A DNA stretch of 64,000 bases, taken from Ranitomeya imitator. Taxonomy: Eukaryota. A model generated the notes under the pieces. It did no database searches, was not told the DNA's origin, and saw only the letters and a program-made list of their open reading frames with translations. The translations under genes were made by a program, and so were the position numbers. Each line of letters begins with the position of its first letter. The stretch's first letter is position 1. Positions 1-64,000 of the stretch are shown piece after piece. The stretch covers positions 121,024,001 to 121,088,000 of the forward strand of contig NC_091289.1 of assembly GCF_032444005.1 (NCBI RefSeq). The letters are read 5' to 3'.

Positions 1-662
1 TATTTAAAATTATTTTAATGAAATAAAAACAATGGTTGTTGGAGTATTTTATTCTACGCCCAATCCAGTCACTGAAGACCCTCGTTCTGTAAGTAAAAAA
101 ACATAATAAACCAACAATATACTTACCCTCCGCAGATCTGTTACGTCCAACGATGTAAATCCTTCTGAAGGGGTTAAAACATTTTGCAGCAAGGAGTTCC
201 GCTAATGCAGGCTGCTCCTTGCTGCAAAACCCCGGGGAATGAGGCTAAATATAGATCAATGATCTATATTTAGCTTCATTTGCGGTGAGGCGCCCTCTGC
301 TGGCTGTTCCTAGATCGTGGGAACTTTCCTTGAAAGCTCCCAGGCTTTCTAGGAAAGTTCCCACGATCTATGAACATCCAGCAGAGGGCGCCTCACCGGA
401 CTTTTCAGCGTATTACGGCCGTAATATACGGACCGTATTTTCATACGCTGAGTGTGAAGCCGGCCTGAAGCAGCAAACTACTGTATGTGAAAAACAAAAT
501 TTGTGTTAGTCCCAAAACGTCTGGTCATGACTCTATAGGATGAATAGAGAAGGTAAAAATGACATTTAGGAATGAACGCTGTGGTACAGAATAATATAAT
601 AACACACAGGCAATCAGTGAAATCTACATTTTCATCTTTTATGTGATATGAGATGAAATCAC

Positions 663-923
663 CTGTAAAGATATAGTCAGTGGCGTTGATTCTGTTGCTA
701 CAACTTGGCCCAAATGTTTCCACCATAACTGCATATTGCTGACCACATTTTAAGCCGTAGACTGCACAGCTGGCATCTGAAGTGTTGCATATAGTCCTCG
801 CTCCATCCTCAGTGCTGAGCGCAGCTGTGAATGTGAGTCCTCCCGCGGCTGCCTCCCAGGTGACGTCTGCATAGTCGCTGCCACATTGGTACAGCGCATG
901 GATGTTTCCTACTGCACAGGGGG
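663..923 (-). CDS. FN3 exon 14 (261 nt): APCAVGNIHALYQCGSDYADVTW...LKCGQQYAVMVETFGPSCSNRINATDYIFT
   Basis: gttttag|CCCCCTGT acceptor and ACAG|gtgatt donor. Confidence 0.92.
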
Positions 924-3900
924 CTAAAACAATATGGAACAATTAGTTACACACTTAAAAAGCACTCCTAGCAAAGATTGCATTCCCTCATCCTTTAATA
1001 ATATATATGTAGTGCAGTGTGGATGTGTTTATATAATGGTCTGATCCTCTTATGAACCACGTGACTGCAATTCATCTTAGTTGGTTTACAAAATATATGT
1101 CCTTTGTGCTCCAAAAGTCACTTTCTCAATCTAGGTCTGATAGACTCACTTTGGGGCTCTCAAAGACAGACATTGAGAAAGAGACCTCCAATCCATATCA
1201 AAGAAGCTTTGTGAGTCGGCTGGTCTGATTTGATGTTACGTTGTTCAGAAGAGGATCGGAACGTCACTGGAAATAGAGAGGATATTGATCATTAAGTATT
1301 AAATGCATTCACACTTCACTACATACGTATCGATAAGGGAATAACAATTTATTTGTGAGTTCTTCTTTAAATTCCTATTTCTTTTGGACAAATAGCACCT
1401 TGTGGTTTTTGGGGAATTCGTACAAAATACGGTATATGCTTTAACAAATATATTCAGGGGCGTAGTTATAGGGAGTGCAGAGGAATCAATTGCACCCAAG
1501 GACCTCTCTGTCACGTAAAAAAAGACACTAGTGTTTAGTCTATAAACTTCTTACAACATGTCCCTGAATTTCCAAGCAATAAATTTTGTTTGTTTTTTTC
1601 GGAAAAGGAGAAATGGTTCAAATAAAAAAAAACCCAGTGCTTTCAGACCTCAACTAATGCAACGAAAACAAGTTCATAATCATTTAGAAACAACAATACT
1701 AAATGTTTTAATTCAGGAAGAGTTCAAACTTCACATAGATATATATATAACTTATATTGGTATCTGTTTTACTGCAATAGCAAAATATTGAAATTAAGAC
1801 GTTACCAGCCTTTTCAGAAATTAAAGGGACTCTGTCACCTGAATTTGGCGGGACTGGTTTTGGGTCATATGGGCGGAGTTTTCAGGTGTTTGATTTACCC
1901 TTTCCTTACCCGCTGGCTGCATGCTGGCTGAAATATTGGATTGAAGTTCATTCTCTGTCCTCCATAGTACACACCTGCACAAAGCAATCTTGCCTTGTGC
2001 AGGCGTGTACTATGGAGGACAGAGAATGAACTTCAATCCAATATTGCAGCCAGCATGCAGCCAGCAGGTAAGGAAAGGGTGAATCAAACACCTGAAATCT
2101 CCGCCCATATGACCCAAAACCAGTCCCGCCAAATTCAGGTGACAGGTTCCCTTTAAGGAATGATAAGTGACTCTCTCAGGTCCGGCTTGGTGGAGACCAT
2201 AGAAAAAGCTACGCTCAATGTGGACCAGCTAAAATTCACTGGACCAAAAGATCCAAAGGGAAAAAAAAATCCTCACTGACCCCAGACATGACAATCAGAT
2301 ATTTTCTTAGATCCCGCCTTTCCTGCGGTGTATATATACAGCTCTAGCAAAAATTAAGAGACCACTGCAAAATGTTCAGTTTGTCTGATTTTTCTCTTTA
2401 AAGGTATATTTTTGAGTAAAATGTAAATTGTTCTTTTATTCTATAAACTTCTGAAATCACGTCTCCGACTTTCCAAGCAATACATTTTCTGGGTTTTTTT
2501 CCACCAGTCTTTCACATTGCTTCTGGCACAAAAATGTAAGCAGTTCTTCTTTGTTTGATGGCTTGTGACTATCCATCATCCTCTTGATTACATTCCAGAG
2601 GTTTTCAATGGGGTTCAGGTCTGGAGATTGGGCTGCCCATGACAGGGTTTTGATGTGGGTGTCTCTTAATTTTTGCCAGAGCTGTATATGTGTATATATA
2701 TGTACATATACCGTATATACTCGAGTATAAGGGGAGAATTTCAGCCCATTTTTTTAAGCTGAAATTGCCCCTCTCGGCTTATTCTCGAGTCATTCCCAGG
2801 GGTCGGCAGGAGAGGGGGAGCGGCTGCTGTCTAATAATACTCACCTGCTCCTGGCGCGGTACCTGCACGTCCCTAGTTCTCTGGGCGCCAGCAGCTTCTT
2901 CCTGTAGTGAGCGGTCACATGGTACCGCTCATTACAGTAATGAATATGGACCCCACTGCACTCCAATAGGGGTGGAGCCGCATATTCATTACTGTAATGA
3001 GCGATACCATGTGACCGCTCAATACAGGAAGAAGCTGCTGGCGCCGGAGAACCAGGGACTGCAGGGGAGTATAACGCATTGCACGTGATATTCACCTGAT
3101 CCCCGTTCCACCGACAGCCGCCGCTGCGACTTCCCCGTCCTCTGCAGTGACGCTCAGGTCAGAGGGCGCGATGATGTGATTAGTGCGTGCCGCCCTCTGC
3201 TTGAGCGTCAGTGAATAGGACGCGGAAGACACAGCGGCGGCCGTCGGTGGAACACGGACCAGTGAATATAGCAAGTGCCGGGGGCCTGAGAGGTGAGTAT
3301 GTCACTTTTTATTTATTTATTTTTCTTAATCACAGAAACAGGATATGGGTTAAATGTCTGTATGGAGCATCTTATGGGGCCATGTGCAGCATTATATGGG
3401 GCAAATATCTGTGTGGGGCCATGTGCAGCATTATATGGGGCAAATATCTGCGTGGGGCCATGTGCAGCATTATGTGGGGCAAATATTTGCATGGGGCCAT
3501 GTGCAGAATTATGTGGGGCAAATATCTGCATGGGGCCATGTGCAGCATTATAAGGGGCAAATATTTGTATGGGGCCATGTGCAGAATTATGTGGGGCAAA
3601 TATTTGTATGGGGCCATGTGCAGAATTATGTGGGGCAAATATCTCTATGGGGCCATGTGCAGCATTATATGGGGCAAATATTTGTATGGGGCCATGTGCA
3701 GAATTATGTGGGGCAAATATCTCTATGGGGCCATGTGCAGTATTATATGGGGCAAATATTTGTATGGGGCCATGTGCAGAATTATGTGGGGCAAATATCT
3801 CTATGGGGCCATGTGCAGCATTATATGGGGCAAATATCTCTATGGGGCCATGTGCAGCATTATATGGGGCAAATATCTCTATGGAGCATCTTATGGGGCC

Positions 3901-4581
3901 ATAATCAGCATTTTTGGAGCATTATACGGGGCAAATGTGTCAATGGAGCAGCTTATGGGGCCATAATCAACATTTGTGCAGCATTATATGGGGCATATTT
4001 TAATATGGAGCATCTTATGATGCCCATCATGAACTGTATGGAGCATTATATGGGGCTCCTGATTCAATATGGATATTCAAAAACACTTAACCTACTGAAT
4101 TCTCAATTAATTTTACTTTTATTGGTATCTATTTTTATTTTTGAAATTTACCAGTAGCTGCTGCATTTTCCACCCTAGGCTTATACGAGTCACAAAGTGA
4201 AAAAGCAAACAGAAAAAATAAACAGTCCATATAGTACAGCGGGTCCACCCGCTCAGGTCAGTGTCTTTAGCGCACCCACACTGAAGGTCTCCACACCTCC
4301 AGCCACAGACACTGAATGAGACATTTGGCCTCCATTGTATTATCCAAACCACTCCACTGGGGTTAGGATATGTGAGAGGTCATTTCCACCCAACTCTTAT
4401 GACCTCTCGTAAAACCCAGCCCTGGATTGGCCAAATAACTCGCTCAGCACTAATGTGCAGGAGCATACTTCCGAACTCACATCACCGCAGCTAATAGCCA
4501 CGATGACACATATCTCCATTCAATGACTCGTCCGGCAGCCATCTTACACTCTAATATACAGCATATATATGCACAAATGTG

Positions 4582-4612
<31 letters not shown>

Positions 4613-7600
4613 ATAGATAGGGGTTATTTTACAAATTTTATGTTGTGGCACTGGTGTCGCAATTCTGAATATATTTCATGGATGGATAGATTCATGCAAG
4701 TGGTAAAACAAAAATATAAAGTAAGATAACAGGAACTGAAAAAACAACATTTTAATTGTATTATGTCCTATATATATATAGCTGTATACTCTGGTTTTTT
4801 TATCTCAAATAATCCTTGACAGTACGCTGGCGTTTTTTTATTACTTGTATGCATAAAATAGCAAGTTCCTTCTAAAGGAAAAGCCCCTGAACAATGGTCA
4901 GGTCACTTCAAAGACGATCAGTAGACTGAACATGTGAACAGTAAGTTATTATTATATTGCTGTGCATATATTTACTCTTTTTAACATTTATTAATTGCTT
5001 TTTCAGGTGGGTTATGGAGCATACCCACTTGAAAAAGATGCTGTGTGCACATTCCATTAAAGGGATTTTCCGTTTTCAGAAAACCCTTGACTTCAAAACA
5101 AATGTTCACTAGTGGACATGACTTTTCTAAAATGGAAAATCCCTTTAATGCAAGAGACAAGACAAAATGTTTTTTTTACATATGAATCTAATAGAAAATG
5201 TTCCACAATATGTAGTGTTAAGATTAGAGATGAGTGAATTTGTACCCTATTTGTGCTGAATTTATGTTTGAAGATCAGGTCCGAACATATTCAGTCATTT
5301 CTACTCCCATTGACTCCAATATTGCAAATTCAATATTCACGGCCGATCGTAAACCAAACTGAATTTTCAAAATGTCAGCCAACTCTAGTTAAGGCGGTTT
5401 CACACGTCAGTGGCTCCGGTACGTGTGGTGACAGTTTCCTCACGTACCGGAGACACTGACACACGTAGACACATTAAAATCAATGTGTCTCTGCACATGT
5501 CAGTGATTTTTCGCGGACCATGTGTCCGTGTGCAAAACACGGAGACATGTCAGTGTTCGTGGGAGCGCACGGATCACACGGACCCATTAGAGTCAATGGG
5601 TCCGTGTAAACATGTACCGCACACGGATGCTGTCCAAGCGCCATCCATGTGCTGTCTGTGTGCGTTTTTCCTGTCATTGGGTTAAAATTGTAAAAGTTGT
5701 TGCAATACACGGACACACGGACAGCACACGGACAGCACACGGACCCTAAAAACGTACTCACGGACATCACTCGGATGGCCTACGTGAGCACACACACGGA
5801 CACACAGACACGGATAACTCCGGTACCATTTTCTCCGGTACCGGAATTATCTGGACGTGTGAGACTGGCCTTAGATGCTATTCTCCCCTAAAAGCACTGC
5901 AGCTATAGATGCACCAAAAAAGCACCATATGGAGTAACACAGTGCTTATAGCTTCCATTCATCAAGCCATACAAACTCTGGGAACACAGCTCATCACGCA
6001 CATGAATCAGGATTTTTGATCATTTTAGGTAACCAGGTCTGATATGAGGTGAAAACACAAGTGCATCTGTGGCTATACCCATCCTTTGCTGTTCATGTGC
6101 ACAATTCAGACTTAGAAGTAAAGCATTTGTAGAAAAACAATAATATTTCAATTTGGAAATGGAATTATAATATAAGTCTCCATTCTGAGTGCAAACCTGT
6201 ATAAAAAGGTACAGATCCACTGAAATCACTTGTACAAGTGTTTCCCACTGCCGCGACGGAGGCCTCCAACCTTAGACCACAGGAGAGTTGCGTGAAGCTG
6301 CAGGACGTGTTGCTGGACTGGCAATGGTACTGCTCTCCCTGAGGTCCAGTGGCGACTGTAGTGTAATTCACTGCTCCAACCGTCTCAGCCCAGGACACAG
6401 TTACTACATTGGACCCACAATTTATATCAGCTTGAACATGACCTGGAACACAGGGAACTGAAAGACAGAAAGTCTATTATTACAGGTTACTATGCAACAA
6501 TTCTATCTACATTGGACGTAAAATACTTCATTAGATACATCAGTTTACTACATTTGTCACCCCCTTCCCTTTGATTTTAGAAGCCAGTCAATCTAATGTG
6601 CCTTCGAAGAGCACTATTTGCAATTCCATGTTACAAGCATGTATTAGGCACAAATTCCAAGGAAGAGTACTAATGGTTAATGATAATGTCCCACTGACGG
6701 AATTATTGCCATTATAAATAGGGCCCTTCTTCTACTCCAATTAGTATTAGTATTTATTATTAATACTATATCTGTAAGGGAAGGCATGCCAGGAGATTGA
6801 TCATTTTTTTACCGCAGTCGCACAACTTTGCCCCAAAGCCAGTTTTTACCTTTCTGACGAGGCCAGTTTTCAATTCTCACCAGTCAATTTAGGCTACTAT
6901 CACACTTCCGTCGGTACGGGGCCGTCGCCATGCGTCGGCCTGACGTACCGACGGACGTTGTGAAATAAATGAACAACGGGGGCAGCGGATGCAGTTTTTC
7001 AACGCATCTGCTGCCCCATTGTAATGTCCGGGGAGGAGGGGGCGGAGTTTCGGCCGCACATGCGCGGTCGAAAATGGCGGACGCGACGCACAAAAAAAGT
7101 TACATGGAACGTTTTTTTTGTGCCGACGGTTCGCCAAAACATGACGCATCTGTCGCACGACGGATGCGACGTGTGTCCATACGTCGCAATGCGTCGCTAA
7201 TGCAAGTCTATGGAGAAAAAGCGCATCCTGCGGGCAACTTTGCAGGATGCATTTTTTCTCCAAAACGACGCATTGTGACGGACGTCACACGACGCAAGTG
7301 TGAAAGTAGCCTCATGTGGTTATAACTCTGCAATGCTTCAATGGATCTCAGTGATTCTGAGAATCTTTTTTCATTACATATTGTACTTCATGGTAACGAC
7401 AAATTTAGGATGATATTCTTTGTGTTTATTTGTGAAAATAATGGAAATTTGGTGAAAATTTAGAAAATATTGCAATTTTCAAAATGTTATTTTTATGCCC
7501 TTAAACCAAAGAGTTATGTCACACAAAATAGTTAATAAATAACATTTACCACATGCCTACTTTAAATCAGCATCATTTTTGAAGCATCATTTTTTTTATT

Positions 7601-10600
7601 AGGAAGTTAGAAGGGTTAACATTTTATCAGCAATTTCTAATTTTTCAACCAAAATTTGCAAAATCATTTTGTTAGGGACCACATCACATTTGAAGTGACT
7701 TTGAGGGGCTATGTAACAGAAACTACGCCATTATAAAAACGGCACTCTTACAACTGCTCAAAACCTTATTGAATTTCATTAACCCTTCAGTCTCTACACA
7801 GGAATTAAAGCAATCTAGAGTGGAAAAATGAAAATTTTACTTCTTCCCATAAAATGTTATTTTAGCCCCAAATTTAGCATTTTCACAAGGGTAACAGGAG
7901 AAAATAGACCCCAAACTTTGTTGTACAATTTCTCCTAAGTACGCCGATATCCCATGTATAGTGGAAAACTACTGCTTGGGTGCTTGGAAGAGAAAGAGCA
8001 TCAATTGACTTTTGGAACTCAAAATTGGAAAGGAATTGATAGCAGATGCCATGTCACGTGTTGGGAGCTCCTGATGTGCGTAAACATTGAAAAGTGACCT
8101 CATTTTGAAAACTAGACCGCTCAATGAATTTGCCTAAATGTGTGTTGAGCACCTTGATCCCCCAAGTGCTTCACGGAATTTTATAATGTTGACACATGAA
8201 AATAAAAAAAATAAAATTTTTCACACAAAATGTTATTTTAGCCCCAATTTTTTATTTTCACAAGGGTAACAGGAGAAAATGGACAGTACGATTTGTTCTA
8301 CAATTTCTCCTGAGTATTCCGATAGCCCGTAAGTGGTGGAAAACTGATGTTTGGACGCACAGCAAGGTTCGGAAGGGAATGTAATTGATAGCAGTCACCA
8401 TGTGGTGGGAAACTACTGATTTGACAGGCTGATGAGATTCAAAAGGAAGGAGTGACATTTTTGAGAGCACGCTTTGATGGAATGGTGCCATTTTGCTTTT
8501 GGAGAAATCCTAAACAGGTGCCTAAACAGTGGAAAACCATTAGAAGTTACCTCATTTTGGAAACTACACCCCTTAAGGAATTTATCTAGATGCATGGTGA
8601 GCACCTTAAACCCACAAGTGCTTAACAGAATTTTACAATTCTGAACTGTGAAAATGAAAAAAAAACAAATTTTCCAACAAAAATGTTGCTTTAGCCCCAA
8701 TTTTTTTAATTTTCAAAAAGGTAGCAAGAGAATATGGACTCAAAACTTTGTTGTGAGATTTCTCCTGAGTACGCTGATACCCCATATGTGGTTTGAAAAA
8801 TACTGTTTGGACACACTGCCGAGCTCCAAAAGGAAGGAATGAAGTTTTAGAGCACAGACTTTGATGGAATGGTCTGCGGGAGGGTGGGGGGGGGGGGGAT
8901 GAGCCCCTCATGTGCCTAAACAGTGGAAATCTCCCACAAGCTGACGTTTTTAGTTATACCATTTGGGTGCAGATACGTTCTTTTGATTGCCTATTATTGC
9001 ATTTTAATGCAATGTTGCGGTGACCAAAAAAATGTAATTCTGGTGTTTCGATTTTTTTTCTCGCTATGCCGTTTAGCGATCAGGTTAATATTTTTTTTAT
9101 TGATAGATCGGGGGATTCTGCACGCGGCGATACCAAATATGTGTATGTTTGATTTTATTTTTATTGTTTTATTTTGAATGGGGCGAAAGGGGGGGGGATT
9201 TAATCTTTTATATATTTTTTATTTTTTTCATATTTTTTAAAATATTTTTTTTACTTTTGCCATGCTTCAATAGCCTCCATGGGAGACTAGAAGCTGGTAC
9301 AACTCGATCGGCTCAGCTATATAGGAGCGATGCATAGATCACTCCTATGTAGCTGAATTCCTGCATTGCTATGAGCACCGACCACAGGGTGGCGCTCATT
9401 GCAATCCGGCATCAATAACCATAGAGGTCTCAAGGAGACCTCTTGTTGTTATGCAGATGCATCCTGACCCCCGATCATGTGACGGGGTCAGCAATGCGCT
9501 CATTTCCGGCCCGATGGCCTGAAGCGGTAGTTAAATGCCTCTGTCAGCATTTGACAGAGGCATTTAACTAGTTAATAGTTTTGGGTGAATTTCGATTCCA
9601 CCCGCCGCTCTTGCGGGCACATGTCAGCTGTTCAAAACAGCTGACGTGTCCCGGCTTTGATGCAAGCTCACCGTCAGGCTCCGCTCCGTCTTCCAGAGGG
9701 CATGATGACGTGTTTAGTGTTCATGCCACCCTCTGCCTGAACAGTCAGTGCAGAAGACGTGGAAGACACAGCGGCGACCGACGGTGGAACGGGGACAGGT
9801 GAATATCGCAAGTGATGGGGGCCTGAGCAATGAGAGGTGAGTATGTCATTTTTTTTTTAAATAGCAGTAACACCATATGGGGCATATAACTCTATGGAGC
9901 ATCTTATGGGGCCATAATCAACCTTTATGCCGCATTATATGGAGCAAATGTTTCTATGGGGCATCTTATGGGGCCATTATTATCCTTTGCGCAGCATTAT
10001 ATGGGGCATATTTTAATATGGAGCATCTTTTGGGGCCTATCATAAACTTTATGGAGCACTATATGGGGCGTATTTTGTATGGAGCATCTTATGGGGCCCA
10101 TCATGAACTGCAGGGTAATCAATACAGGGGAGGACAAGTTTATATTACAGGATGATTTATGTAAACTAGAAGCTTGGGCTGATAAATGGCAAATGAGCTT
10201 TAATGGGGATAAATGTAAGGTCATGCACTTGGGTAGAAGTAATAAGATGTATAACTATGTGCTTAATTCTAAAACTCTGGGCAAAACCGTCAATGAAAAA
10301 GACCTGGGAGTATGGGTGGATGACAAACTCATATTCAGTGGCCTGTGTCAGGCAGCTGCTACAAAGGCAAATAAAATAATGGGATGCATTAAAAGAGGCA
10401 TAGATGCCAGATACTGTGAACAGTTCTGGTCTCCGGTGTATAAGAAAGACATAGCTGAACTAGAGCGGGTGCAGAGAAGAGCGACCAAGGTTATTAGAGG
10501 ACTGGGGGGTCTGCAATACCAAGATAGGTTATTACACTTGGGGCTATTTAGTTTGGAAAAATGAAGGCTAAGGGGTGATCTTATGTTAAGGGGGACAGTA

Positions 10601-13600
10601 CAAAGACCTTTCTGATGATCTTTATAATCATAGACCTGAGACAGGGATAAGGGGGCATCCTCTACGTCTGGAGGAAAGAAGGTTTAAGCATAATAACAGG
10701 CGCGGATTCTTTACTGTAAGAGCAGTGAGACTATGGAACTCTCTGCCATATGATGTTGTAATGAGTGATTCGTTACTTAAATTTAAGAGGGAACTGGATA
10801 CATTTCTGGAAAAGTATAATGTTAAAGGGTATATCCACTAGATTCCTTGATAGGGTGTTTATCCAGGGAACTAGTCTGATTGCCGTATGTGGAGTCAGGA
10901 TGGAATTTTTTTCCCCAATGTGGAGCTTACTCTTTGCCACATGGTTTTTTTTGCCTTCCTCTGGATCAACATGTTAGGGCATGTTAGGTTAGTCTGTGGG
11001 TAGAACTAGATGGACTTAAAGTCTTCCTTCAACCTTAATAACTATGTAACTATTACATGGGGCTTCTGATTCAATATGGATATTCAAAAACACTTAACCT
11101 ACTGATGTCTCAATTAATTTTACTTTTATTGGTATCTATTTTTACTTTTGAAATTTACCGGTAGCTGCTGCATTTTCCACCCTAGGCTTATACTCGAGTC
11201 ATTAAGTTTTCCCAGTTTTTTGTGGCAAAATTAGAGGTCTCGGCTGATACTCGAGTATATACGGTATATACATGATTGCAGGTATGCACTGCGTATGTCC
11301 ACATTAAAAAAAACTTTTAAGGAAAGCCATGTGGAAATCTTTTGTTTTTATATTTTCCTGAAAGAAACTCGTGAGAGAATATTACCTAACGAGGATGATT
11401 TTTTAGCAATGAATCTGGGGTTACTATTTTTAAAAAAATTCTGAGATTCTACTGTCCTGATTGAGAATCGGTATTTTTTTTTACAATGGCTGTAACTTCC
11501 TGATATTGTGGGCTATACTGTGTTGCAAAAGTAATAAATATCTGGATTTTCCTGTTATTTCAGTGTGTATTGCGGTCTACTAGTGAATGTTCTCCATCAA
11601 CAGGGTGGGCCATTTATATGGATACACCTAAATAAAATGGGAATGGTTGGTAATATCAACTTCCTGTTTGTGGCACTTTTGTATGTGGGAGGGGAAAACT
11701 GTTCAAGATGGGTGGTGACCATGGCGGCCATTTTGAAGTTGGCAATTTTGGATCCAACTTTATAAATGGCCCACCCAGGTGTATCCATATAAATGGCCCA
11801 CCCTGTATATCATTCACTATTGCATTTGCTCTGTGTTCAAAACCCAATCAGAGTATCCTCTATTTTTTAATCTAGTAAGTACATTTTTGACTCCACACTA
11901 TAGCTACCATTTTCTCATCAATTCCTTTTCGTTCTTATAAGCTCTCCCACAGCAATATTTTTAACACATGGGATGGATGGTATAAATGAGCTTCTAGTAT
12001 GGCGATGTTATGAGTAGGCTTCCTATATGGGTATATTACAATAGTATCTTCCCCCAAATGACCTGTTAATGTTATATCTAAATTATTTATATTTTTACGG
12101 TCCAAAAAGTGGATAAATAAAGATTGAAAGTATTATTATTCATGTAAGAAATAAAGATATCCGCTTCTAACCCTGTGCCCTACCAAATAATTATTTGATC
12201 GTCTACATAACGACCATAAAATTAGATCACATGATGAAATTGATTTTTTTCACTGAAAATAAATATTTCTTCACAGACAGCCACCACTACATTTGCTAGA
12301 GGGTGAGAACTTTCCCCCAATGCGTACTCCTCATTTTTATTACAAAAAAATTGGCGCAAGTGAAGTAATTTATGAGTCAATAAGAAAGTGACTACTAAAA
12401 TGAAAAAGCTTTTTTTTATTTCTTTTGTGAATATGTACTTTATTTGCTTTGGAACTATGTTAGACTAGTATGTGGAACCTCATGCGGTATGGACGGGTGT
12501 ATGCTGACCACATCACAGCTCAGCCATTTCTAGGAGGGGAGCCAAAAATATTTTTGCAGTGTAGAAGTCAGCGCTTTAGTAAATAAACGTAAAGTTTTAT
12601 ACCCATCCCATTGCTCATTGGTGGAGAACATCTTTTTTTCTGCACTTGGGTCTGGACTATAGTGCCTCCGTGCAGTGGTAATCATGCAGGCAAGGTGCAC
12701 CTAAAAACGGTGACTCTATTTTCCTCCCTTCCCTATTCATAATAAATGGTAAATTTTGTCCTTTCGCATTCCCCTCTTGGAGCAAACGCTGCCCTTTGTG
12801 TGTTCTCTCCTTCCTCAGAGTTTGAGGAACCTTACCAGGAAAATGTTGACCTTGTACAATATGGGCACCATCAGTTTCAGAAGTACGTAACGGGAGGGGG
12901 AGCTGGAACAGGGATTTGGGAACTGCATCTGCTGCTGTGATCACAGATTGGTCACACAGCGGCCAGCTCTAGATCACAGGAGATCACAGGAGGGGGTCTA
13001 CAACCGCTCTGCATGCCAGATCTAAGGAAAAGGAAGCGCGGTGACTGGGACTAGCAGAACCGCACATGTATGGCGGATATCGTGAAAGGGTTAAAAGAAA
13101 TCTATCAGCAGCTTTTTGCTATATAACCAGAGATTACCCTGATCAAGGGAAAGGGAGCCTGATTCCAGTGATGTGTGTCATGATCCCAATGGCAGGGGAT
13201 CACAAAAGGACAAGCACAAAAAACAAAACAAGCTCTAGGGTGATGGAAACTGAGCTGACCGCGATCCTGAACCTCAACACACAACTAGCTGTAGCCGGGG
13301 AACGTGCCTACGATGATTCTAGACGTCTCGCGCCAGCCGAAGAACTAACTTTCCCTATTAGAAGAAACACAGACCTCTCTTGCCTCCAGAGAAACACCCC
13401 ACAGAAATAGCAGCCCCCCACATGTAATGATGGTGAAATGAGAGGAAAGCACATACGTAGTTATGAAAACAGATTCAGCAAAATGAGGCCCGCTAAAGCT
13501 AGATAGCAGAGGATACAAAAGTGAACTGCGCGTTCAGCGAAAAACCCTACAAAAAACCATCCTGAAATTACTTGAACTCATGTTCCAACTCATGGAACAT

Positions 13601-16600
13601 GAGGAGTAATATCAGCCCACTAGAGCAACCAGCAAAAAGGAATCACATATCTGCAAGCTGGACTAAGACAAAAATTAAGCAAAACGTGGAACAGGGAAAT
13701 CAAAAACTTAGCTTGTCCTGAAGAATACAGAAGCGGGAAGCAGAGGTAACAAGACACACTGATTACATTGATAGCCGGCGAGGAAATGACAAGAAAGCCA
13801 GGTTAAATAGGAAACTCCCATATCCTGATAGAACAGGTGGACACCAGAGACCGCAGAGAACACAAGTCACCCAGTACCATCAGTAACCACCAGAGGGAGC
13901 CCAAAAACAGAATCCACAACAGATGTGTCACTTACTGGGCTGCTTTGCTGTTTAACCCCTTTCCGATAGGCGCCATACTAGTACTGCTCTGTGAGAACTG
14001 AGTTCCCGCAAACCACAGTACTAGAACGGCGGCACGATCGTGTGGTCCCACAGTGAGCGCTGCAGCGATCGCGTGCGGGTGTCAACTGTATGTGACAGCT
14101 GACACCCCGCAGCAATGCCCACGATCGGCGCTAGCACCGATCGTGGGCATTTAACCCCTCTGTTGCCGCTGTCAGTAGTGACTTCGACATAGCGGGGCAT
14201 CGCGCAGGAACGGGAGCTCCCTGCGCTCTCCCACCAGAACAACGCGATGCTATCGCGTTGTTCCGGTGTTCTGGAAGGAGTCCCTGGATCCAAAATGGCT
14301 GCGGGGCTCCTTCCGGGTACTTCACTGAGGTGGCTCACAGCAGGTGCCGGAAAGCCTCCTGCACTGCCTGTCAGATCGCTGACCTGACACAGTGCTATGC
14401 AAAGTGTCAGATCAGCGATCTGATGAAATATAGTGATGTCCCACCCTGGGACAATGTTATAAAGTAAAAAAATAAATAAATCCCCAACTAAAAAAAAATA
14501 AAGACATAAATATTTTTCAATAAATCCATTTATTTATGTAAATAAAAAAAATCTATAAAAGTGCACATATTTGGTATCGCCGCGTCCGTAATGACCCGCT
14601 CTATAAAACTATCCCACTAGTTAGCCCCTTCAGTGAACACCGCAAAAAAATAAATAAAAAACTAGGCAAAAAACAATGCTTTATCATCATACTGCCAAAC
14701 AAAAAGTGCAATAAAATGTGATCAAAAACACGGATATAAATAACCATGGTACCGCTGAAAACATCATCTTGTCCGCAAACGCAACGTGACGCCCGCAGAC
14801 CATTCCATTAAAGTCTGCGTTCCAAAACAGCGCTCCTTCCCTTCCGAGCTCTGCCATACGCCCAAACAGTGGTTTACCCCCACACACGGGGTATCAGCGT
14901 ACTCAGGACAAATTGCACAACAACTTTTGTGTCCAATTTGTCCTATTACCCTTGGGAAAATAAAAAATTTGGGGCCAAAAGATCATTTTTTGTGAAAAAA
15001 ATATGATTTTGTTTGTACGGCTCTACATTATAAACTTCTGTGAAGCACTTGGAGGTTAAAAGTGCTCACCACATGTCTAGATTAGTTCCTTAGGGGGTCT
15101 ACTTTCCAAAATGGTGTCACTTGTGGGGGGTTTCCACTGTTTAGGCACATCAGTGGCTCTCCAAATGCGACATGGTGTCCGATCTCAATTCCAGCAAATT
15201 TTGCATTGAAAAGTCAAATGGCGCTCCTTCCCTTCCGAGCTCTGTCATGTGCCCAAACAGTGGTTTATCCCCACATATGGGGTATCGGCGTACTCAGGAC
15301 AAATTGTGCAACGACTTTTGTGGTTCAATTTCTCCTGTTACCCTTGGTAAAATAAAACAAATTGGATCTGAAGTAAAAATTTTGTGAAAAAAAGTTAAAT
15401 GTTCATATTTTATTTATTTTTTTTAAACATTACAAAAATTCCTGCGAAGCACCTGAAGGGTTAATAAACTTTTTAAATGTGGTTTTGAGCACCCTGAGGG
15501 GTGCAGTTTTTAGAATGGTGTCACTTTTTGCCATTTTCTGTCATATAGACCTCTCAAAGTGACTTTAGGTGGTCCCTAAAAAAAATGGTTTTGCAAATTT
15601 TGTTGGAAAAATGAGAAATCGCTGGTCAAGTTTTAACCCTCATAACTTCCTAACAAAAAAAAATTATGTTTCCAAAATAGTGCTAATGTAAAGCAGACAT
15701 GTGGGTAATGTTATTTATCAACTATTTTGTATGATATGACTCTCTAATTTAAAAGGCATTAAAACTAAAAGTTTAAAAATTGCAAAATTTTCACCAAATT
15801 TCTGTTTTTTTTTCACAAATAAACGCAAGTCAAATCGAAGAAATTTCACTACCATCATAAAGTACAATATGTCACGAGAAAACAATCTCAGAATCACCAG
15901 GATCTGTTGAAGCATTTCAGAGTTATGACCTCATAAAGTGACAGTGGTCAGAATTGAAAAAAATGGCCTGGTCAGGAAATTGAAAACAGGCTTCGGGGTG
16001 AAAGGGTTAAGTAAAACCAGTGTTTCGTTAGCAGAAGATTATCACTAGAGGACTAGCTGCCTCGTGCCTCCTAGTCAAGTGCTCTGTATAACCCCGCCCC
16101 CACTACTGATGGGCAGCTTTCTGCCTATGCATAGTGTACACAGAAAGCTGTCAGTCAGTGGTGCGGGCAGGGTTATACAGGGCTGAGCATTCTGAGCTCT
16201 GCTATATCTGCCACACTACCACATAAAGGAGTCAGGGACCGTGAAATGCTCCAACAGGGCCAACATAGACTTGGATTGTGCCTAAATTGACTTCACTTCA
16301 TGCTGTGCTGCTGTGAATCTTTGGGAGGCTACTGCCTATCACAGCTTACCAAATTTTGGTGCTTGATGTGCGGTAGCAGCAGACACTCTCAGCCACTCTG
16401 TTATGGCTGTGTAGGGGGTATGGTAAAATATGTTATTTCCTTTGCCTTTCACTGTCGTCCTGGTGTATAGGTATAGGTTAACATGTGTTGATATTGCTAC
16501 ACAATCAGATGTATTACATGTATTGTTCGGCTAAATGTATATATATTTGCTATTTGGTGTATCTGTTAAATAGGGAAAGTGTAGTATTAAAGTTTGCCCA

Positions 16601-19600
16601 CAAAATGGAGTACCTTAGTATAGTGTACATAGTGCTAGATAGGAGTTTCACATAGCTGGGAACTAGTTACTGTAGGAGTGGTTAGCTGCAGCTAAGGGAA
16701 GGAGTGTTTCCTGTAATTAGTCAGAAGGCCCAAGCACCCAAACAGTCCACATGGGCTTAAGTGCCCAGGACATTGGCAGCTACCACGCAACGTTGGTTGA
16801 TTAAGAGGAGAGAACCCAGCCATCCACAGCATCAGGCCAGAAAGCAGAGGCCAGCACAGCAATAAGAAAGAAGGAAAGAAGACAGAACACAGGCACAGGT
16901 AGCCCTAGAATGTGGCAGCTTATAGCTTGGGCAGATGTCCTCAGTACCGGGGCGAAACAGTGGCTGAGGCAGAACCCAGAAGTAGTTAGCTGGGAGCAGG
17001 ACAGCGCTGGGACTTCACAGAACAGAATACTGAAGGACAGGGGGATACTCAAACAGACTGAGGAGAGCCTAACCATGGCAAAGCTGAATTGGGAGGACAC
17101 TGAGGACCTATGCGGCATGGTACAACCTGGGTATGTGTTATGTAAAAGGCAGGAAGGTGCAGAGAGAGAAGAGGAAATCTGTAATGCCGATTCTGATGTA
17201 ATTGCTGTGAAGAATCTAGATGTGCTGTGTAAAGTTTGCAGTAAAGTTGTTTGTTTGAAAGTTGAAAAGGACCGTGTCTCAATCTTTATTACACCAACTG
17301 ATGGGAACCCACAGCAGAACAGAGGTGACCCTGATGGTGCATAGAATGGAGCCACAGGTACACAAAGTGTTGGACAATGTTTTCATGTAGTGAGGAGCCA
17401 GGGAACAGATACACCAGATTGTTCGGCCATGACTACTGCCTTGGTCCAGCCCCTTACAGCTCTTTATCATTTAATGCTGGCAAAAACTCTCTGGCACAAT
17501 ATCCCTTAGTGACGGAGCCAAATTTTTGAAATCTGACCAGTGTCACTTTATGCGGTAATAACTCTGGTACACTTCAACAAATCCCAGTGATTTTGAGACT
17601 GTTTTTTATGACACATTATAGTTTATGATAATGTTAAATTTAGATCAATATGTTTTGTGTTTATTTATAAAAAAAATAAAAATTTGAGAAAAATGTTAAA
17701 AAATTAGCAATTTTCTAAATTTGAATGATTATCCCTTTAATCCAGATGGTCATACCACAGCAAACCATTAATAAATAACATTTCCCTCTTGTATGTTTTA
17801 CATCAGCAGTTCAGCACCATTTGTAAAATGTTATTTTATTTTGTTATCATCTTAGGAAGTTTAAAAATGTAGCAGTAATTTTTCATTTTTTCAAGGAAAT
17901 TTACAAAATTTATTTTTTCAGGGACTTATCCATGTTTGAAATGCCATTAGAGGTCCCATACATTGGGAAATCCCCAAACGTGATACCATGTTAAAAACAG
18001 CACCCCCTGACATATTGAAAACTGCAGTCAGGTAGTATATTAACCCTCCAGGTGCTTTACAGCAGGGGTCCCCAACTCCAGTCCTCAAGGCCCACCAACA
18101 GGTCATGTTTTCAGGATTTCCTTTGCATTGCACAGGTGATGCAATTATTACCTGGGCAAGACTAAGGAAATCCTGAAAACATGACATGTTGGTGGGCCTT
18201 GAGGACTGGAGTTGAGGACCCCTGCTTTACAGGAATTAATGCAAAGTGGCATGACAGAAATGAAAATGTGTATTTTTACCACCTAAATGCCTCTAACTTC
18301 TCAACAGGTTACAACAGCCGTCAGACTCTAGGGCCGCTATTTGGTCGTGAATTGCCATAGCAAACATCAGGGCCACACAATCATGATCTGAGGGCACCAG
18401 TTTGGATAAAGAGGGAGAAGCCACACTTTGTTAACCATTTATAATGATGTAGTCACTATTGACAGCAGCATCTAAGGGGTTAAACAGATTTGGACGGTGC
18501 AAACACTGGTCGTGGCTGATGCAGCAAGTTGTCAGCTATAGTGTACAGCCGACAGCTGCTGGATTGTCATCTGTATGGGGAGGATATTCTCTTATATCTC
18601 AGGTCAGTTAAAAGACGTATTGGCGGTCATTAAGGGGTTAATAATAGTGCTCATACCTAATCCATTCAGACATTTTGAGCAGGACAGTCATCCCTGGCAA
18701 CCTATGTGGTCACATCGCACACTCTCTGACTCTAACCAAAATGTTGTCTTTTATAGAACACTCCCCAATACATCAGCACCGGGCTCTGCCTGGGCATAAT
18801 TTGATGCGGTCACCTTGGCTTGCAAGTTGGCACCATAAAATTGTACTTCCTGGTGCCTAGTGACTGAACGATTGGGGGCATCATAGATAATAGCAGCCAT
18901 CAGCCCTACACTACCCTTGGCTAACGGGCAGCCAGCCACACACCACCCTGGGCTAAAAAGCAGCCAGCCACACACAACCCTGGGCTACCAGGTGGCTAGC
19001 CACACACCACCCTGGGCTACCGGACGGCCAGCCATACAATACCCTGGGTTACCGGATGGCCAGCAACACACCATCCTGGGCTATTGGGTGCACAAAGTGG
19101 GGACAAAACATAACATGACACATACATAGCAACACCAATATGGCATCATTAGCTTTTTCTTAAAGTAACATACACTCAATTCCACACAAAACTATTAACC
19201 CCCGCCTCCAAATATATGGCTATATACTGTAGTTTTTTATACCTGTTTTACCATGAATTGGTAGGCTGTGAGCGGTTGCCTCATCGGTATTCTTGCACCT
19301 GTGTTGCCGCCATCTTAACTATATGGATCCACTGCATCCTGCTAGTGCATTTGTTTGGAGGCCTTGGCAGGTAAGGATCTCTGCCTTTTTGCTGTATTTT
19401 TGGAGGATTTTCAAGTCTTTTTTTTGTGCTATTGCTGTTTAGACTTGTCTAATTCTAGCCAATCCCTTTCTTTTGAATGCCTCCAGGGGGATGAATAAAA
19501 TAAGCACAAAGCACTCTTTTACCTCCTGGCAAGAAAAAAGCATACTTGTCTCCTGTACAGCCACCACTCCTCTGCCTCTATGTCCCTTGGCAATCATGTG

Positions 19601-22600
19601 ACATTGTTTTTTTCACATGACCGCTGCAGCTGATCAGCGGATGCTTATGAGCTGCAGCCTTAACAATTCCGCCAGCCAGAGTAAGTACAACCATATCTAG
19701 TTATTATCCTTATCTAATATTAGTATTTAATTGAATTATTTGCCACCAATATATGACATCAGAGCATCCAATATACCTGTGTACAATGCAGATGGAGAGC
19801 TGGGTGCACTCTCACACCAGTCATTGACTGCTGTCACGGTCACATCATAGGCCTGTCCACATGGAAGATCACGGATCTCACAGCCCAGCTCAGTATTATT
19901 ACATAGAAGATACTGGTTTTCTGGTGTCCTCAGCACTGAATAATAACTCTGAGCTCCGAGGGATTCATCCCAGCTCAACCTGATCACTGAGCTGGAGCAA
20001 TTTGTATCTGCAGCTAAATTGTGAGGCTGACAGGGAGCTGAAATTACACGGCAAAGGAAAGAGTCATCATTTTCATAAGTACGGAATATTCACAATGTTC
20101 AATATTGACTGTACATGTACCAAAATCTTATCATTGGTGAATGAGCACAAGCTACTTACCAGTGGTGAGGGTCACTGGGATGGCTGCAGGACCTGTGCAT
20201 TGCTGATTGATGGCGGTAACGGTCGCATGATATATCTGACCACACTGCAGCTGATTGATGATGCAGCCCATGGATGTTGTGTGGCAGGAAAGCATTTCTG
20301 CTCCCGCACTGGTCACATTGGCAACGTAACTGATGGCGCCAGGAGTCTGACTCCAAGACATTGAAGCTGAGTTGTTGTAACAGTTGAGCTGTGGTGTCTC
20401 CATGACTGTGATACAAGGAGCTGAAAAACACAATGAACCCAATTTATCATTTGCAAGAGAGTGGTGGTGGGTAGTGATGAGCGAATATACTCGTTGCTCG
20501 GGTTTTCCAGAGCACGCTCGGGTGGTCTCCGAGTATTTGTGAGTGTTCGGAGAGTTAGTTTTCCGTGCCTCAGCTGCTTGATTTACAGCTGCTAGCCAGC
20601 CTGTGTACATGTGGGGGTTGCCTGGTTGCTAGGGAATCCCTACATGTAATCAAGCTGTCTAATAGCCGCAAATCATGCAGTTGCGGCAAGGAAAACTAAA
20701 TCTCCGAGCAGTCACAAATACTCAGAGACCACCTGAGGCTGCTTGGGAAAACACGAGCAACAAGTATATTCGCTCATGACTAGTGGTGGGTTTAAGTCAC
20801 TTTTCAGTTTTTGTCTTGTGGGTATTCGTTGCTGATTTTTATGCCAAATTCTTCAAAATGGCACTAGCGATTCATGAAGTCTACGCAAAGTAGAACATTT
20901 GAAACCTTTTTTTTCTTCAAATTGTTTTTAGTACTGTTCTTTATCAAAAAGTCGCAAAATGTTGCAAAAATTAAACAAAATATTTCTGGCTTCCATAAAA
21001 TCACTGTTGGCAGACTGGAGAACATTTGTTTTTCCAACAAATTTTATTGGTTTTACAAATTTAACAAAAGTAAGGGTAAAGGGTGCGGGAAAAATAGGAT
21101 ACATGGGATAGTAGGGAAAGAAAGGGGAAAGAAAATACAGGACTTCCATACTTTAACATACTGTAGCTTACTCAAATAGAACCAGGACAACTGTCGCTTA
21201 CTCAAAAGTCAAATATGGTTCAAAAGGAAAAAATAAATACGTCCTGGGATGTCTGGAATCACCTTTAGGTGTTCCTATGACCTTGTGGGGGCAAAGTACT
21301 GTTCAAAAACAGGCTACAACTGAGGAATAAATGAAGAAAAGTATTTCTGGGCGTTCAAATAATAGAACAATTATATTCAATAAGGTGTTGTTTGTAGTAT
21401 TTCTTCATTTGGGACGAAGATCAGATTTGGACTTAGAGAGGAGTCCGTGGGAGTCCAAGGAGGATATTATACCTGCACCTATCATGAAGTCAGCTCCCTC
21501 CGCCGGAGATGAAATATCGATCAATTTGGATGCAAATTTAATTTTTAGCGTTGAGATCTGAGACCAATTGTAAGGTATTCCAGCTTTTCGGAGTTCACAG
21601 GTAGTGGACTGAAATAATTTTCGCTTTTGTAATGTTTCTTGAGATAGGTTTTTGAAAAAGACCAAGTGGTTATATGGAGAAGAAAGGAATTTCAGCTCCT
21701 TTGGTATATTTAGTAAAGCATTTGTAACCCAATTGTGGGGTAGAAGGAGACAATGACATCTGTTTCGACATCAGATGGAAGAGCAGATGGTCTGCGTACT
21801 CTAAAGACCTTTTCAAGTACATTTTCCTCTTTGGCTTTAGGAAGTAGATAAGAAATTAATGAAGAGTTGTAATCTTTTAGTTGGGAGTTCTTTGGAATCC
21901 CTCTAATTTTTACATTGTTTTTCTTTTAAAAGTCTTCAAGATTGTTTAGATTTTTTCTAAAAGAATTGATATCATTTTGGATATTTTTCAATGAATCAGA
22001 GAGTGTAGCAAGATTTTGCTGCTCGGTAGGGTATGAGGACCTTTGATTTTTGACTGAAGAGATTTTTTTTGAGTTATAGAAGGAGTTATCAGAAACTCCA
22101 TAAGAATTTGAGTGTGTGTTAACAGCAATGTATGATAACTTATCTTCAAAGAGCTCTTTAATGAAACTCTTGGACGCTTTGGTATTGTTTAAGTGTATAG
22201 AGTCTTCAGGTCTTCCAAATTGGTTTCAGATATTTTTGAATCATCATCACTTGTAGTATTTTTCACTGAAACTAGGAGGGCTTTACATATGCTAATCATA
22301 AATTTTTCTGTTGGATTATCATCTGTTGCTTGGATATCGTTTATCAATGAGTTGTTGTTGTTAGAGTGCCCTTGTATTTTTTTCTGATTTGGTTTGATTT
22401 GGTTTAGTTCTTTGCTTAAATTTTTCATAAAAGTCAGAGTTTTCACTACTAGATTTGTGTTCTGAGGAAGAATATGACTCTGAAGAATAGATGTCATCAA
22501 GGGCCATATCATCTGAAAAAAAGTCACGTCTATAATCAGATGAATCTATATCGCTATAAAACTCCCCAAAATGACCATTTTCCATCTCTCCTGATGAGTT

Positions 22601-25600
22601 AATGGATTCATCTGATTGGTAGGAAACAAATTTGTCTGTGTTGGAGATATTTGGTTTTTTTTAACAGATTTAGCAGAATAAGGAGCTATATTAGGAAACT
22701 TCCCTTTAATTTTCCCTAAATTGTAATCTCTAGGATTGTATGAGGATTTAGAAGGGGAATTTTTTTCAGGTAGACAAATCAGATGCAGATCAACACCCCT
22801 TACCTGTGTGGAGATCTATGGGCTGGCTCGCGTTACTGCTACTACCCTTACTGGCTGCTGAGACGGTTACTAGGTATTTCTGTCCACACATTAACCCCGC
22901 AATGTCACAGGAGGTTGTAGTAGAATGGCAGACATAATTTCCTCCATCTGTAGCAATTGCTAAAGCGGTGTAATTTTCTCCTCCTGGTTTGGGTTCCCAT
23001 CCAATAGTTGCCATATTCGTCACACAATCCACGTTTGCAGTCACATTTTGTGGAGTACAAGGAGCTGAAGACAAAACACACAGATTATTAGAAAAATGAA
23101 TTCCTACTGTAAAACCTTCTATAGAATTATCTACTAGCATGTAAATGGCATTTCACACCAAATATAGAGTTTTCCAATGATAGACGTATCACATATATTT
23201 GTGTTAGCAATGGGATGAAAAGAGGAAAACTGCACTTATTATTTATTTTACTCACTTATATAGCGTCATTAATTCCACAGCGCTTTACATACATTATCAC
23301 TGTCCTCACTGAAGCTCATAAGTTATTCTCTATCTGTATGTCTTTGAAATGTGGGAGGAAACCAGAGTGCCCTGAGGAAACCCACGCAAACACTGGGAGA
23401 ACATGCAAACTTCTTGCAGATGTTGTCCTTTGTGGAACGTTAACCCAGGAACCTAGAGCTGCAAGGCTGCAGTGCTAACCACTGAGCCAGTTGCGGAAAT
23501 ACCATTGGTGCAATCCGTGCAGCTGCACAGGGGCCCAGGAGGTAAGGGGGCCCTACCACCATCTTCAAAGCAGGGGAAATTTGCATTATGATGAGCTACT
23601 GGGCTTTAAAAAGCCCTTACATTGTTTTTGCACAGGGGCTACCATCTACTGTACCTGTGTACACTCCTGCATTGAGCCACTGTGCTGTTATAATGTGACA
23701 GTATATTATGTATAACGTCCTCACCTGTTTGGAAGCTGTGAGTGTGACTGCTGTTACTGCTGCAGTAGGCGCCATTCGCTGTCACCGTCACACTATACTG
23801 AGAGCCGCACATCAGATCTGTTACCGAGCAGCTCATGTTTGACGTGTGGCATTCATATTTGTCTCCACCATCTTTTATTATGAGAGTTGTGTAATTTACA
23901 GCTCCTATCGAGCCCAACCAGGAGACATCCACAACTTCAGCCCCAGCTAAGGATATCAAGTTAGTAGGGGTGCAGGGTGCTGGGGGAAAAAAAGCAATTT
24001 GTCAAAATCTGAACACACTATACACTACACACAGTTGTGCATATATTTTCATATTGTTACTGTAATAAAGAAAGATTAAAATTCATAAGCTATATTATTC
24101 GGCTAGGTACTCACCAGTTAGCAGTTCTATGGCCGAGCTCGCCTTACTATCGCTGTAGTTATTGGCTGCTGAGACCGTTATCACAGACTTCTGACCACAC
24201 GATAATCCCACAATGTCACAGTATGTTGAATTGGAATGGCATACATAAAGTCCACCATCTGTGGTAATGGCCAAAGCGGTATAATTGTCTGCTCCCAAAC
24301 TCTTATCCCAGGATACAGCCACAATATTTGTTACACAGTCCACTTCAGCAGTCACGTTCTGTGGACTACATGGTGCTGTAGATCAAACACACATTAGAAT
24401 ATATGGACTTTTAGTATCAATGATGCGAAAACTGTATAACATTCTGAAAGCCTTTTTTTTCAGAATCATGATCAATAAAAAATAATGATTATTAATGATT
24501 ATTAGTACTAGAGGTGAGTGGATCACTTTGCGCAACTCCTGTCCATGGTTCTGGTCAGTTTTCTCTGGTAAAGGACAGGAGCTATGTGAATTTCCTTACC
24601 CTGTGGGATACAAGGCTCAGAGTAAGATTAGCCAAGCTAACAAAATGTCACCTGCGCGCTGCACGCCGCACAGATGACGTCACGCTGGGCCGGTAAATCA
24701 AATGTTACGTCAAGGAACTCAGAAGCTCAAAAAACTCATGCAGCTCCTGTCCACGGTTCTGGTCAGTGTTCTCTGGTAAAGGACAGGAGCTACGTGAATT
24801 TCCTTACCTTCTGGGATACAAGGCTCAGAGTATGATTAGCCAAGCTAACAAAATGTCACCTGTGCGCTGCACGCCTCACAGATGACGTCATGCCGGGCCG
24901 GTAAATTAAATCTTACGTCAAGGAACTCGGAAGTTCAAAAAACTCGTGCAGCTCCTGTCCATAGCCAAAAAGCGCCAACATGGACCATGGACCAGGGTTG
25001 TGTAAAGCTATCCACTCATAGTTGCATTAATACAATTAGTATGATAAAACGTATTTCCAAAAATTCAGGTTACGGCTAATAATTCACATTTTCATTCCTT
25101 ATTGCATGGAAAGTAATCTAAGTTCTTACTGGCCGCACAAGCATCATACATTTTCTGGGAAGGAGATAGAAGCCACTAGCTTCTACAATGTATAAACTAT
25201 ACTGTAAAGGTGACCACAGAAAGCTCTCAATAACATATTAAAGTGTAATAAAACATAATAAGTCACATCATAATGTAATTTCTGATGGGCAATACTCTCC
25301 ACTTTGCAGCGTGATATATCATTTTGATCTGATTTTTTGGATGAGGAAATCAAACTTCTGACCTGTTTGAAAGGTTTTAGTGTAACTCCTGTTACTGTTG
25401 CAGTACTGGCCATAGGCTGTGACAGCCATACTGTACTGGGAGCCGCACATCAGATCTGGCACCGAGCAGCTCGTGTGTGGAGTGTGACACTCATATGTGA
25501 CTTCTCCGTCTCCTGTGATGACACTGGTGTAATTGACAGCTCCAATGGAGGCTGACCAGGAAATGTTCACAACCTCAGCACCGACCTGGGATTCCAAGTT

Positions 25601-28600
25601 AGAGGGGGTACAGGGCACTGAAAACAAAGCCAAAAGGTTACTGAGATTGTGAAACTGTATATAAAACCAGAAACAAAAATTAAAGAATAACAACGTATCT
25701 GTAGATATCATAATAACTATTTACACACTTCTCACTTGGAAACCGTCCATGACGGTTATTTTACCTCTCGTCGGAGCTGATTAGTTATGTTCTATTAATA
25801 ATGACCGGTATTAGGAAGGGGGATTGAGGTGCGTTCTAGTATCTCTGAGCATCAAGTGGGCTAATCTCGTTCCTTGCATCCTCCTGGTATAAGGGTACCA
25901 TCTCACAGTGGCACTTTGGTCGCTACGACGGCACGATCCGTGACGTTCCAGCGATATACTTACGATCTCGCTGTGTCTGACACGCTCCTGCGATCAGGGA
26001 CCCCGCTGAGAATCGTACGTCGTGGCAGATCGCTTGAAACTTTCTTTCGGCGTCAAGTGTCCTGCTGTGGCGGCATGATCGCATGGTGTAACAAAGGTGT
26101 GCACGATATTGTATACGATGTGCGCATAGTAACCAACGGCTTCTACATCGCAAATACGTCATGAAATTATCGCTCCAGCGCCGTGCATTGCGAAGTGTGA
26201 CCGCAGTCTACGACGCTGGAGCGATAATGGTGCGATGCTGGAGCGTCACGGATCGTGCCGTCGTAGCGACCAAAGTGCCACTGTGAGACGGTACCTTAAG
26301 GCATAAGTATTATCATTTCAAGGTTGTGTTAAGAATCAGCTGTGATCCCATGCTGTCCTGTCTGTATCCTCCTTTGTGTCCTCCCTGCCCAGGAGATGAA
26401 TCTATAATTACACTGGCTATTGGTCTTTCAATGAGAAAATAAAAACACTGTGGCCTTGATTCATCATTTGTGGCTTTTTTTTAATGAAACTTTTATTTTT
26501 TTGTCTTGAGGTATTTACTGTGGTTAATTGCGCCAAATTCATAAAAATACATCAACGGAAACTCAAGGGAAATAAGGAAAGGCAGGTCATCAAAATGCCT
26601 TGCACCTTGTTCATGAATATCATCCGTGCGGGGCAGTCCCAGTCTCAGACTCAGTCAATGAAGAAAAACATGAAGGAAAGTTCTCCAAAAATGATCCCAA
26701 TGGATTGCCTTGCACAGGCGTGCGCTACGGAGGACAGGGAATGAACTTCAATCCAATATTGCGGCCAGCATACAGCCAGCGGGTAAGGAAAGGGTGAATC
26801 AAACACCTGAAAACTCCGCCCATATGACCGAAAACCGATCCTGCCAAATTCAGGTGACAGGTTCCCTTTAATTGAATGCAAACAAAAAAAGGCTCAAAAG
26901 CACACACAGACCTTGACAAAAAAACAGGTGCAAAGGCAATGATGAATTGTGAGAATCGTCTTTCACACACACTATTGTTTCTTGACAGGACAAAATAAGA
27001 AAATATGGAATTACAGTAGCTAATTTGATTCTTAATTTGCAACAATCCGCTATTTTCACTGATCTAAGCTTTCCTTGTGGTTTGAAGTTGTAAAGTTTGT
27101 CATTTTCTGTAATTTTTTTTTTAAGACCTAGGTGCACACATTCCTTCAGATAAAATATAAAAACTTTATTTATTTTACCATGGTTATAATTCCATGGCAG
27201 TCAAAAAAATGAAAAGATTATGACAAGGAAAAAGTGACGCGTTTCAATCATACTCCTGAGATCTTCACCAGAGCTAAGATTTTAAAATGTTACCTATGTT
27301 ATCTTAAGGAGCTGGAACGAATCTTTTCTCTTTGTTACGTACGTTTGATCAGAACAGAGCTCCGCGTAATTTGGACCTTTTTGTTGAGCAGCTACATTGT
27401 TTTTTTTAATTCACACATCATTTGCATACTAGCAATATCAGATTTAGTTTACATTTTCCCAAGCTAATAATTTTACCAATATATTAAATGATTGGCATTG
27501 ATATGGTGGCTGGTACCTGGCTCCACTGAAAATGCACTGGACAGCGTCTGACAACTGCTTCCGACTGCTGTTACTGTTGCGTGGTACACCTCGCCACATT
27601 CAGTGCCCTCGATCACACAGGTTTCAGTTGTAGACTGGCACATCAGTTCCTTCGGACCGCCAATGCTTTGCATTTCAGCCACATATGTATCTACACCTAT
27701 TCCACGGCTATTTGTCCACAATATCTGGGTGGTTCCATTAGCACACATACTTTTAGCAGACACATCTGTTGGTTTGCAAGGCGCTGTAAATCAGAAACAG
27801 AAAAATGTTGGTGGGAGAAGGATGTACAGTATATTATGCCGTCAATTATTACAAAGATTTTTGAAACAGTTGACTTTCATGGCACTTTTACTGGTCACAA
27901 GATGACATGCAGATAAGTCTGTGTCCATCTTCTAGAATCTCCATCAATCTGAAAACCAATTGGTTACTCTTCATCATAGTCAACAAAAAATATAGTGACA
28001 GTAAAATAGTAACTTTGTCTCATAAATCGATCTTTCAAATGAAGATAATAAAATTTGTAATATATCCTATCAGAGAAATATGATTCTTTCTCTACTTATA
28101 GGTCTGTGTTCACACAGTGCATCCATTCTGTGCTTTTTAGGCTTTCTATTTGTGGGATAACCATAGCGTTTTTGCCACAATTTCATACCTACAACATGTG
28201 AACATCTTAATCATTTTTTTTGTCTCCTGCACTGATCATTCACTTTTCAAAATTGCTCAAATCTGTCAACAGATCTGTCTGCAGTGCCTAGAAAAGTCTA
28301 TGGAGAAGGGAGAGCAGAGAAATGCTGAGGCTTCTAATACAGAGGGAAATCTGCTAAAAAAGCCAGAAACAAGTCATATAATAGTCAGAAATAGTATTAT
28401 TCCTCATGGACACAACAGCTTATTCAGAAAACTCACCTGAAAGTACAGACATTTAAAGGGATATTCCCGAAAATGTAATGTTAAGGCTCTGTACTCGGTT
28501 TTCTGTGGTAGTTTCACAGACATAGAGACGAGAATTTCACACTGGCGTTTTTTGCCAGACGTCGCAATGCGTCGTTTATGGCAAAAAACACATCCTGCAA

Positions 28601-31600
28601 AGTTGTTTGCAGGATGCGTTTTTGCCCCATAGATTAACATTAGCGACGCATTGCGACACTTTGCCACACGTCGCAACCGTCGTGCGACGGTTGCGCCGTG
28701 TTGTGGCGGACCGCCGGGAGCAAAAAACGTTAAATGTAAGATTTTTTGCTCCTGGCGGACCGCTTTTTCCGACCGCGCATGCGCGGCTGGAACTCCGCCC
28801 CCACCTCCCCGCACCTCACAATGGGGCAGTGGATGCACCGGAGAAATGCATCTGCTGCACCCGTTGTGCAGTGCATCAAACGCTAGCGTCGGAATCTCTG
28901 CCTGACGCATTGCGACGGGGAGATTCCGACGCTAGTGTGAAAGTAGCCTTAGCAATGTGCACCTCTACTCCATTCACACAAGGTCTCAGCACAGCCTAGT
29001 CAGGGGATTCAGAGTCTTGTTCTCGGTGTCGCTAGGGGTCTCAAGAGATACACCCCCATTGACCATTACATTATCCCTTATCCTATGGATAGAGGATAAC
29101 TTTAGATTCTGCGAATACCCTTTTTAATATTTTAATATTTAAAGATAATTTTCAGCAGATTACACACTACAGAACTGTAAGGTAAATATTTTGTGGTTAA
29201 TCTTTTGTAAAGGGAATCTGTCACTAGATTCATGTCATGCAAACCAAAGGCTGCATGAATCGAAAAACCACGGGGAGTATGAATCAGAGCATGGCTGCAT
29301 GTTTGCAGCCAAGTGCCCTTTTCTCTAAAACGCCCGGGCATTTCAGAGAAAACAAACCCTGAAGATCTGAGAACCATAGGGAGCGATTGGACTAGTCCGA
29401 TGCCTCCCCTAGCCGATTCTCCCTGCTCTGCTCTAGTGGATTGACAGGTCTCTCCCATTCACTCATGTATGTAGAGACCTGTCACTTACTGGAGTGGAGC
29501 TGAGAGAGCTGCACTGGACTGATCACATCTCTCCCTGAAGTCCCCAGCCGGCTCCTGGAACTATGATCTCTCTGAAATGCTGGAGGGTTTCAGAGAAAAA
29601 CACAGCTGGATGCAATTGTGCAGCCAGGATCTGATTCATGCTGCCTGTGGTTTTGACAGCATGAATTGAGTCACAGTTTACCTTTTAACACTGCAGATCT
29701 TGAAGGTGTCCAGGAGAAATCATATAGAGCGAATGTTTTAAAACAGACTTAACATATATAATACATCTTAGTCCCATAGCAGGCTATGGGTTCCAAATCA
29801 CAGATCCATACATGTATTCTTATCAGTAAGGGCATAACTGCTGCCATATGCAGTCATGCCGGCTTCTATTAGGCTCGCTGTCTCCGGTACTGGGGGGCTA
29901 CATTTGCCTATACGTGCACACAACATTGACACCAGTGCCAGTGGCTGAGAAAGAAGACTGTAGATAGGCAACATGCAAGCCAAAAAAGCCATGCTCTTCC
30001 TCTACAGTACCTCATATGCTTTAGAAGCAGAGTAACCGAGCCGCCTAACCTGGGAGAAGCTGAAAGCCTAGCACATGGACATCTGCCATCTCCTCTCACA
30101 GTATAGCCTGCTACCCTGTAGGAACATTTCTCTCATTATACCACTGCTACCATGACCTTGGTATAGTCGAAGGCGCTCTCTGGGAATACTAATACCCCCT
30201 TAATCCAACTAATTGTTGATACCCCTATTTAACAAAACCCACCGTTCACCCGCCCCCCATTACCAATTAATGACAGAGACATAATTTTGTTGGAATAGTA
30301 TAGGCCACAGCAGCCTCTTTTATTAAACATCAAACATTAACAATAAATGTAAAAAGCATTAACATTCTTTAAAACTAGGAGAAGTCCTTGGAGCCCCCAA
30401 GATTCTGGTGATTTAATAACCCATAACGTGAACAACAACTTAACCAATGTTTTACTCCCAGCCGTTGTAACCCTGGCTCGGGAGCACCAAAAACCCACAA
30501 GAGGCTTCACTGTTCACGGTACTAATCTGGAGATCCGACCACCCCTGCCGGAACTCCCCACCACCATTCACCAGATCCGAAACCAATTAATTCCAAAACG
30601 GGGGGAGCCATATGCCAATGGACCCCCCAAACCAATTTTCACCAACTCCAAGGACTCCCCCCAGCCGCCACAACGAAAGGCCTTTGACCACCTTAAAGGC
30701 CCGAGACCCCACCAAAACGAAAAGCTATGGCCCTTTCAATGCCCTCCTGAAGACCCAGAGTCCAAAAATCCATTCCCACGGCATTCAAATGAACACCGTC
30801 AGCCAACCAATATTCCCCTTTACTTTTTTCCAATTCGAAGTGCCTCACCGCCACGCCCCCATTCCGAGACATGAAGGCGGACACTGCCCTATTCACTTTT
30901 ATCCTGGCCTTATCGATTTTTTCTAGAGATCTCATATGCTTCCACCGTTTTCGTGGAACAATGTCAGACCAAACAATGGTCAAACCTGGGTACAATACCC
31001 ATAACCTCAAGCAGTCCTGCTTTATATCCTTTACCAACTCACGAAAAGGCCGGGCCCCCAAATCCTTACCCCCAACATGTAAAACCAACACATCCGGGGC
31101 TCTGTCCAAACTCACGCCGTTGTGAATTTCGCGCAACACTCGATTCCATGTCATACCCCGAAAACCAAGCCACCGGATCACTGCCACGCCTCGATCAAAA
31201 CCGAGCTGTCTGCCCTCCGTCCGCACATCGGCCCGCAGCGCTCCCCAATGGACATAAGAGTGACCGAAAATCCACACCAGTAATGACTGGCGACCTGAAA
31301 AACAAAAACACAAAACTCAAATAAAACCCACACCATAGCAGAACCTTCAACACACTCTTACAAGTCCCCACCAACCATCCCCTGTGGACGTACGTAACTG
31401 CGAAACCTGCTTGATCGCCACCTGCCGATCCGCCGAATGGCGGGAGCCCCGAGACCCCCAAGTGCAGCCTCAGTCGCAGCCCCTATCCGAAAAGAATGGG
31501 GGGCAAAACAGGCCCCATCTAGACCCAATAGCGCAATTTCTCTTTTAAAAACCGCTGTGAATTGGTAATGAGACAAACAAGAACCATCCTGATGGCACAA

Positions 31601-34600
31601 TAATGATCGATCGCGCCTAGGCTGAAGGCCCCAGTACCAGCGCAGACAAGCAACAGGACACATAGCCGAACCATCAACTGAACCCAACAAGATCCTGCTA
31701 CCCCGGCCCTCTTGATCCGATTTTGATCGCCGTAACCACAGTTCCACGTGACCATCAGACAAAAACACATCCCTGGCTAAAATTCCCCCCGACACCTGTG
31801 TACTAGGCGACACTAACTCGCCCACTCGAAAAGCCCCGAAAAAGGCTAATGAAAAAGCCAGCCGAAATAAACAAAGCTCCAAAACCGAAAAACATAAAGA
31901 TGACAACACCTCGCCCAACTTCTCTAAAACTTTAAAGGAAACCGGCCGCCTAGAATCCTTTTTTTCCGGCCTCCGCCTGAAACCCTTCACTGCTCTCTGC
32001 ACCAGAAAAGACTTGGTAATATCGCAGAGGCCACGCAATTTAAAACCAAAGGCCAAAGCCGCCAAGACTCTTGACACTTTAGAAGATGACCATCCAACCG
32101 ATGCCCCGCGACTCAACCATGGCAGCAGGACCCCCACCTGATCTTCCTGACTTGACCCACTATGTGCGGCCAAAAACAAGTCCTCCCACTTCCTCCAAAT
32201 CGCCTGATAAGCCTCCCAAGTTCTGGGAGCCAACGACGCCTTAATCAACGCCTCAGCGTCCCGGATACCACTAGCCAAAGTTCCGCAGGGCACTCCAACC
32301 CGACCGCTTGAGCCTCCGGAGCCAAAGACCGAAAACGATCGAACTGTAAACGAGAAAGAGAGTCAGCGATGGAATTACAAACTCCCGGCACATGCGACGC
32401 CGTTACGTGTGCATTCAGAGACAAACACAACAACACCAATTGCCTTAACACACGCATCACCGGGGGCGATGACGCGGACAAGCTGTTAATCGCACAAACC
32501 ACCCCCAAGTTATCACAGTGAAAACGAACTCGCCTATTTCGAAAAATCCCCTGCCACAAATGCACCGCTACCAAAATGGGAAAAATTTCCAACAACGCAA
32601 TGTTACGAACCAGACCGGAGGAAATCCAAGTCGCTGGCCATTTTGACGCACATCATTGACCCTGAAAGTAGGCTCCGAAACCCGACCCACCGGCTGCATC
32701 GGTAAATAACTCCAACGACTCATTGTCAATCACGCTCTCGATAAACAAGGACTTGCCATTATACGTCTTCAAGAACTCACTCCAAACCGCCAAATCCTCC
32801 TTGTGTTCAGACGACAACCGTATAAAATGGTGAGAAGCCTTAACTCCCGCAGTCGCAATAGCCAATCTCCTTGAAAAAACTCTGCCCATCGGCATGACCC
32901 GACAAGTGAAATTGAGTTTTCCTAGCAATGATTGCAACTCTCGCAAAGGCAGCTTGCGCAGGCGACCAACCCGCCACACCTCATCACGAAGGCCTGTCAC
33001 TTTGTCTTCCGGCAACTGAAACTCCCACTGAACTGTATCAATGACGATACCTAAAAAACACAAACACGTGCTCGGGCCCTCCGTCTTACCTGGGGCCAGC
33101 GGGACGCCAAAACGAAAAGCCACCCATTCTATTGCAGTCAAAATCCTAGAACAACAGTCAGACCCGGCCGGGCCAACGCATAAAAAATCGTCTAAGTAGT
33201 GCAAAATCGAATCACAACCAGAAACTTCTCGAACTACCCATTCCAAAAAGGAACTAAAAGCCTCAAACAGGGCACAAGATAACAAAAAACAACCCATGGG
33301 TAAACACCTATCGACAAAAAATCGATCCTCCCAAAAACAACCAAGAAGTCTAACGCTAGACGGATGAACTGGCAACAGGCGAAAAGCGGATTCTATGTCC
33401 GTCTTGGCAAGCAGAGCACCTTTTCCGCATTTTTGTACCCAAACCGCCGCCTCATCAAACGATGCATACACCACCGAACACAGCTCTGGATCAATGCCGT
33501 CGTTCACCGATCTCCCCTTGGGGTACGACAAGTGCTGAATCAGGCGAAATTTTCCCTTCTCTTTTTTAGGGACTACACCCAAGGGGGAGACGACTAAATC
33601 TTCAAACGGAGCCTGTTCAAACGGGCCCGCCATGCGGCCCAGCGCCACCTCCTTACGTAATTTTTCAGAAACCACATCAGCATGCAACAAGGCTGAACGC
33701 AATTTTTCTCTAACCAAGGGGACCGCAAAGGAAGGAGCCGGAATAACAAAACCTTCCGTAAAGCCTGACAACAATAAGGCCGCCTTTTCCCTATCCGGGT
33801 ATCTATTTAGATAAGGGGCCATCCTTTCCACCTTCACTGGTGTCTCCCCCATAAGAATTAACTGAACCTGACTTTGCCTTGCCTTTTTTAAAACATTTTG
33901 CGGCTCCTTGGGAGGTACCACTGCAGTGGGAACACAAGTGCTTAAATTTACAATTGACTCCAAATTTGCACTGTCCCTCATTAAATTGCCAGCAGACGCC
34001 CAGTTTTTGTCCGCCTGCCTGTCCCGCATTACCTGAGGTACTCGCAGCGCCGGGCTGTGAACCATGGCCAGAAGCCCCGGCCCCCCCATGAAAGGGGGTA
34101 CCAAACTTGTACTGCGCCATTACGCGCAACCAAAGACCAATATCTTTTTGGTCCCATCTAATGGCCTGCCGAACAGCTTTCCTCTGTCTGAACTGCTCGT
34201 CATACCTAAGCCACGCCTGACCGCCATACACCCTGTGAGACTCGCTAATGGAATCCATATAACAAAATAAACCCGAGCAATTCTCGGGCGCCGTCTCGCC
34301 AATAACACTGGCCAGGATAGCGAAAGCCTGAAGCCAATTGGCGAAAGTCTGGGGAATTAAACGCCACCGCCGTTTTTCCTCCTCCTCTTTTTTCGAATCA
34401 TTCTTCTTCCCCTTATCAATGTAAATTTTTTCCAGCGGGAGCAGTGAAAAAATTTCCACATATTCGTCTTTGCTTATCTTTTCTCTGACCTCTTTTTTCA
34501 GATGCGCCCCCAACGGGCCCTCAAAACACACATACACCTCTCCGTGGGCGCTATCGTCTAAATGGATCCTACACTCCTTCTCTTTCTCCGTCTGCACCAA

Positions 34601-37600
34601 GACGGAAACCGGTTCCGAGACCTCGACCTGCACAGCCGCTGCATTAACCGGGCCCGCCTGCTGACCAGACCACGCCCCCAAAAACCCCTGCGGACCTACG
34701 CCGCCATCCAATCTCGCCAACAATGTCTGCACGCCAGCTAAAAGCTCCCGGACCCCCGCCGCTTCGCCACCGCCTGCCAAACCCGCCACAGCTAAACCGC
34801 TAAGTGCTCCCTGACCACCACCAACTGCAGGCGAACTCGCATCAGAATGACACAAACGAGACACAGACGCATACTCACCGGGCTGCAAGGGGTCTGTGGT
34901 CCCTCCAGCCGGAGTGCTGGTATCCTGAGCTGGTATCCTGACGTCCGCGAACCGCCCACCGGTGAACCTTGATGCTGGCTATCCGAAACGCTGCTCTGGA
35001 ACGTCGCCGATACCTGCGGCACCAGATCCGGGCCCCAGCTGGCAGAGGCCGTCCGCGCTGGTGAATAAGGGGCCCGCTGTCCGCTGCCCGCCACGCTCCT
35101 TGCTGCCACAGGAGGCTGAACAGGCCTCAGCCCTGGAGCAGGGAGACCCCCCGCCGCCGCTGCAGGGGCCGGCCCGGCGCCGTCCAGCCTCGGGCCGCCC
35201 GCTCCTCCGGCCACTCCCGCTCCTCCAGATCCCGTCACTGTTGCCGAGGCAGGCCGCGCGGCAGGAACATCACCGCCGCGGCCTCCCGAAGCCCTAGGCC
35301 CCATGCGTTGTCCGGCGCGTCTAGGCCCCGCTCCCACCACGCCACGAGGTGAGGGCCTAGCCACCGCCGCTGTGCCCCGTCCGGCTGTCGGATTCCTCCC
35401 AGGCCGGGGCCTGCCCGCCGCTGCTCTTACCGGTGCCCGGCCTGGAGGGTCCCGGGAGGGGCTCCTGCGCCTGCGGGGGGCACGTGGTCCAGAATCCGGC
35501 GACAGCCGCTCGGGGGGCCGTGTCCGCCGAGCTCGCCGCTCCAAAGGGGGGACCACAGATGAAGATCCACCTCCGCCGCCATCCATCAAATGAGCCACCT
35601 GCGCTTCCAGCCTACCCGGAGGGCGAGAAGCTGCAGCCGCCCTCACGCTGGCCATGCTTCTGCTAAGGTGAGCGGGAACTGACCTGCCCCCGCCCCCTAC
35701 CCCTTACAATATCCCCTGCCACTAACCCCCCCCACCCTTCTAATTAGCCTAAAGACGCCCACCCCCTCCTCTCCTAACCCCTGTCATGTAGGCCTTCACT
35801 TAGCCGCGGGGGGGAGGGGGCGGCTCGCTCCGGCCTGTCCTTCTGTGCAGCTGTAGGGGATGCAAATGCGTATATTGTTCCCTCTTCTCCCCAACCCTTT
35901 TAAGTATGTATAATATGATGAGTATTTGATTAATGTGTTCGTACACGGTGGCACTGCTACACATAAGGAGTATTGTCACCGTATAGCAGAGTACTGCAAC
36001 ACTTTATGCGTATTACTCTGCATATTTACATATGTCTACATGCTTTGCACACATGTTGGTTAGGGAAAATATGTGCCACGGGTCCATATAATGTTAGGGG
36101 GCGTAGTACCCCAAGTTGGCTATTAGATGGGGGCATTATAGAACATAGACCTAATGATAGGTATAGTTAGAATAGGAGGGGCACGATGGGGATAAGTATA
36201 GTGGTGTAGCTTCCTGTTTTATTCAGTTGAGGCCTGAGTGCCCGTGCAGCTCATATCGGGGCTGGCTAGCCCAGGGTACTTTGTGTCCCGTAACGTTCCT
36301 TAGGAAGGATTAGGTCCAGAAAAGATATCCAGTGGGCCGGTACTAAGAAGAGAGAGAGTGAGAGAAAGAATACAGCAACAGCAGGATCAGCAGTGCAGGA
36401 ATAGTGGACTGCAGCTACTGAACAGAAGAAGGTTGAGCCATTTGGGAGAAAGTGCACCGAGATGTGGCAGATGTTTGTGAGTCGCCGCGAGGGCTAGGGG
36501 TCACTCGGTACTAGGCCCTGCGATTCACAGGGGGATGTCACGGTGGCTGTGACCCGGTCCGTGGCCCAGGGCGCCCATGTAAACGGGAAAGGTTGTTAAA
36601 GGGATAGAGTTTATGTTCGTAACGCCACCTGTGGTATTCGGTCAGTGGGGACCGACGCTGCTTTAAGGGGTCTGCTGGGGTGATGTTATGGCAGCTAGAT
36701 GGTATACCTTCCCACAGGTGAAGTATGTCCCCAGGGCTTCCCAATGTGTAGATGGTGGTATGGTGAGAGGCACAGAGAAGAACGAGGACACAAGGTTTCA
36801 GTCTCTTTACCTTTTACTGAAGACTTCAGCATCCATCCACAGTCCAGGGCACCAGACCACAGGGCAGGCAGAAAAGTCTGGGCAGTCCAGAGACAAGCAA
36901 GTTCCCCTGGGTAAGTCAGGTGGGAGCCTACCACTCTGCGCTTTCTGTCTCTAAGTCCTTGCTGCCACTAAGTGTCTCAACAAGGTATTTAATCGTTCTG
37001 CTGTCCTAGGACAGGTACCTGTATGGCAGGCAGCTCAGACCGTGTGAACTGGGGTCTGTTCTCGGTGACTCCAGGCTCCTAGGTGCTGCTGTGCCACAGG
37101 TAATTATGGGCGAAGTCCTTGTAGAACAATACCCTCCGGTTCTGCTCTGTGTTTTATAATCCACAAAAGCCTTGAGCTCCCTGTACCCAGATTCTTGCAC
37201 TGATACTCGTCAGAGGCCTGCTCATGGCCTCCTGGAGCTCTCTATTTCCTCTGTGCTCCACTCCTGTCTGTCCTCGCACACAGACTTCTACTACCACCTG
37301 AGCTGTCTCCGCCTCCAAACCAGGATCTTTATTGAGGGAAGCTGCCTTAAAACAGGGCTTGGAGCTCCCCCCTCCTGGCCTGGAAGTGGAAGGTGTTGTG
37401 TGTGTGTAAACCTACCAAAGGAAACCTCACTTGTCTCCAGACATAGCACTATCCTCCCCGTGAGGAAGACAACACTACTGTGGTACCCGAACTCCTGGGG
37501 TGCCACATTTGCGTGGGCCGCCATTCTCAGAACCGGGGTGAAATGGCAGGGAATGCCCCCACGGAAGGCAGAAATACTGAACGTTGAGGACACTGCAGAA

Positions 37601-40600
37601 CCATATGGTACGAACCGCCCTGAACGCAGGTTAAGCGACAGGCAAGGGTCAGAGACATCGATGCCCAATGCTGTATCAGTGTGTTCCCTGGATGACAAGT
37701 TGCTGAGTAAAGATGTTGAAGTGAAACTGGACTGTGACTCCTTATTCTTAGAATTGTCTGCAAAGGTACTGACCCGTACCGGGGAAGCCCTGATGGCGTA
37801 GAGAAGCAGCACCGAGGTACTCAGAATGGAAGACGTGTCTGTATGCAGGAGGAGGCCCAGGGAGTGATACAGGGATTGCTGTCGGCCATGGCTACCTCCC
37901 TGGTTCCCTCTTCCTACGCAGCCATTACAACATCTTATGGTATGATAATTAAGATGTCTGGTCTGGCATCTGATAATTTAGGTACCTGGTTTTGGGTCTG
38001 ATAATTCTAAGGTAACATAACATCCTAAACCTATAGAGGTGGCCATACACCTTAAATAGTTCTTTCACCTTACAGCTATTCCTCCTGATTCCCATCTCTG
38101 CATCACACATACCTGTATTCTCAATGGTAAAGGGTAGTAGGCTGCTTACAGTCATTTCTAGTGGCTAATCTCCATTAAAAGCAACACAATTGATCTTGAT
38201 GAATTCTAACAAGCCCCCAAACTGCTGTTGGGGACAAAAGGGATACTCCCATACCAGGTGTGAACACAGACAGAAGAGGGCCCCTGCGGAAGAAGAAGAA
38301 TATATGGGCTCTTTGCAGTATAATAGCTCCTGAAAACGCACAATTACACCTGATTTTGAGATGGCAGTGGCCCCCTTACCTCATGACCTCCTGTCCTCCT
38401 GAGCCCCTGTACATACACATTAGATGGTTGACCACTCGCCCAATGTGTATGGCTACACTTGGCAGCTTAGTTGTAATTTTCAAAACCATAGTTATGGGGA
38501 TAATGGGCACATTCAAATATTTACAATGGGGCCCGGCCTTTTCTAGTTACACCCCTGCTTAGCACAGTTGTGTGCATGAGGCTTTAGAAAAGGGGACTTG
38601 TCATGCTACAAATCATTTCTAAAATCATTTTAAAAAATGTAGAAAAAAATTAACTTTACCTGAAAGTAATGGTGCACTCTGATTGGAGGAAGAGACACAC
38701 TGACCATTATTGGCATCAACAGAAACAGAGAACGGTTGTCCACAGCTAATATTGCTGATTTCGCATTGATTCTCTAGCGTTGTACAGTTGTGATGTTCAG
38801 AGTCGCCCCATGCAGTAGCTGTGAATGTTAGATTTCCGGTGTCCTCCATCCACGTGACAAGTATTGTGTTTTCATAGCAAATTAATTCAGTAGTGACAAT
38901 CTGTGGGATACAGGGAACTGCAAAGACAAAAAAAACCCAAACATTTTATTTTGCTTCGTAACTGGAAGTAAGAAACTGTTCAAGTGATAGGATGGAATGA
39001 GAAGGCTGCTGTAGATCAGCAGTCAGTGATTGTCTGCAGTGGTCATGTGATGCCCCCCCCTCCCCCCACTAGAGGTTGCCTCTAGTAGACAAGCAGTGAA
39101 CATAGTAGTGAGTGTGGAGGAATCACCTAGCAGGTAAGTATAGTTTTTTTTTTCCTTAAAACACCCTGGGCGCATTAAGTATAACCCGTTTAATTTTTAA
39201 CTTTCTTATTGTGCCATTACATTGTGCATATAAAAAATTGGAGGTGTTTCATCTGAGAAAAAAAGGCTTTTTAATGTTTCTATAAAAAGAACACAAAAGG
39301 AACATGTCACGTTTAGTGTTGATCGAATAGTGAAATATTCGGATTCAGGAAAATCGGCACAAATAATTTCTAATATCCGTGTATCCGTACCGAATAACTA
39401 ATCTAATGCAAGTCAGTGGGAAAGACGAATATATTTCTTTAGACCCAACAATCGTGTCTGGGAGCCTGAGAAAAAAGCTTAAATGGATGGGACAGAGCTA
39501 AAACTAAATGGGGACAGCATTGAGAAGATGCCTGCATGCCTTTCTGACTCACATATGGTATCTGGGAATAATTTTGTCAGACTATTGCGTCGGTTTTACA
39601 GGTTTTTAAAAAGACCCACCAAACCAAACATTTTTTTAAAAAGGGAAAAATGCTAAGAAACATTATTTCTTTCATAATTGCATATTACATGTATATAATG
39701 AAAAAAAAAAAATAAAAATAAATTATACCTCCCCTTTAGCAGAGTGCCAGCAGGTGCTGTGAAACCTGAGTTTGGTAAGGGCCCTCAGTTGACCCTGTAT
39801 CATACATTTGGTAGAGCTTTCGGGAAGTCCCTCTCTCATGCCAAATAGATAGCCAGACAGTGGAATACATATTCCCCATCACTTTGCAATGCCAGCTAAG
39901 ACATGCCCATTTGAATTTTGGGCTTTGCCCGCCACCACCACCATATCCACTGCCTTATGCGACCCTCGCTGACAATTAGCAGAGTGCCTGTAGATGCCGT
40001 GAAACCTGCATTTTGTAAGGTCCACAGGTCATTTTTGCCACCGGATCCCAATGGAGCCACTGTCATAGCAGGTGAAGCCTCGGTAAGGTGAATATAATAC
40101 AGGAGTGGATTCTACCAAACACCAAAAGCATTAAAATTAAATTCTGAATACAGTGTATGCAAGCGAGGGCCTATATTGTGGTCAGTTTGTCAGGCCTGAA
40201 ATCCATGTCAGGAACATGTATTAGCCTCATTTTACTTGAAAGCAGCCTCCTCAAGGGAAAGAGCCAGGAGTGCCATTGACCAATCTGCACAAGCCTACGC
40301 ACTTCTTCTGGAAACTACCTAACCAGGCTGAATTTATCTTTTGCATGGTTTTAAGCAACAATGGAATAACTACAGGATATGTCACAGAGAGTGATGAGGT
40401 CTGTGGCGTGTATTACTCAGGTGACAAGCAGTGCTACACAGCTGAGGTAAAGGCCGTAGCGTGGCAATAACCATGTTCAAATATGTGTAAGGCTGCAGCC
40501 TGAATAGGTCTGTGGAGTGTATTAACCCAGTCTCTTAGACGTGCTTAAAATGTACAGAAACTGGCCAATAACCCACCAACATTTTTTTGTAAGGACCCAA

Positions 40601-43600
40601 ATGTAGAAAATGTAAGGGAAGCGACAGTTTAATAGAGACAAAAGTCTCATTTAGAAGCTTGGAAAAGTCAGCAATGGTCTTTGTCCAACACCGGAAAATG
40701 TAAATTGTTAACGAATATGTATACCCTATCTAACTTACAATTTGTGAACAGACATATATGATGACAAGGGACAACTGAACGCTGCGCTGGGACAACGAAC
40801 TGGATGTGGTTGCTTATTATTGTGTGTGCAGCCATGGGTTGTGGGCAGGAGGCATCAGCAGATTGGGACGGCCGTAACACAGGGGAAGGCACAGTGGTTT
40901 CACCCTCAGACACAGATTTGGTACCCAGGTGTTCCGCCCACCTACTGAGGTGCTTGGCTGCCATGTGCTTTTGCATGCTGGTGGTGCTCAGGTTGGCAGT
41001 GTCCTTGCCTCTTCTTAGCTTGGTTTGGCAGATGCTGCAAATTACAGTTGTTTCACCCTCAGACACAGATTTAGTACCCAGGTGTTCCGCCCACCTACTG
41101 AGGTGCTTGGCTGCCATGTGCTTTTGCATGCTGGTGGTGCTCAGGTTGGCAGTGTCCTTGCCTCTTCTTAGCTTGGTTTGGCAGATGCTGCAAATTACAG
41201 TTGTTTTATCTGAAGGACTTTAAGGAAAAAACTGCCATACAGGGGATCAACGCACCCTTGGCCTGTTTTCTAGCCAAGTAGGGGAGCTCTGTGGAACAGT
41301 TGACCGAGTTCTACCTCTGGGCAAACCACTACCTCTTCTTGCCTGTTTTCTTGCTACAGATCCATCCCTCTCTGCACTGCTGTGCTTGCTAGTCATGCCA
41401 CCATGCCAGGTTGGATCAGTGGTCTCATCATCGACCAACAGAGGTGTCCACATTCACCCAGGCATACAGACATTGGCCTTCGGTAAGTGTTCACATTTGG
41501 ACAGGGGGGTTAGGGACCCATCAGTTATGAGACCACCTTGACAACGGTTGATGGGCTCACACTATTTGATTATATCAAATTCTGTGCAAAGCGTCTCTTA
41601 AATATTTTCCTAATGTTCAAAAGCCATTTTGCTATTCATATTTCATATATTTCAGATTAGACATGCTTTTGCACAATAGAGTGCAACCTTTTTTGTATAT
41701 TTATGTATGGAGGTAGCTGCTCCTGGTATGCACCTACCTATTCACACTAGTTTGGATGTGCGAGTCTTTTTTTTTGTCATCTCATCATCGACCAAGTCGG
41801 CTTCCAATTCCTCAATCTGATCCTCCCTCTGAGTTGCGATTTGAGGCTGACCTCATGGCAACTGTGCCTCATGATTATTCTTCACCTCTTCAGACATCAA
41901 TTGACCTTCCCCAATGTGGCTTTCTCCTGGCAGTGGGTGCTCAAATGTTTGAGCATCACAGGACTCCACCTCCTCATGACCTTATTTAATGGTGCATGTT
42001 GAGAGGCCTGATAAATTACAAGGGAACGTAAACAGTTCCTCAGAGTGGCCAGCGTTGGGATCATATGTCTCCTGGGACTCTTGATGATGGGAGGAAGAAG
42101 GACCAGGTTGAGGATTCAAAGGCTCAGCCTCTTGGCTACTGAGACTGGACCGTTTGGAATACTTTGTGGTGCTGCTTGTCAACACATTGGAGCCTTTGTC
42201 TGCCATCCAACTCACAACATACTCAAACTTGTCTGAGTTCGTTAGTGGTGTAGCACGATGACCAAATTTTGACAGGAAACTAGAACGAGGTACAGTAACC
42301 TTTGGATCTGTCACACAGCCTTGGTGGGCACCACCACATCCACATCCCTTAATGTCACCCTTTCACATCTTGAATGCGTTATGCTTATGAAACCAAAAAA
42401 TACTGGCTTTATTTTTCACAAACACTTCAAATGCAGAGTAAGATTATTGCCCCTGCTAAATTGTCACGTACAATTATCTGTACCTGTATTGCTCCAGTCG
42501 CACAACTGGTAGATAAATATATGCTATTTTTTTAGAACAATAGAAAACTAAGATTGTTTTTCAGTCAGCTTACTATAACCCTGCAAATGGGAAGTAATGA
42601 AGATTATTTCCCCTGGTAAATTGTCACATTCGATTATATGTATCCGTATTGCGCCAATCACACAACTGGTAGATAAAGATAGACTATTTTTTAGAACAAT
42701 AGAAAACTAAGATTTTTTTTTCAATCGGCTTACTATAACAATGCAAATGCGGAGTAATGAAGATTATTACTCCTGCTAAATGTAACTGCAATGACTAGAA
42801 CAGCTAGGTGCCTGCTTTCCACCCATCCCCCCTGCTATTAAATCTCTCACTACTAAATCCCCACCTAACAAACAAAAAAAAGTAATCTTGACAGTCATCA
42901 ACTCTTAAAAGAGCTTTTTGGAATGAATAAACGCTCAGTATAAACTCCTATGGGCTCTTTTCCATTTGCGAGAAACACGTCCGTGTCTCGCATGTGAAAA
43001 CCAAGCTCTGGCGCCGGCACTCCAGAGTGGAGAGTGTGGTTGCATAGCAATACATGGAGCTGCACGCTCTGCTCCCAAGTGCCAGCGCCAGAGCTTGGTT
43101 TTAACATGCGAGACTCGCACGTATTTCTCGCAAGTGAAAAGGAGCCCTATCACTCTCCCTACACTACTTTCACTTTCCCTGCGCTCAAACTACGCTCTCC
43201 CTATGCGTTTTCTGGCTGCAAATAAAGCACCAAAGTTGCTGGGCGGGTCACTCGAATATACCGAGGCGAACACCAAATTACTCGCCAAGTAACGAATAGC
43301 CCTAATACCGTACTATTCGTGCGAGTAACATAGTGCTGAATGTATTCGCTCATCACTAGTCACGTTGTAAGTACAGTCCAAGCTATGGGCAGCATGGTAT
43401 AGGGAAGAGAAACTAAGATTTAGAGATTGTATTTTATTCATTGAAATCCGTGGTGTTTGTACGCACAAGTCAAGTGGGCGCTCGTACCAGGCATTGACCA
43501 CGCTCTCTGCATGCACGGTCATATCAGCACAACAGGGATTTCAATGAATAAAATACAAGTTTTAATGAAACTTCTCCAACAAAACTATATATTAATCTGA

Positions 43601-46600
43601 CCAGCTCCTCCGGTTCTATAACATCCTGCCTGCAGGTCAGATACCATGTTCGTTATGACATAAATTGACTAAGTTTTTTTTTCTAAGAAAAACTCCTGCA
43701 TTCATCTTAATTGTTCGATTTGCATATCCTAGTTAACGCGCTGTTTCATAAAGACGATCCCTACCTCAATTATGGCATAAAATATCCAAAGTGAGGGAAC
43801 CCCCATCTATAAGACAGGATGGGTGCTGGTAACAAAGAGCAGCTGTCATGCAGGCAGATATGGTAAATCCTGTCACAGTTTGACCAGAGGGATAACAACT
43901 GTTTATGGTGGGTTTCTGGAGGTGGACTCATCGCCAGGCAAAGAAATTTTAATAAATGAGTGACTAATCAAGACTACAAGTTAGGCCTCGTCCAGACGTC
44001 AGCAATTTTTCTTGTCCGTAAACATAAAAACAGTCTGACTTTCATATGCGGTTTTGATTTTTTGATCCGATTTTCATCAGTGTGTTTCTCTCATAAAAAA
44101 AATAAGCAAATAAATTGTGAAGCTTCTCCTACCCATTACAGCGATAAAAACGGAAAGCACACGGACTGCACACAAATGACAGAGATTACTGTCTGTCAGC
44201 CATTTCTTAAGGACTCACGGATTTGTATTGGCAATTTTGACACTCAGATAACAAAACAACTGCAGACATGTGGACATCTGCATAGAATATAATAAGCACA
44301 TGTTATATCCATGAAAGAGATGGATAGAATATGTACGGGAAAACCAGACGTCTGAACGAGGCCTTATCCAGACTCCCCTTTAACTTGTTTATATTTGTAA
44401 TACTTACAACGGTTGTCAGCAATGAACGCTCACCTGCTTTGACCTCCACAGTCGGCCTGTAGGGGCTCATGCACTGGAAGTTGTCGGCAATCACATATAC
44501 TGTATAGGTCTGGCTGCACGCCAATGCAGATAAATTACAGCTTTGATCAAAGGATTCACAGGAATATTCTGAGCCATCACTTGCTTTCGCATACGCAATG
44601 TAACGAACGGCCCCTTCACTGTACTCCCATTGAACGAGCGTAGATTGGGTTTGGCAATCAGTCAGGGCTGAAATTTTCTCTGGTGCACAGGGAACTGTAA
44701 GGCAAACACGCAAGAATGATGTTGTCCATGATACTCCATTTTTTAGGACTTGGTTGACTTAAATTGTCCTCACTATAAAATATATATTGAAGAGATACAT
44801 CATATAAGGAATAGGTGTCAGGTCTACAGCCAGGAGGTGACACTACATTGTTGCCATCTGCTGAACCTGAGTATGAGTTGCCGGCATAGATATTTCCCAC
44901 CCTTGTTTCCTGAATGGCTCTCCTTACCAGAATTAGGCTGGTTTCACACACACAGGGTTTTATTGAAAAATACCACTGCGGTTATTTATATAGTTTTTTT
45001 GAGTCAAAGACCGGAATAGATCCGGTAAGGAGAAGCATAAGGCTGTGCGTACCCAATGTGTTTTTTTCCGTGATTTTCTAAACTAAAGCAGTACATTTTT
45101 TTGCGTTTTTAACCACATTTCCAGAAAATAGTAGCAAAAACTGAAAAAGGCATTACACACTCATGGGTTTTTTTTCTTTATTGAATCCATTTCTGTTTTA
45201 GGCCCAAAAATGCATGAAAAACTGCCACAATTTTTTTTTTATTTTCCAGAGACATGAACCTTTTCATTTGGTGCTAATTTTTATGGTCTTTTCCAAGGGA
45301 GTGTAGCTCACAGGGTAATGCAGACAATCCTAAAGACATGCCCCCTTGTAAAGACCAGAAAAACAGCACTAAATAAAAAAGGACCATATCTCTGGAACCG
45401 TATGGTTTATTTTAATAATAAAAAAAAACCCACAGAATAATTAGGGGAGAAGTGGGAATAAAATAAGAGTAAAAAAAAAATCTGTATTTTGACCTCGTGG
45501 AAGGTTTACTATAAACCCCCAGAAGTAGAAAAAAATAAAGTGCGAGCACTTACAGCACCTGTAATTTGTGAATCAGAAGAAGGAAAGTGCTGACGGCCAT
45601 CTCCTCCCTTTTCTCTATTGACACAATACAGGCACTGGAGATTGAGCCAAGGTTTCCAACCTTTCCGAAATTTGATGTATCTTTAATTTTTTTTTAGTCA
45701 GAGGAGTTTATACAGATTATTAGGATTGGAGTTATCATCATTCAGTGGAGTACCACGAATACTGGCATGCCACACGACTGCTATACGGCCTGTAAGTTTG
45801 AGCTCAGAGTCTCAGCAGAGTGGGCACATTGACTTCACTACATCAGATGAGTAGTTTTCTCTTTTTTTAATGATTAGAATGGGGCTATTATGTTGTGTTT
45901 AGTCTACATACTGTTGGACCAACACACTGTGTGTAAGGGGATATGGGACCATCATAAAGCGTGGGGAGCTTTGGGGGCATTAGCTCTATGTAGGGGGACT
46001 ATCGGGATGACCAAACTGTGTGTGGGGTTGTATGGGGGCATTATACTGTTTGGAGGCCTGTATGGAGGCCATTATATTATGTGGGAACCTATGTTACTGG
46101 GTGGAGGGTTGTGTGGGGACCATTACATTGTGTGGAGGGCTATGTGGGGCAATTATACTGTGTGGAGGGCTGTATGGACGCACCCTATACTACATAGATG
46201 ACAATGTTAGGGTTGTTATACATTGAGGAGGACTATCATCCTGTGTTGTGGGACTGTGGGCACCTCATAATGTGTGTGGGGGAGCTGAGGGACATCTGTG
46301 TTTGGATCACTATGGGAGCATCATACTGTGTTGGGCTCATTGTGAGATAATCTTAATGTGCATGTGGAGAGTACTGTGGAGGAATTCACTATGTGGGTAT
46401 CATACCGTGTTTAGAAGGCATTTTTGTTGGTATAATACTTTATGGGGGCATGAAAAGGTTATCACAGTGGGTGAAAATACTAAGGGGCTTCAACAGGGTA
46501 AAAATCATGAGTACGACTGCCTAGTGCAGTCGAAACACATCGACTGGGTCATGTAGACCATGTAAATTTTTCTTTTGTATGCACTATATTTTCTTTTGAA

Positions 46601-49600
46601 AAATAAAATGAAAAGGAAAATCCAGTCCTGTTTAGACGGACTCCAATTTTTTCTATTTTCCTTGATGTGAGGCCAGGGCAAGGCCGATGTCTGAGCCCCA
46701 GGTGGATGAGCATAGAGCAACTGGGTGAGCTGGAATCAAGTTTTTATAAGGGTAAAAAAATCACTTTGCAAGTACCGCCATACATGTCTCTCTGTCTTTA
46801 AAGTTGTCAGATACACCTACTGTGACTGTGCTTATGCAGCATGTGCAACATGATCCTGTCGCTAAATATTTTTTCTTTTCTTTGAAGAGTGGGGTGTGGT
46901 GGTGGGGTTAGGGAATTAGGACTTCTTTTCTGCCATCAGGCCCCATGATTCATATGTATGCCTCTATCATCATTATATAATTACCAGTGAAATTTCAAGT
47001 TTACACCAGTGCTATGAGCTTTATCTATATGACTCTTCATCTTCGTCATTTATTATCTCATTTTAGGATTAAATGTCCAGAAAAAAAAGGAGACCGCTCT
47101 GGATAGGGTCCATATTCTGTTGATATTGTTAAAAAGTGCAAAATCGAGAACCTACACTTCTTTCAGCTGCTCACCCTACAACTCACTTAACTCAAAGAAG
47201 AGATAGGGGAATAGGGTTACATTATTTTTTTTATTTTGCTTACTTATAATTACTATACATATACCCTTATTACTTTTCTGAGTATTTGCCACTTTTCTAT
47301 GCAGGCATATTAACTGGTTTAGTTCATGTGAGCATCTCCCAATATCTATTTTTTTGTCTGAATCCACCAAATTCTTTCGGCTTTGGCCAATATTGAAATA
47401 CCTGTCACTACCGCCTCCGGAGCACTACTCATACTGTGGCAATCTTCATCATAGGCAATCACTGTCACGGACAGACTTTCTCCACATTGTAGCCCTTTGA
47501 TCTGACAGCTGGTATTAACTGAGGAACAGTTGTAGGAAATGTCACTGCTTCCTAAGGCTGATGCTGTATAGAAGTCTGCCCCAAGCGATGGTCTCCATGA
47601 CACCTCCACCGTATTGTCTGAGCACTGAGCAATGGCCACAACATTCTGCGGGTCACAAGGCGCTGAATTGTAAAGAGATAAATAATGTGTGAGTGTGAAC
47701 CATGCAAAGGTAATATTATACATATCGTCTACATCAGGGGTGTCAAACTGCATTCCTTGAGGGCTGCAAACAGGTCATGTTTTCAGGATTTCCTTGTACT
47801 GCACAGGTGATAATTTAATCACCACCTCATTTGTGTAGGTGATTAAATTATCACCCGTGCAGTACAAGGAAATCCTGAAAGCATGACCTGTTTGCAGCCC
47901 TCGAGGAATGCAGTTTGACATCCCTGGTCTACATTATAAGTGGACTGAAGAGTTCTGAGGCCCTTCTACTCACCTGTCCTTACTTTAATCCCTTGGCTCT
48001 TAGAACCATTAACTTTGCCATTGAAAGCAAATACACTCAGTTCGTACTCTGTCCCGCACAGCAGGTTCATGAAGAAGCAGTTGTTATCCCTGTTCACACA
48101 TTCTTCCTTGCTGCCATCTGGAGCCAAGGCATTTGCGGTGTACCTATTGGCATTAATTACAGGATTCCAGTAAAGGCTGACAGTGTTAATCTGGCAATCA
48201 CGGATTACTGTCACATTCTGTGGAGCACACGGAGCTATAAATTAAAAAAAAATCTCCAGTTACACATAGAGTAGTATCTAACAAGAGCTCAACTCTTTAT
48301 ATAAGAAATCTATATAGATCAGGGGGTTTACTGATATTACGGGAAATAACAATCTGCAAATTTTTGTTTAATTCTTTAATGTCATCATTCATTTACATAT
48401 CAGTAACATGTCTATCCATCGTGTGATTTCCACAATTTCTTGGCTTTTCCTTCTTGGTACTGGAATTTCATTGTTGACGAATGTGCAACAAAAAATATAG
48501 AGGTAATGTCCCCTTTAGATAGGTTGATCCTGGCCATTAAACGAGCTCCAATCAGCAAAATGCAAGCTAATCAATGCTCATTTACTGGCCAATGAGTCAA
48601 TGTGCACCGAATAATCTATGATAGTTTGTCTGATTGACTAAATACTACTTTTTGCTGTAAAGTGCTGTAAACATCTTCTAACATTTTAGCTTATATATGA
48701 CGTATGCCACTGTATGGCATCTGTCGAAAGTGTATGTTGAAAAATATTCCTGATAAAGACCTCTGGTTAAAACCTGAGATGCAGTCTGCACAAAGTTTAA
48801 AGCCCTCATTCATCTTAAATTGCTGTCAGCTGAAACATCATCTGGCCGACAACTATCTCACCTAACTCTCCCATACACAGGAATGGTTGCTCTGCCGAGC
48901 GCTCTTGTGTTCTCTATGACAGTTCTGGGGTCCTGGGTTCAAATCCCACCAAGGACTATATCTGCAAGAGTTTGTATGTTCTCCCCGTGTTTGCGTGGGT
49001 TTCCTCCTGGTTCTCTGGTTTCCTCCCACATTCCAAAGACATACTGATAGGGAATTTAGATTGTGAGCCCCATCGGGGACAGCGATGATAATGTGTGCAA
49101 ATTGTAAAGCGCTGCGGAATATGTTAGCGCTATATAAAAATAAAGATTATAATTACGGTATTATTATTATATGGCAGAGAATTGTATCGGGGGGAACAAA
49201 AGGATTGACAGTCGAAAGAAGGCATGCCTCTTGTGTACAAATTTCTCAACGCCATGTCTGCCATGTGCTGTGCCCATCCTTACATTAGATGCAGTACCTG
49301 ACACCCATGGATCATTCCTTTGCAAGTTTATAAAGGTATTGGCATCCCAAGGACACAAATACAACCGAAAGTCAAAACTGAAGCCCAAGATCCCAAAACA
49401 CCAGGCAAAAGTCTCAAGTAACATGCCCCCGCTGCTAAATACATTATAATATATTAATAAATTCCAGATTTCATGCAATCAACATCTCCGATAGTGAAAT
49501 TACCTGTTTCCAGAGTCAACGTTTCACTGCTATTGCTGATGCAGCCATTAATGAGAGCTATGATGCTCACGTTATATGTCTGTTCACACTGCAGGTTCTG

Positions 49601-49764
49601 GATGACACAACTGCTAGAATTAGATGTGCATAATGTCTCTTGTCCAAGAGTGGATTTTGCAGACGCCAGATATGAAGTAGCTCCAATACTTAATTTCCAG
49701 GATAATAAAGCACTCCCCAGATTGCTGTTATACTGAATGGTGACATCTTGAGGAGAATCCAGCC
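663..49764 (-). CDS. Partial multi-exon gene: long FNDC7-family protein with at least 14 tandem Cys-rich FN3 domains; 5' and 3' ends lie outside the window
   Basis: 14 exons of 255-267 nt, each flanked by canonical AG/GT, all phase 1-1 and stop-free, so they splice into one frame. Each shows the FN3 pattern (A/V)PCxP..V..W....GA..Y......C......C....L.CG..Y.V.V.A. Many N-x-S/T sequons suggest an extracellular protein. Family assignment is from recalled similarity to the Cys-rich FN3 repeats of FNDC7; orthology is not established. Confidence 0.9.
1821..2156. mobile_element. Fully palindromic TTAA-flanked MITE (T2/Kolobok-like, AGGG termini)
   Basis: TTAA|AGGGAC...GTTCCCT|TTAA; the arms are complementary along nearly their whole length, centre about 1990. 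Confidence 0.9.
2339..2684 (-). mobile_element. Tc1 deletion derivative
   Basis: 24-bp TIRs CAGCTCT(A/G)GCAAAAATTAAGAGAC with TA flanks. The internal minus strand encodes WAAQSPDLNPIENLWNVIKR, the Tc1 catalytic-Glu motif. A related fragment lies at about 1540-1720. Confidence 0.9.
2710..4195. mobile_element. Non-autonomous TcMar (Tc2/pogo-like, CCGTA terminus) element with internal minisatellite; right end truncated
   Basis: TA|CCGTATATACTCGAGTATAAG left TIR; internal segments shared with 9690-11265. Confidence 0.65.
3375..3900. repeat. 39-bp minisatellite, about 13 copies
   Basis: Unit ggggccatgtgcagcattatatggggcaaatatctctat and variants; it produces the spurious 13-aa-periodic ORFs in the track. 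Confidence 0.93.
4587..4612. repeat. (TA)n microsatellite
   Basis: Direct reading. Confidence 0.9.
5057..5148. mobile_element. Very short (~90 bp) TTAA-flanked T2-like MITE
   Basis: TTAA|AGGGATTTTCC...GGAAAATCCCT|TTAA. Confidence 0.7.
5393..5870. mobile_element. Harbinger-type MITE
   Basis: GGCGGTTTCACACGTC / GACGTGTGAGACTGGCC termini with TAA/TTA flanks. Confidence 0.75.
6197..6457 (-). CDS. FN3 exon 13 (261 nt): VPCVPGHVQADINCGSNVVTVSW...LSCGLRLEASVAAVGNTCTSDFSGSVPFYT
   Basis: ctttcag|TTCCCTGT acceptor and ACAG|gtttgc donor. Confidence 0.91.
6892..7311. mobile_element. Harbinger-type MITE; an oppositely oriented relative lies at ~28535-28948
   Basis: GGCTACTATCACACTT / AAGTGTGAAAGTAGCC termini; internal blocks match 28540-28948 in reverse complement. 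Confidence 0.78.
7370..9690. mobile_element. Internal fragments of the same large piggyBac-like non-autonomous repeat family
   Basis: Recurring blocks (gtcaccattttggaaagtag, gagtacgctgatacccc, aatgttattttagcccc) also seen in 14800-15900; termini not identified. Confidence 0.55.
9690..11265. mobile_element. Second copy of the Tc2-like element (right TIR ...ATACTCGAGTATATACGG|TA) carrying the CR1 insertion
   Basis: Shares the gaagacacagcggc...gagaggtgagtat and caatatggatattcaaaaacacttaacctactg blocks with 2710-4195. Confidence 0.7.
10111..11053 (+). mobile_element. 5'-truncated CR1 LINE (ORF2 C-terminus and 3' UTR)
   Basis: LQDDLCKLEAWADKWQMSFNGDKCKVMHLG...EKDLGV...LERVQRRATK...LGLFSLEK*RLRGD; ends in an ACTATGTAACTAT-type tail. 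Confidence 0.92.
11601..11805. mobile_element. Tc1/mariner-type MITE
   Basis: Perfect 29-bp TIRs CAGGGTGGGCCATTTATATGGATACACCT; TA on the right flank. Confidence 0.82.
13176..13921 (-). mobile_element. Solo LTR of a sushi-type Gypsy element
   Basis: TGTCATGA...CCACAACA termini similar to the LTRs at 54274 and 59300. Flanked by the direct repeat GATGTG (13170-13175 and 13922-13927), or 4-bp GATG if the LTR starts 2 nt earlier. Confidence 0.85.
13956..16006. mobile_element. Non-autonomous piggyBac-like element
   Basis: TTAA|CCCCTTT...AAAGGG|TTAA; no transposase; shares internal blocks with 7370-9690 and 17480-18637. Confidence 0.7.
16410..17356. mobile_element. Solo LTR-like element related to the one at 35852
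   Basis: TGTAGGGG...GCCACA termini and similar AT-rich-then-purine-rich layout; no clear TSD. Confidence 0.45.
17480..18641. mobile_element. Fragment of the piggyBac-like family ending in AAGGGG|TTAA
   Basis: Right terminus at 18632-18641; internal similarity to 7370-7800 and 15450-15800. Confidence 0.55.
18063..18224. mobile_element. hAT MITE (palindromic, CAGGGG termini)
   Basis: Perfect 8-bp TSD CTTTACAG (18055-18062, 18225-18232). Confidence 0.93.
18914..19085. repeat. Degenerate ~32-bp minisatellite, about 5 copies
   Basis: ccctgggcta....gcagccagccacacacca-type units. Confidence 0.7.
19777..20037 (-). CDS. FN3 exon 12 (261 nt): APCQPHNLAADTNCSSSVIRLSW...LPCGQAYDVTVTAVNDWCESAPSSPSALYT
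   Basis: atttcag|CTCCCTGT acceptor and ACAG|gtatat donor; 122-nt intron to exon 11. Confidence 0.93.
20160..20420 (-). CDS. FN3 exon 11 (261 nt): APCITVMETPQLNCYNNSASMSW...LQCGQIYHATVTAINQQCTGPAAIPVTLTT
   Basis: ttttcag|CTCCTTGT acceptor and ACTG|gtaagt donor. Confidence 0.93.
20472..20782. mobile_element. hAT MITE (TAGTGATGAGCGAATATAC TIRs)
   Basis: 8-bp TSD GTGGTGGG (20464-20471, 20783-20790); same TIR class as the 39314-43358 element. Confidence 0.9.
21030..22760 (-). pseudogene. Degenerate L1 ORF1 with a nearby polyA-like 3' end; no ORF2
   Basis: Manual translation gives NLEDF*KKNNVKIRGIPK...LEKVFRVRRPSALPSDVETDVIVSFY...FKNLSQETLQKRK...LRKAGIPYNW, matching L1 ORF1p RRM/CTD motifs. AATAAAATTTGTTGGAAAAACAAA lies about 350 bp downstream. 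Confidence 0.65.
22804..23064 (-). CDS. FN3 exon 10 (261 nt): APCTPQNVTANVDCVTNMATIGW...LMCGQKYLVTVSAASKGSSSNASQPIDLHT
   Basis: tcttcag|CTCCTTGT acceptor and ACAG|gtaagg donor. Confidence 0.93.
23236..23496 (-). mobile_element. V-SINE-type tRNA-derived SINE
   Basis: A box TGGCTCAGTGG, degenerate B box, V-domain TGTTTGCGTGGGTTTCCTC...GGTTTCCTCCCAC and AT-rich tail. Confidence 0.8.
23725..23979 (-). CDS. FN3 exon 9 (255 nt): APCTPTNLISLAGAEVVDVSW...LMCGSQYSVTVTANGAYCSSNSSHTHSFQT
   Basis: cccccag|CACCCTGC acceptor and ACAG|gtgagg donor. Confidence 0.93.
24115..24375 (-). CDS. FN3 exon 8 (261 nt): APCSPQNVTAEVDCVTNIVAVSW...LSCGQKSVITVSAANNYSDSKASSAIELLT
   Basis: tctacag|CACCATGT acceptor and ACTG|gtgagt donor. 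Confidence 0.93.
24530..24962. repeat. Two tandem copies of a 208-bp unit
   Basis: ctcctgtcca recurs at 24536, 24744 and 24952; the copies differ by scattered substitutions. Confidence 0.9.
25363..25617 (-). CDS. FN3 exon 7 (255 nt): VPCTPSNLESQVGAEVVNISW...LMCGSQYSMAVTAYGQYCNSNRSYTKTFQT
   Basis: ttttcag|TGCCCTGT acceptor and ACAG|gtcaga donor. Confidence 0.92.
25893..26296. mobile_element. Palindromic PIF/Harbinger-type MITE
   Basis: About 60-bp TIRs GGTACC(A/G)TCTCACAGTGGCACTTTGGTCGCTACGACGGCACGATCCGTGACG; TAA/TAA 3-bp flanks. Confidence 0.85.
26701..26871. mobile_element. Right half only of the same MITE family as 1821-2156
   Basis: Matches about 1990-2156 (ttgccttg...caggtgacaggttccctttaa). 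Confidence 0.85.
27517..27783 (-). CDS. FN3 exon 6 (267 nt): APCKPTDVSAKSMCANGTTQILW...TECGEVYHATVTAVGSSCQTLSSAFSVEP
   Basis: tttacag|CGCCTTGC acceptor and CCAG|gtacca donor. Confidence 0.9.
28535..28948. mobile_element. Harbinger-type MITE, same family as 6892-7311, left TIR eroded
   Basis: Right end GTGTGAAAGTAGCC|TTA. Confidence 0.72.
29211..29688. mobile_element. T2-like palindromic MITE
   Basis: (G)TAA|AGGGAATCTGTCAC...TTACCT|TTTAA with imperfectly complementary arms. Confidence 0.65.
30693..31294 (-). CDS. SGNH/GDSL-type hydrolase ORF of the Ngaro element; no ATG, preceded by a splice acceptor
   Basis: Motif blocks IFGHSY (I), LGFRG (II), LHVGGKDL (III; usually GGND) and DGVHL (V). 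Acceptor tttttgtttttcag|GTCGCC at 31295/31294; stop at 30693-30695. Confidence 0.85.
31358..32293 (-). CDS. Tyrosine recombinase of the Ngaro element (open 311-aa ORF)
   Basis: Catalytic set present: FRVGE (R), SKSD (K), HSFR (HxxR), GRW (W), SYVRP (Y). Confidence 0.92.
   Translation of the reverse strand: MPCGTLASGIRDAEALIKASLAPRTWEAYQAIWRKWEDLFLAAHSGSSQEDQVGVLLPWLSRGASVGWSSSKVSRVLAALAFGFKLRGLCDITKSFLVQRAVKGFRRRPEKKDSRRPVSFKVLEKLGEVLSSLCFSVLELCLFRLAFSLAFFGAFRVGELVSPSTQVSGGILARDVFLSDGHVELWLRRSKSDQEGRGSRILLGSVDGSAMCPVACLRWYWGLQPRRDRSLLCHQDGSCLSHYQFTAVFKREIALLGLDGACFAPHSFRIGAATEAALGGLGAPAIRRIGRWRSSRFRSYVRPQGMVGGDL
32245..34104 (-). pseudogene. Ngaro reverse transcriptase + RNase H with a premature stop near 32653
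   Basis: VSPLGVVPKKE..KFRLIQHLS, KTDIESAFRLLP, LPMG and HYLDDFL motifs. RNase H reads FTDAAGGSGFGAYFQGQ*, then LEIFPILVA..CDN..NSIADSLSR. The in-frame TGA sits where Trp is expected. Confidence 0.88.
33803..35655 (-). CDS. Ngaro ORF1 (gag-like), frameshifted in this copy
   Basis: GC-rich low-complexity N-terminus (ORF 34792..35655). It is followed in another frame by a conserved region (YVCFEGPLGAHL, NWLQAFAILASV, WLRYDEQFRQRKA) and a zinc finger CWQFNEGQCKFGVNCKFKHLCSHC. Confidence 0.7.
35852..37929. mobile_element. Solo LTR-like element (TGTAGGGG...CCATTACA) containing a nested LTR at ~36478-37507
   Basis: TG...CA ends; the 3' end ccatggctacc.ccc resembles that of the LTR at 49890-52036. 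The inner LTR ends GGGGTGCCACA and is flanked by TTTG/TTTG if it starts at 36478. No TSD for the outer element. Confidence 0.55.
38660..38917 (-). CDS. FN3 exon 5 (258 nt): VPCIPQIVTTELICYENTILVTWMEDTGN...ISCGQPFSVSVDANNGQCVSSSNQSAPLLS
   Basis: tttgcag|TTCCCTGT acceptor and TCAG|gtaaag donor. Confidence 0.92.
39314..43358 (-). mobile_element. hAT DNA transposon deletion derivative (~4.0 kb) with BED zinc-finger remnant
   Basis: TIRs TAGTGTTGATCGAATA / TATTCGCTCATCACTA and perfect 8-bp TSD GTCACGTT (39306-39313, 43359-43366). Minus-strand SPVWQFF...VICSIC...TTSMQKHMAAKH is a BED finger. No recognisable DDE core. Confidence 0.88.
40891..41196 (-). repeat. Two near-identical in-frame 153-bp copies, each encoding a BED zinc-finger core
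   Basis: Unit starts recur at 40891, 41044 and 41197. The unit encodes TVICSICQTKLRRGKDTANLSTTSMQKHMAAKHLSRWAEHLGTKSVSEGET (51 aa). Confidence 0.92.
43984..44363. mobile_element. Harbinger-type MITE
   Basis: GGCCTCGTCCAGACGTC / GACGTCTGAACGAGGCC termini with TTA/TTA TSD. Confidence 0.82.
44434..44694 (-). CDS. FN3 exon 4 (261 nt): VPCAPEKISALTDCQTQSTLVQW...LACSQTYTVYVIADNFQCMSPYRPTVEVKA
   Basis: ttacag|TTCCCTGT acceptor and GCAG|gtgagc donor. Confidence 0.93.
47402..47662 (-). CDS. FN3 exon 3 (261 nt): APCDPQNVVAIAQCSDNTVEVSW...LQCGESLSVTVIAYDEDCHSMSSAPEAVVT
   Basis: aattcag|CGCCTTGT acceptor and ACAG|gtattt donor; within ORF 47346..47753. Confidence 0.93.
47735..47926. mobile_element. hAT MITE related to 18063-18224, inside the short intron between exons 2 and 3
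   Basis: Perfect 8-bp TSD GTCTACAT (47727-47734, 47927-47934); palindromic. Confidence 0.93.
47974..48234 (-). CDS. FN3 exon 2 (261 nt): APCAPQNVTVIRDCQINTVSLYW...LLCGTEYELSVFAFNGKVNGSKSQGIKVRT
   Basis: ttatag|CTCCGTGT acceptor and ACAG|gtgagt donor; overlaps ORF 47966..48214. Confidence 0.93.
48925..49155 (+). mobile_element. 5'-truncated V-SINE-type SINE
   Basis: B box GGTTCAAATCC, same V-domain, 3' AAAAATAAAGATTAT tail. Confidence 0.8.
49504..49764 (-). CDS. FN3 exon 1 in window (261 nt): LDSPQDVTIQYNSNLGSALLSWKLSIGATSYL...CTSNSSSCVIQNLQCEQTYNVSIIALINGCISNSSETLTLET
   Basis: Acceptor ttaccag|GGCTGGAT and donor ACAG|gtaatt; open frame. Not in the supplied ORF track; translated manually. 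Confidence 0.88.
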
Positions 49765-50117
49765 CTGGTAAATAATAGATATAATATTCATTTTTTTATT
49801 TACTTGTAAAAAGTCATAAAAGTCAAATCATCCCTATCAATGCACTGAGAAACTCATGGTAGTATTAATAATGCTTATTTTCATACTGCTGTAAGGAGAC
49901 GGCGGAGACCCTTGGCTGCTCCCTCACTCCTTCCCCGATGTAGTCCCCCCATGCGGTGTTATGACAGTAGTTTCTGCCTTAATGTGTTAGTGCTGTGTCT
50001 GCATTGTCCTAATATGCATTGTTTTGCAATGTTTTCTATATGTGTTAATGCAATGTCTTATGCTGTGCTTAGGGACAGGAGATAGTTAAGTTAATCCAGG
50101 GGGCTGGGTCAGCAGCC

Positions 50118-51790
50118 TGTTACGCTCACGCTCTGACTGGGTGGTGTGAGCGAGGGGATTGTAGCCCCTGGAAGGGGCGTGACTAAGCAGCTACCTTGGT
50201 GTTCGCTAGAGCCTCTGATGGTGAGGTCAGGCTTGTGCGGCAGGTAGCTGCCGGGTACCACTGCAGTGTGGTGACAGGCTATGGCAGCTGATCCCACTGA
50301 AAGACTTAACACTAATATCAAGTGTCGGCAAGTCGAGCACGACTTGTACTCTGGCAGGCAGGCGGGCACGGCTGGCACTCTGGCAGGCTGGCACTCTGGC
50401 AGGCATGCGGGCACAGCTGGCACTCTGGCAGGCAGGTGGGCACGGCTAGAGGGACTGGATATGGTTCAGGTAGGACAGGAACATAGGCAGGCACATGTGG
50501 GATAAGGGAACAGGTAGGGACTAGTTCAGACTGGAAGGACAGGAACTGCTTCAGGAGACATGGGAACACAGGCTGGAATGAGTAGGATAAGGGAGCAGGT
50601 AGGAACCAGTACAGACTGGAGAGACAAGGACACACAGGGCGCAGAGCAGGCGCAGAGCAAAGCTGCACAATGTGGAGAGCAGAACAGAGCAGCAGGAGAG
50701 ACAGGAGTAGAGCAGAACCGCAAGAGGCAGAGCAAAGACCAGAACCGCTGAAGGCAGAAGAAAGACCAGAACTGCAGGAGGTGGAGCAAAGACCAGAACC
50801 GCAGGAAGCGGAGCAAAGACCAGAACTGCAGGAGGCGAAGCAAAGAGCAGAGCCACAGGAAGCAGAGCAGAGCTGAAGGAGGCAGAGCAAAGAGCAGAGC
50901 CACAGGAAGCAGAGCAAAGAACAGAACCGCAAGAGGTGGAGCAAAGAGCAGAGCCACAGGGAGGTGGAGCAAAAGCAGAGCCACAGGAGGCGGAGCAAAG
51001 AGCAGAGCCACAGGAAGCGGAGCAGAGCCAAAGGTGGCGGGGCAGAGAGCAGAACCACAGGAGGTGGAGCAAAGAGCAGAGCCACAGGAGGCAGAGCAAA
51101 GAACAGAGCCACAGGAGGTGGAGCAAAGAGGAGCAGAGCTACAGGAGGCAGAGCAAAGAACAGAACCCCAGGAGGTGGAGCAAAGAGCAGAGCCACAGGA
51201 GGCGGAGCAAAGAGCAGAAGGAGTGAACACAAGGAAACACACAGCGGAATAGGAAAGGCTACAGACAGGAATATAAACGGACACAGGTATGGGACTAAGT
51301 TCAGACAGGGTCAAGAACAGACAAGGCACAGAAACAAGGACTCAGCCAAGGGTGCGAAGCCCCCCTGGGTGGCTGAAACAAGAGACACAGGTACAGGCCA
51401 GGGTACGAAGCCCCTCTGGGTGGCTGACACAAGAGAAAAAGAAAGGACCTGGTACCTCAGCAGCAAGACACTAACTGAGGAAGTAAGTTTCTCAGGCATC
51501 CCCCTAGAGGTTGGAATGCCTTAAGTACCTGATGCCTCTTGGCAATTGGCAGGGAACACCTTAGCAAGGTGCACACAGTTTCTATAAGAAACAGGAAGTG
51601 CCAGGGCCACCGCCCTAAGCATATAGCCAGGAATTATGCAGCAAGGAAGGACACGAGGCCCAGAGCATGGAGCCAGCAGAGGACAGAACTCATAGAATGG
51701 CTTGTAGTGGTGAGTAAGAGGGGAGATGGGAAGCCATGCAGTGATGCCGGAAGGATTTATTGCCTGTGTGCTGCAGCCGTTGCTGGACAT
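50118..51790. mobile_element. LTR-like insertion inside the LTR at 49890, with a purine-rich ~27-nt minisatellite; right boundary approximate
   Basis: Starts TGTTACG. GAGCCACAGGAGGCGGAGCAAAGAGCA-type units span about 50700-51225. No TSD found. Confidence 0.5.
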
Positions 51791-53181
51791 AGGGACATCT
51801 TAGGAATTGTACCTCTTTCTCTTCATCACCTTCATAAGTTTCCACTATTGGGCCCTACAACATGTAAGGTGTGGTGCATCCGTTCCAGCATTGAGAGGAG
51901 CCAGATGTCTGAGGTAACCCACTGTGACCTGGAGATGGAACTAGAGCTGTTAATTCATGTGCAAAGGGCAGGGGTGCTCACTGACTGTCACCTAGTGAAC
52001 TCGCCCATGGCTACCACCCCGTGCCACCTTGTTACATTTGGTGTTGTCGGCAGGATCAAAAAGGATCTGGAGTTTATGACCGGAGTGGGAGCAGCTGAGA
52101 TGGCATTCCCGGAACCTTTCGCCATTGCTACTGGACGAGAGGCTCAGAGTGACTTTGAGAAGACTCCTGAGCTTTGTGAAGTGTTGACTGCCATGAAGGA
52201 ATTGAAGATGGTGGCTGACAGTGATTTTGAGATGTTGACCAACATGAGAGAGTGAAAGAAGGTGGCTGACAGTGATTTTAAGATGGCGCTGAACATTGGC
52301 AAGAAGACAGCCAGTGGTGCAAAAATGAAGGAAAGTGCCACCTTTCGTGGGTGTCACGTAAGAGATTTGGTGCCGAAAGAAAGAAGGCAGCACCCCGTGG
52401 TGATGGATGCCCACCCAAAATGGGTGCGGGCAAAGAGAGAGCTCCCACCCCTATAGCAGAACTTGGAGAAACGGGTGGAGCAGCAGGAAGTGACTCCACC
52501 TACGAACTGGAGGAGCCCGACAAAGACAGACTACCTGTTGATGGATGAGACGCCATTGCTGGACATGATGGAAAGGCGCAGCACATCTTTCTGCGGTGGC
52601 ATCGGCCACCAGGACTGGAAGCGATCCGTGGCCTGGGTGGAGACAGGCCTGCGTTTCGAGGCCTGGTGGTCAGAGGAGCTGGAAGAATGGCATCCTTTTT
52701 TGCAGCCGGACAAGCGGATGGTGGAGAACGAAGAACCGGCGAGATTGGAGGAGCCGGAACCGGGAGGAGCTCAGAGGATATTGGGCGCTACACTGAGGAG
52801 GATCATTGTGGCCGCAATCACTGGCTTCTGCAGTTGCACAAAAGGACTGTCACCGAACACAGCGGCGGTGAGTAGGAAGTTACCATCTGATCTGCCTACC
52901 ACCCCAACTGCTGCTTCTTCACCTCTTGTGGCCCTGCTCCCATCTCAGTTCGTGCCCCCTCTCTCGAACCCACCGTCATCCCCGGCATCAATGGCACCTA
53001 CGTCCTCCCAGCCCGTGCCTGTCCTCTCCGGCGCCAGTGGAGCGTTGTGAAGGAACCCCGGGCACCTGTTGCAAGAGAGGCTCAGTGGATCTGGAGTGTA
53101 ATATGGGAAAAGTGGAGGGAGCGCTGCACTATCCAGGAACTACAGTGCCCCAGAGGAGGAGCTGTGGCTGGCCAGATGACC

Positions 53182-53367
53182 AGCGATGTGGTCCGGCATC
53201 TTGACCTGGCTAGAGGGTATGGCTTCATTAAGGAGGCCAACACCAGAGAAAAGATCTACATGAATGCTGGGTCTGTTGTCTCTGGAGGTCCCCTGCAATT
53301 AGAGGACCATGTCACATTTGTTAATGAGCAGGGACTCAGAGGGCCATATCCAGTGGCCATGAGGAAG
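53182..53367 (+). CDS. Cold-shock-domain-like segment within ORF 53047..53673
   Basis: SDVVRHLDLARGYGFIKEANTREKIYMNAGSV..LQLEDHVTFVNEQGLRGPYPVAMRK aligns by eye with the CSD consensus GTVKWF...KGFGFI......DVFVH.S....L.EGQ.VEF...G.KGP.A.NV. Confidence 0.7.
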
Positions 53368-54273
53368 GCCTCCAATTGGGAGGCATGTCCACCGCAGGAG
53401 GACCCACAGAGTGAGCGGCTGATTACAATGGTTGCCGCGGATGCAGGTCCTGCAGCTAAGCAGGAGGAAGCGACGCCTGGATTGCATACAGTGGCCGCAG
53501 ATACAGCATCAGCACTGGAAGCTCTGGGGGCCATGGGACCACCGCTGGAGGGGATGCAGAGCAGGAGAAACAGTGGAGACTCCTCCTCCAGTGGATCCTC
53601 ATCCCACACCTATATTGTCGTGCAGGGTCCGCATGCGGCCCATTGCACTAATCAGCGGCCGTGCATTGACTGACGTGGCCCCTTTAAGAAACAAATGTGT
53701 GTCTTGTACCGGTTGTGCCTGAAAAAAAATGTGTAAAGAGACTGTTCCGCGTCTCTTGAAGTTCAAGGAACCCAGTACGGCATCAGGACTGACCTGCCAG
53801 TGGTGGCCAATCCGGTCACGGCTATGAGACTTTGTTTTTCCCCTCCTCCAAGTTTTTTTGCACACGTTAGCGCACCCCTTGCTGGATAATGGCCCTGAAA
53901 ATCTTATGAAGGTTAACTGACTGTGCGTGCAGCTGTTGCAAGGACAGTATTCTCAGATCCCAGAACTTTGTCCCCTCTTTACCTTGGACTGGCCCTCGTT
54001 AAGCACAGAGCGCCTGTTTACTGCTAAGCCCGTGATCTGGTCAAAGGGGAAGGGGAGATCTTGATCGGGAGGACCAGAGGACCGAGCCTGGTCAAGACTG
54101 TAGGATAAGTTGGCCATTGGGCCAGTATGACTGTTTTACAAATCCCAGGAGCAAAGAGACCAGGGTCAGGTAGAACCACTCCAGAAGACTCTGAGACTCC
54201 TTGTCCTGTTCCGACTGTTTTTTTTTATATGTGATGTCTTAACCCTGCGGCGGTCATCATGGTCGGGGATGAC

Positions 54274-57200
54274 TGTTATGGACCTGATGGTTAGGAGCAC
54301 CCGGAACGACCTGATGGTTAAACTAACACAGGACAAGCTCTGGGAAGTGGGAGCTCTGCTGACCGCAACCCCTAATCCTATCACACACACTAGAAATAGC
54401 CGTGGAGCGTACCTAACTCTACCTAGACGCCTCTTCACAGCCTAAGAGCTAACTAGCCCTAGAGATAGAAAATAAAGCCTACCTTGCCTCAGAGAAATTC
54501 CCCAAAGGAAAAGGCAGCCCCCCACATATATTGACTGTGAGTTAAGATGGAAGTCACAAACACAGAAATGAAACAGGTTTCAGCAAAGGAAGCCAGACTA
54601 ACTAAACAGACTGAGGATAGGAAAGGTATCTTTGCGATCAGCACAAAAAACTACAAAAAGACCACGCAGAGTGTGCAAAAAGACCTCCGCACCGACTCAC
54701 GGTGCGGAGGTGCCACTCTGCATCCCAGAGCTTCCAGCTAGCAAGGCAAAATCATGATAGCAAGCTGGACAAGAAAACAATGAACGAATAATTAACTAGC
54801 AGGGACTTAGCTTCTGCTGGAGTAGACAGGTCACCAGAAAGATCCAAGAGCGAACTGAACCAGTACAAGAACATTGACAGCTGGCATGGAGTAACGATCT
54901 GAGTGGAGTTAAATAGAGCAGCCAGCCAAAGTATAAACTACGTCAAAGGAAAAAAAATGGACAGAAAAAACCAGCTCACCTACTAGGCATTTGTTGTGGG
55001 GAAGCCCGGATGACGTGCAGTCTTCACGTGAAACAGTGGAACAAATAGAAGAGAAAATCCAGCTTCCAGAAATATCCAATTTATTAAAGTTAAAATCCAA
55101 GGTCCAAAAACATGGTTCACAGGAGAGAAGATAGCATCTCTTCTGTGAACCATGTTTTTGGACCTTGGATTTTAACTTTAATAAATTGGATATTTCTGGA
55201 AGCTGGATTTTCTCTTCTATTTGTTCCAATAAACTACGTCACCTGTGGAAGGAACCTCAGAAGCAGCAGCTCCACTCACAGCCACCAGAGGGAGTCCATG
55301 GACAGAACTCGCCGAAGTACCATTCATGACCACAGGAGGGAGTTCGATAACAGAATTCACAACAGTACCCCCTCCTTGAGGAGGGGTCACCGAACCCTCA
55401 CCAGAGCCCCTAGGCCGATCAGGACGAGCCAAATGAAAGTCACGAACTAGATCGGCAGCATGAACATCAGAGGCAAAAACCCAGGAATTATCTTCCTGAC
55501 CATAACCCTTCCACTTGACCAGGTACTGGAGTTTCCATCTCGAAATACGAGAATCCAAAATCTTCTCCACCACATACTCCAACTCCCCCTCGACCAACAC
55601 CGGGGCAGGAGGATCAACGGAGGGAACCATAGGCGCCACGTATCTCCGCAATAACGACCTATGGAACACATTATGGATGGCAAAAGAAGCTGGAAGGGCC
55701 AAACGAAATGACACAGGATTGAGAACTTCAGAAATCTTATACGGACCAATGAAACGAGGCTTAAACTTAGGAGAGGAAACCTTCATAGGAACATAACGAG
55801 ACGACAACCAAACCAAATCCCCAACACGAAGTTGGGGACCAACACAGCGCCGGCGGTTAGCGAAACGTTGAGCCTTCTCCTGGGACAATGTCAAATTGTC
55901 CACCACATGAGTCCAAATCTGCTGCAACCTGTCCACCACAGTATCCACACCAGGACAGTCCGAAGGCTCAACCTGCCCTGAAGAGAAACGAGGATGGAAA
56001 CCAGAATTACAGAAAAAAGGCGAAACAAAAGTAGCCGAGCTGCCCGATTATTAAGGGCGAACTCAGCCAAAGGCAAGAAGGACACCCAATCATCCTGATC
56101 AGCAGAAACAAAGCATCTCAGATATGTTTCCAAAGTCTGATTAGTTCGTTCGGTTTGGCCATTTGTCTGAGGATGGAAAGCCAAAGAAAAAGACAAATCA
56201 ATGCCCATCTTAGCACAAAAGGACCGCCAAAACCTCGAAACAAACTGGGAACCTCTGTCCGAGACGATGTTCTCCGGAATGCCATGCAAACGAACCACAT
56301 GCTGGAAATACAATGGCACCAAATCAGAGGAGGAAGGCAATTTAGGCAAGGGTACCAAATGGACCATCTTAGAGAAGCGATCACAAACCACCCAAATGAC
56401 CGACATCCTTTGAGAGACAGGGAGATCTGAAATAAAATCCATGGAAATATGCGTCCAGGGCCTCTTCGGGACCGGCAAGGGCAAAAGCAACCCACTGGCA
56501 AGAGAACAGCAGGGCTTAGCCCGAGCACAAGTCCCACAGGACTGCACAAAAGAACGCACATCCCGTGACAAAGAAGGCCACCAAAAGGATCTAGACACCA
56601 AATCTCTGGTACCAAAGATTCCAGGATGACCAGCCAACACCGAACAATGAACCTCAGAGATAACTCTACTAGTCCATCTATCAGGGACAAACAGTTTCTC
56701 CGCTGGACAACGGTCAGGTCTATCAGCCTGAAACTTCTGCAGCACCCGCCGCAAATCAGGGGAGATGGCAGACAAAATTACCCCCTATTTGAGAATACCC
56801 GCCGGCTCAGGAACACCCGGAGAGTCAGGCACAAAACTCCTTGACAGGGCATCAGCCTTCACATTCTTAGAGCCCGGAAGGTACGAAACCACAAAATCAA
56901 AACGGGAGAAAAACAGCGACCATCGAGCCTGTCTAGGATTCAACCGTTTAGCAGACTCAAGATAAGTCAAATTCTTGTGATCCGTCAAGACGACCACGCG
57001 ATGCTTGGCTCCTTCAAGCCAATGTCGCCACTCCTCGAATGCCCACTTCATGGCCAACAACTCTCGATTGCCAACATCATAATTGCGCTCAGCAGGCGAG
57101 AACTTTCTAGAAAAAAGGCACATGGTTTCATCACCGAGCCATCAGAACTTATTTGCGACAAAACAGCCCCTGCTCCAATCTCAGAAGCATCAACCTCGAC

Positions 57201-59299
57201 CTGAAACGGGAGCGAAACATCTGGCTGGCACAACACAGGAGCAGAAGAAAAACGACGCTTCAACTCCTGAAAAGCCTCTACAGCCGCAGAGGACCAATTG
57301 ACCACATCAGCACCTTTCTTGGTCAAATCAGTCAATGGTTTAGCAACACTAGAAAAATTAGCGATGAAGCGATGGTAAAAATTAGCAAAGCCCAGGAACT
57401 TCTGCAGGCTCTTCACAGATGTCGGCTGAGTCCAATCATAAATGGCCTGAACTTTAACAGGGTCCATCCCGATAGTAGAAGGGGAAAAAATGAAACCCAA
57501 AAATGAAACCTTCTGAACTCCAAAGAGACATTTTGACCCCTTCACAAACAAGGAATTCGCGCGAAGGACCTGGAACACCATTCTGACCTGCTTCACCTGA
57601 GACTCCCAATCATCCGAAAAGACCAAAATATCATCCAAATATACAATCATGAATCTATCCAGGTACTTTCGGAAGATGTCATGCATAAAGGACTGAAACA
57701 CAGATGGAGCATTAGAAAGCCCGAATGGCATAACCAGGTATTCAAAATGGCCCTCGGGCGTATTAAATGCTGTTTTCCATTCATCGCCCTGTTTAATACG
57801 CACAAGATTATACGCCCCTCGAAGATCTATCTTGGTGAACCAACTAGCCCCCTTAATCCGAGCAAACAAATCAGACAGCAGCGGCAAAGGGTACTGAAAT
57901 TTGACTGTGATCTTATTAAGAAAGCGGTAATCAATACAAGGTCTCAAAGAACCATCCTTCTTGGCCACAAAAAAGAACCCTGCTCCCAACGGTGATGACG
58001 ACGGGCGAATATGACCTTTCTCCAAGGATTCCTTTATATAACTCCGCATAGCGGCGTGCTCTGGCACAGATAAATTGAACAGTCGGCCCTTAGGAAACTT
58101 ACTACCAGGAATCAAATTAATAGCACAATCGCAATCCCTATGAGGAGGTAGGGCACTGGATTTGGGCTCATCAAATACATCCCGGTAATCCGACAAAAAC
58201 TCAGGGACTTCAGAAGGAGTGGAAGGCGAAATTGACAGCAATGGAACATCACCATGTACCCCTTGACAACCCCAGCTGGACACAGACATAGATTTCCAAT
58301 CCAATACTGGATTATGGACCTGTAGCCATGGCAACCCCAAAACGACCACATCATGCAGATTATGCAACACCAAAAAGCGAATATCCTCCTGATGTGCAGG
58401 AGCCATGCACATGGTCAATTGAGTCCAGTACTGAGGCTTATTCTTGGCCAAAGGCGTAGCATCAATTCCTCTCAATGGAATAGGATACTGCAAGGGCTCC
58501 AAGAAAAAACCACAGCGCCTGGCAAACTCCAAGTCCATCAAATTCAGGGCAGCGCCTGAATCCACAAATGCCATTACAGAATAGGACGACAAAGAGCAAA
58601 TCAGAGTAACGGACAAAAGAAATTTAGACTGTACCGTACCAATGGTGGCAGACCTAGCGAACCGCTTAGTGCGCTTAGGACAATCAGAGAAAGCATGAGT
58701 GGAATCACCACAGTAAAAACACAGCCCATTCCGACGTCTGTGTTCTTGCCGTTCAGCTCTGGTCAAAGTCCTATCACATTGCATAGGCTCAGGCCTATGC
58801 TCAGAGAATACCGCCAAATGGTGCACAGCTTTGCGCTCACGCAAGCGCCGATCGATCTGAATGGCCAAGGACATAGACTCATTCAGACCAGCAGGCGTGG
58901 GAAATCCCACCATGACATCCTTAAGGGCTTCAGAAAGACCCTTTCTGAAAATTGCCGCCAGGGCACACTCATTCCACTGATTAAGCACAGACCACTTTCT
59001 AAACTTCTGACAATATACCTCCGCTTCATCCTGACCCTGACACAAAGCCAGCAAGATTTTCTCTGCCTGATCCACTGAATTTGGTTCATCATAAAGCAAT
59101 CCAAGCGCCAGAAAAAACGCATCTACATCACGCAATGCAGGATCTCCTGGCGCAAGGGAAAATGCCCAGTCTTGAGGGTCGCCACGCAACAAAGAAATAA
59201 TGATTTTTACTTGTTGAACGGGGTCACCAGAGGAGCGGGGTTTCAAAGCAAGAAACAGTTTACAATTATTTTTGAAATACAGGAACTTAGATCTATCCC
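54274..59299 (-). mobile_element. Sushi/Tf1-type chromodomain Gypsy LTR retrotransposon (element 1): 3' LTR 54274-55364 plus frameshifted gag-pol, interrupted in gag by element 2
   Basis: Minus-strand ORFs contain a gag Zn knuckle (CFYCGDSTHAFSDC), protease (FVDSGA), RT (YLDD), RNase H (EVDAS), integrase (HCSVLAGH..C..C; MDF, SDRG) and chromodomain (EYVVEKILDSR..YLVKWKGY..DNSW). PPT AAGGAGGGGG lies next to the LTR; LTR ends are TG...CA. Confidence 0.95.
54946..55228. mobile_element. 283-bp insertion ending in a perfect 86-bp-arm hairpin, inside the 3' LTR of element 1
   Basis: 13-bp direct repeat ATAAACTACGTCA at 54933-54945 and 55229-55241. Arms 55037-55122 and 55143-55228 are exact reverse complements. 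Confidence 0.85.
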
Positions 59300-62200
59300 T
59301 GTTGTGAATTCTGTGGCTGAATTCACTCCTGTGGTCACAAGTGGTACTGCAGCTTCTGAGCTTCCTCTCTCAGGTGTTCTGGTGAGCTCGTTGGCTGCTT
59401 TGTTATTTAACTCCACCTGATTCTGTCTTCCTTGCTCCTTGTCAATGTTTCAGTGTTGGATCTGAGCTTCTGGATCTTTCCTGTGGCCTGCTGCTCTGCT
59501 TAGATAAGTGCTTCTTTGCTTTTGTTGCAACTTTTTCTGTCCAGCTTGTCTTTTCGTTTTGCTGGAAGCTCTGAGACGCAAAGGGTGTACCGCCGTGCCG
59601 TTAGTTCGGCACGGTGGGTCTTTTTGCCCCCTCTGCGTGGTTTTTTGCTTTAGGGTTTTTTGTAGACTGCAAAGTTCTCTTTGCTATCCTCGCTCTATCT
59701 AGAATATCGGGCCTCACTTTGCTGAATCTATTTCATCCCTACGTTTGTCTTTTCATCTTGATAACAGTCATTATATGTGGGGGGCTGCCTTTTCCTTTGG
59801 GGTATTTCTCTGAGGCAAGTCAGGCTTGTTTTTCTATCTTCAGGCTAATCAGCTCCTCAGGCTGTGCCGAGTTGCATAGGTAGTGTCAGGCACAATCCAC
59901 AGCTGCCTTTAGTTGTGTTTAGGTTAGGTTCAGGTATTGCGGTCTACAGAGATTCCACGTCTCAGAGCTCATTCTGTTGTTTTTGGGTTATTGTCAGATC
60001 ACTGTATGTGCTCTGATTGCTGGCACACTGTGTCACTGGATTGCCTACATAACAGTACAAGGAGCCAACCTAATGATTCTCAATAGAGGGAAAAAAGAAG
60101 TTCTGACACCTTTTTTTTTTTCTCAGCTCTGTGTTCAGTCTTTTTTTCCCCCTAGACATTTGGGTGTTTCAGGACACAGGTGTGGACATGGATATTCAGG
60201 GTCTGTGCTCTTCAATGGATAATCTCGTTACACATGTACAAAGGATTCAAGATACTATTGATCAGAAATCTATGTTAGAACCAAGAATTCCTATTCCTGA
60301 TTTGTTTTTTGGTGATAGAACTAAGTTTCTTAATTTCAAAAATAATTGTAAGCTATTTCTGGCCTTGAAACCTCATTCTTCTGGTAATCCTATTCAACAG
60401 GTTTTGATTATTATTTCTTTTTTGCGCGGCGACCCTCAGGACTGGGCATTTTCTCTTGCGCCAGGAGACCCTGCATTGAGTAATGTCAATGCGTTTTTCC
60501 TGGCGCTCGGATTACTTTACGATGAGCCTAATTCAGTGGATCAGGCTGAGAAAAATTTGCTGGCTTTGTGCCAGGGTCAGGATGATATAGAAGTATATTG
60601 TCAGAAATTTAGGAAGTGGTCAGTACTCACTTTGTGGAATGAATCTGCGCTGGCAGCTTTGTTCAGAAAGGGTCTCTCTGAGGCTCTTAAGGATGTCATG
60701 GTGGGTTTTCCTATGCCTGCTGGTTTGAATGAGTCTATGTCTTTGGCCATTCAGATCGGTCGACGCTTGCGCGAGCGTAAATCTGTGCACCATTTGGCGG
60801 TATTGTCTAAGATTAAACCTGAGCCTATGCAGTGCGATAGGACTATGACCAGAGTTGAACGGCAAGAACACAGACGTCTGAATGGTCTGTGTTTCTACTG
60901 TGGTGATTCCACTCATGCTATTTCTGATTGTCCTAAGCGCACTAAGCGGTTCGATAGGTCTGCCGTCATTGGTACTGTACAATCCAAATTCCTTCTGTCC
61001 ATTACCTTGATATGCTCTTTGTCATCGTATTCTGTCATGGCGTTTGTGGATTCAGGCGCTGCCCTGAATCTGATGGATTTGGATTATGCTAAACGTTGTG
61101 GGTTTTTCTTGGAGCCTTTGCGGTGTCCTATTCCGTTGAGAGGAATTGATGCTACACCTTTGGCCAAGAATAAACCTCAGTACTGGACCCAGCTGACCAT
61201 GTGCATGGCTCCTGCACATCAGGAAGTTATTCGCTTTCTGGTGCTACATAATCTGCATGATGTGGTCGTGTTGGGGTTGCCATGGCTGCAAACCCATAAT
61301 CCAGTATTGGATTGGAACTCTATGTCGGTATCCAGCTGGGGTTGTCAGGGGGTACATGGTGATGTTCCATTTTTGTCTATTTCGTCATCCACTCCTTCTG
61401 AGGTCCCAGAGTTCTTGTCTGATTATCAGGATGTATTTGAAGAGCCCAAGTCCGATGCCCTACCTCCGCATAGGGATTGTGATTGTGCTATCAATTTGAT
61501 TCCTGGTAGTAAATTCCCTAAAGGTCGATTATTTAATTTATCCGTGCCTGAACACGCCGCTATGCGCAGTTATGTGAAGGAATCCCTGGAGAAGGGACAT
61601 ATTCACCCATCGTCATCACCACTGGGAGCAGGGTTCTTTTTTGTAGCCAAGAAGGATGGTTCGCTGAGACCATGTATTGATTACCGCCTTCTTAATAAGA
61701 TCACTGTTAAATTTCAGTATCCCTTGCCATTGTTATCTGACTTGTTTGCTCGGATTAAGGGGGCTAGTTGGTTCACTAAGATAGATCTTCGTGGTGCGTA
61801 TAATCTGGTGAGAATCAGGCAAGGAGATGAATGGAAAACTGCATTTAATACGCCCGAGGGTCATTTTGAGTATCTAGTGATGCCGTTCGGACTTGCCAAT
61901 GCTCCATCTGTGTTTCAGTCTTTTATGCATGACATCTTCCGTGAGTATCTGGATAAATTCCTGATTGTTTACTTGGATGACATTTTGATCTTCTCAAATG
62001 ATTGGGACTCTCATGTGAAGCAGGTCAGAATGGTTTTCCAGGTCCTGCGTGCTAATTCTTTGTTTGTGAAGGGATCAAAGTGTCTCTTCGGTGTGCAGAA
62101 AGTTTCATTTTTGGGGTTCATCTTTTCCCCTTCTACTATCGAGATGGATCCGGTTAAGGTCCAAGCCATCCAGGATTGGACTCAGCCGACATCTCTGAAA

Positions 62201-64000
62201 AGTCTGCAAAAATTCCTGGGCTTTGCTAATTTTTATCGTCGCTTCATCTGTAATTTTTCTAGCATTGCCAAACCATTGACCGATTTGACCAAGAAGGGTG
62301 CTGATTTGGTTAATTGGTCTTCTGCTGCTGTGGAAGCTTTTCAGGAGTTGAAGCATCGTTTTTGTTCTGCCCCTGTGTTGTGTCAACCAGATGTTTCTCT
62401 TCCGTTCCAGGTCGAGGTTGATGCTTCTGAGATTGGAGCAGGGGCGGTTTTGTCACAGAGAGGTTCTGGTTGCTCAGTGTTGAAACCATGTGCTTTCTTT
62501 TCCAGGAAGTTTTCGGCTGCTGAGCGTAATTATGATGTGGGCAACCGAGAGTTGCTGGCCATGAAGTGGGCATTCGAGGAATGGCGTCATTGGCTTGAAG
62601 GAGCTAAGCATCGCGTGGTGGTATTGACTGATCATAAGAACCTTACTTATCTCGAGTCTGCCAAGCGCTTGAATCCTAGACAGGCCCGTTGGTCGTTATT
62701 TTTTGCCCGCTTCGATTTTGTGATTTCGTACCTTCCGGGCTCTAAAAATGTGAAGGCGGATGCTCTGTCTAGGAGTTTTGAGCCGACTCTCCGGGTTCAT
62801 CTGAGCCGGCGAGTATCCTCAAGGAAGGAGTCATTGTGTCTGCCATCTCCCCTGATTTGCGGCGAGTGTTGCAAAAATTTCAGGCGAATAAACCTGATCG
62901 TTGTCCGGCGGAGAAACTGTTCGTTCCTGATAGGTGGACTAGTAAAGTTATCTCTGAACTTCATTGTTCGGTGTTGGCTGGTCATCCTGGAATCTTTGGT
63001 ACCAGAGAGTTAGTGGCTAGATCCTTCTGGTGGCCATCTCTGTCACGGGATGTACGTACTTTTGTGCAGTCCTGTGGGATTTGTGCTAGGGCTAAGCCCT
63101 GCTGTTCACGTGCCAGTGGGTTGCTTTTGCCCTTGCCGGTCCCAAAGAGGCCTTGGACACATATTTCGATGGATTTCATTTCTGACCTTCCCGTTTCTCA
63201 AAAGATGTCAGTCATTTGGGTGGTCTGTGATCGCTTTTCTAAAATGGTCCATCTGGTGCCCTTGGTTAAATTGCCTTCCTCCTCTGATTTGGTGCCTTTG
63301 TTCTTCCAGCATGTGGTTCGTTTGCATGGCATTCCTGAGAATATTGTTTCTGACAGAGGTTCCCAGTTTGTTTCAAGGTTTTGGCGAGCCTTTTGTGGTA
63401 GGATGGGCATTGACCTATCTTTTTCCTCGGCTTTCCATCCTCAGACTAATGGCCAGACCGAACGAACCAATCAGACCTTGGAAACATATCTGAGATGTTT
63501 TGTTTCTGCAGACCAGGATGATTGGGTGTCCTTTTTGCCGTTGGCTGAGTTCGCCCTTAATAATCGGGCCAGCTCGGCTACCTTGGTCTCTCCATTTTTC
63601 TGCAATTCTGGGTTCCATCCTCGTTTCTCTTCAGGACAGGTTGAGTCTTCGGACTGTCCTGGTGTGGATTCTGTGGTGGACAGGTTGCAGCAGATCTGGA
63701 CTCAGGTAGTGGACAATTTGACCTTGTCCCAGGAGAAGGCTCAACTTTTCGCTAATCGCAGACGCCGTGTGGGTCCCCGACTTCGTGTTGGGGATCTGGT
63801 TTGGTTATCTTCTCGTCATATTCCTATGAAGGTTTCCTCTCCTAAATTTAAACCTCGTTTTATTGGTCCGTATAGGATTTCTGAGATTCTCAATCCTGTG
63901 TCTTTTCGTCTGACCCTCCCAGACTCCTTTTCCATACATAATGTATTCCATAGGTCGTTGTTGCGGAGATACGTGGCACCTATGGTTCCATCTGTTGAGC
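59300..64000 (+). mobile_element. Sushi/Tf1-type Gypsy LTR retrotransposon (element 2): 5' LTR 59300-60054, long gag-pol ORF 60131..63013, frameshift near 62790, runs off the window
   Basis: LTR TGTTGTGAATTC...CATAACA. The 960-aa ORF has the same gag/PR/RT/RH motifs as element 1, and integrase sequence continues to the window end. Confidence 0.95.
59404..59442 (+). promoter_or_regulatory. LTR TATA-like box (TATTTAA) and putative transcript 5' end GCTCCTTGT, complementary to the PBS at 60057-60065
   Basis: GCTCCTTGT (59434-59442) is the exact reverse complement of ACAAGGAGC, which starts 2 nt after the LTR end. No TGG-type tRNA PBS is present. Confidence 0.75.

What the first reader, a model, noticed from the sequence alone, without database searches (positions are those of the whole stretch)
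663..49764. Cysteine co-variation between adjacent FN3 domains implies a disulfide-stapled rod with three looser joints
Seen in sequence: each exon can carry six Cys (N-terminal PC, AB loop, strand C', strand E, EF loop LxCG, FG loop). The AB Cys is absent only in exons 1, 7 and 9; the FG Cys is absent only in exons 2, 8 and 10. So AB-Cys(n) and FG-Cys(n+1) are both present at 10 junctions and both absent at 3, with no discordant junction (13/13). Within one domain they do not track each other: exon 7 has FG but not AB, exon 8 the reverse. Established knowledge: in the FN3 fold the AB and EF loops lie at the C-terminal pole, and the N-terminus and FG loop lie at the opposite pole. Inference: AB(n)-FG(n+1) and EF(n)-PC(n+1) are two inter-domain disulfides and C'-E is intradomain, giving a covalently stapled, stiff extracellular rod with single-stapled joints at 1/2, 7/8 and 9/10. 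I do not know of this pairing being described for the FNDC7 family; I could not search the literature.
Basis: partly seen in the sequence, partly recalled or inferred. Interest (0 to 1): 0.8.

Follow-up and report, generated by a model that had tools for sequence, protein, structure and literature searches.

The report
Disulfide-braced FN3 array in frog gene
Fourteen exons of a frog FNDC7-like gene each encode one cysteine-rich FN3 domain, and family-wide co-variation indicates that neighbouring domains are joined by a disulfide between loops, a bracing I found described in no paper.

Summary
The minus strand carries 14 phase-1 exons (663-49764), each encoding one FN3 domain. The AB-loop Cys is missing only in exons 1, 7 and 9. 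The FG-loop Cys is missing only in exons 2, 8 and 10.

The 13/13 count overstates independence. Exons 7-8 and 9-10 are a tandem duplicate, so the window holds two independent events.

The inference holds far beyond the window.
- Across 1289 junctions between Cys-rich domains in 150 family representatives, AB(n) and FG(n+1) agree in 1270 (phi 0.87). Within one domain phi is 0.28.
- An unbiased scan of all column pairs ranks C'-E, AB(n)-FG(n+1) and EF(n)-PC(n+1) highest.
- In 24 tree-independent contrasts, FG(n+1) followed AB(n) about 17 times and never opposed it.

AlphaFold2 models of four-domain segments are very confident (pLDDT 97, pTM 0.82).

The "looser joints" idea got no support: a segment with only single-stapled joints scored pTM 0.79.

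Exon 1 is not the first FN3 domain of the protein. Its unpaired FG Cys probably pairs with a lone EF-loop Cys encoded upstream of the window.

Literature searches found no description of this pairing. The scan had not noted it on other DNA.

The parts
49504..49764 (-). Exon 1: FN3 domain with the C', E, EF and FG cysteines, lacking PC and AB. It is the first Cys-rich domain and the fourth FN3 domain in orthologues.
47974..48234 (-). Exon 2: FN3 domain lacking the FG Cys
47402..47662 (-). Exon 3: FN3 domain with all six cysteines
44434..44694 (-). Exon 4: FN3 domain with all six cysteines
38660..38917 (-). Exon 5: FN3 domain with all six cysteines
27517..27783 (-). Exon 6: FN3 domain with all six cysteines
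25363..25617 (-). Exon 7: FN3 domain lacking the AB Cys through a 2-residue deletion in the AB loop
24115..24375 (-). Exon 8: FN3 domain lacking the FG Cys
23725..23979 (-). Exon 9: duplicate of exon 7 (66% amino-acid identity), lacking the AB Cys
22804..23064 (-). Exon 10: duplicate of exon 8 (63% amino-acid identity), lacking the FG Cys
20160..20420 (-). Exon 11: FN3 domain with all six cysteines
19777..20037 (-). Exon 12: FN3 domain with all six cysteines
6197..6457 (-). Exon 13: FN3 domain with all six cysteines
663..923 (-). Exon 14: FN3 domain with all six cysteines. The gene continues beyond the window start.

Best explanation
The window holds 14 consecutive exons of a very large secreted 'FNDC7-like' protein of a dendrobatid frog. 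Each exon encodes one roughly 87-residue FN3 domain.

Each repeat contributes to three disulfides.
- C'-E lies inside the domain.
- The EF-loop Cys of domain n pairs with the 'PC' Cys in the short linker before domain n+1.
- The AB-turn Cys of domain n pairs with the FG-loop Cys of domain n+1, across the domain interface.

The AB-FG bond is the dispensable one. It is lost as a pair at junctions 1/2, 7/8 and 9/10, and the last of these is a copy of 7/8. The result is a covalently cross-braced, extended array.

Shown: the cysteine pattern, its family-wide co-variation, the fold and the extended arrangement. Inferred: that the co-varying cysteines are bonded in cis, and that the bonds stiffen the array.
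For: Gene and family.
- 11 of 14 exons match Pfam fn3.
- The nearest named proteins are 'FNDC7-like'. P0063 of Dendrobates tinctorius is about 90% identical to exons 9-13.

Concordance and parity.
- 1289 junctions between Cys-rich domains were examined in 150 representatives. AB(n) and FG(n+1) are both present in 1202, both absent in 68 and discordant in 19 (phi 0.87). Same-domain AB x FG gives phi 0.28, and C' x E gives phi 0.84.
- The interface set AB(n)+EF(n)+PC(n+1)+FG(n+1) has an even count at 1803 of 1852 junctions.
- Of 100 interfaces with exactly two cysteines, 83 are EF+PC and 5 are AB+FG.
- Domain types 001100 (392 domains) and 110011 (81 domains) show that C'-E behaves as a separate pair.

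Unbiased and tree-corrected tests.
- Mutual information with average-product correction over all 174x174 column pairs ranks C'-E, AB(n)-FG(n+1) (0.290) and EF(n)-PC(n+1) (0.241) at the top.
- There are 24 independent contrasts that differ in AB(n). FG(n+1) changes the same way in about 17, the opposite way in 0 and is unchanged in about 7 (p about 1.5e-5). The same-domain control gives p about 0.25.

Patterns along whole proteins.
- P0011 has a run of six junctions without AB-FG. The run starts with an AB-less domain and ends with an FG-less domain, as the offset rule predicts.
- The arrays close correctly. The last domain keeps only the PC and C'/E cysteines. In the penultimate domain a BC-loop Cys replaces the FG Cys.
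- Where both cysteines are lost, they are often replaced by aromatic or aliphatic pairs. The AB loop is shortened in 27 of 68 such junctions, against 4 of 1212 where AB is present.

Structure and cellular context.
- The AlphaFold2 four-domain model has pLDDT 97.2 and pTM 0.82. It resembles extended fibronectin fragments.
- The 14 exons hold 34 N-glycosylation sequons. Orthologues show no transmembrane-like segment.
Against:
- There is no biochemical evidence for any of the bonds.
- About 1-2% of junctions are discordant. One case is an unpaired AB Cys conserved in sharks and rays. Some others may come from skipped exons in gene models.
- The FG Cys of exon 1 has no AB partner. It needs a variant EF(0)-FG(1) bond, and its proposed partner lies outside the window.
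- AlphaFold2 is nearly as confident for a segment with no AB-FG pairs (pTM 0.79). Stiffness may therefore not depend on that bond.
- No RNA evidence for the exons could be obtained.
Confidence: 0.78

Rival explanations
1. All disulfides lie within one domain: PC-FG at the N-terminal pole and AB-EF at the C-terminal pole, plus C'-E.
For: Each proposed pair lies at one pole of the same FN3 domain, so the geometry is possible from the known FN3 topology. Eight two-cysteine interfaces carry PC+FG only.
Against: Exons 2, 7, 8, 9 and 10 would each hold an unpaired Cys, because each has 5 cysteines. Same-domain PC x FG and AB x EF show no association among Cys-rich domains (phi -0.02 and 0.04). The per-domain count of these four cysteines is odd in 212 of 2328 domains, while the interface count is odd in only 49 of 1852 junctions.
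Confidence: 0.04
2. The interface cysteines pair the other way round: AB(n)-PC(n+1) and EF(n)-FG(n+1).
For: All four cysteines lie at the same interface. The junction before exon 1 in orthologues carries only an EF-loop Cys and an FG Cys, which shows that this pairing is feasible. Four two-cysteine interfaces are EF+FG.
Against: AB and FG are lost together and leave EF+PC behind in 83 of 100 two-cysteine interfaces. The strongest inter-domain couplings are AB-FG and EF-PC, not the crossed pairs.
Confidence: 0.05
3. AB(n) and FG(n+1) do pair, but between two parallel, in-register chains. This would make covalent dimers or fibres rather than an internally braced monomer.
For: Sequence co-variation cannot tell cis from trans. 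A conserved unpaired AB Cys in shark and ray proteins hints that some cysteines may act between chains.
Against: A monomer model is very confident about the relative placement of the domains (pTM 0.82). The cis partners lie at the same interface by FN3 topology. A trans bond at dozens of junctions would require exact register along the whole array.
Confidence: 0.07
4. The co-variation is an effect of shared ancestry or chance, with no physical link between the two cysteines.
For: Within the window there are only two independent events. Arrays grow by duplicating multi-exon units, which copies patterns.
Against: Tree-based independent contrasts give about 17 co-changes and none opposed, and the same-domain control is null. 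Thirty different representative proteins carry junctions that lack both cysteines.
Confidence: 0.02

Closest known systems
Vertebrate 'fibronectin type III domain-containing protein 7-like' proteins (fish, amphibians, sharks and rays)
   Same: They share the six-cysteine FN3 repeat, the one-domain-per-exon arrays and the AB/FG offset rule. P0063 (Dendrobates tinctorius) is about 90% identical to exons 9-13. P0007, P0011 and P0023 are colinear with the window's exons.
   Different: The window carries an extra copy of the exon 7-8 unit. None of these proteins has a described function or disulfide map in the literature searched.
FNDC7 proper (for example fish P0179-P0185)
   Same: These are arrays of Cys-containing FN3 domains that begin with Cys-poor FN3 domains. 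They have the PC, C', E and EF cysteines.
   Different: They have only about 8 domains and mostly lack the AB and FG cysteines at these positions. Extra cysteines occur elsewhere (PCC, HCRCG, strand B), so the disulfide scheme is not the same.
Fibronectin FN3 tandems (PDB 1fnf, 3t1w, 6xay)
   Same: Same fold and the same extended head-to-tail arrangement. They are the best Foldseek matches, with TM about 0.45-0.5 over 3-4 domains, and the best PDB sequence matches.
   Different: Those matches are generic, and no solved chain of the six-cysteine type was found. Fibronectin FN3 domains are, from general knowledge, free of disulfides and joined by non-covalent, flexible interfaces.
Calcium-stiffened cbEGF rods of fibrillin (a functional analogy recalled from memory, not tested here)
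   Same: Long arrays of small extracellular domains are made rod-like by a constraint placed at every domain interface.
   Different: The fold is different. The constraint there is a bound Ca2+ ion, not a covalent bond between neighbouring domains.

Membership tests
Fibronectin type III domain (Pfam PF00041) | Match to the fn3 profile | tested here: met
   11 of 14 exons match at E<0.01, with a best E-value of 1.2e-8. P0063 scores 3.1e-38.
Fibronectin type III domain (Pfam PF00041) | Seven-stranded beta sandwich (A, B, C, C', E, F, G) | tested here: met
   The AlphaFold2 model of orthologous domains 1-4 shows seven strands per repeat at pLDDT 97. It matches fibronectin fragments.
FNDC7-like six-cysteine FN3 arrays | Repeat signature PC.P ... 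C ... W ... C ... C ... L.CG..Y.V.V.A ... C, with one domain per phase-1 exon | tested here: met
   In the profile search, 533 representatives score E<1e-30. The nearest hits are named FNDC7-like.
FNDC7 proper (orthologue of human FNDC7) | About 8-9 FN3 domains with the FNDC7 cysteine pattern | tested here: not met
   Fish FNDC7 proteins have a different cysteine pattern and are short. Orthologue-like proteins of the window gene have 20-41 detected repeats.
Inter-domain disulfide AB(n)-FG(n+1) | The two cysteines are gained and lost together | tested here: met
   phi 0.87 over 1289 junctions. About 17 of 24 independent contrasts go the same way and none the opposite way.
Inter-domain disulfide AB(n)-FG(n+1) | The sulfur atoms lie within bonding distance in a structure | not testable with these tools
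   The models are returned without coordinates. No solved structure of this repeat type exists.
Inter-domain disulfide AB(n)-FG(n+1) | The protein passes through the oxidising secretory pathway | tested here: inconclusive
   The window exons hold 34 N-x-S/T sequons. Orthologues show no transmembrane-like segment. P0011 has a hydrophobic N-terminal stretch. No signal-peptide predictor was run, and the N-terminus lies outside the window.

The most novel reading that the evidence does not exclude
FNDC7-like proteins form a previously undescribed class of covalently cross-braced beta-sandwich rods. A loop-to-loop disulfide, AB(n)-FG(n+1), recurs at nearly every one of up to about 55 FN3 interfaces. 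The few evolutionarily conserved junctions that lack it (1/2 and 7/8 in frogs) act as built-in mechanical hinges in a secreted filament 100-200 nm long.
Probability: 0.25. Interest if true: 0.8.

Novelty: new variant of a known kind. Interest (0 to 1): 0.6.

Why it matters
From general knowledge, FN3 arrays are usually elastic, disulfide-free strings of domains. A periodic covalent bond between neighbouring FN3 domains would give a different mechanical element: a rod that can neither bend freely nor unfold domain by domain.

Such a bond would also set rules for expressing and engineering multi-domain FN3 constructs. It would give a first structural handle on a large vertebrate protein family that has not been studied and has no known function.

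The offset rule is also a practical annotation check. A junction that breaks it flags a skipped or misplaced exon in a gene model.

Tried and rejected
- **Neighbouring exons.** I searched the window for the upstream Cys-poor exon with the lone EF Cys and for a fifteenth exon below position 663. Neither is present. Positions 49.8-64 kb are filled with retroelements.
- **Solved structures.** A PDB sequence search found only generic FN3 hits and no six-cysteine type.
- **Literature.** Searches on FNDC7, FNDC7 plus disulfide, and FN3 plus inter-domain disulfide found nothing relevant.
- **Joint looseness.** I used pTM as a proxy and compared two models. The values were 0.82 and 0.79, which does not discriminate. 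The shared alignment is dominated by double-stapled paralogues.
- **FNDC7 proper as a replicate.** Rejected, because its cysteine positions differ and my scoring windows mis-score them.

Full report
**What is in the window**

A six-frame scan with a profile built from the obvious exons finds 14 FN3-coding exons, all on the minus strand, and nothing else above noise. Each exon is bounded by AG and GT and is in phase 1-1.

The split codon is G|CN or G|TN. The mature junction therefore reads ...T-[A/V]-P-C-x-P..., and the genomic "TG" at exon ends is not part of the protein.

Eleven of the 14 exons match Pfam fn3. The introns are full of retroelements.

**The observation**

In the alignment of the 14 exons (A1) the C', E and EF cysteines are invariant.
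- The PC Cys is missing only in exon 1.
- The AB Cys is missing only in exons 1, 7 and 9. In exons 7 and 9 it is removed by a 2-residue deletion.
- The FG Cys is missing only in exons 2, 8 and 10.

Its weight is less than 13/13 suggests. Exons 7 and 9 are 66% identical and exons 8 and 10 are 63% identical, while other exon pairs are 20-45% identical. The DNA of the two units aligns through the exons but not the introns. Exons 9-10 are therefore an old tandem copy of exons 7-8. The window holds two independent co-losses, and the chance of exact coincidence is about 1/55 rather than 1/286.

**Bringing in the family**

A profile search with A1 against 1.84 billion representative proteins gave 533 hits below 1e-30. 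The top hits have up to 57 repeats.

The closest named protein is P0063, an "FNDC7-like" protein of Dendrobates tinctorius. It is about 90% identical to exons 9-13, so the window comes from a dendrobatid frog.

I located 2328 domains in the 150 best proteins. Each was scored for the six cysteines in windows anchored on the conserved Trp and on the F-strand Ala.

The commonest domain types are listed below. Digits give presence (1) or absence (0) in the order PC, AB, C', E, EF, FG.
- 111111: 1155 domains
- 001100: 392 domains
- 000000: 332 domains
- 110011: 81 domains
- 111110: 59 domains
- 101111: 51 domains

The 001100 and 110011 types show that C'-E behaves as a unit of its own.

**Cross-junction co-variation**

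| Comparison | Set examined | Result |
|---|---|---|
| AB(n) x FG(n+1) | 1289 junctions between Cys-rich domains | both present 1202, both absent 68, discordant 19; phi 0.87 |
| AB(n) x FG(n), same domain | Cys-rich domains | phi 0.28 |
| C' x E, same domain | Cys-rich domains | phi 0.84 |
| EF(n) x PC(n+1) | all 1852 junctions | both present 1327, both absent 502, discordant 23; phi 0.97 |

A parity test makes the same point without assuming which cysteines pair.
- The four cysteines facing one interface, AB(n), EF(n), PC(n+1) and FG(n+1), sum to an even number at 1803 of 1852 junctions.
- The same four positions counted within one domain give an odd number in 212 of 2328 domains.
- Of the 100 interfaces with exactly two cysteines, 83 are EF+PC, 5 are AB+FG, 8 are PC+FG and 4 are EF+FG.

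**Two controls against bias**

The first control used no prior choice of columns. I computed corrected mutual information over all 174x174 column pairs of 1442 aligned two-domain units. The top couplings were C'-E (in each domain), AB(n)-FG(n+1) at 0.290 and EF(n)-PC(n+1) at 0.241. These are exactly the three proposed bonds.

The second control addresses shared ancestry, because arrays grow by duplication. I built a tree of the 1289 two-domain units with the AB and FG columns removed and used independent contrasts. Of 24 contrasts that differ in AB(n), FG(n+1) changed the same way in about 17, the opposite way in none and was unchanged in about 7 (p about 1.5e-5). The same-domain control, FG(n), gave 3-4 same-way changes (p about 0.25).

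**Patterns along whole proteins**

P0007 and P0023 are colinear with the window. They show the same 001111, 111110 start and the same 101111, 111110 pair at positions 7/8, so these two single-stapled junctions are old.

P0011 has a run of six junctions without AB-FG. The run opens with a domain that lacks only AB and closes with a domain that lacks only FG, which is the offset the model predicts.

The arrays also terminate cleanly. In the conserved penultimate domain a BC-loop Cys, at the same pole as the FG loop, replaces the FG Cys. This accounts for 11 of the 23 apparent "AB present, FG absent" cases. The last domain keeps only the PC and C'/E cysteines.

Where both cysteines are lost, they are often replaced by aromatic or aliphatic residues. 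The AB loop is shortened in 27 of 68 such junctions, against 4 of 1212 where AB is present.

Real exceptions exist. One is an unpaired AB Cys conserved in sharks and rays.

**Correction about exon 1**

In P0007, P0011, P0023 and P0086 the exon-1-like domain is preceded by three Cys-poor FN3 domains. The third of these carries a single Cys in its EF loop (L-x-P-C-T-K/I-Y).

Exon 1 lacks PC but keeps FG. Its otherwise unpaired FG Cys therefore most likely pairs with that upstream EF Cys, in a variant junction.

That upstream exon is not in the window, and neither is a fifteenth exon.

**Structure**

I modelled P0007:339-690, the orthologue of exons 1-4, with AlphaFold2 and a 97-row alignment of paralogous four-domain windows. 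The model has pLDDT 97.2 and pTM 0.82, with no dip at the linkers.

DSSP on the model places the cysteines as follows.
- PC: in coil, 4 residues after strand G and 6 residues before strand A.
- AB: immediately after strand A.
- C' and E: inside their strands.
- EF and FG: in their loops.

Foldseek matches extended fibronectin fragments. No solved structure of this repeat type exists.

By the standard FN3 topology, the AB and EF loops lie at the C-terminal pole, and the N-terminus, BC loop and FG loop lie at the other pole. The proposed partners therefore face the same interface.

This remains the main gap.

**The "looser joints"**

A four-domain segment of P0011 in which all three junctions lack AB-FG gave pLDDT 96.8 and pTM 0.79. 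AlphaFold2 therefore does not see these joints as less defined. The comparison is weak, because pTM does not measure flexibility and the shared alignment is dominated by double-stapled rows.

EF-PC staples the linker to domain n rather than joining two domain bodies. It is therefore reasonable, but unproven, that junctions without AB-FG are more mobile.

**What the protein is**

Orthologue-like proteins have this layout:
- a hydrophobic N-terminal stretch;
- three Cys-poor FN3 domains;
- a long run of Cys-rich FN3 domains (P0007 has 41 repeats in 4119 residues);
- two special terminal FN3 domains;
- no transmembrane-like segment.

The window's 1214 residues hold 77 cysteines and 34 N-glycosylation sequons. 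This fits a large secreted glycoprotein. Its function is unknown.

**Comparison with what is known, and novelty**

The gene belongs to the annotated "FNDC7-like" family. FNDC7 proper has a different cysteine pattern.

Searches of about 8.4 million papers found nothing on FNDC7 disulfides or on inter-domain disulfides in FN3 arrays. The scan's own notes hold nothing similar.

I rate this a new variant of a known kind: a known fold and family with an undescribed, periodic inter-domain bracing. The sequence evidence for it is strong, but there is no direct structural or chemical proof yet.

Noticed in passing
window 30300-35700 (minus strand, intron between exons 5 and 6): A retroelement with several long ORFs. 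One is reverse-transcriptase-like (32653-34104). One looks like a tyrosine recombinase (31358-32293). One is gag-like with a zinc-knuckle region (33803-34888). This layout resembles DIRS/Ngaro elements. The reading rests on ORF translations only.
   Followed up: no
window 55200-59250 (minus) and 60130-63500 (plus): Two related Ty3/gypsy-like retrotransposon copies with long gag-pol ORFs (732 and 960 residues), in opposite orientation. They fill the DNA upstream of exon 1.
   Followed up: no
window 3200-4160, with a shorter related stretch at 9880-10150: Minisatellite-like tandem repeats give long ORFs in several frames (repeated GKYLYGAMCSIIW-type units).
   Followed up: no
window 50300-51330: Low-complexity repeats give overlapping ORFs rich in Leu, Cys, Ser and Pro on the minus strand. 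This lies next to the element that another note describes as an LTR element.
   Followed up: no
orthologues P0001, P0007, P0011, P0023, P0086, P0120 (outside the window): The third Cys-poor FN3 domain carries one conserved Cys in its EF loop (L-x-P-C-[TS]-x-Y). The first Cys-rich domain lacks PC but keeps FG. This implies a variant EF(0)-FG(1) bond at the start of the array.
   Followed up: partly
shark and ray proteins P0042, P0055, P0154, P0158 and others: A conserved three-cysteine domain (PC, AB, EF) follows a six-cysteine domain. This leaves one AB Cys with no partner at the interface. It may be a free thiol or an inter-chain bond.
   Followed up: partly
C-terminal ends of P0001, P0007, P0009, P0011, P0012, P0030, P0042: A conserved two-domain end module. 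In the penultimate FN3 domain a BC-loop Cys (W+5) stands in for the FG Cys. The last FN3 domain has only the PC and C'/E cysteines, so the disulfide pattern closes with even parity.
   Followed up: partly
P0007 C-terminus (last ~240 residues): The gene model runs from the last FN3 domain into sequence that resembles retroelement reverse transcriptase (WRRYIDDVLCVW...). This is probably a mis-annotation that fuses a transposon to the gene.
   Followed up: no

Follow-up and report, generated by a model that had tools for sequence, protein, structure and literature searches.

According to PMC9210276, which cites Goodwin and Poulter 2004, the Ngaro-like elements of Xenopus carry a gag-like ORF, RT/RNase H, a tyrosine recombinase and an additional SGNH hydrolase ORF. 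The function of this hydrolase is described as unproven in the accessible literature, and the open-access literature, a scope outside which the older primary accounts lie, makes no mention of splicing in Ngaro. In retroviruses, mRNA of the env type is subgenomic and is made by joining one donor near or inside gag to one acceptor before the 3' gene. Retroelements inserted in introns in the sense orientation are also known to make host transcripts splice and polyadenylate prematurely, as in the mouse ETn and IAP insertional mutations. Here we report a decayed Ngaro-type element found in a window of 64,000 nt from Ranitomeya imitator (the whole stretch of DNA that was analysed), lodged in an intron of an FNDC7-like gene. 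The acceptor, the ATG-less hydrolase ORF and the AATAAA of this copy very probably constitute the 3' terminal exon of Ngaro's own spliced message. Our comparison of frog lineages indicates that the Ngaro esterase would be made from such a message, fused to the N-terminus of ORF1, a scheme which is absent from the accessible literature.

The element, about 5.7 kb long, lies on the host's coding strand within an intron of 10,876 nt, between the two host exons listed in Table 1, as the original prediction had placed it. Atlas features indicate FN3/FNDC7-like proteins for the host, and the Pfam fn3 match of the two flanking exons is weak (E 0.01 for the upstream one). All host FN3 exons modelled within the window are of phase 1-1. 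The upstream exon was also correctly predicted to end in phase 1; it reads ...CTT TCA G^gtaaag (donor CAG^gtaaag after 38660), and the next exon is expected to be the normal splice partner of this donor.

On the same strand, the element presents in order ORF1, the zinc-finger gag-like ORF, RT, RNase H, the tyrosine recombinase and the hydrolase; over 1.3-2.3 kb its nucleotide sequence is 64-65% identical to the Ngaro contigs L002, L006 and L010. The N-terminal region of ORF1 was matched in tblastn by residues 92-232 of protein P0056 (35538-35053, E 1e-17), the gag-like part is 46-52% identical to ORF1 of L008 and L007, and the RT/RNase H frame is unbroken for 600 aa in L006. The recombinase ORF aligns with residues 13-109 of the Xenopus laevis model P0054 (E 1e-20) and is placed after RT/RNase H, as in L006, L007 and L010. 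At its start there is a pyrimidine tract with CAG (AG 32345-32344) in phase 1, similar to a site in the same three contigs, which may be a second acceptor of the element. The window copy bears three recognizable lesions: ORF1 is frameshifted, a stop codon falls between RT and RNase H, and an Asn in a catalytic block of the hydrolase is replaced by Lys. Because the split direct repeats (A1 ... B1 A2 B2) by which Ngaro is defined were not found, no direct repeat of at least 18 nt joining the 5' and 3' regions of the element, its ends are only approximate; they were set from the AATAAA and from the spacing of about 700 nt between hydrolase stop and ATG in L007 and L010. Truncation or advanced decay of the copy may account for the missing repeats.

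Table 1. Features of the Ngaro element and its host gene in the window (positions are counted from the first letter of the window; a caret marks a splice boundary)
Feature	Position	Strand	Remarks
Decayed Ngaro-type tyrosine-recombinase retrotransposon	30295..35955	-	Domain order and similarity to Ngaro contigs L002, L006-L011
ORF1 N-terminal region, ATG at 35655	34792..35655	-	Frog ORF1 motifs RAAA..G.LE, RPPERLSP
Internal splice donor of the element, CAGCCCG^GTGAGT	34877..34879	-	Exon end 34879, GT 34878-34877; '...TTDPLQP^G'
Gag-like part of ORF1, CCCH zinc finger	33806..34978	-	Pfam zf-CCCH 4.4e-5
RT/RNase H frame	32248..34119	-	RVT_1 E 1.6e-6, weak RVT_3; one in-frame stop 32655-32653
Tyrosine recombinase ORF	31361..32362	-	Weak Phage_integrase match, E 0.0065
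3' splice site of the element	31294..31316	-	Pyrimidine tract, AG 31296-31295, first exon base 31294, phase 1
SGNH/GDSL hydrolase exon, without ATG	30693..31294	-	199 codons and junction codon; stop TAA 30695-30693
AATAAA	30319..30324	-	369 nt past hydrolase stop
Host FN3-domain exon, fifth in window	38660..38917	-	258 nt, phase 1-1
Next host FN3 exon	27517..27783	-	267 nt, phase 1-1, acceptor tttctgatttacag^CG

The acceptor that had been claimed ahead of the ATG-less ORF agrees with the sequence (ttttgtgtttttgtttttcag^GTCGCC, 31295/31294), and the AATAAA is present on the same strand. The hydrolase frame reads GGT at 31295-31293, so that the first base of this codon comes from a phase-1 donor. 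Joining host donor 38660 to this acceptor is in frame, as had been predicted, and gives ...APLLS-G-RQSLLVWIFGHSY followed by 199 more codons up to the stop (200 with the junction codon). In comparison with the SGNH/GDSL family (Pfam Lipase_GDSL_2, PF13472), blocks I (Gly-x-Ser), III (GG-x-D) and V (D-x-x-H) align, and GHS of block I and DGVH of block V are kept; the copy differs from the family in that its score falls about 2 bits short of the curated cut-off (E 4.8e-7, 30.9 bits against 32.9) and in its block III, which reads GGKD (Lys codon 31067-31065), whereas Asn (GGND) stands there in 118 of 121 homologues. With this Asn gone, the catalytic set of Ser, Asn, Asp and His is incomplete in the window copy. 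Homologues of the hydrolase are present across many anuran genera.

The donor was compared in six lineages (the window, L002, L006, L007, L008 and L010), which are about 65% identical in DNA. In all of them ORF1 contains CAG(C/T)CNG^GT(A/G)AG, with the peptide '...QP^G' and with GGT always coding for the junction Gly, and this donor is conserved at synonymous sites although the surrounding region is poorly conserved. Another candidate donor, CCG^GTAAGA (exon end 35431), was rejected, being of phase 0 and having no counterpart in the other lineages. The acceptor, a pyrimidine tract with YAG in phase 1, is located 14 nt before the LVWI codons (motif LVWI.GHS) in the window, L001, L002, L006, L007, L008 and L010, and it is visible in most unspliced ORF calls as a peptide of T-rich codons plus SG, SD or TG. 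Donor and acceptor are in compatible phase across lineages; the frame from ATG to donor is open in L006, L007 and L008, where both sides are of phase 1. In addition, AATAAA occurs 356-390 nt past the hydrolase stop in L002-L004, L007 and L010/L011, which are most of the lineages with enough 3' sequence. Since the layout of acceptor, ORF and poly(A) signal is found again in every Ngaro lineage compared, it is far beyond chance. In the window itself, the donor is of phase 1 in the gag frame, to which residues 251-619 of the L008 ORF1 align from 34891, and of phase 0 counted from the ATG (777 nt), which points to the gain or loss of a single base upstream of the donor in this copy, at roughly 35050-34880. 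Because of this frameshift between ATG and donor, the window copy is unable to make its own fusion.

For an intact element we propose that the ORF1 donor (exon end 34879 in window positions) would be joined to the acceptor at 31294, and that removal of the element intron (34878-31295) would take out 3,584 nt containing the gag domain, RT/RNase H and recombinase. The spliced message, polyadenylated beyond the AATAAA, would encode a fusion protein in which the hydrolase, about 200 residues long, follows some 220-310 residues from the N-terminus of ORF1. Across the lineages compared, both splice sites are conserved with the same phase, the poly(A) signal is conserved too, and many annotated frog proteins have the same fusion architecture; the actual splicing of Ngaro RNA in Ranitomeya imitator is what we infer, the junction being displayed by gene models only.

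The set of gene models comprises 51 annotated frog models with at least 60 residues ahead of the hydrolase LVWI. The ORF1 N-terminal motif begins 27 of these, their N-termini being homologous to ORF1 of the window element, and hence they are predicted to encode the ORF1 N-terminus fused to the hydrolase. The junction residue is G or D, five positions before LVWI, in 37 of the 51, with QP right before it in 14, and the junction peptide of the window is '...PLQP^G'. The gene spans of two fusion models are 4,622 and 4,701 nt, compared with 4,963 nt from ATG to stop in the window. None of these models is more than a prediction, and there are obvious chimeras among them (RT-hydrolase, Tc1 transposase-hydrolase and recombinase-hydrolase). 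The spliced form was not seen among the proteins from Logan or ENA contigs found by the searches; those reaching N-terminally past the motif read through the unspliced acceptor tract, the transcript-like contigs are unspliced, and L003-L005 are collinear with L002.

It might be argued that the AG before the hydrolase is incidental and that unspliced RNA serves for translation of the enzyme, ribosomes reaching it beyond the recombinase ORF by read-through, frameshifting or reinitiation. Overlapping ORFs and a suggested recombinase frameshifting appear in the literature (PMC9210276; quotation in PMC13003380), and the P0054 model, which fuses recombinase and hydrolase, would fit as well. However, the pyrimidine tract and YAG are fixed in position and phase across lineages, and the donor that goes with them is conserved at synonymous sites. 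Reading on from the recombinase into the hydrolase would, in the window, mean crossing a stop and changing frame; we regard this account as very improbable. The original prediction took the features at the locus for a possible exonisation or gene trap acting on the host. In a gene trap, some host pre-mRNAs would be spliced from 38660 to 31294 and polyadenylated after 30319, yielding an FN3 array cut short after five or more FN3 domains and ending in a probably inactive esterase, a neutral or mildly harmful by-product. The geometry for this stands: a frame-compatible acceptor, an open frame of 200 codons and a poly(A) signal are all present on the host strand, the stop codon falls in the terminal exon, and the acceptor matches those of the host in pyrimidine content (pyrimidine fraction 0.80 vs 0.70-0.80), while the intron offers only six strong acceptor-like sites, this one included. 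Occasional splicing of this kind is plausible because host-hydrolase chimeric models exist in other frogs, namely the retinol dehydrogenase 7-like (RDH7-like) isoform X2 of Rana temporaria (P0106), which ends 'G-EPC-LVWIFGHSYV', and an NXPE1-like model of Nanorana (P0099, locus L001). On the other hand, these precedents are gene predictions, an efficient sense-oriented trap would be selected against, and the features concerned are the element's own conserved signals. Logan contigs of four runs matched 30290-36289 in pieces shorter than 330 nt and 88-97% alike. They showed no joints, and the exon segment next to the acceptor (31090-31289) had no coverage; none of these runs is on record as RNA, and the result speaks neither for nor against the junction. 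Of the words of the host exon, the three same-species runs X9-X11, guessed to be RNA, contain next to none, and another run, X1, contains 36%.

The agreement with the host frame is itself a one-in-three coincidence, since every modelled host FN3 exon has phase 1-1 and the acceptor of Ngaro is invariably in phase 1. For the same phase relation, with the cassette forming a phase-1 unit of acceptor, ORF and poly(A) signal, in-frame trapping of host transcripts is possible, most likely as rare, aberrant splicing rather than as a selected isoform. A gene trap here is compatible with the message of the element's own, and we hold it to be possible and somewhat doubtful. The stronger version, in which the hydrolase has been recruited as a regulated alternative terminal exon and a secreted or surface FN3-esterase is made, has in its favour only that the frames fit and that the ORF of 200 codons is intact. 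Against it, the element's own design accounts for every feature, Lys replaces the block III Asn kept by nearly all homologues, elsewhere the copy shows the decay that absence of selection would bring, and the run contigs gave no sign of expression. As the copy is decayed and the esterase lacks the block III Asn, nothing supports an FN3 scaffold bearing a functional esterase, and such recruitment is hardly credible. A wider proposal seems unlikely to us, though less so than recruitment: anuran Ngaro elements might combine retrovirus-like splicing (an ORF1 donor with phase-1 acceptors at the hydrolase and perhaps the recombinase) with a natural phase-1 gene trap, the FN3 gene being a live example and host-esterase chimeras arising repeatedly in genes built from phase-1 domain exons.

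For the host gene, little follows from these results, which add one more decayed intronic transposon with a putative potential for fusion. For Ngaro, if its own spliced message is true, it would explain dozens of frog annotations of the 'collagen-like', 'IF-2-like' and 'polysialoglycoprotein-like' kinds that end in an SGNH domain, and every sense-oriented intronic Ngaro would give host genes a phase-1 terminal exon.

Compared with the amphibian Ngaro-like elements (order DIRS; e.g. DIRS-53_XT and DIRS-54_XT), the window element has the same gene order and differs in having no detectable split direct repeats and in carrying inactivating lesions. Similar to insertions of the ETn/IAP type, it is an intronic same-strand element whose acceptor and poly(A) signal are available to the host transcript; the Ngaro acceptor, however, is a conserved site of the element with a long in-frame ORF rather than a cryptic one, and any effect of it on the host is putative. 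With regard to retroviral env mRNA, the 3' gene of Ngaro differs in encoding an esterase instead of an envelope, about 220-310 ORF1 residues would be fused to it, integration is by a tyrosine recombinase, and the splicing is deduced from sequence. The likeness to env expression would lie in a single donor in the first ORF, an acceptor ahead of a 3' ORF that has no ATG, and one poly(A) site in common, and by this analogy the first ORF of Ngaro would supply both the start codon and the N-terminus.

The original prediction held that the host exon ending at 38660 could splice in frame into the SGNH hydrolase ORF of the Ngaro element at 31294, which would then serve as an alternative terminal exon. 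Its sequence statements were all found correct when read from the window, namely the acceptor, the ATG-less ORF, the phase-1 host donor, the frame, the stop at 30693 and the AATAAA. The join would read ...APLLS-G-RQSLLVWIFGHSY... and is open for 200 codons; the first hydrolase codon, GGT at 31295-31293, spans the acceptor AG, and the ORF ends on the minus strand with TAA at 30695-30693. The host gene lies on that strand too. It consists of a series of phase 1-1 exons, 258-267 nt long, that start 'PC.P' and give weak Pfam fn3 matches and FNDC7-like feature matches; the intron holding the element is 10,876 nt long. An ORF in the host intron before this one (40671-41219, minus strand) encodes a stretch resembling a BED-type zinc finger (ICSICQTKLRRGK...MQKHMAAKH), pointing to the remains of a hAT-like transposase. 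Elsewhere in the window, two long retroelement pol-like ORFs with closely similar peptides lie in opposite orientation within 55200-64000 (57051-59369, minus; 60107-63010, plus), and a minisatellite at 3200-4150, with units such as GPCAALYGANICV, looks coding, several frames being open on both strands.

Features of the host gene and the Ngaro element in the window, with matching sites in other frog loci (L numbers); a slash marks the exon boundary
Feature	Position	Strand	Detail	Source
Host exon	38917-38660	minus	258 nt, ends CTT TCA G/gtaaag, phase 1	
ORF1, ATG-started	35655-34792	minus		ORF reading
ORF1 donor, window	exon end 34879	minus	CAGCCCG/gtgagt, peptide ...TTDPLQP/G	
ORF1 donor, L002			CAGCCCG/gtaagt	
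ORF1 donor, L006			CAGCCTG/gtgagt	
ORF1 donor, L007			CAGTCTG/gtaagt	
ORF1 donor, L008			CAGCCTG/gtgagt	
ORF1 donor, L010			CAGCCAG/gtgagg	
CCCH zinc finger	within 33803-34888	minus		Pfam
RVT_1	32653-34104	minus		Pfam
RNase H-like match	32245-32595	minus		Pfam
Recombinase acceptor-like site	32343-32362	minus	L006 ~4195-4210; L007 ~1156-1171; L010 ~1627-1642	
Integrase match, weak	31358-32293	minus		Pfam
Hydrolase 3' splice site	AG at 31296-31295	minus	ttttgtgtttttgtttttcag/GTCGCC	sequence reading
Lipase_GDSL_2	hydrolase ORF	minus	E 4.8e-7	Pfam
AATAAA	30324-30319	minus	369 nt 3' of hydrolase stop	
Next host exon past element	27783-27517	minus		exon modelling

Because the acceptor recurs, a matching donor exists and the AATAAA keeps its spacing in most lineages, the acceptor, ORF and poly(A) signal very probably form the terminal exon of the element itself. 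Hydrolase homologues are known from many anuran genera, with a top identity of 69%, and most contig-derived ORF calls that extend N-terminally beyond LVWI.GHS read through the acceptor, giving T-rich codons that end in SG, SD, TD, TG or PG, mostly four residues before LVWI. This upstream peptide is what a pyrimidine tract plus YAG gives when translated, always in one phase. The DNA of six loci (L001, L002, L006, L007, L008 and L010) bears this out, with the acceptors tttcag/GT, ttttag/GG, tttcag/AT and ttctag/GG, each 14 nt before the LVWI codons. An AATAAA follows the hydrolase stop by 356-390 nt in L002-L004, L007 and L010/L011; neither AATAAA nor ATTAAA occurs within 953 nt 3' of the stop in L008.

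The donor is found in ORF1. Among 51 annotated frog proteins with at least 60 residues before the hydrolase, 27 start with the conserved ORF1 N-terminal motif (M..E.L...LR..A..RG..WL), 37 have G or D at the junction five positions before LVWI, and 14 have QP directly before it ('...QP/G/D-xxxx-LVWI'). Residues 92-232 of one gene model, P0056, align to window positions 35538-35053 (E 1e-17) with the motif RPPERLSP in common; by such alignment, the N-termini of the long proteins are homologous to ORF1 of the window element. The junction residue falls on a donor in all six lineages compared, where the junction Gly codon is always GGT and the following codon RAG. Since these lineages share only about 65% DNA identity even in the best-conserved coding DNA, and the protein around the donor is low-complexity, such invariance suggests that the splice site is itself under selection. 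In L006, L007 and L008 the reading frame from the ATG stays open up to the donor and reaches it in phase 1, in agreement with the phase-1 acceptor, and the intact L008 ORF1 (619 residues) has its donor at codon 255. In the window, the ORF1 donor would join the hydrolase acceptor by removing an intron at 34878-31295 (3,584 nt); two fusion models span 4,622 and 4,701 nt, versus 4,963 nt between ATG and hydrolase stop in the window. It is from conservation and gene models together that we infer Ngaro splicing; the searches turned up no spliced RNA.

Fusions of this kind (P0064, P0066, P0067, P0085, P0091, P0112-P0115 and P0125) bear public names such as collagen-like, polysialoglycoprotein-like, MARCKS-like, IF-2-like and SRRM1-like, which probably stem from the low-complexity ORF1 N-terminus. 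Other models are chimeric: the hydrolase is joined to a Tc1-type transposase, N-terminal in P0007 and C-terminal in P0133, and a hydrolase fragment precedes a P2Y-like receptor in P0134. In two contigs the hydrolase (L007, 2173-2841; L010, 2631-3248) is followed after ~700 nt by another ORF1 (3546-5429 and from 3978, respectively), which indicates head-to-tail Ngaro copies, or circular or permuted templates.

The recombinase ORF likewise lacks an ATG and, in 4/4 lineages checked, follows directly on a phase-1 site made of a pyrimidine tract and CAG, so an ORF1 N-terminus-recombinase fusion could arise from the same ORF1 donor. The conservation of this site is ambiguous, because it overlaps sequence that codes for the conserved C-terminus of RNase H (QW[DE]RF). 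A strong acceptor-like site inside the RT region (ttgccag/TT, 33368, minus strand), whose phase-1 frame runs on for 237 codons without a stop, may well be due to chance.

The window copy is decayed. Its ATG and donor are 777 nt apart, in phase 0, and the donor peptide and gag domain lie in another frame, which calls for an indel of one base at roughly 35050-34880; an in-frame stop (32655-32653) separates RT from RNase H; and hydrolase block III reads GGKD versus GGND in 118/121 homologues, the changed residue being the 'N' of SGNH. These lesions leave the copy unable to express a fusion of its own and have probably impaired its esterase.

As to use by the host, the pyrimidine fraction is 0.80 in the Ngaro acceptor and 0.70-0.80 in those of the host. 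Six strong YAG sites occur in the host intron; this acceptor is one, and another stands where the recombinase ORF starts. A frame match has a one-in-three chance, and comes automatically with any sense-oriented Ngaro in a gene built of phase-1 exons. Predicted models in other frogs offer parallels: in a Rana temporaria retinol dehydrogenase 7-like isoform X2, 'G-EPC-LVWIFGHSYV' comes after an adh_short domain, and the last exon of a Nanorana NXPE1-like model is a solo hydrolase fragment behind tttcag/GT. Public runs over the locus, assembled as short contigs with none on record as RNA, gave no joints and zero coverage at 31090-31289. The original prediction is confirmed in its sequence observations and only partly supported in its interpretation. 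The cassette proposed as a host exon is the splicing and polyadenylation module of the retrotransposon, in a decayed copy. An in-frame trap of the host transcript is possible at this locus, with annotated parallels in other frogs, but a functional FN3-esterase is unlikely.

The more interesting result would be a conserved Ngaro splicing programme; no description of one was found in the accessible literature, a scope outside which Goodwin and Poulter 2004 and Poulter and Butler 2015 fall. Repeat searches found no split direct repeats around the window element, so its ends at ~35955 and ~30295 are estimates. In gene order, the element is like the amphibian Ngaro elements, in which an SGNH hydrolase ORF 'with no proven function' lies 3' of the recombinase (PMC9210276).
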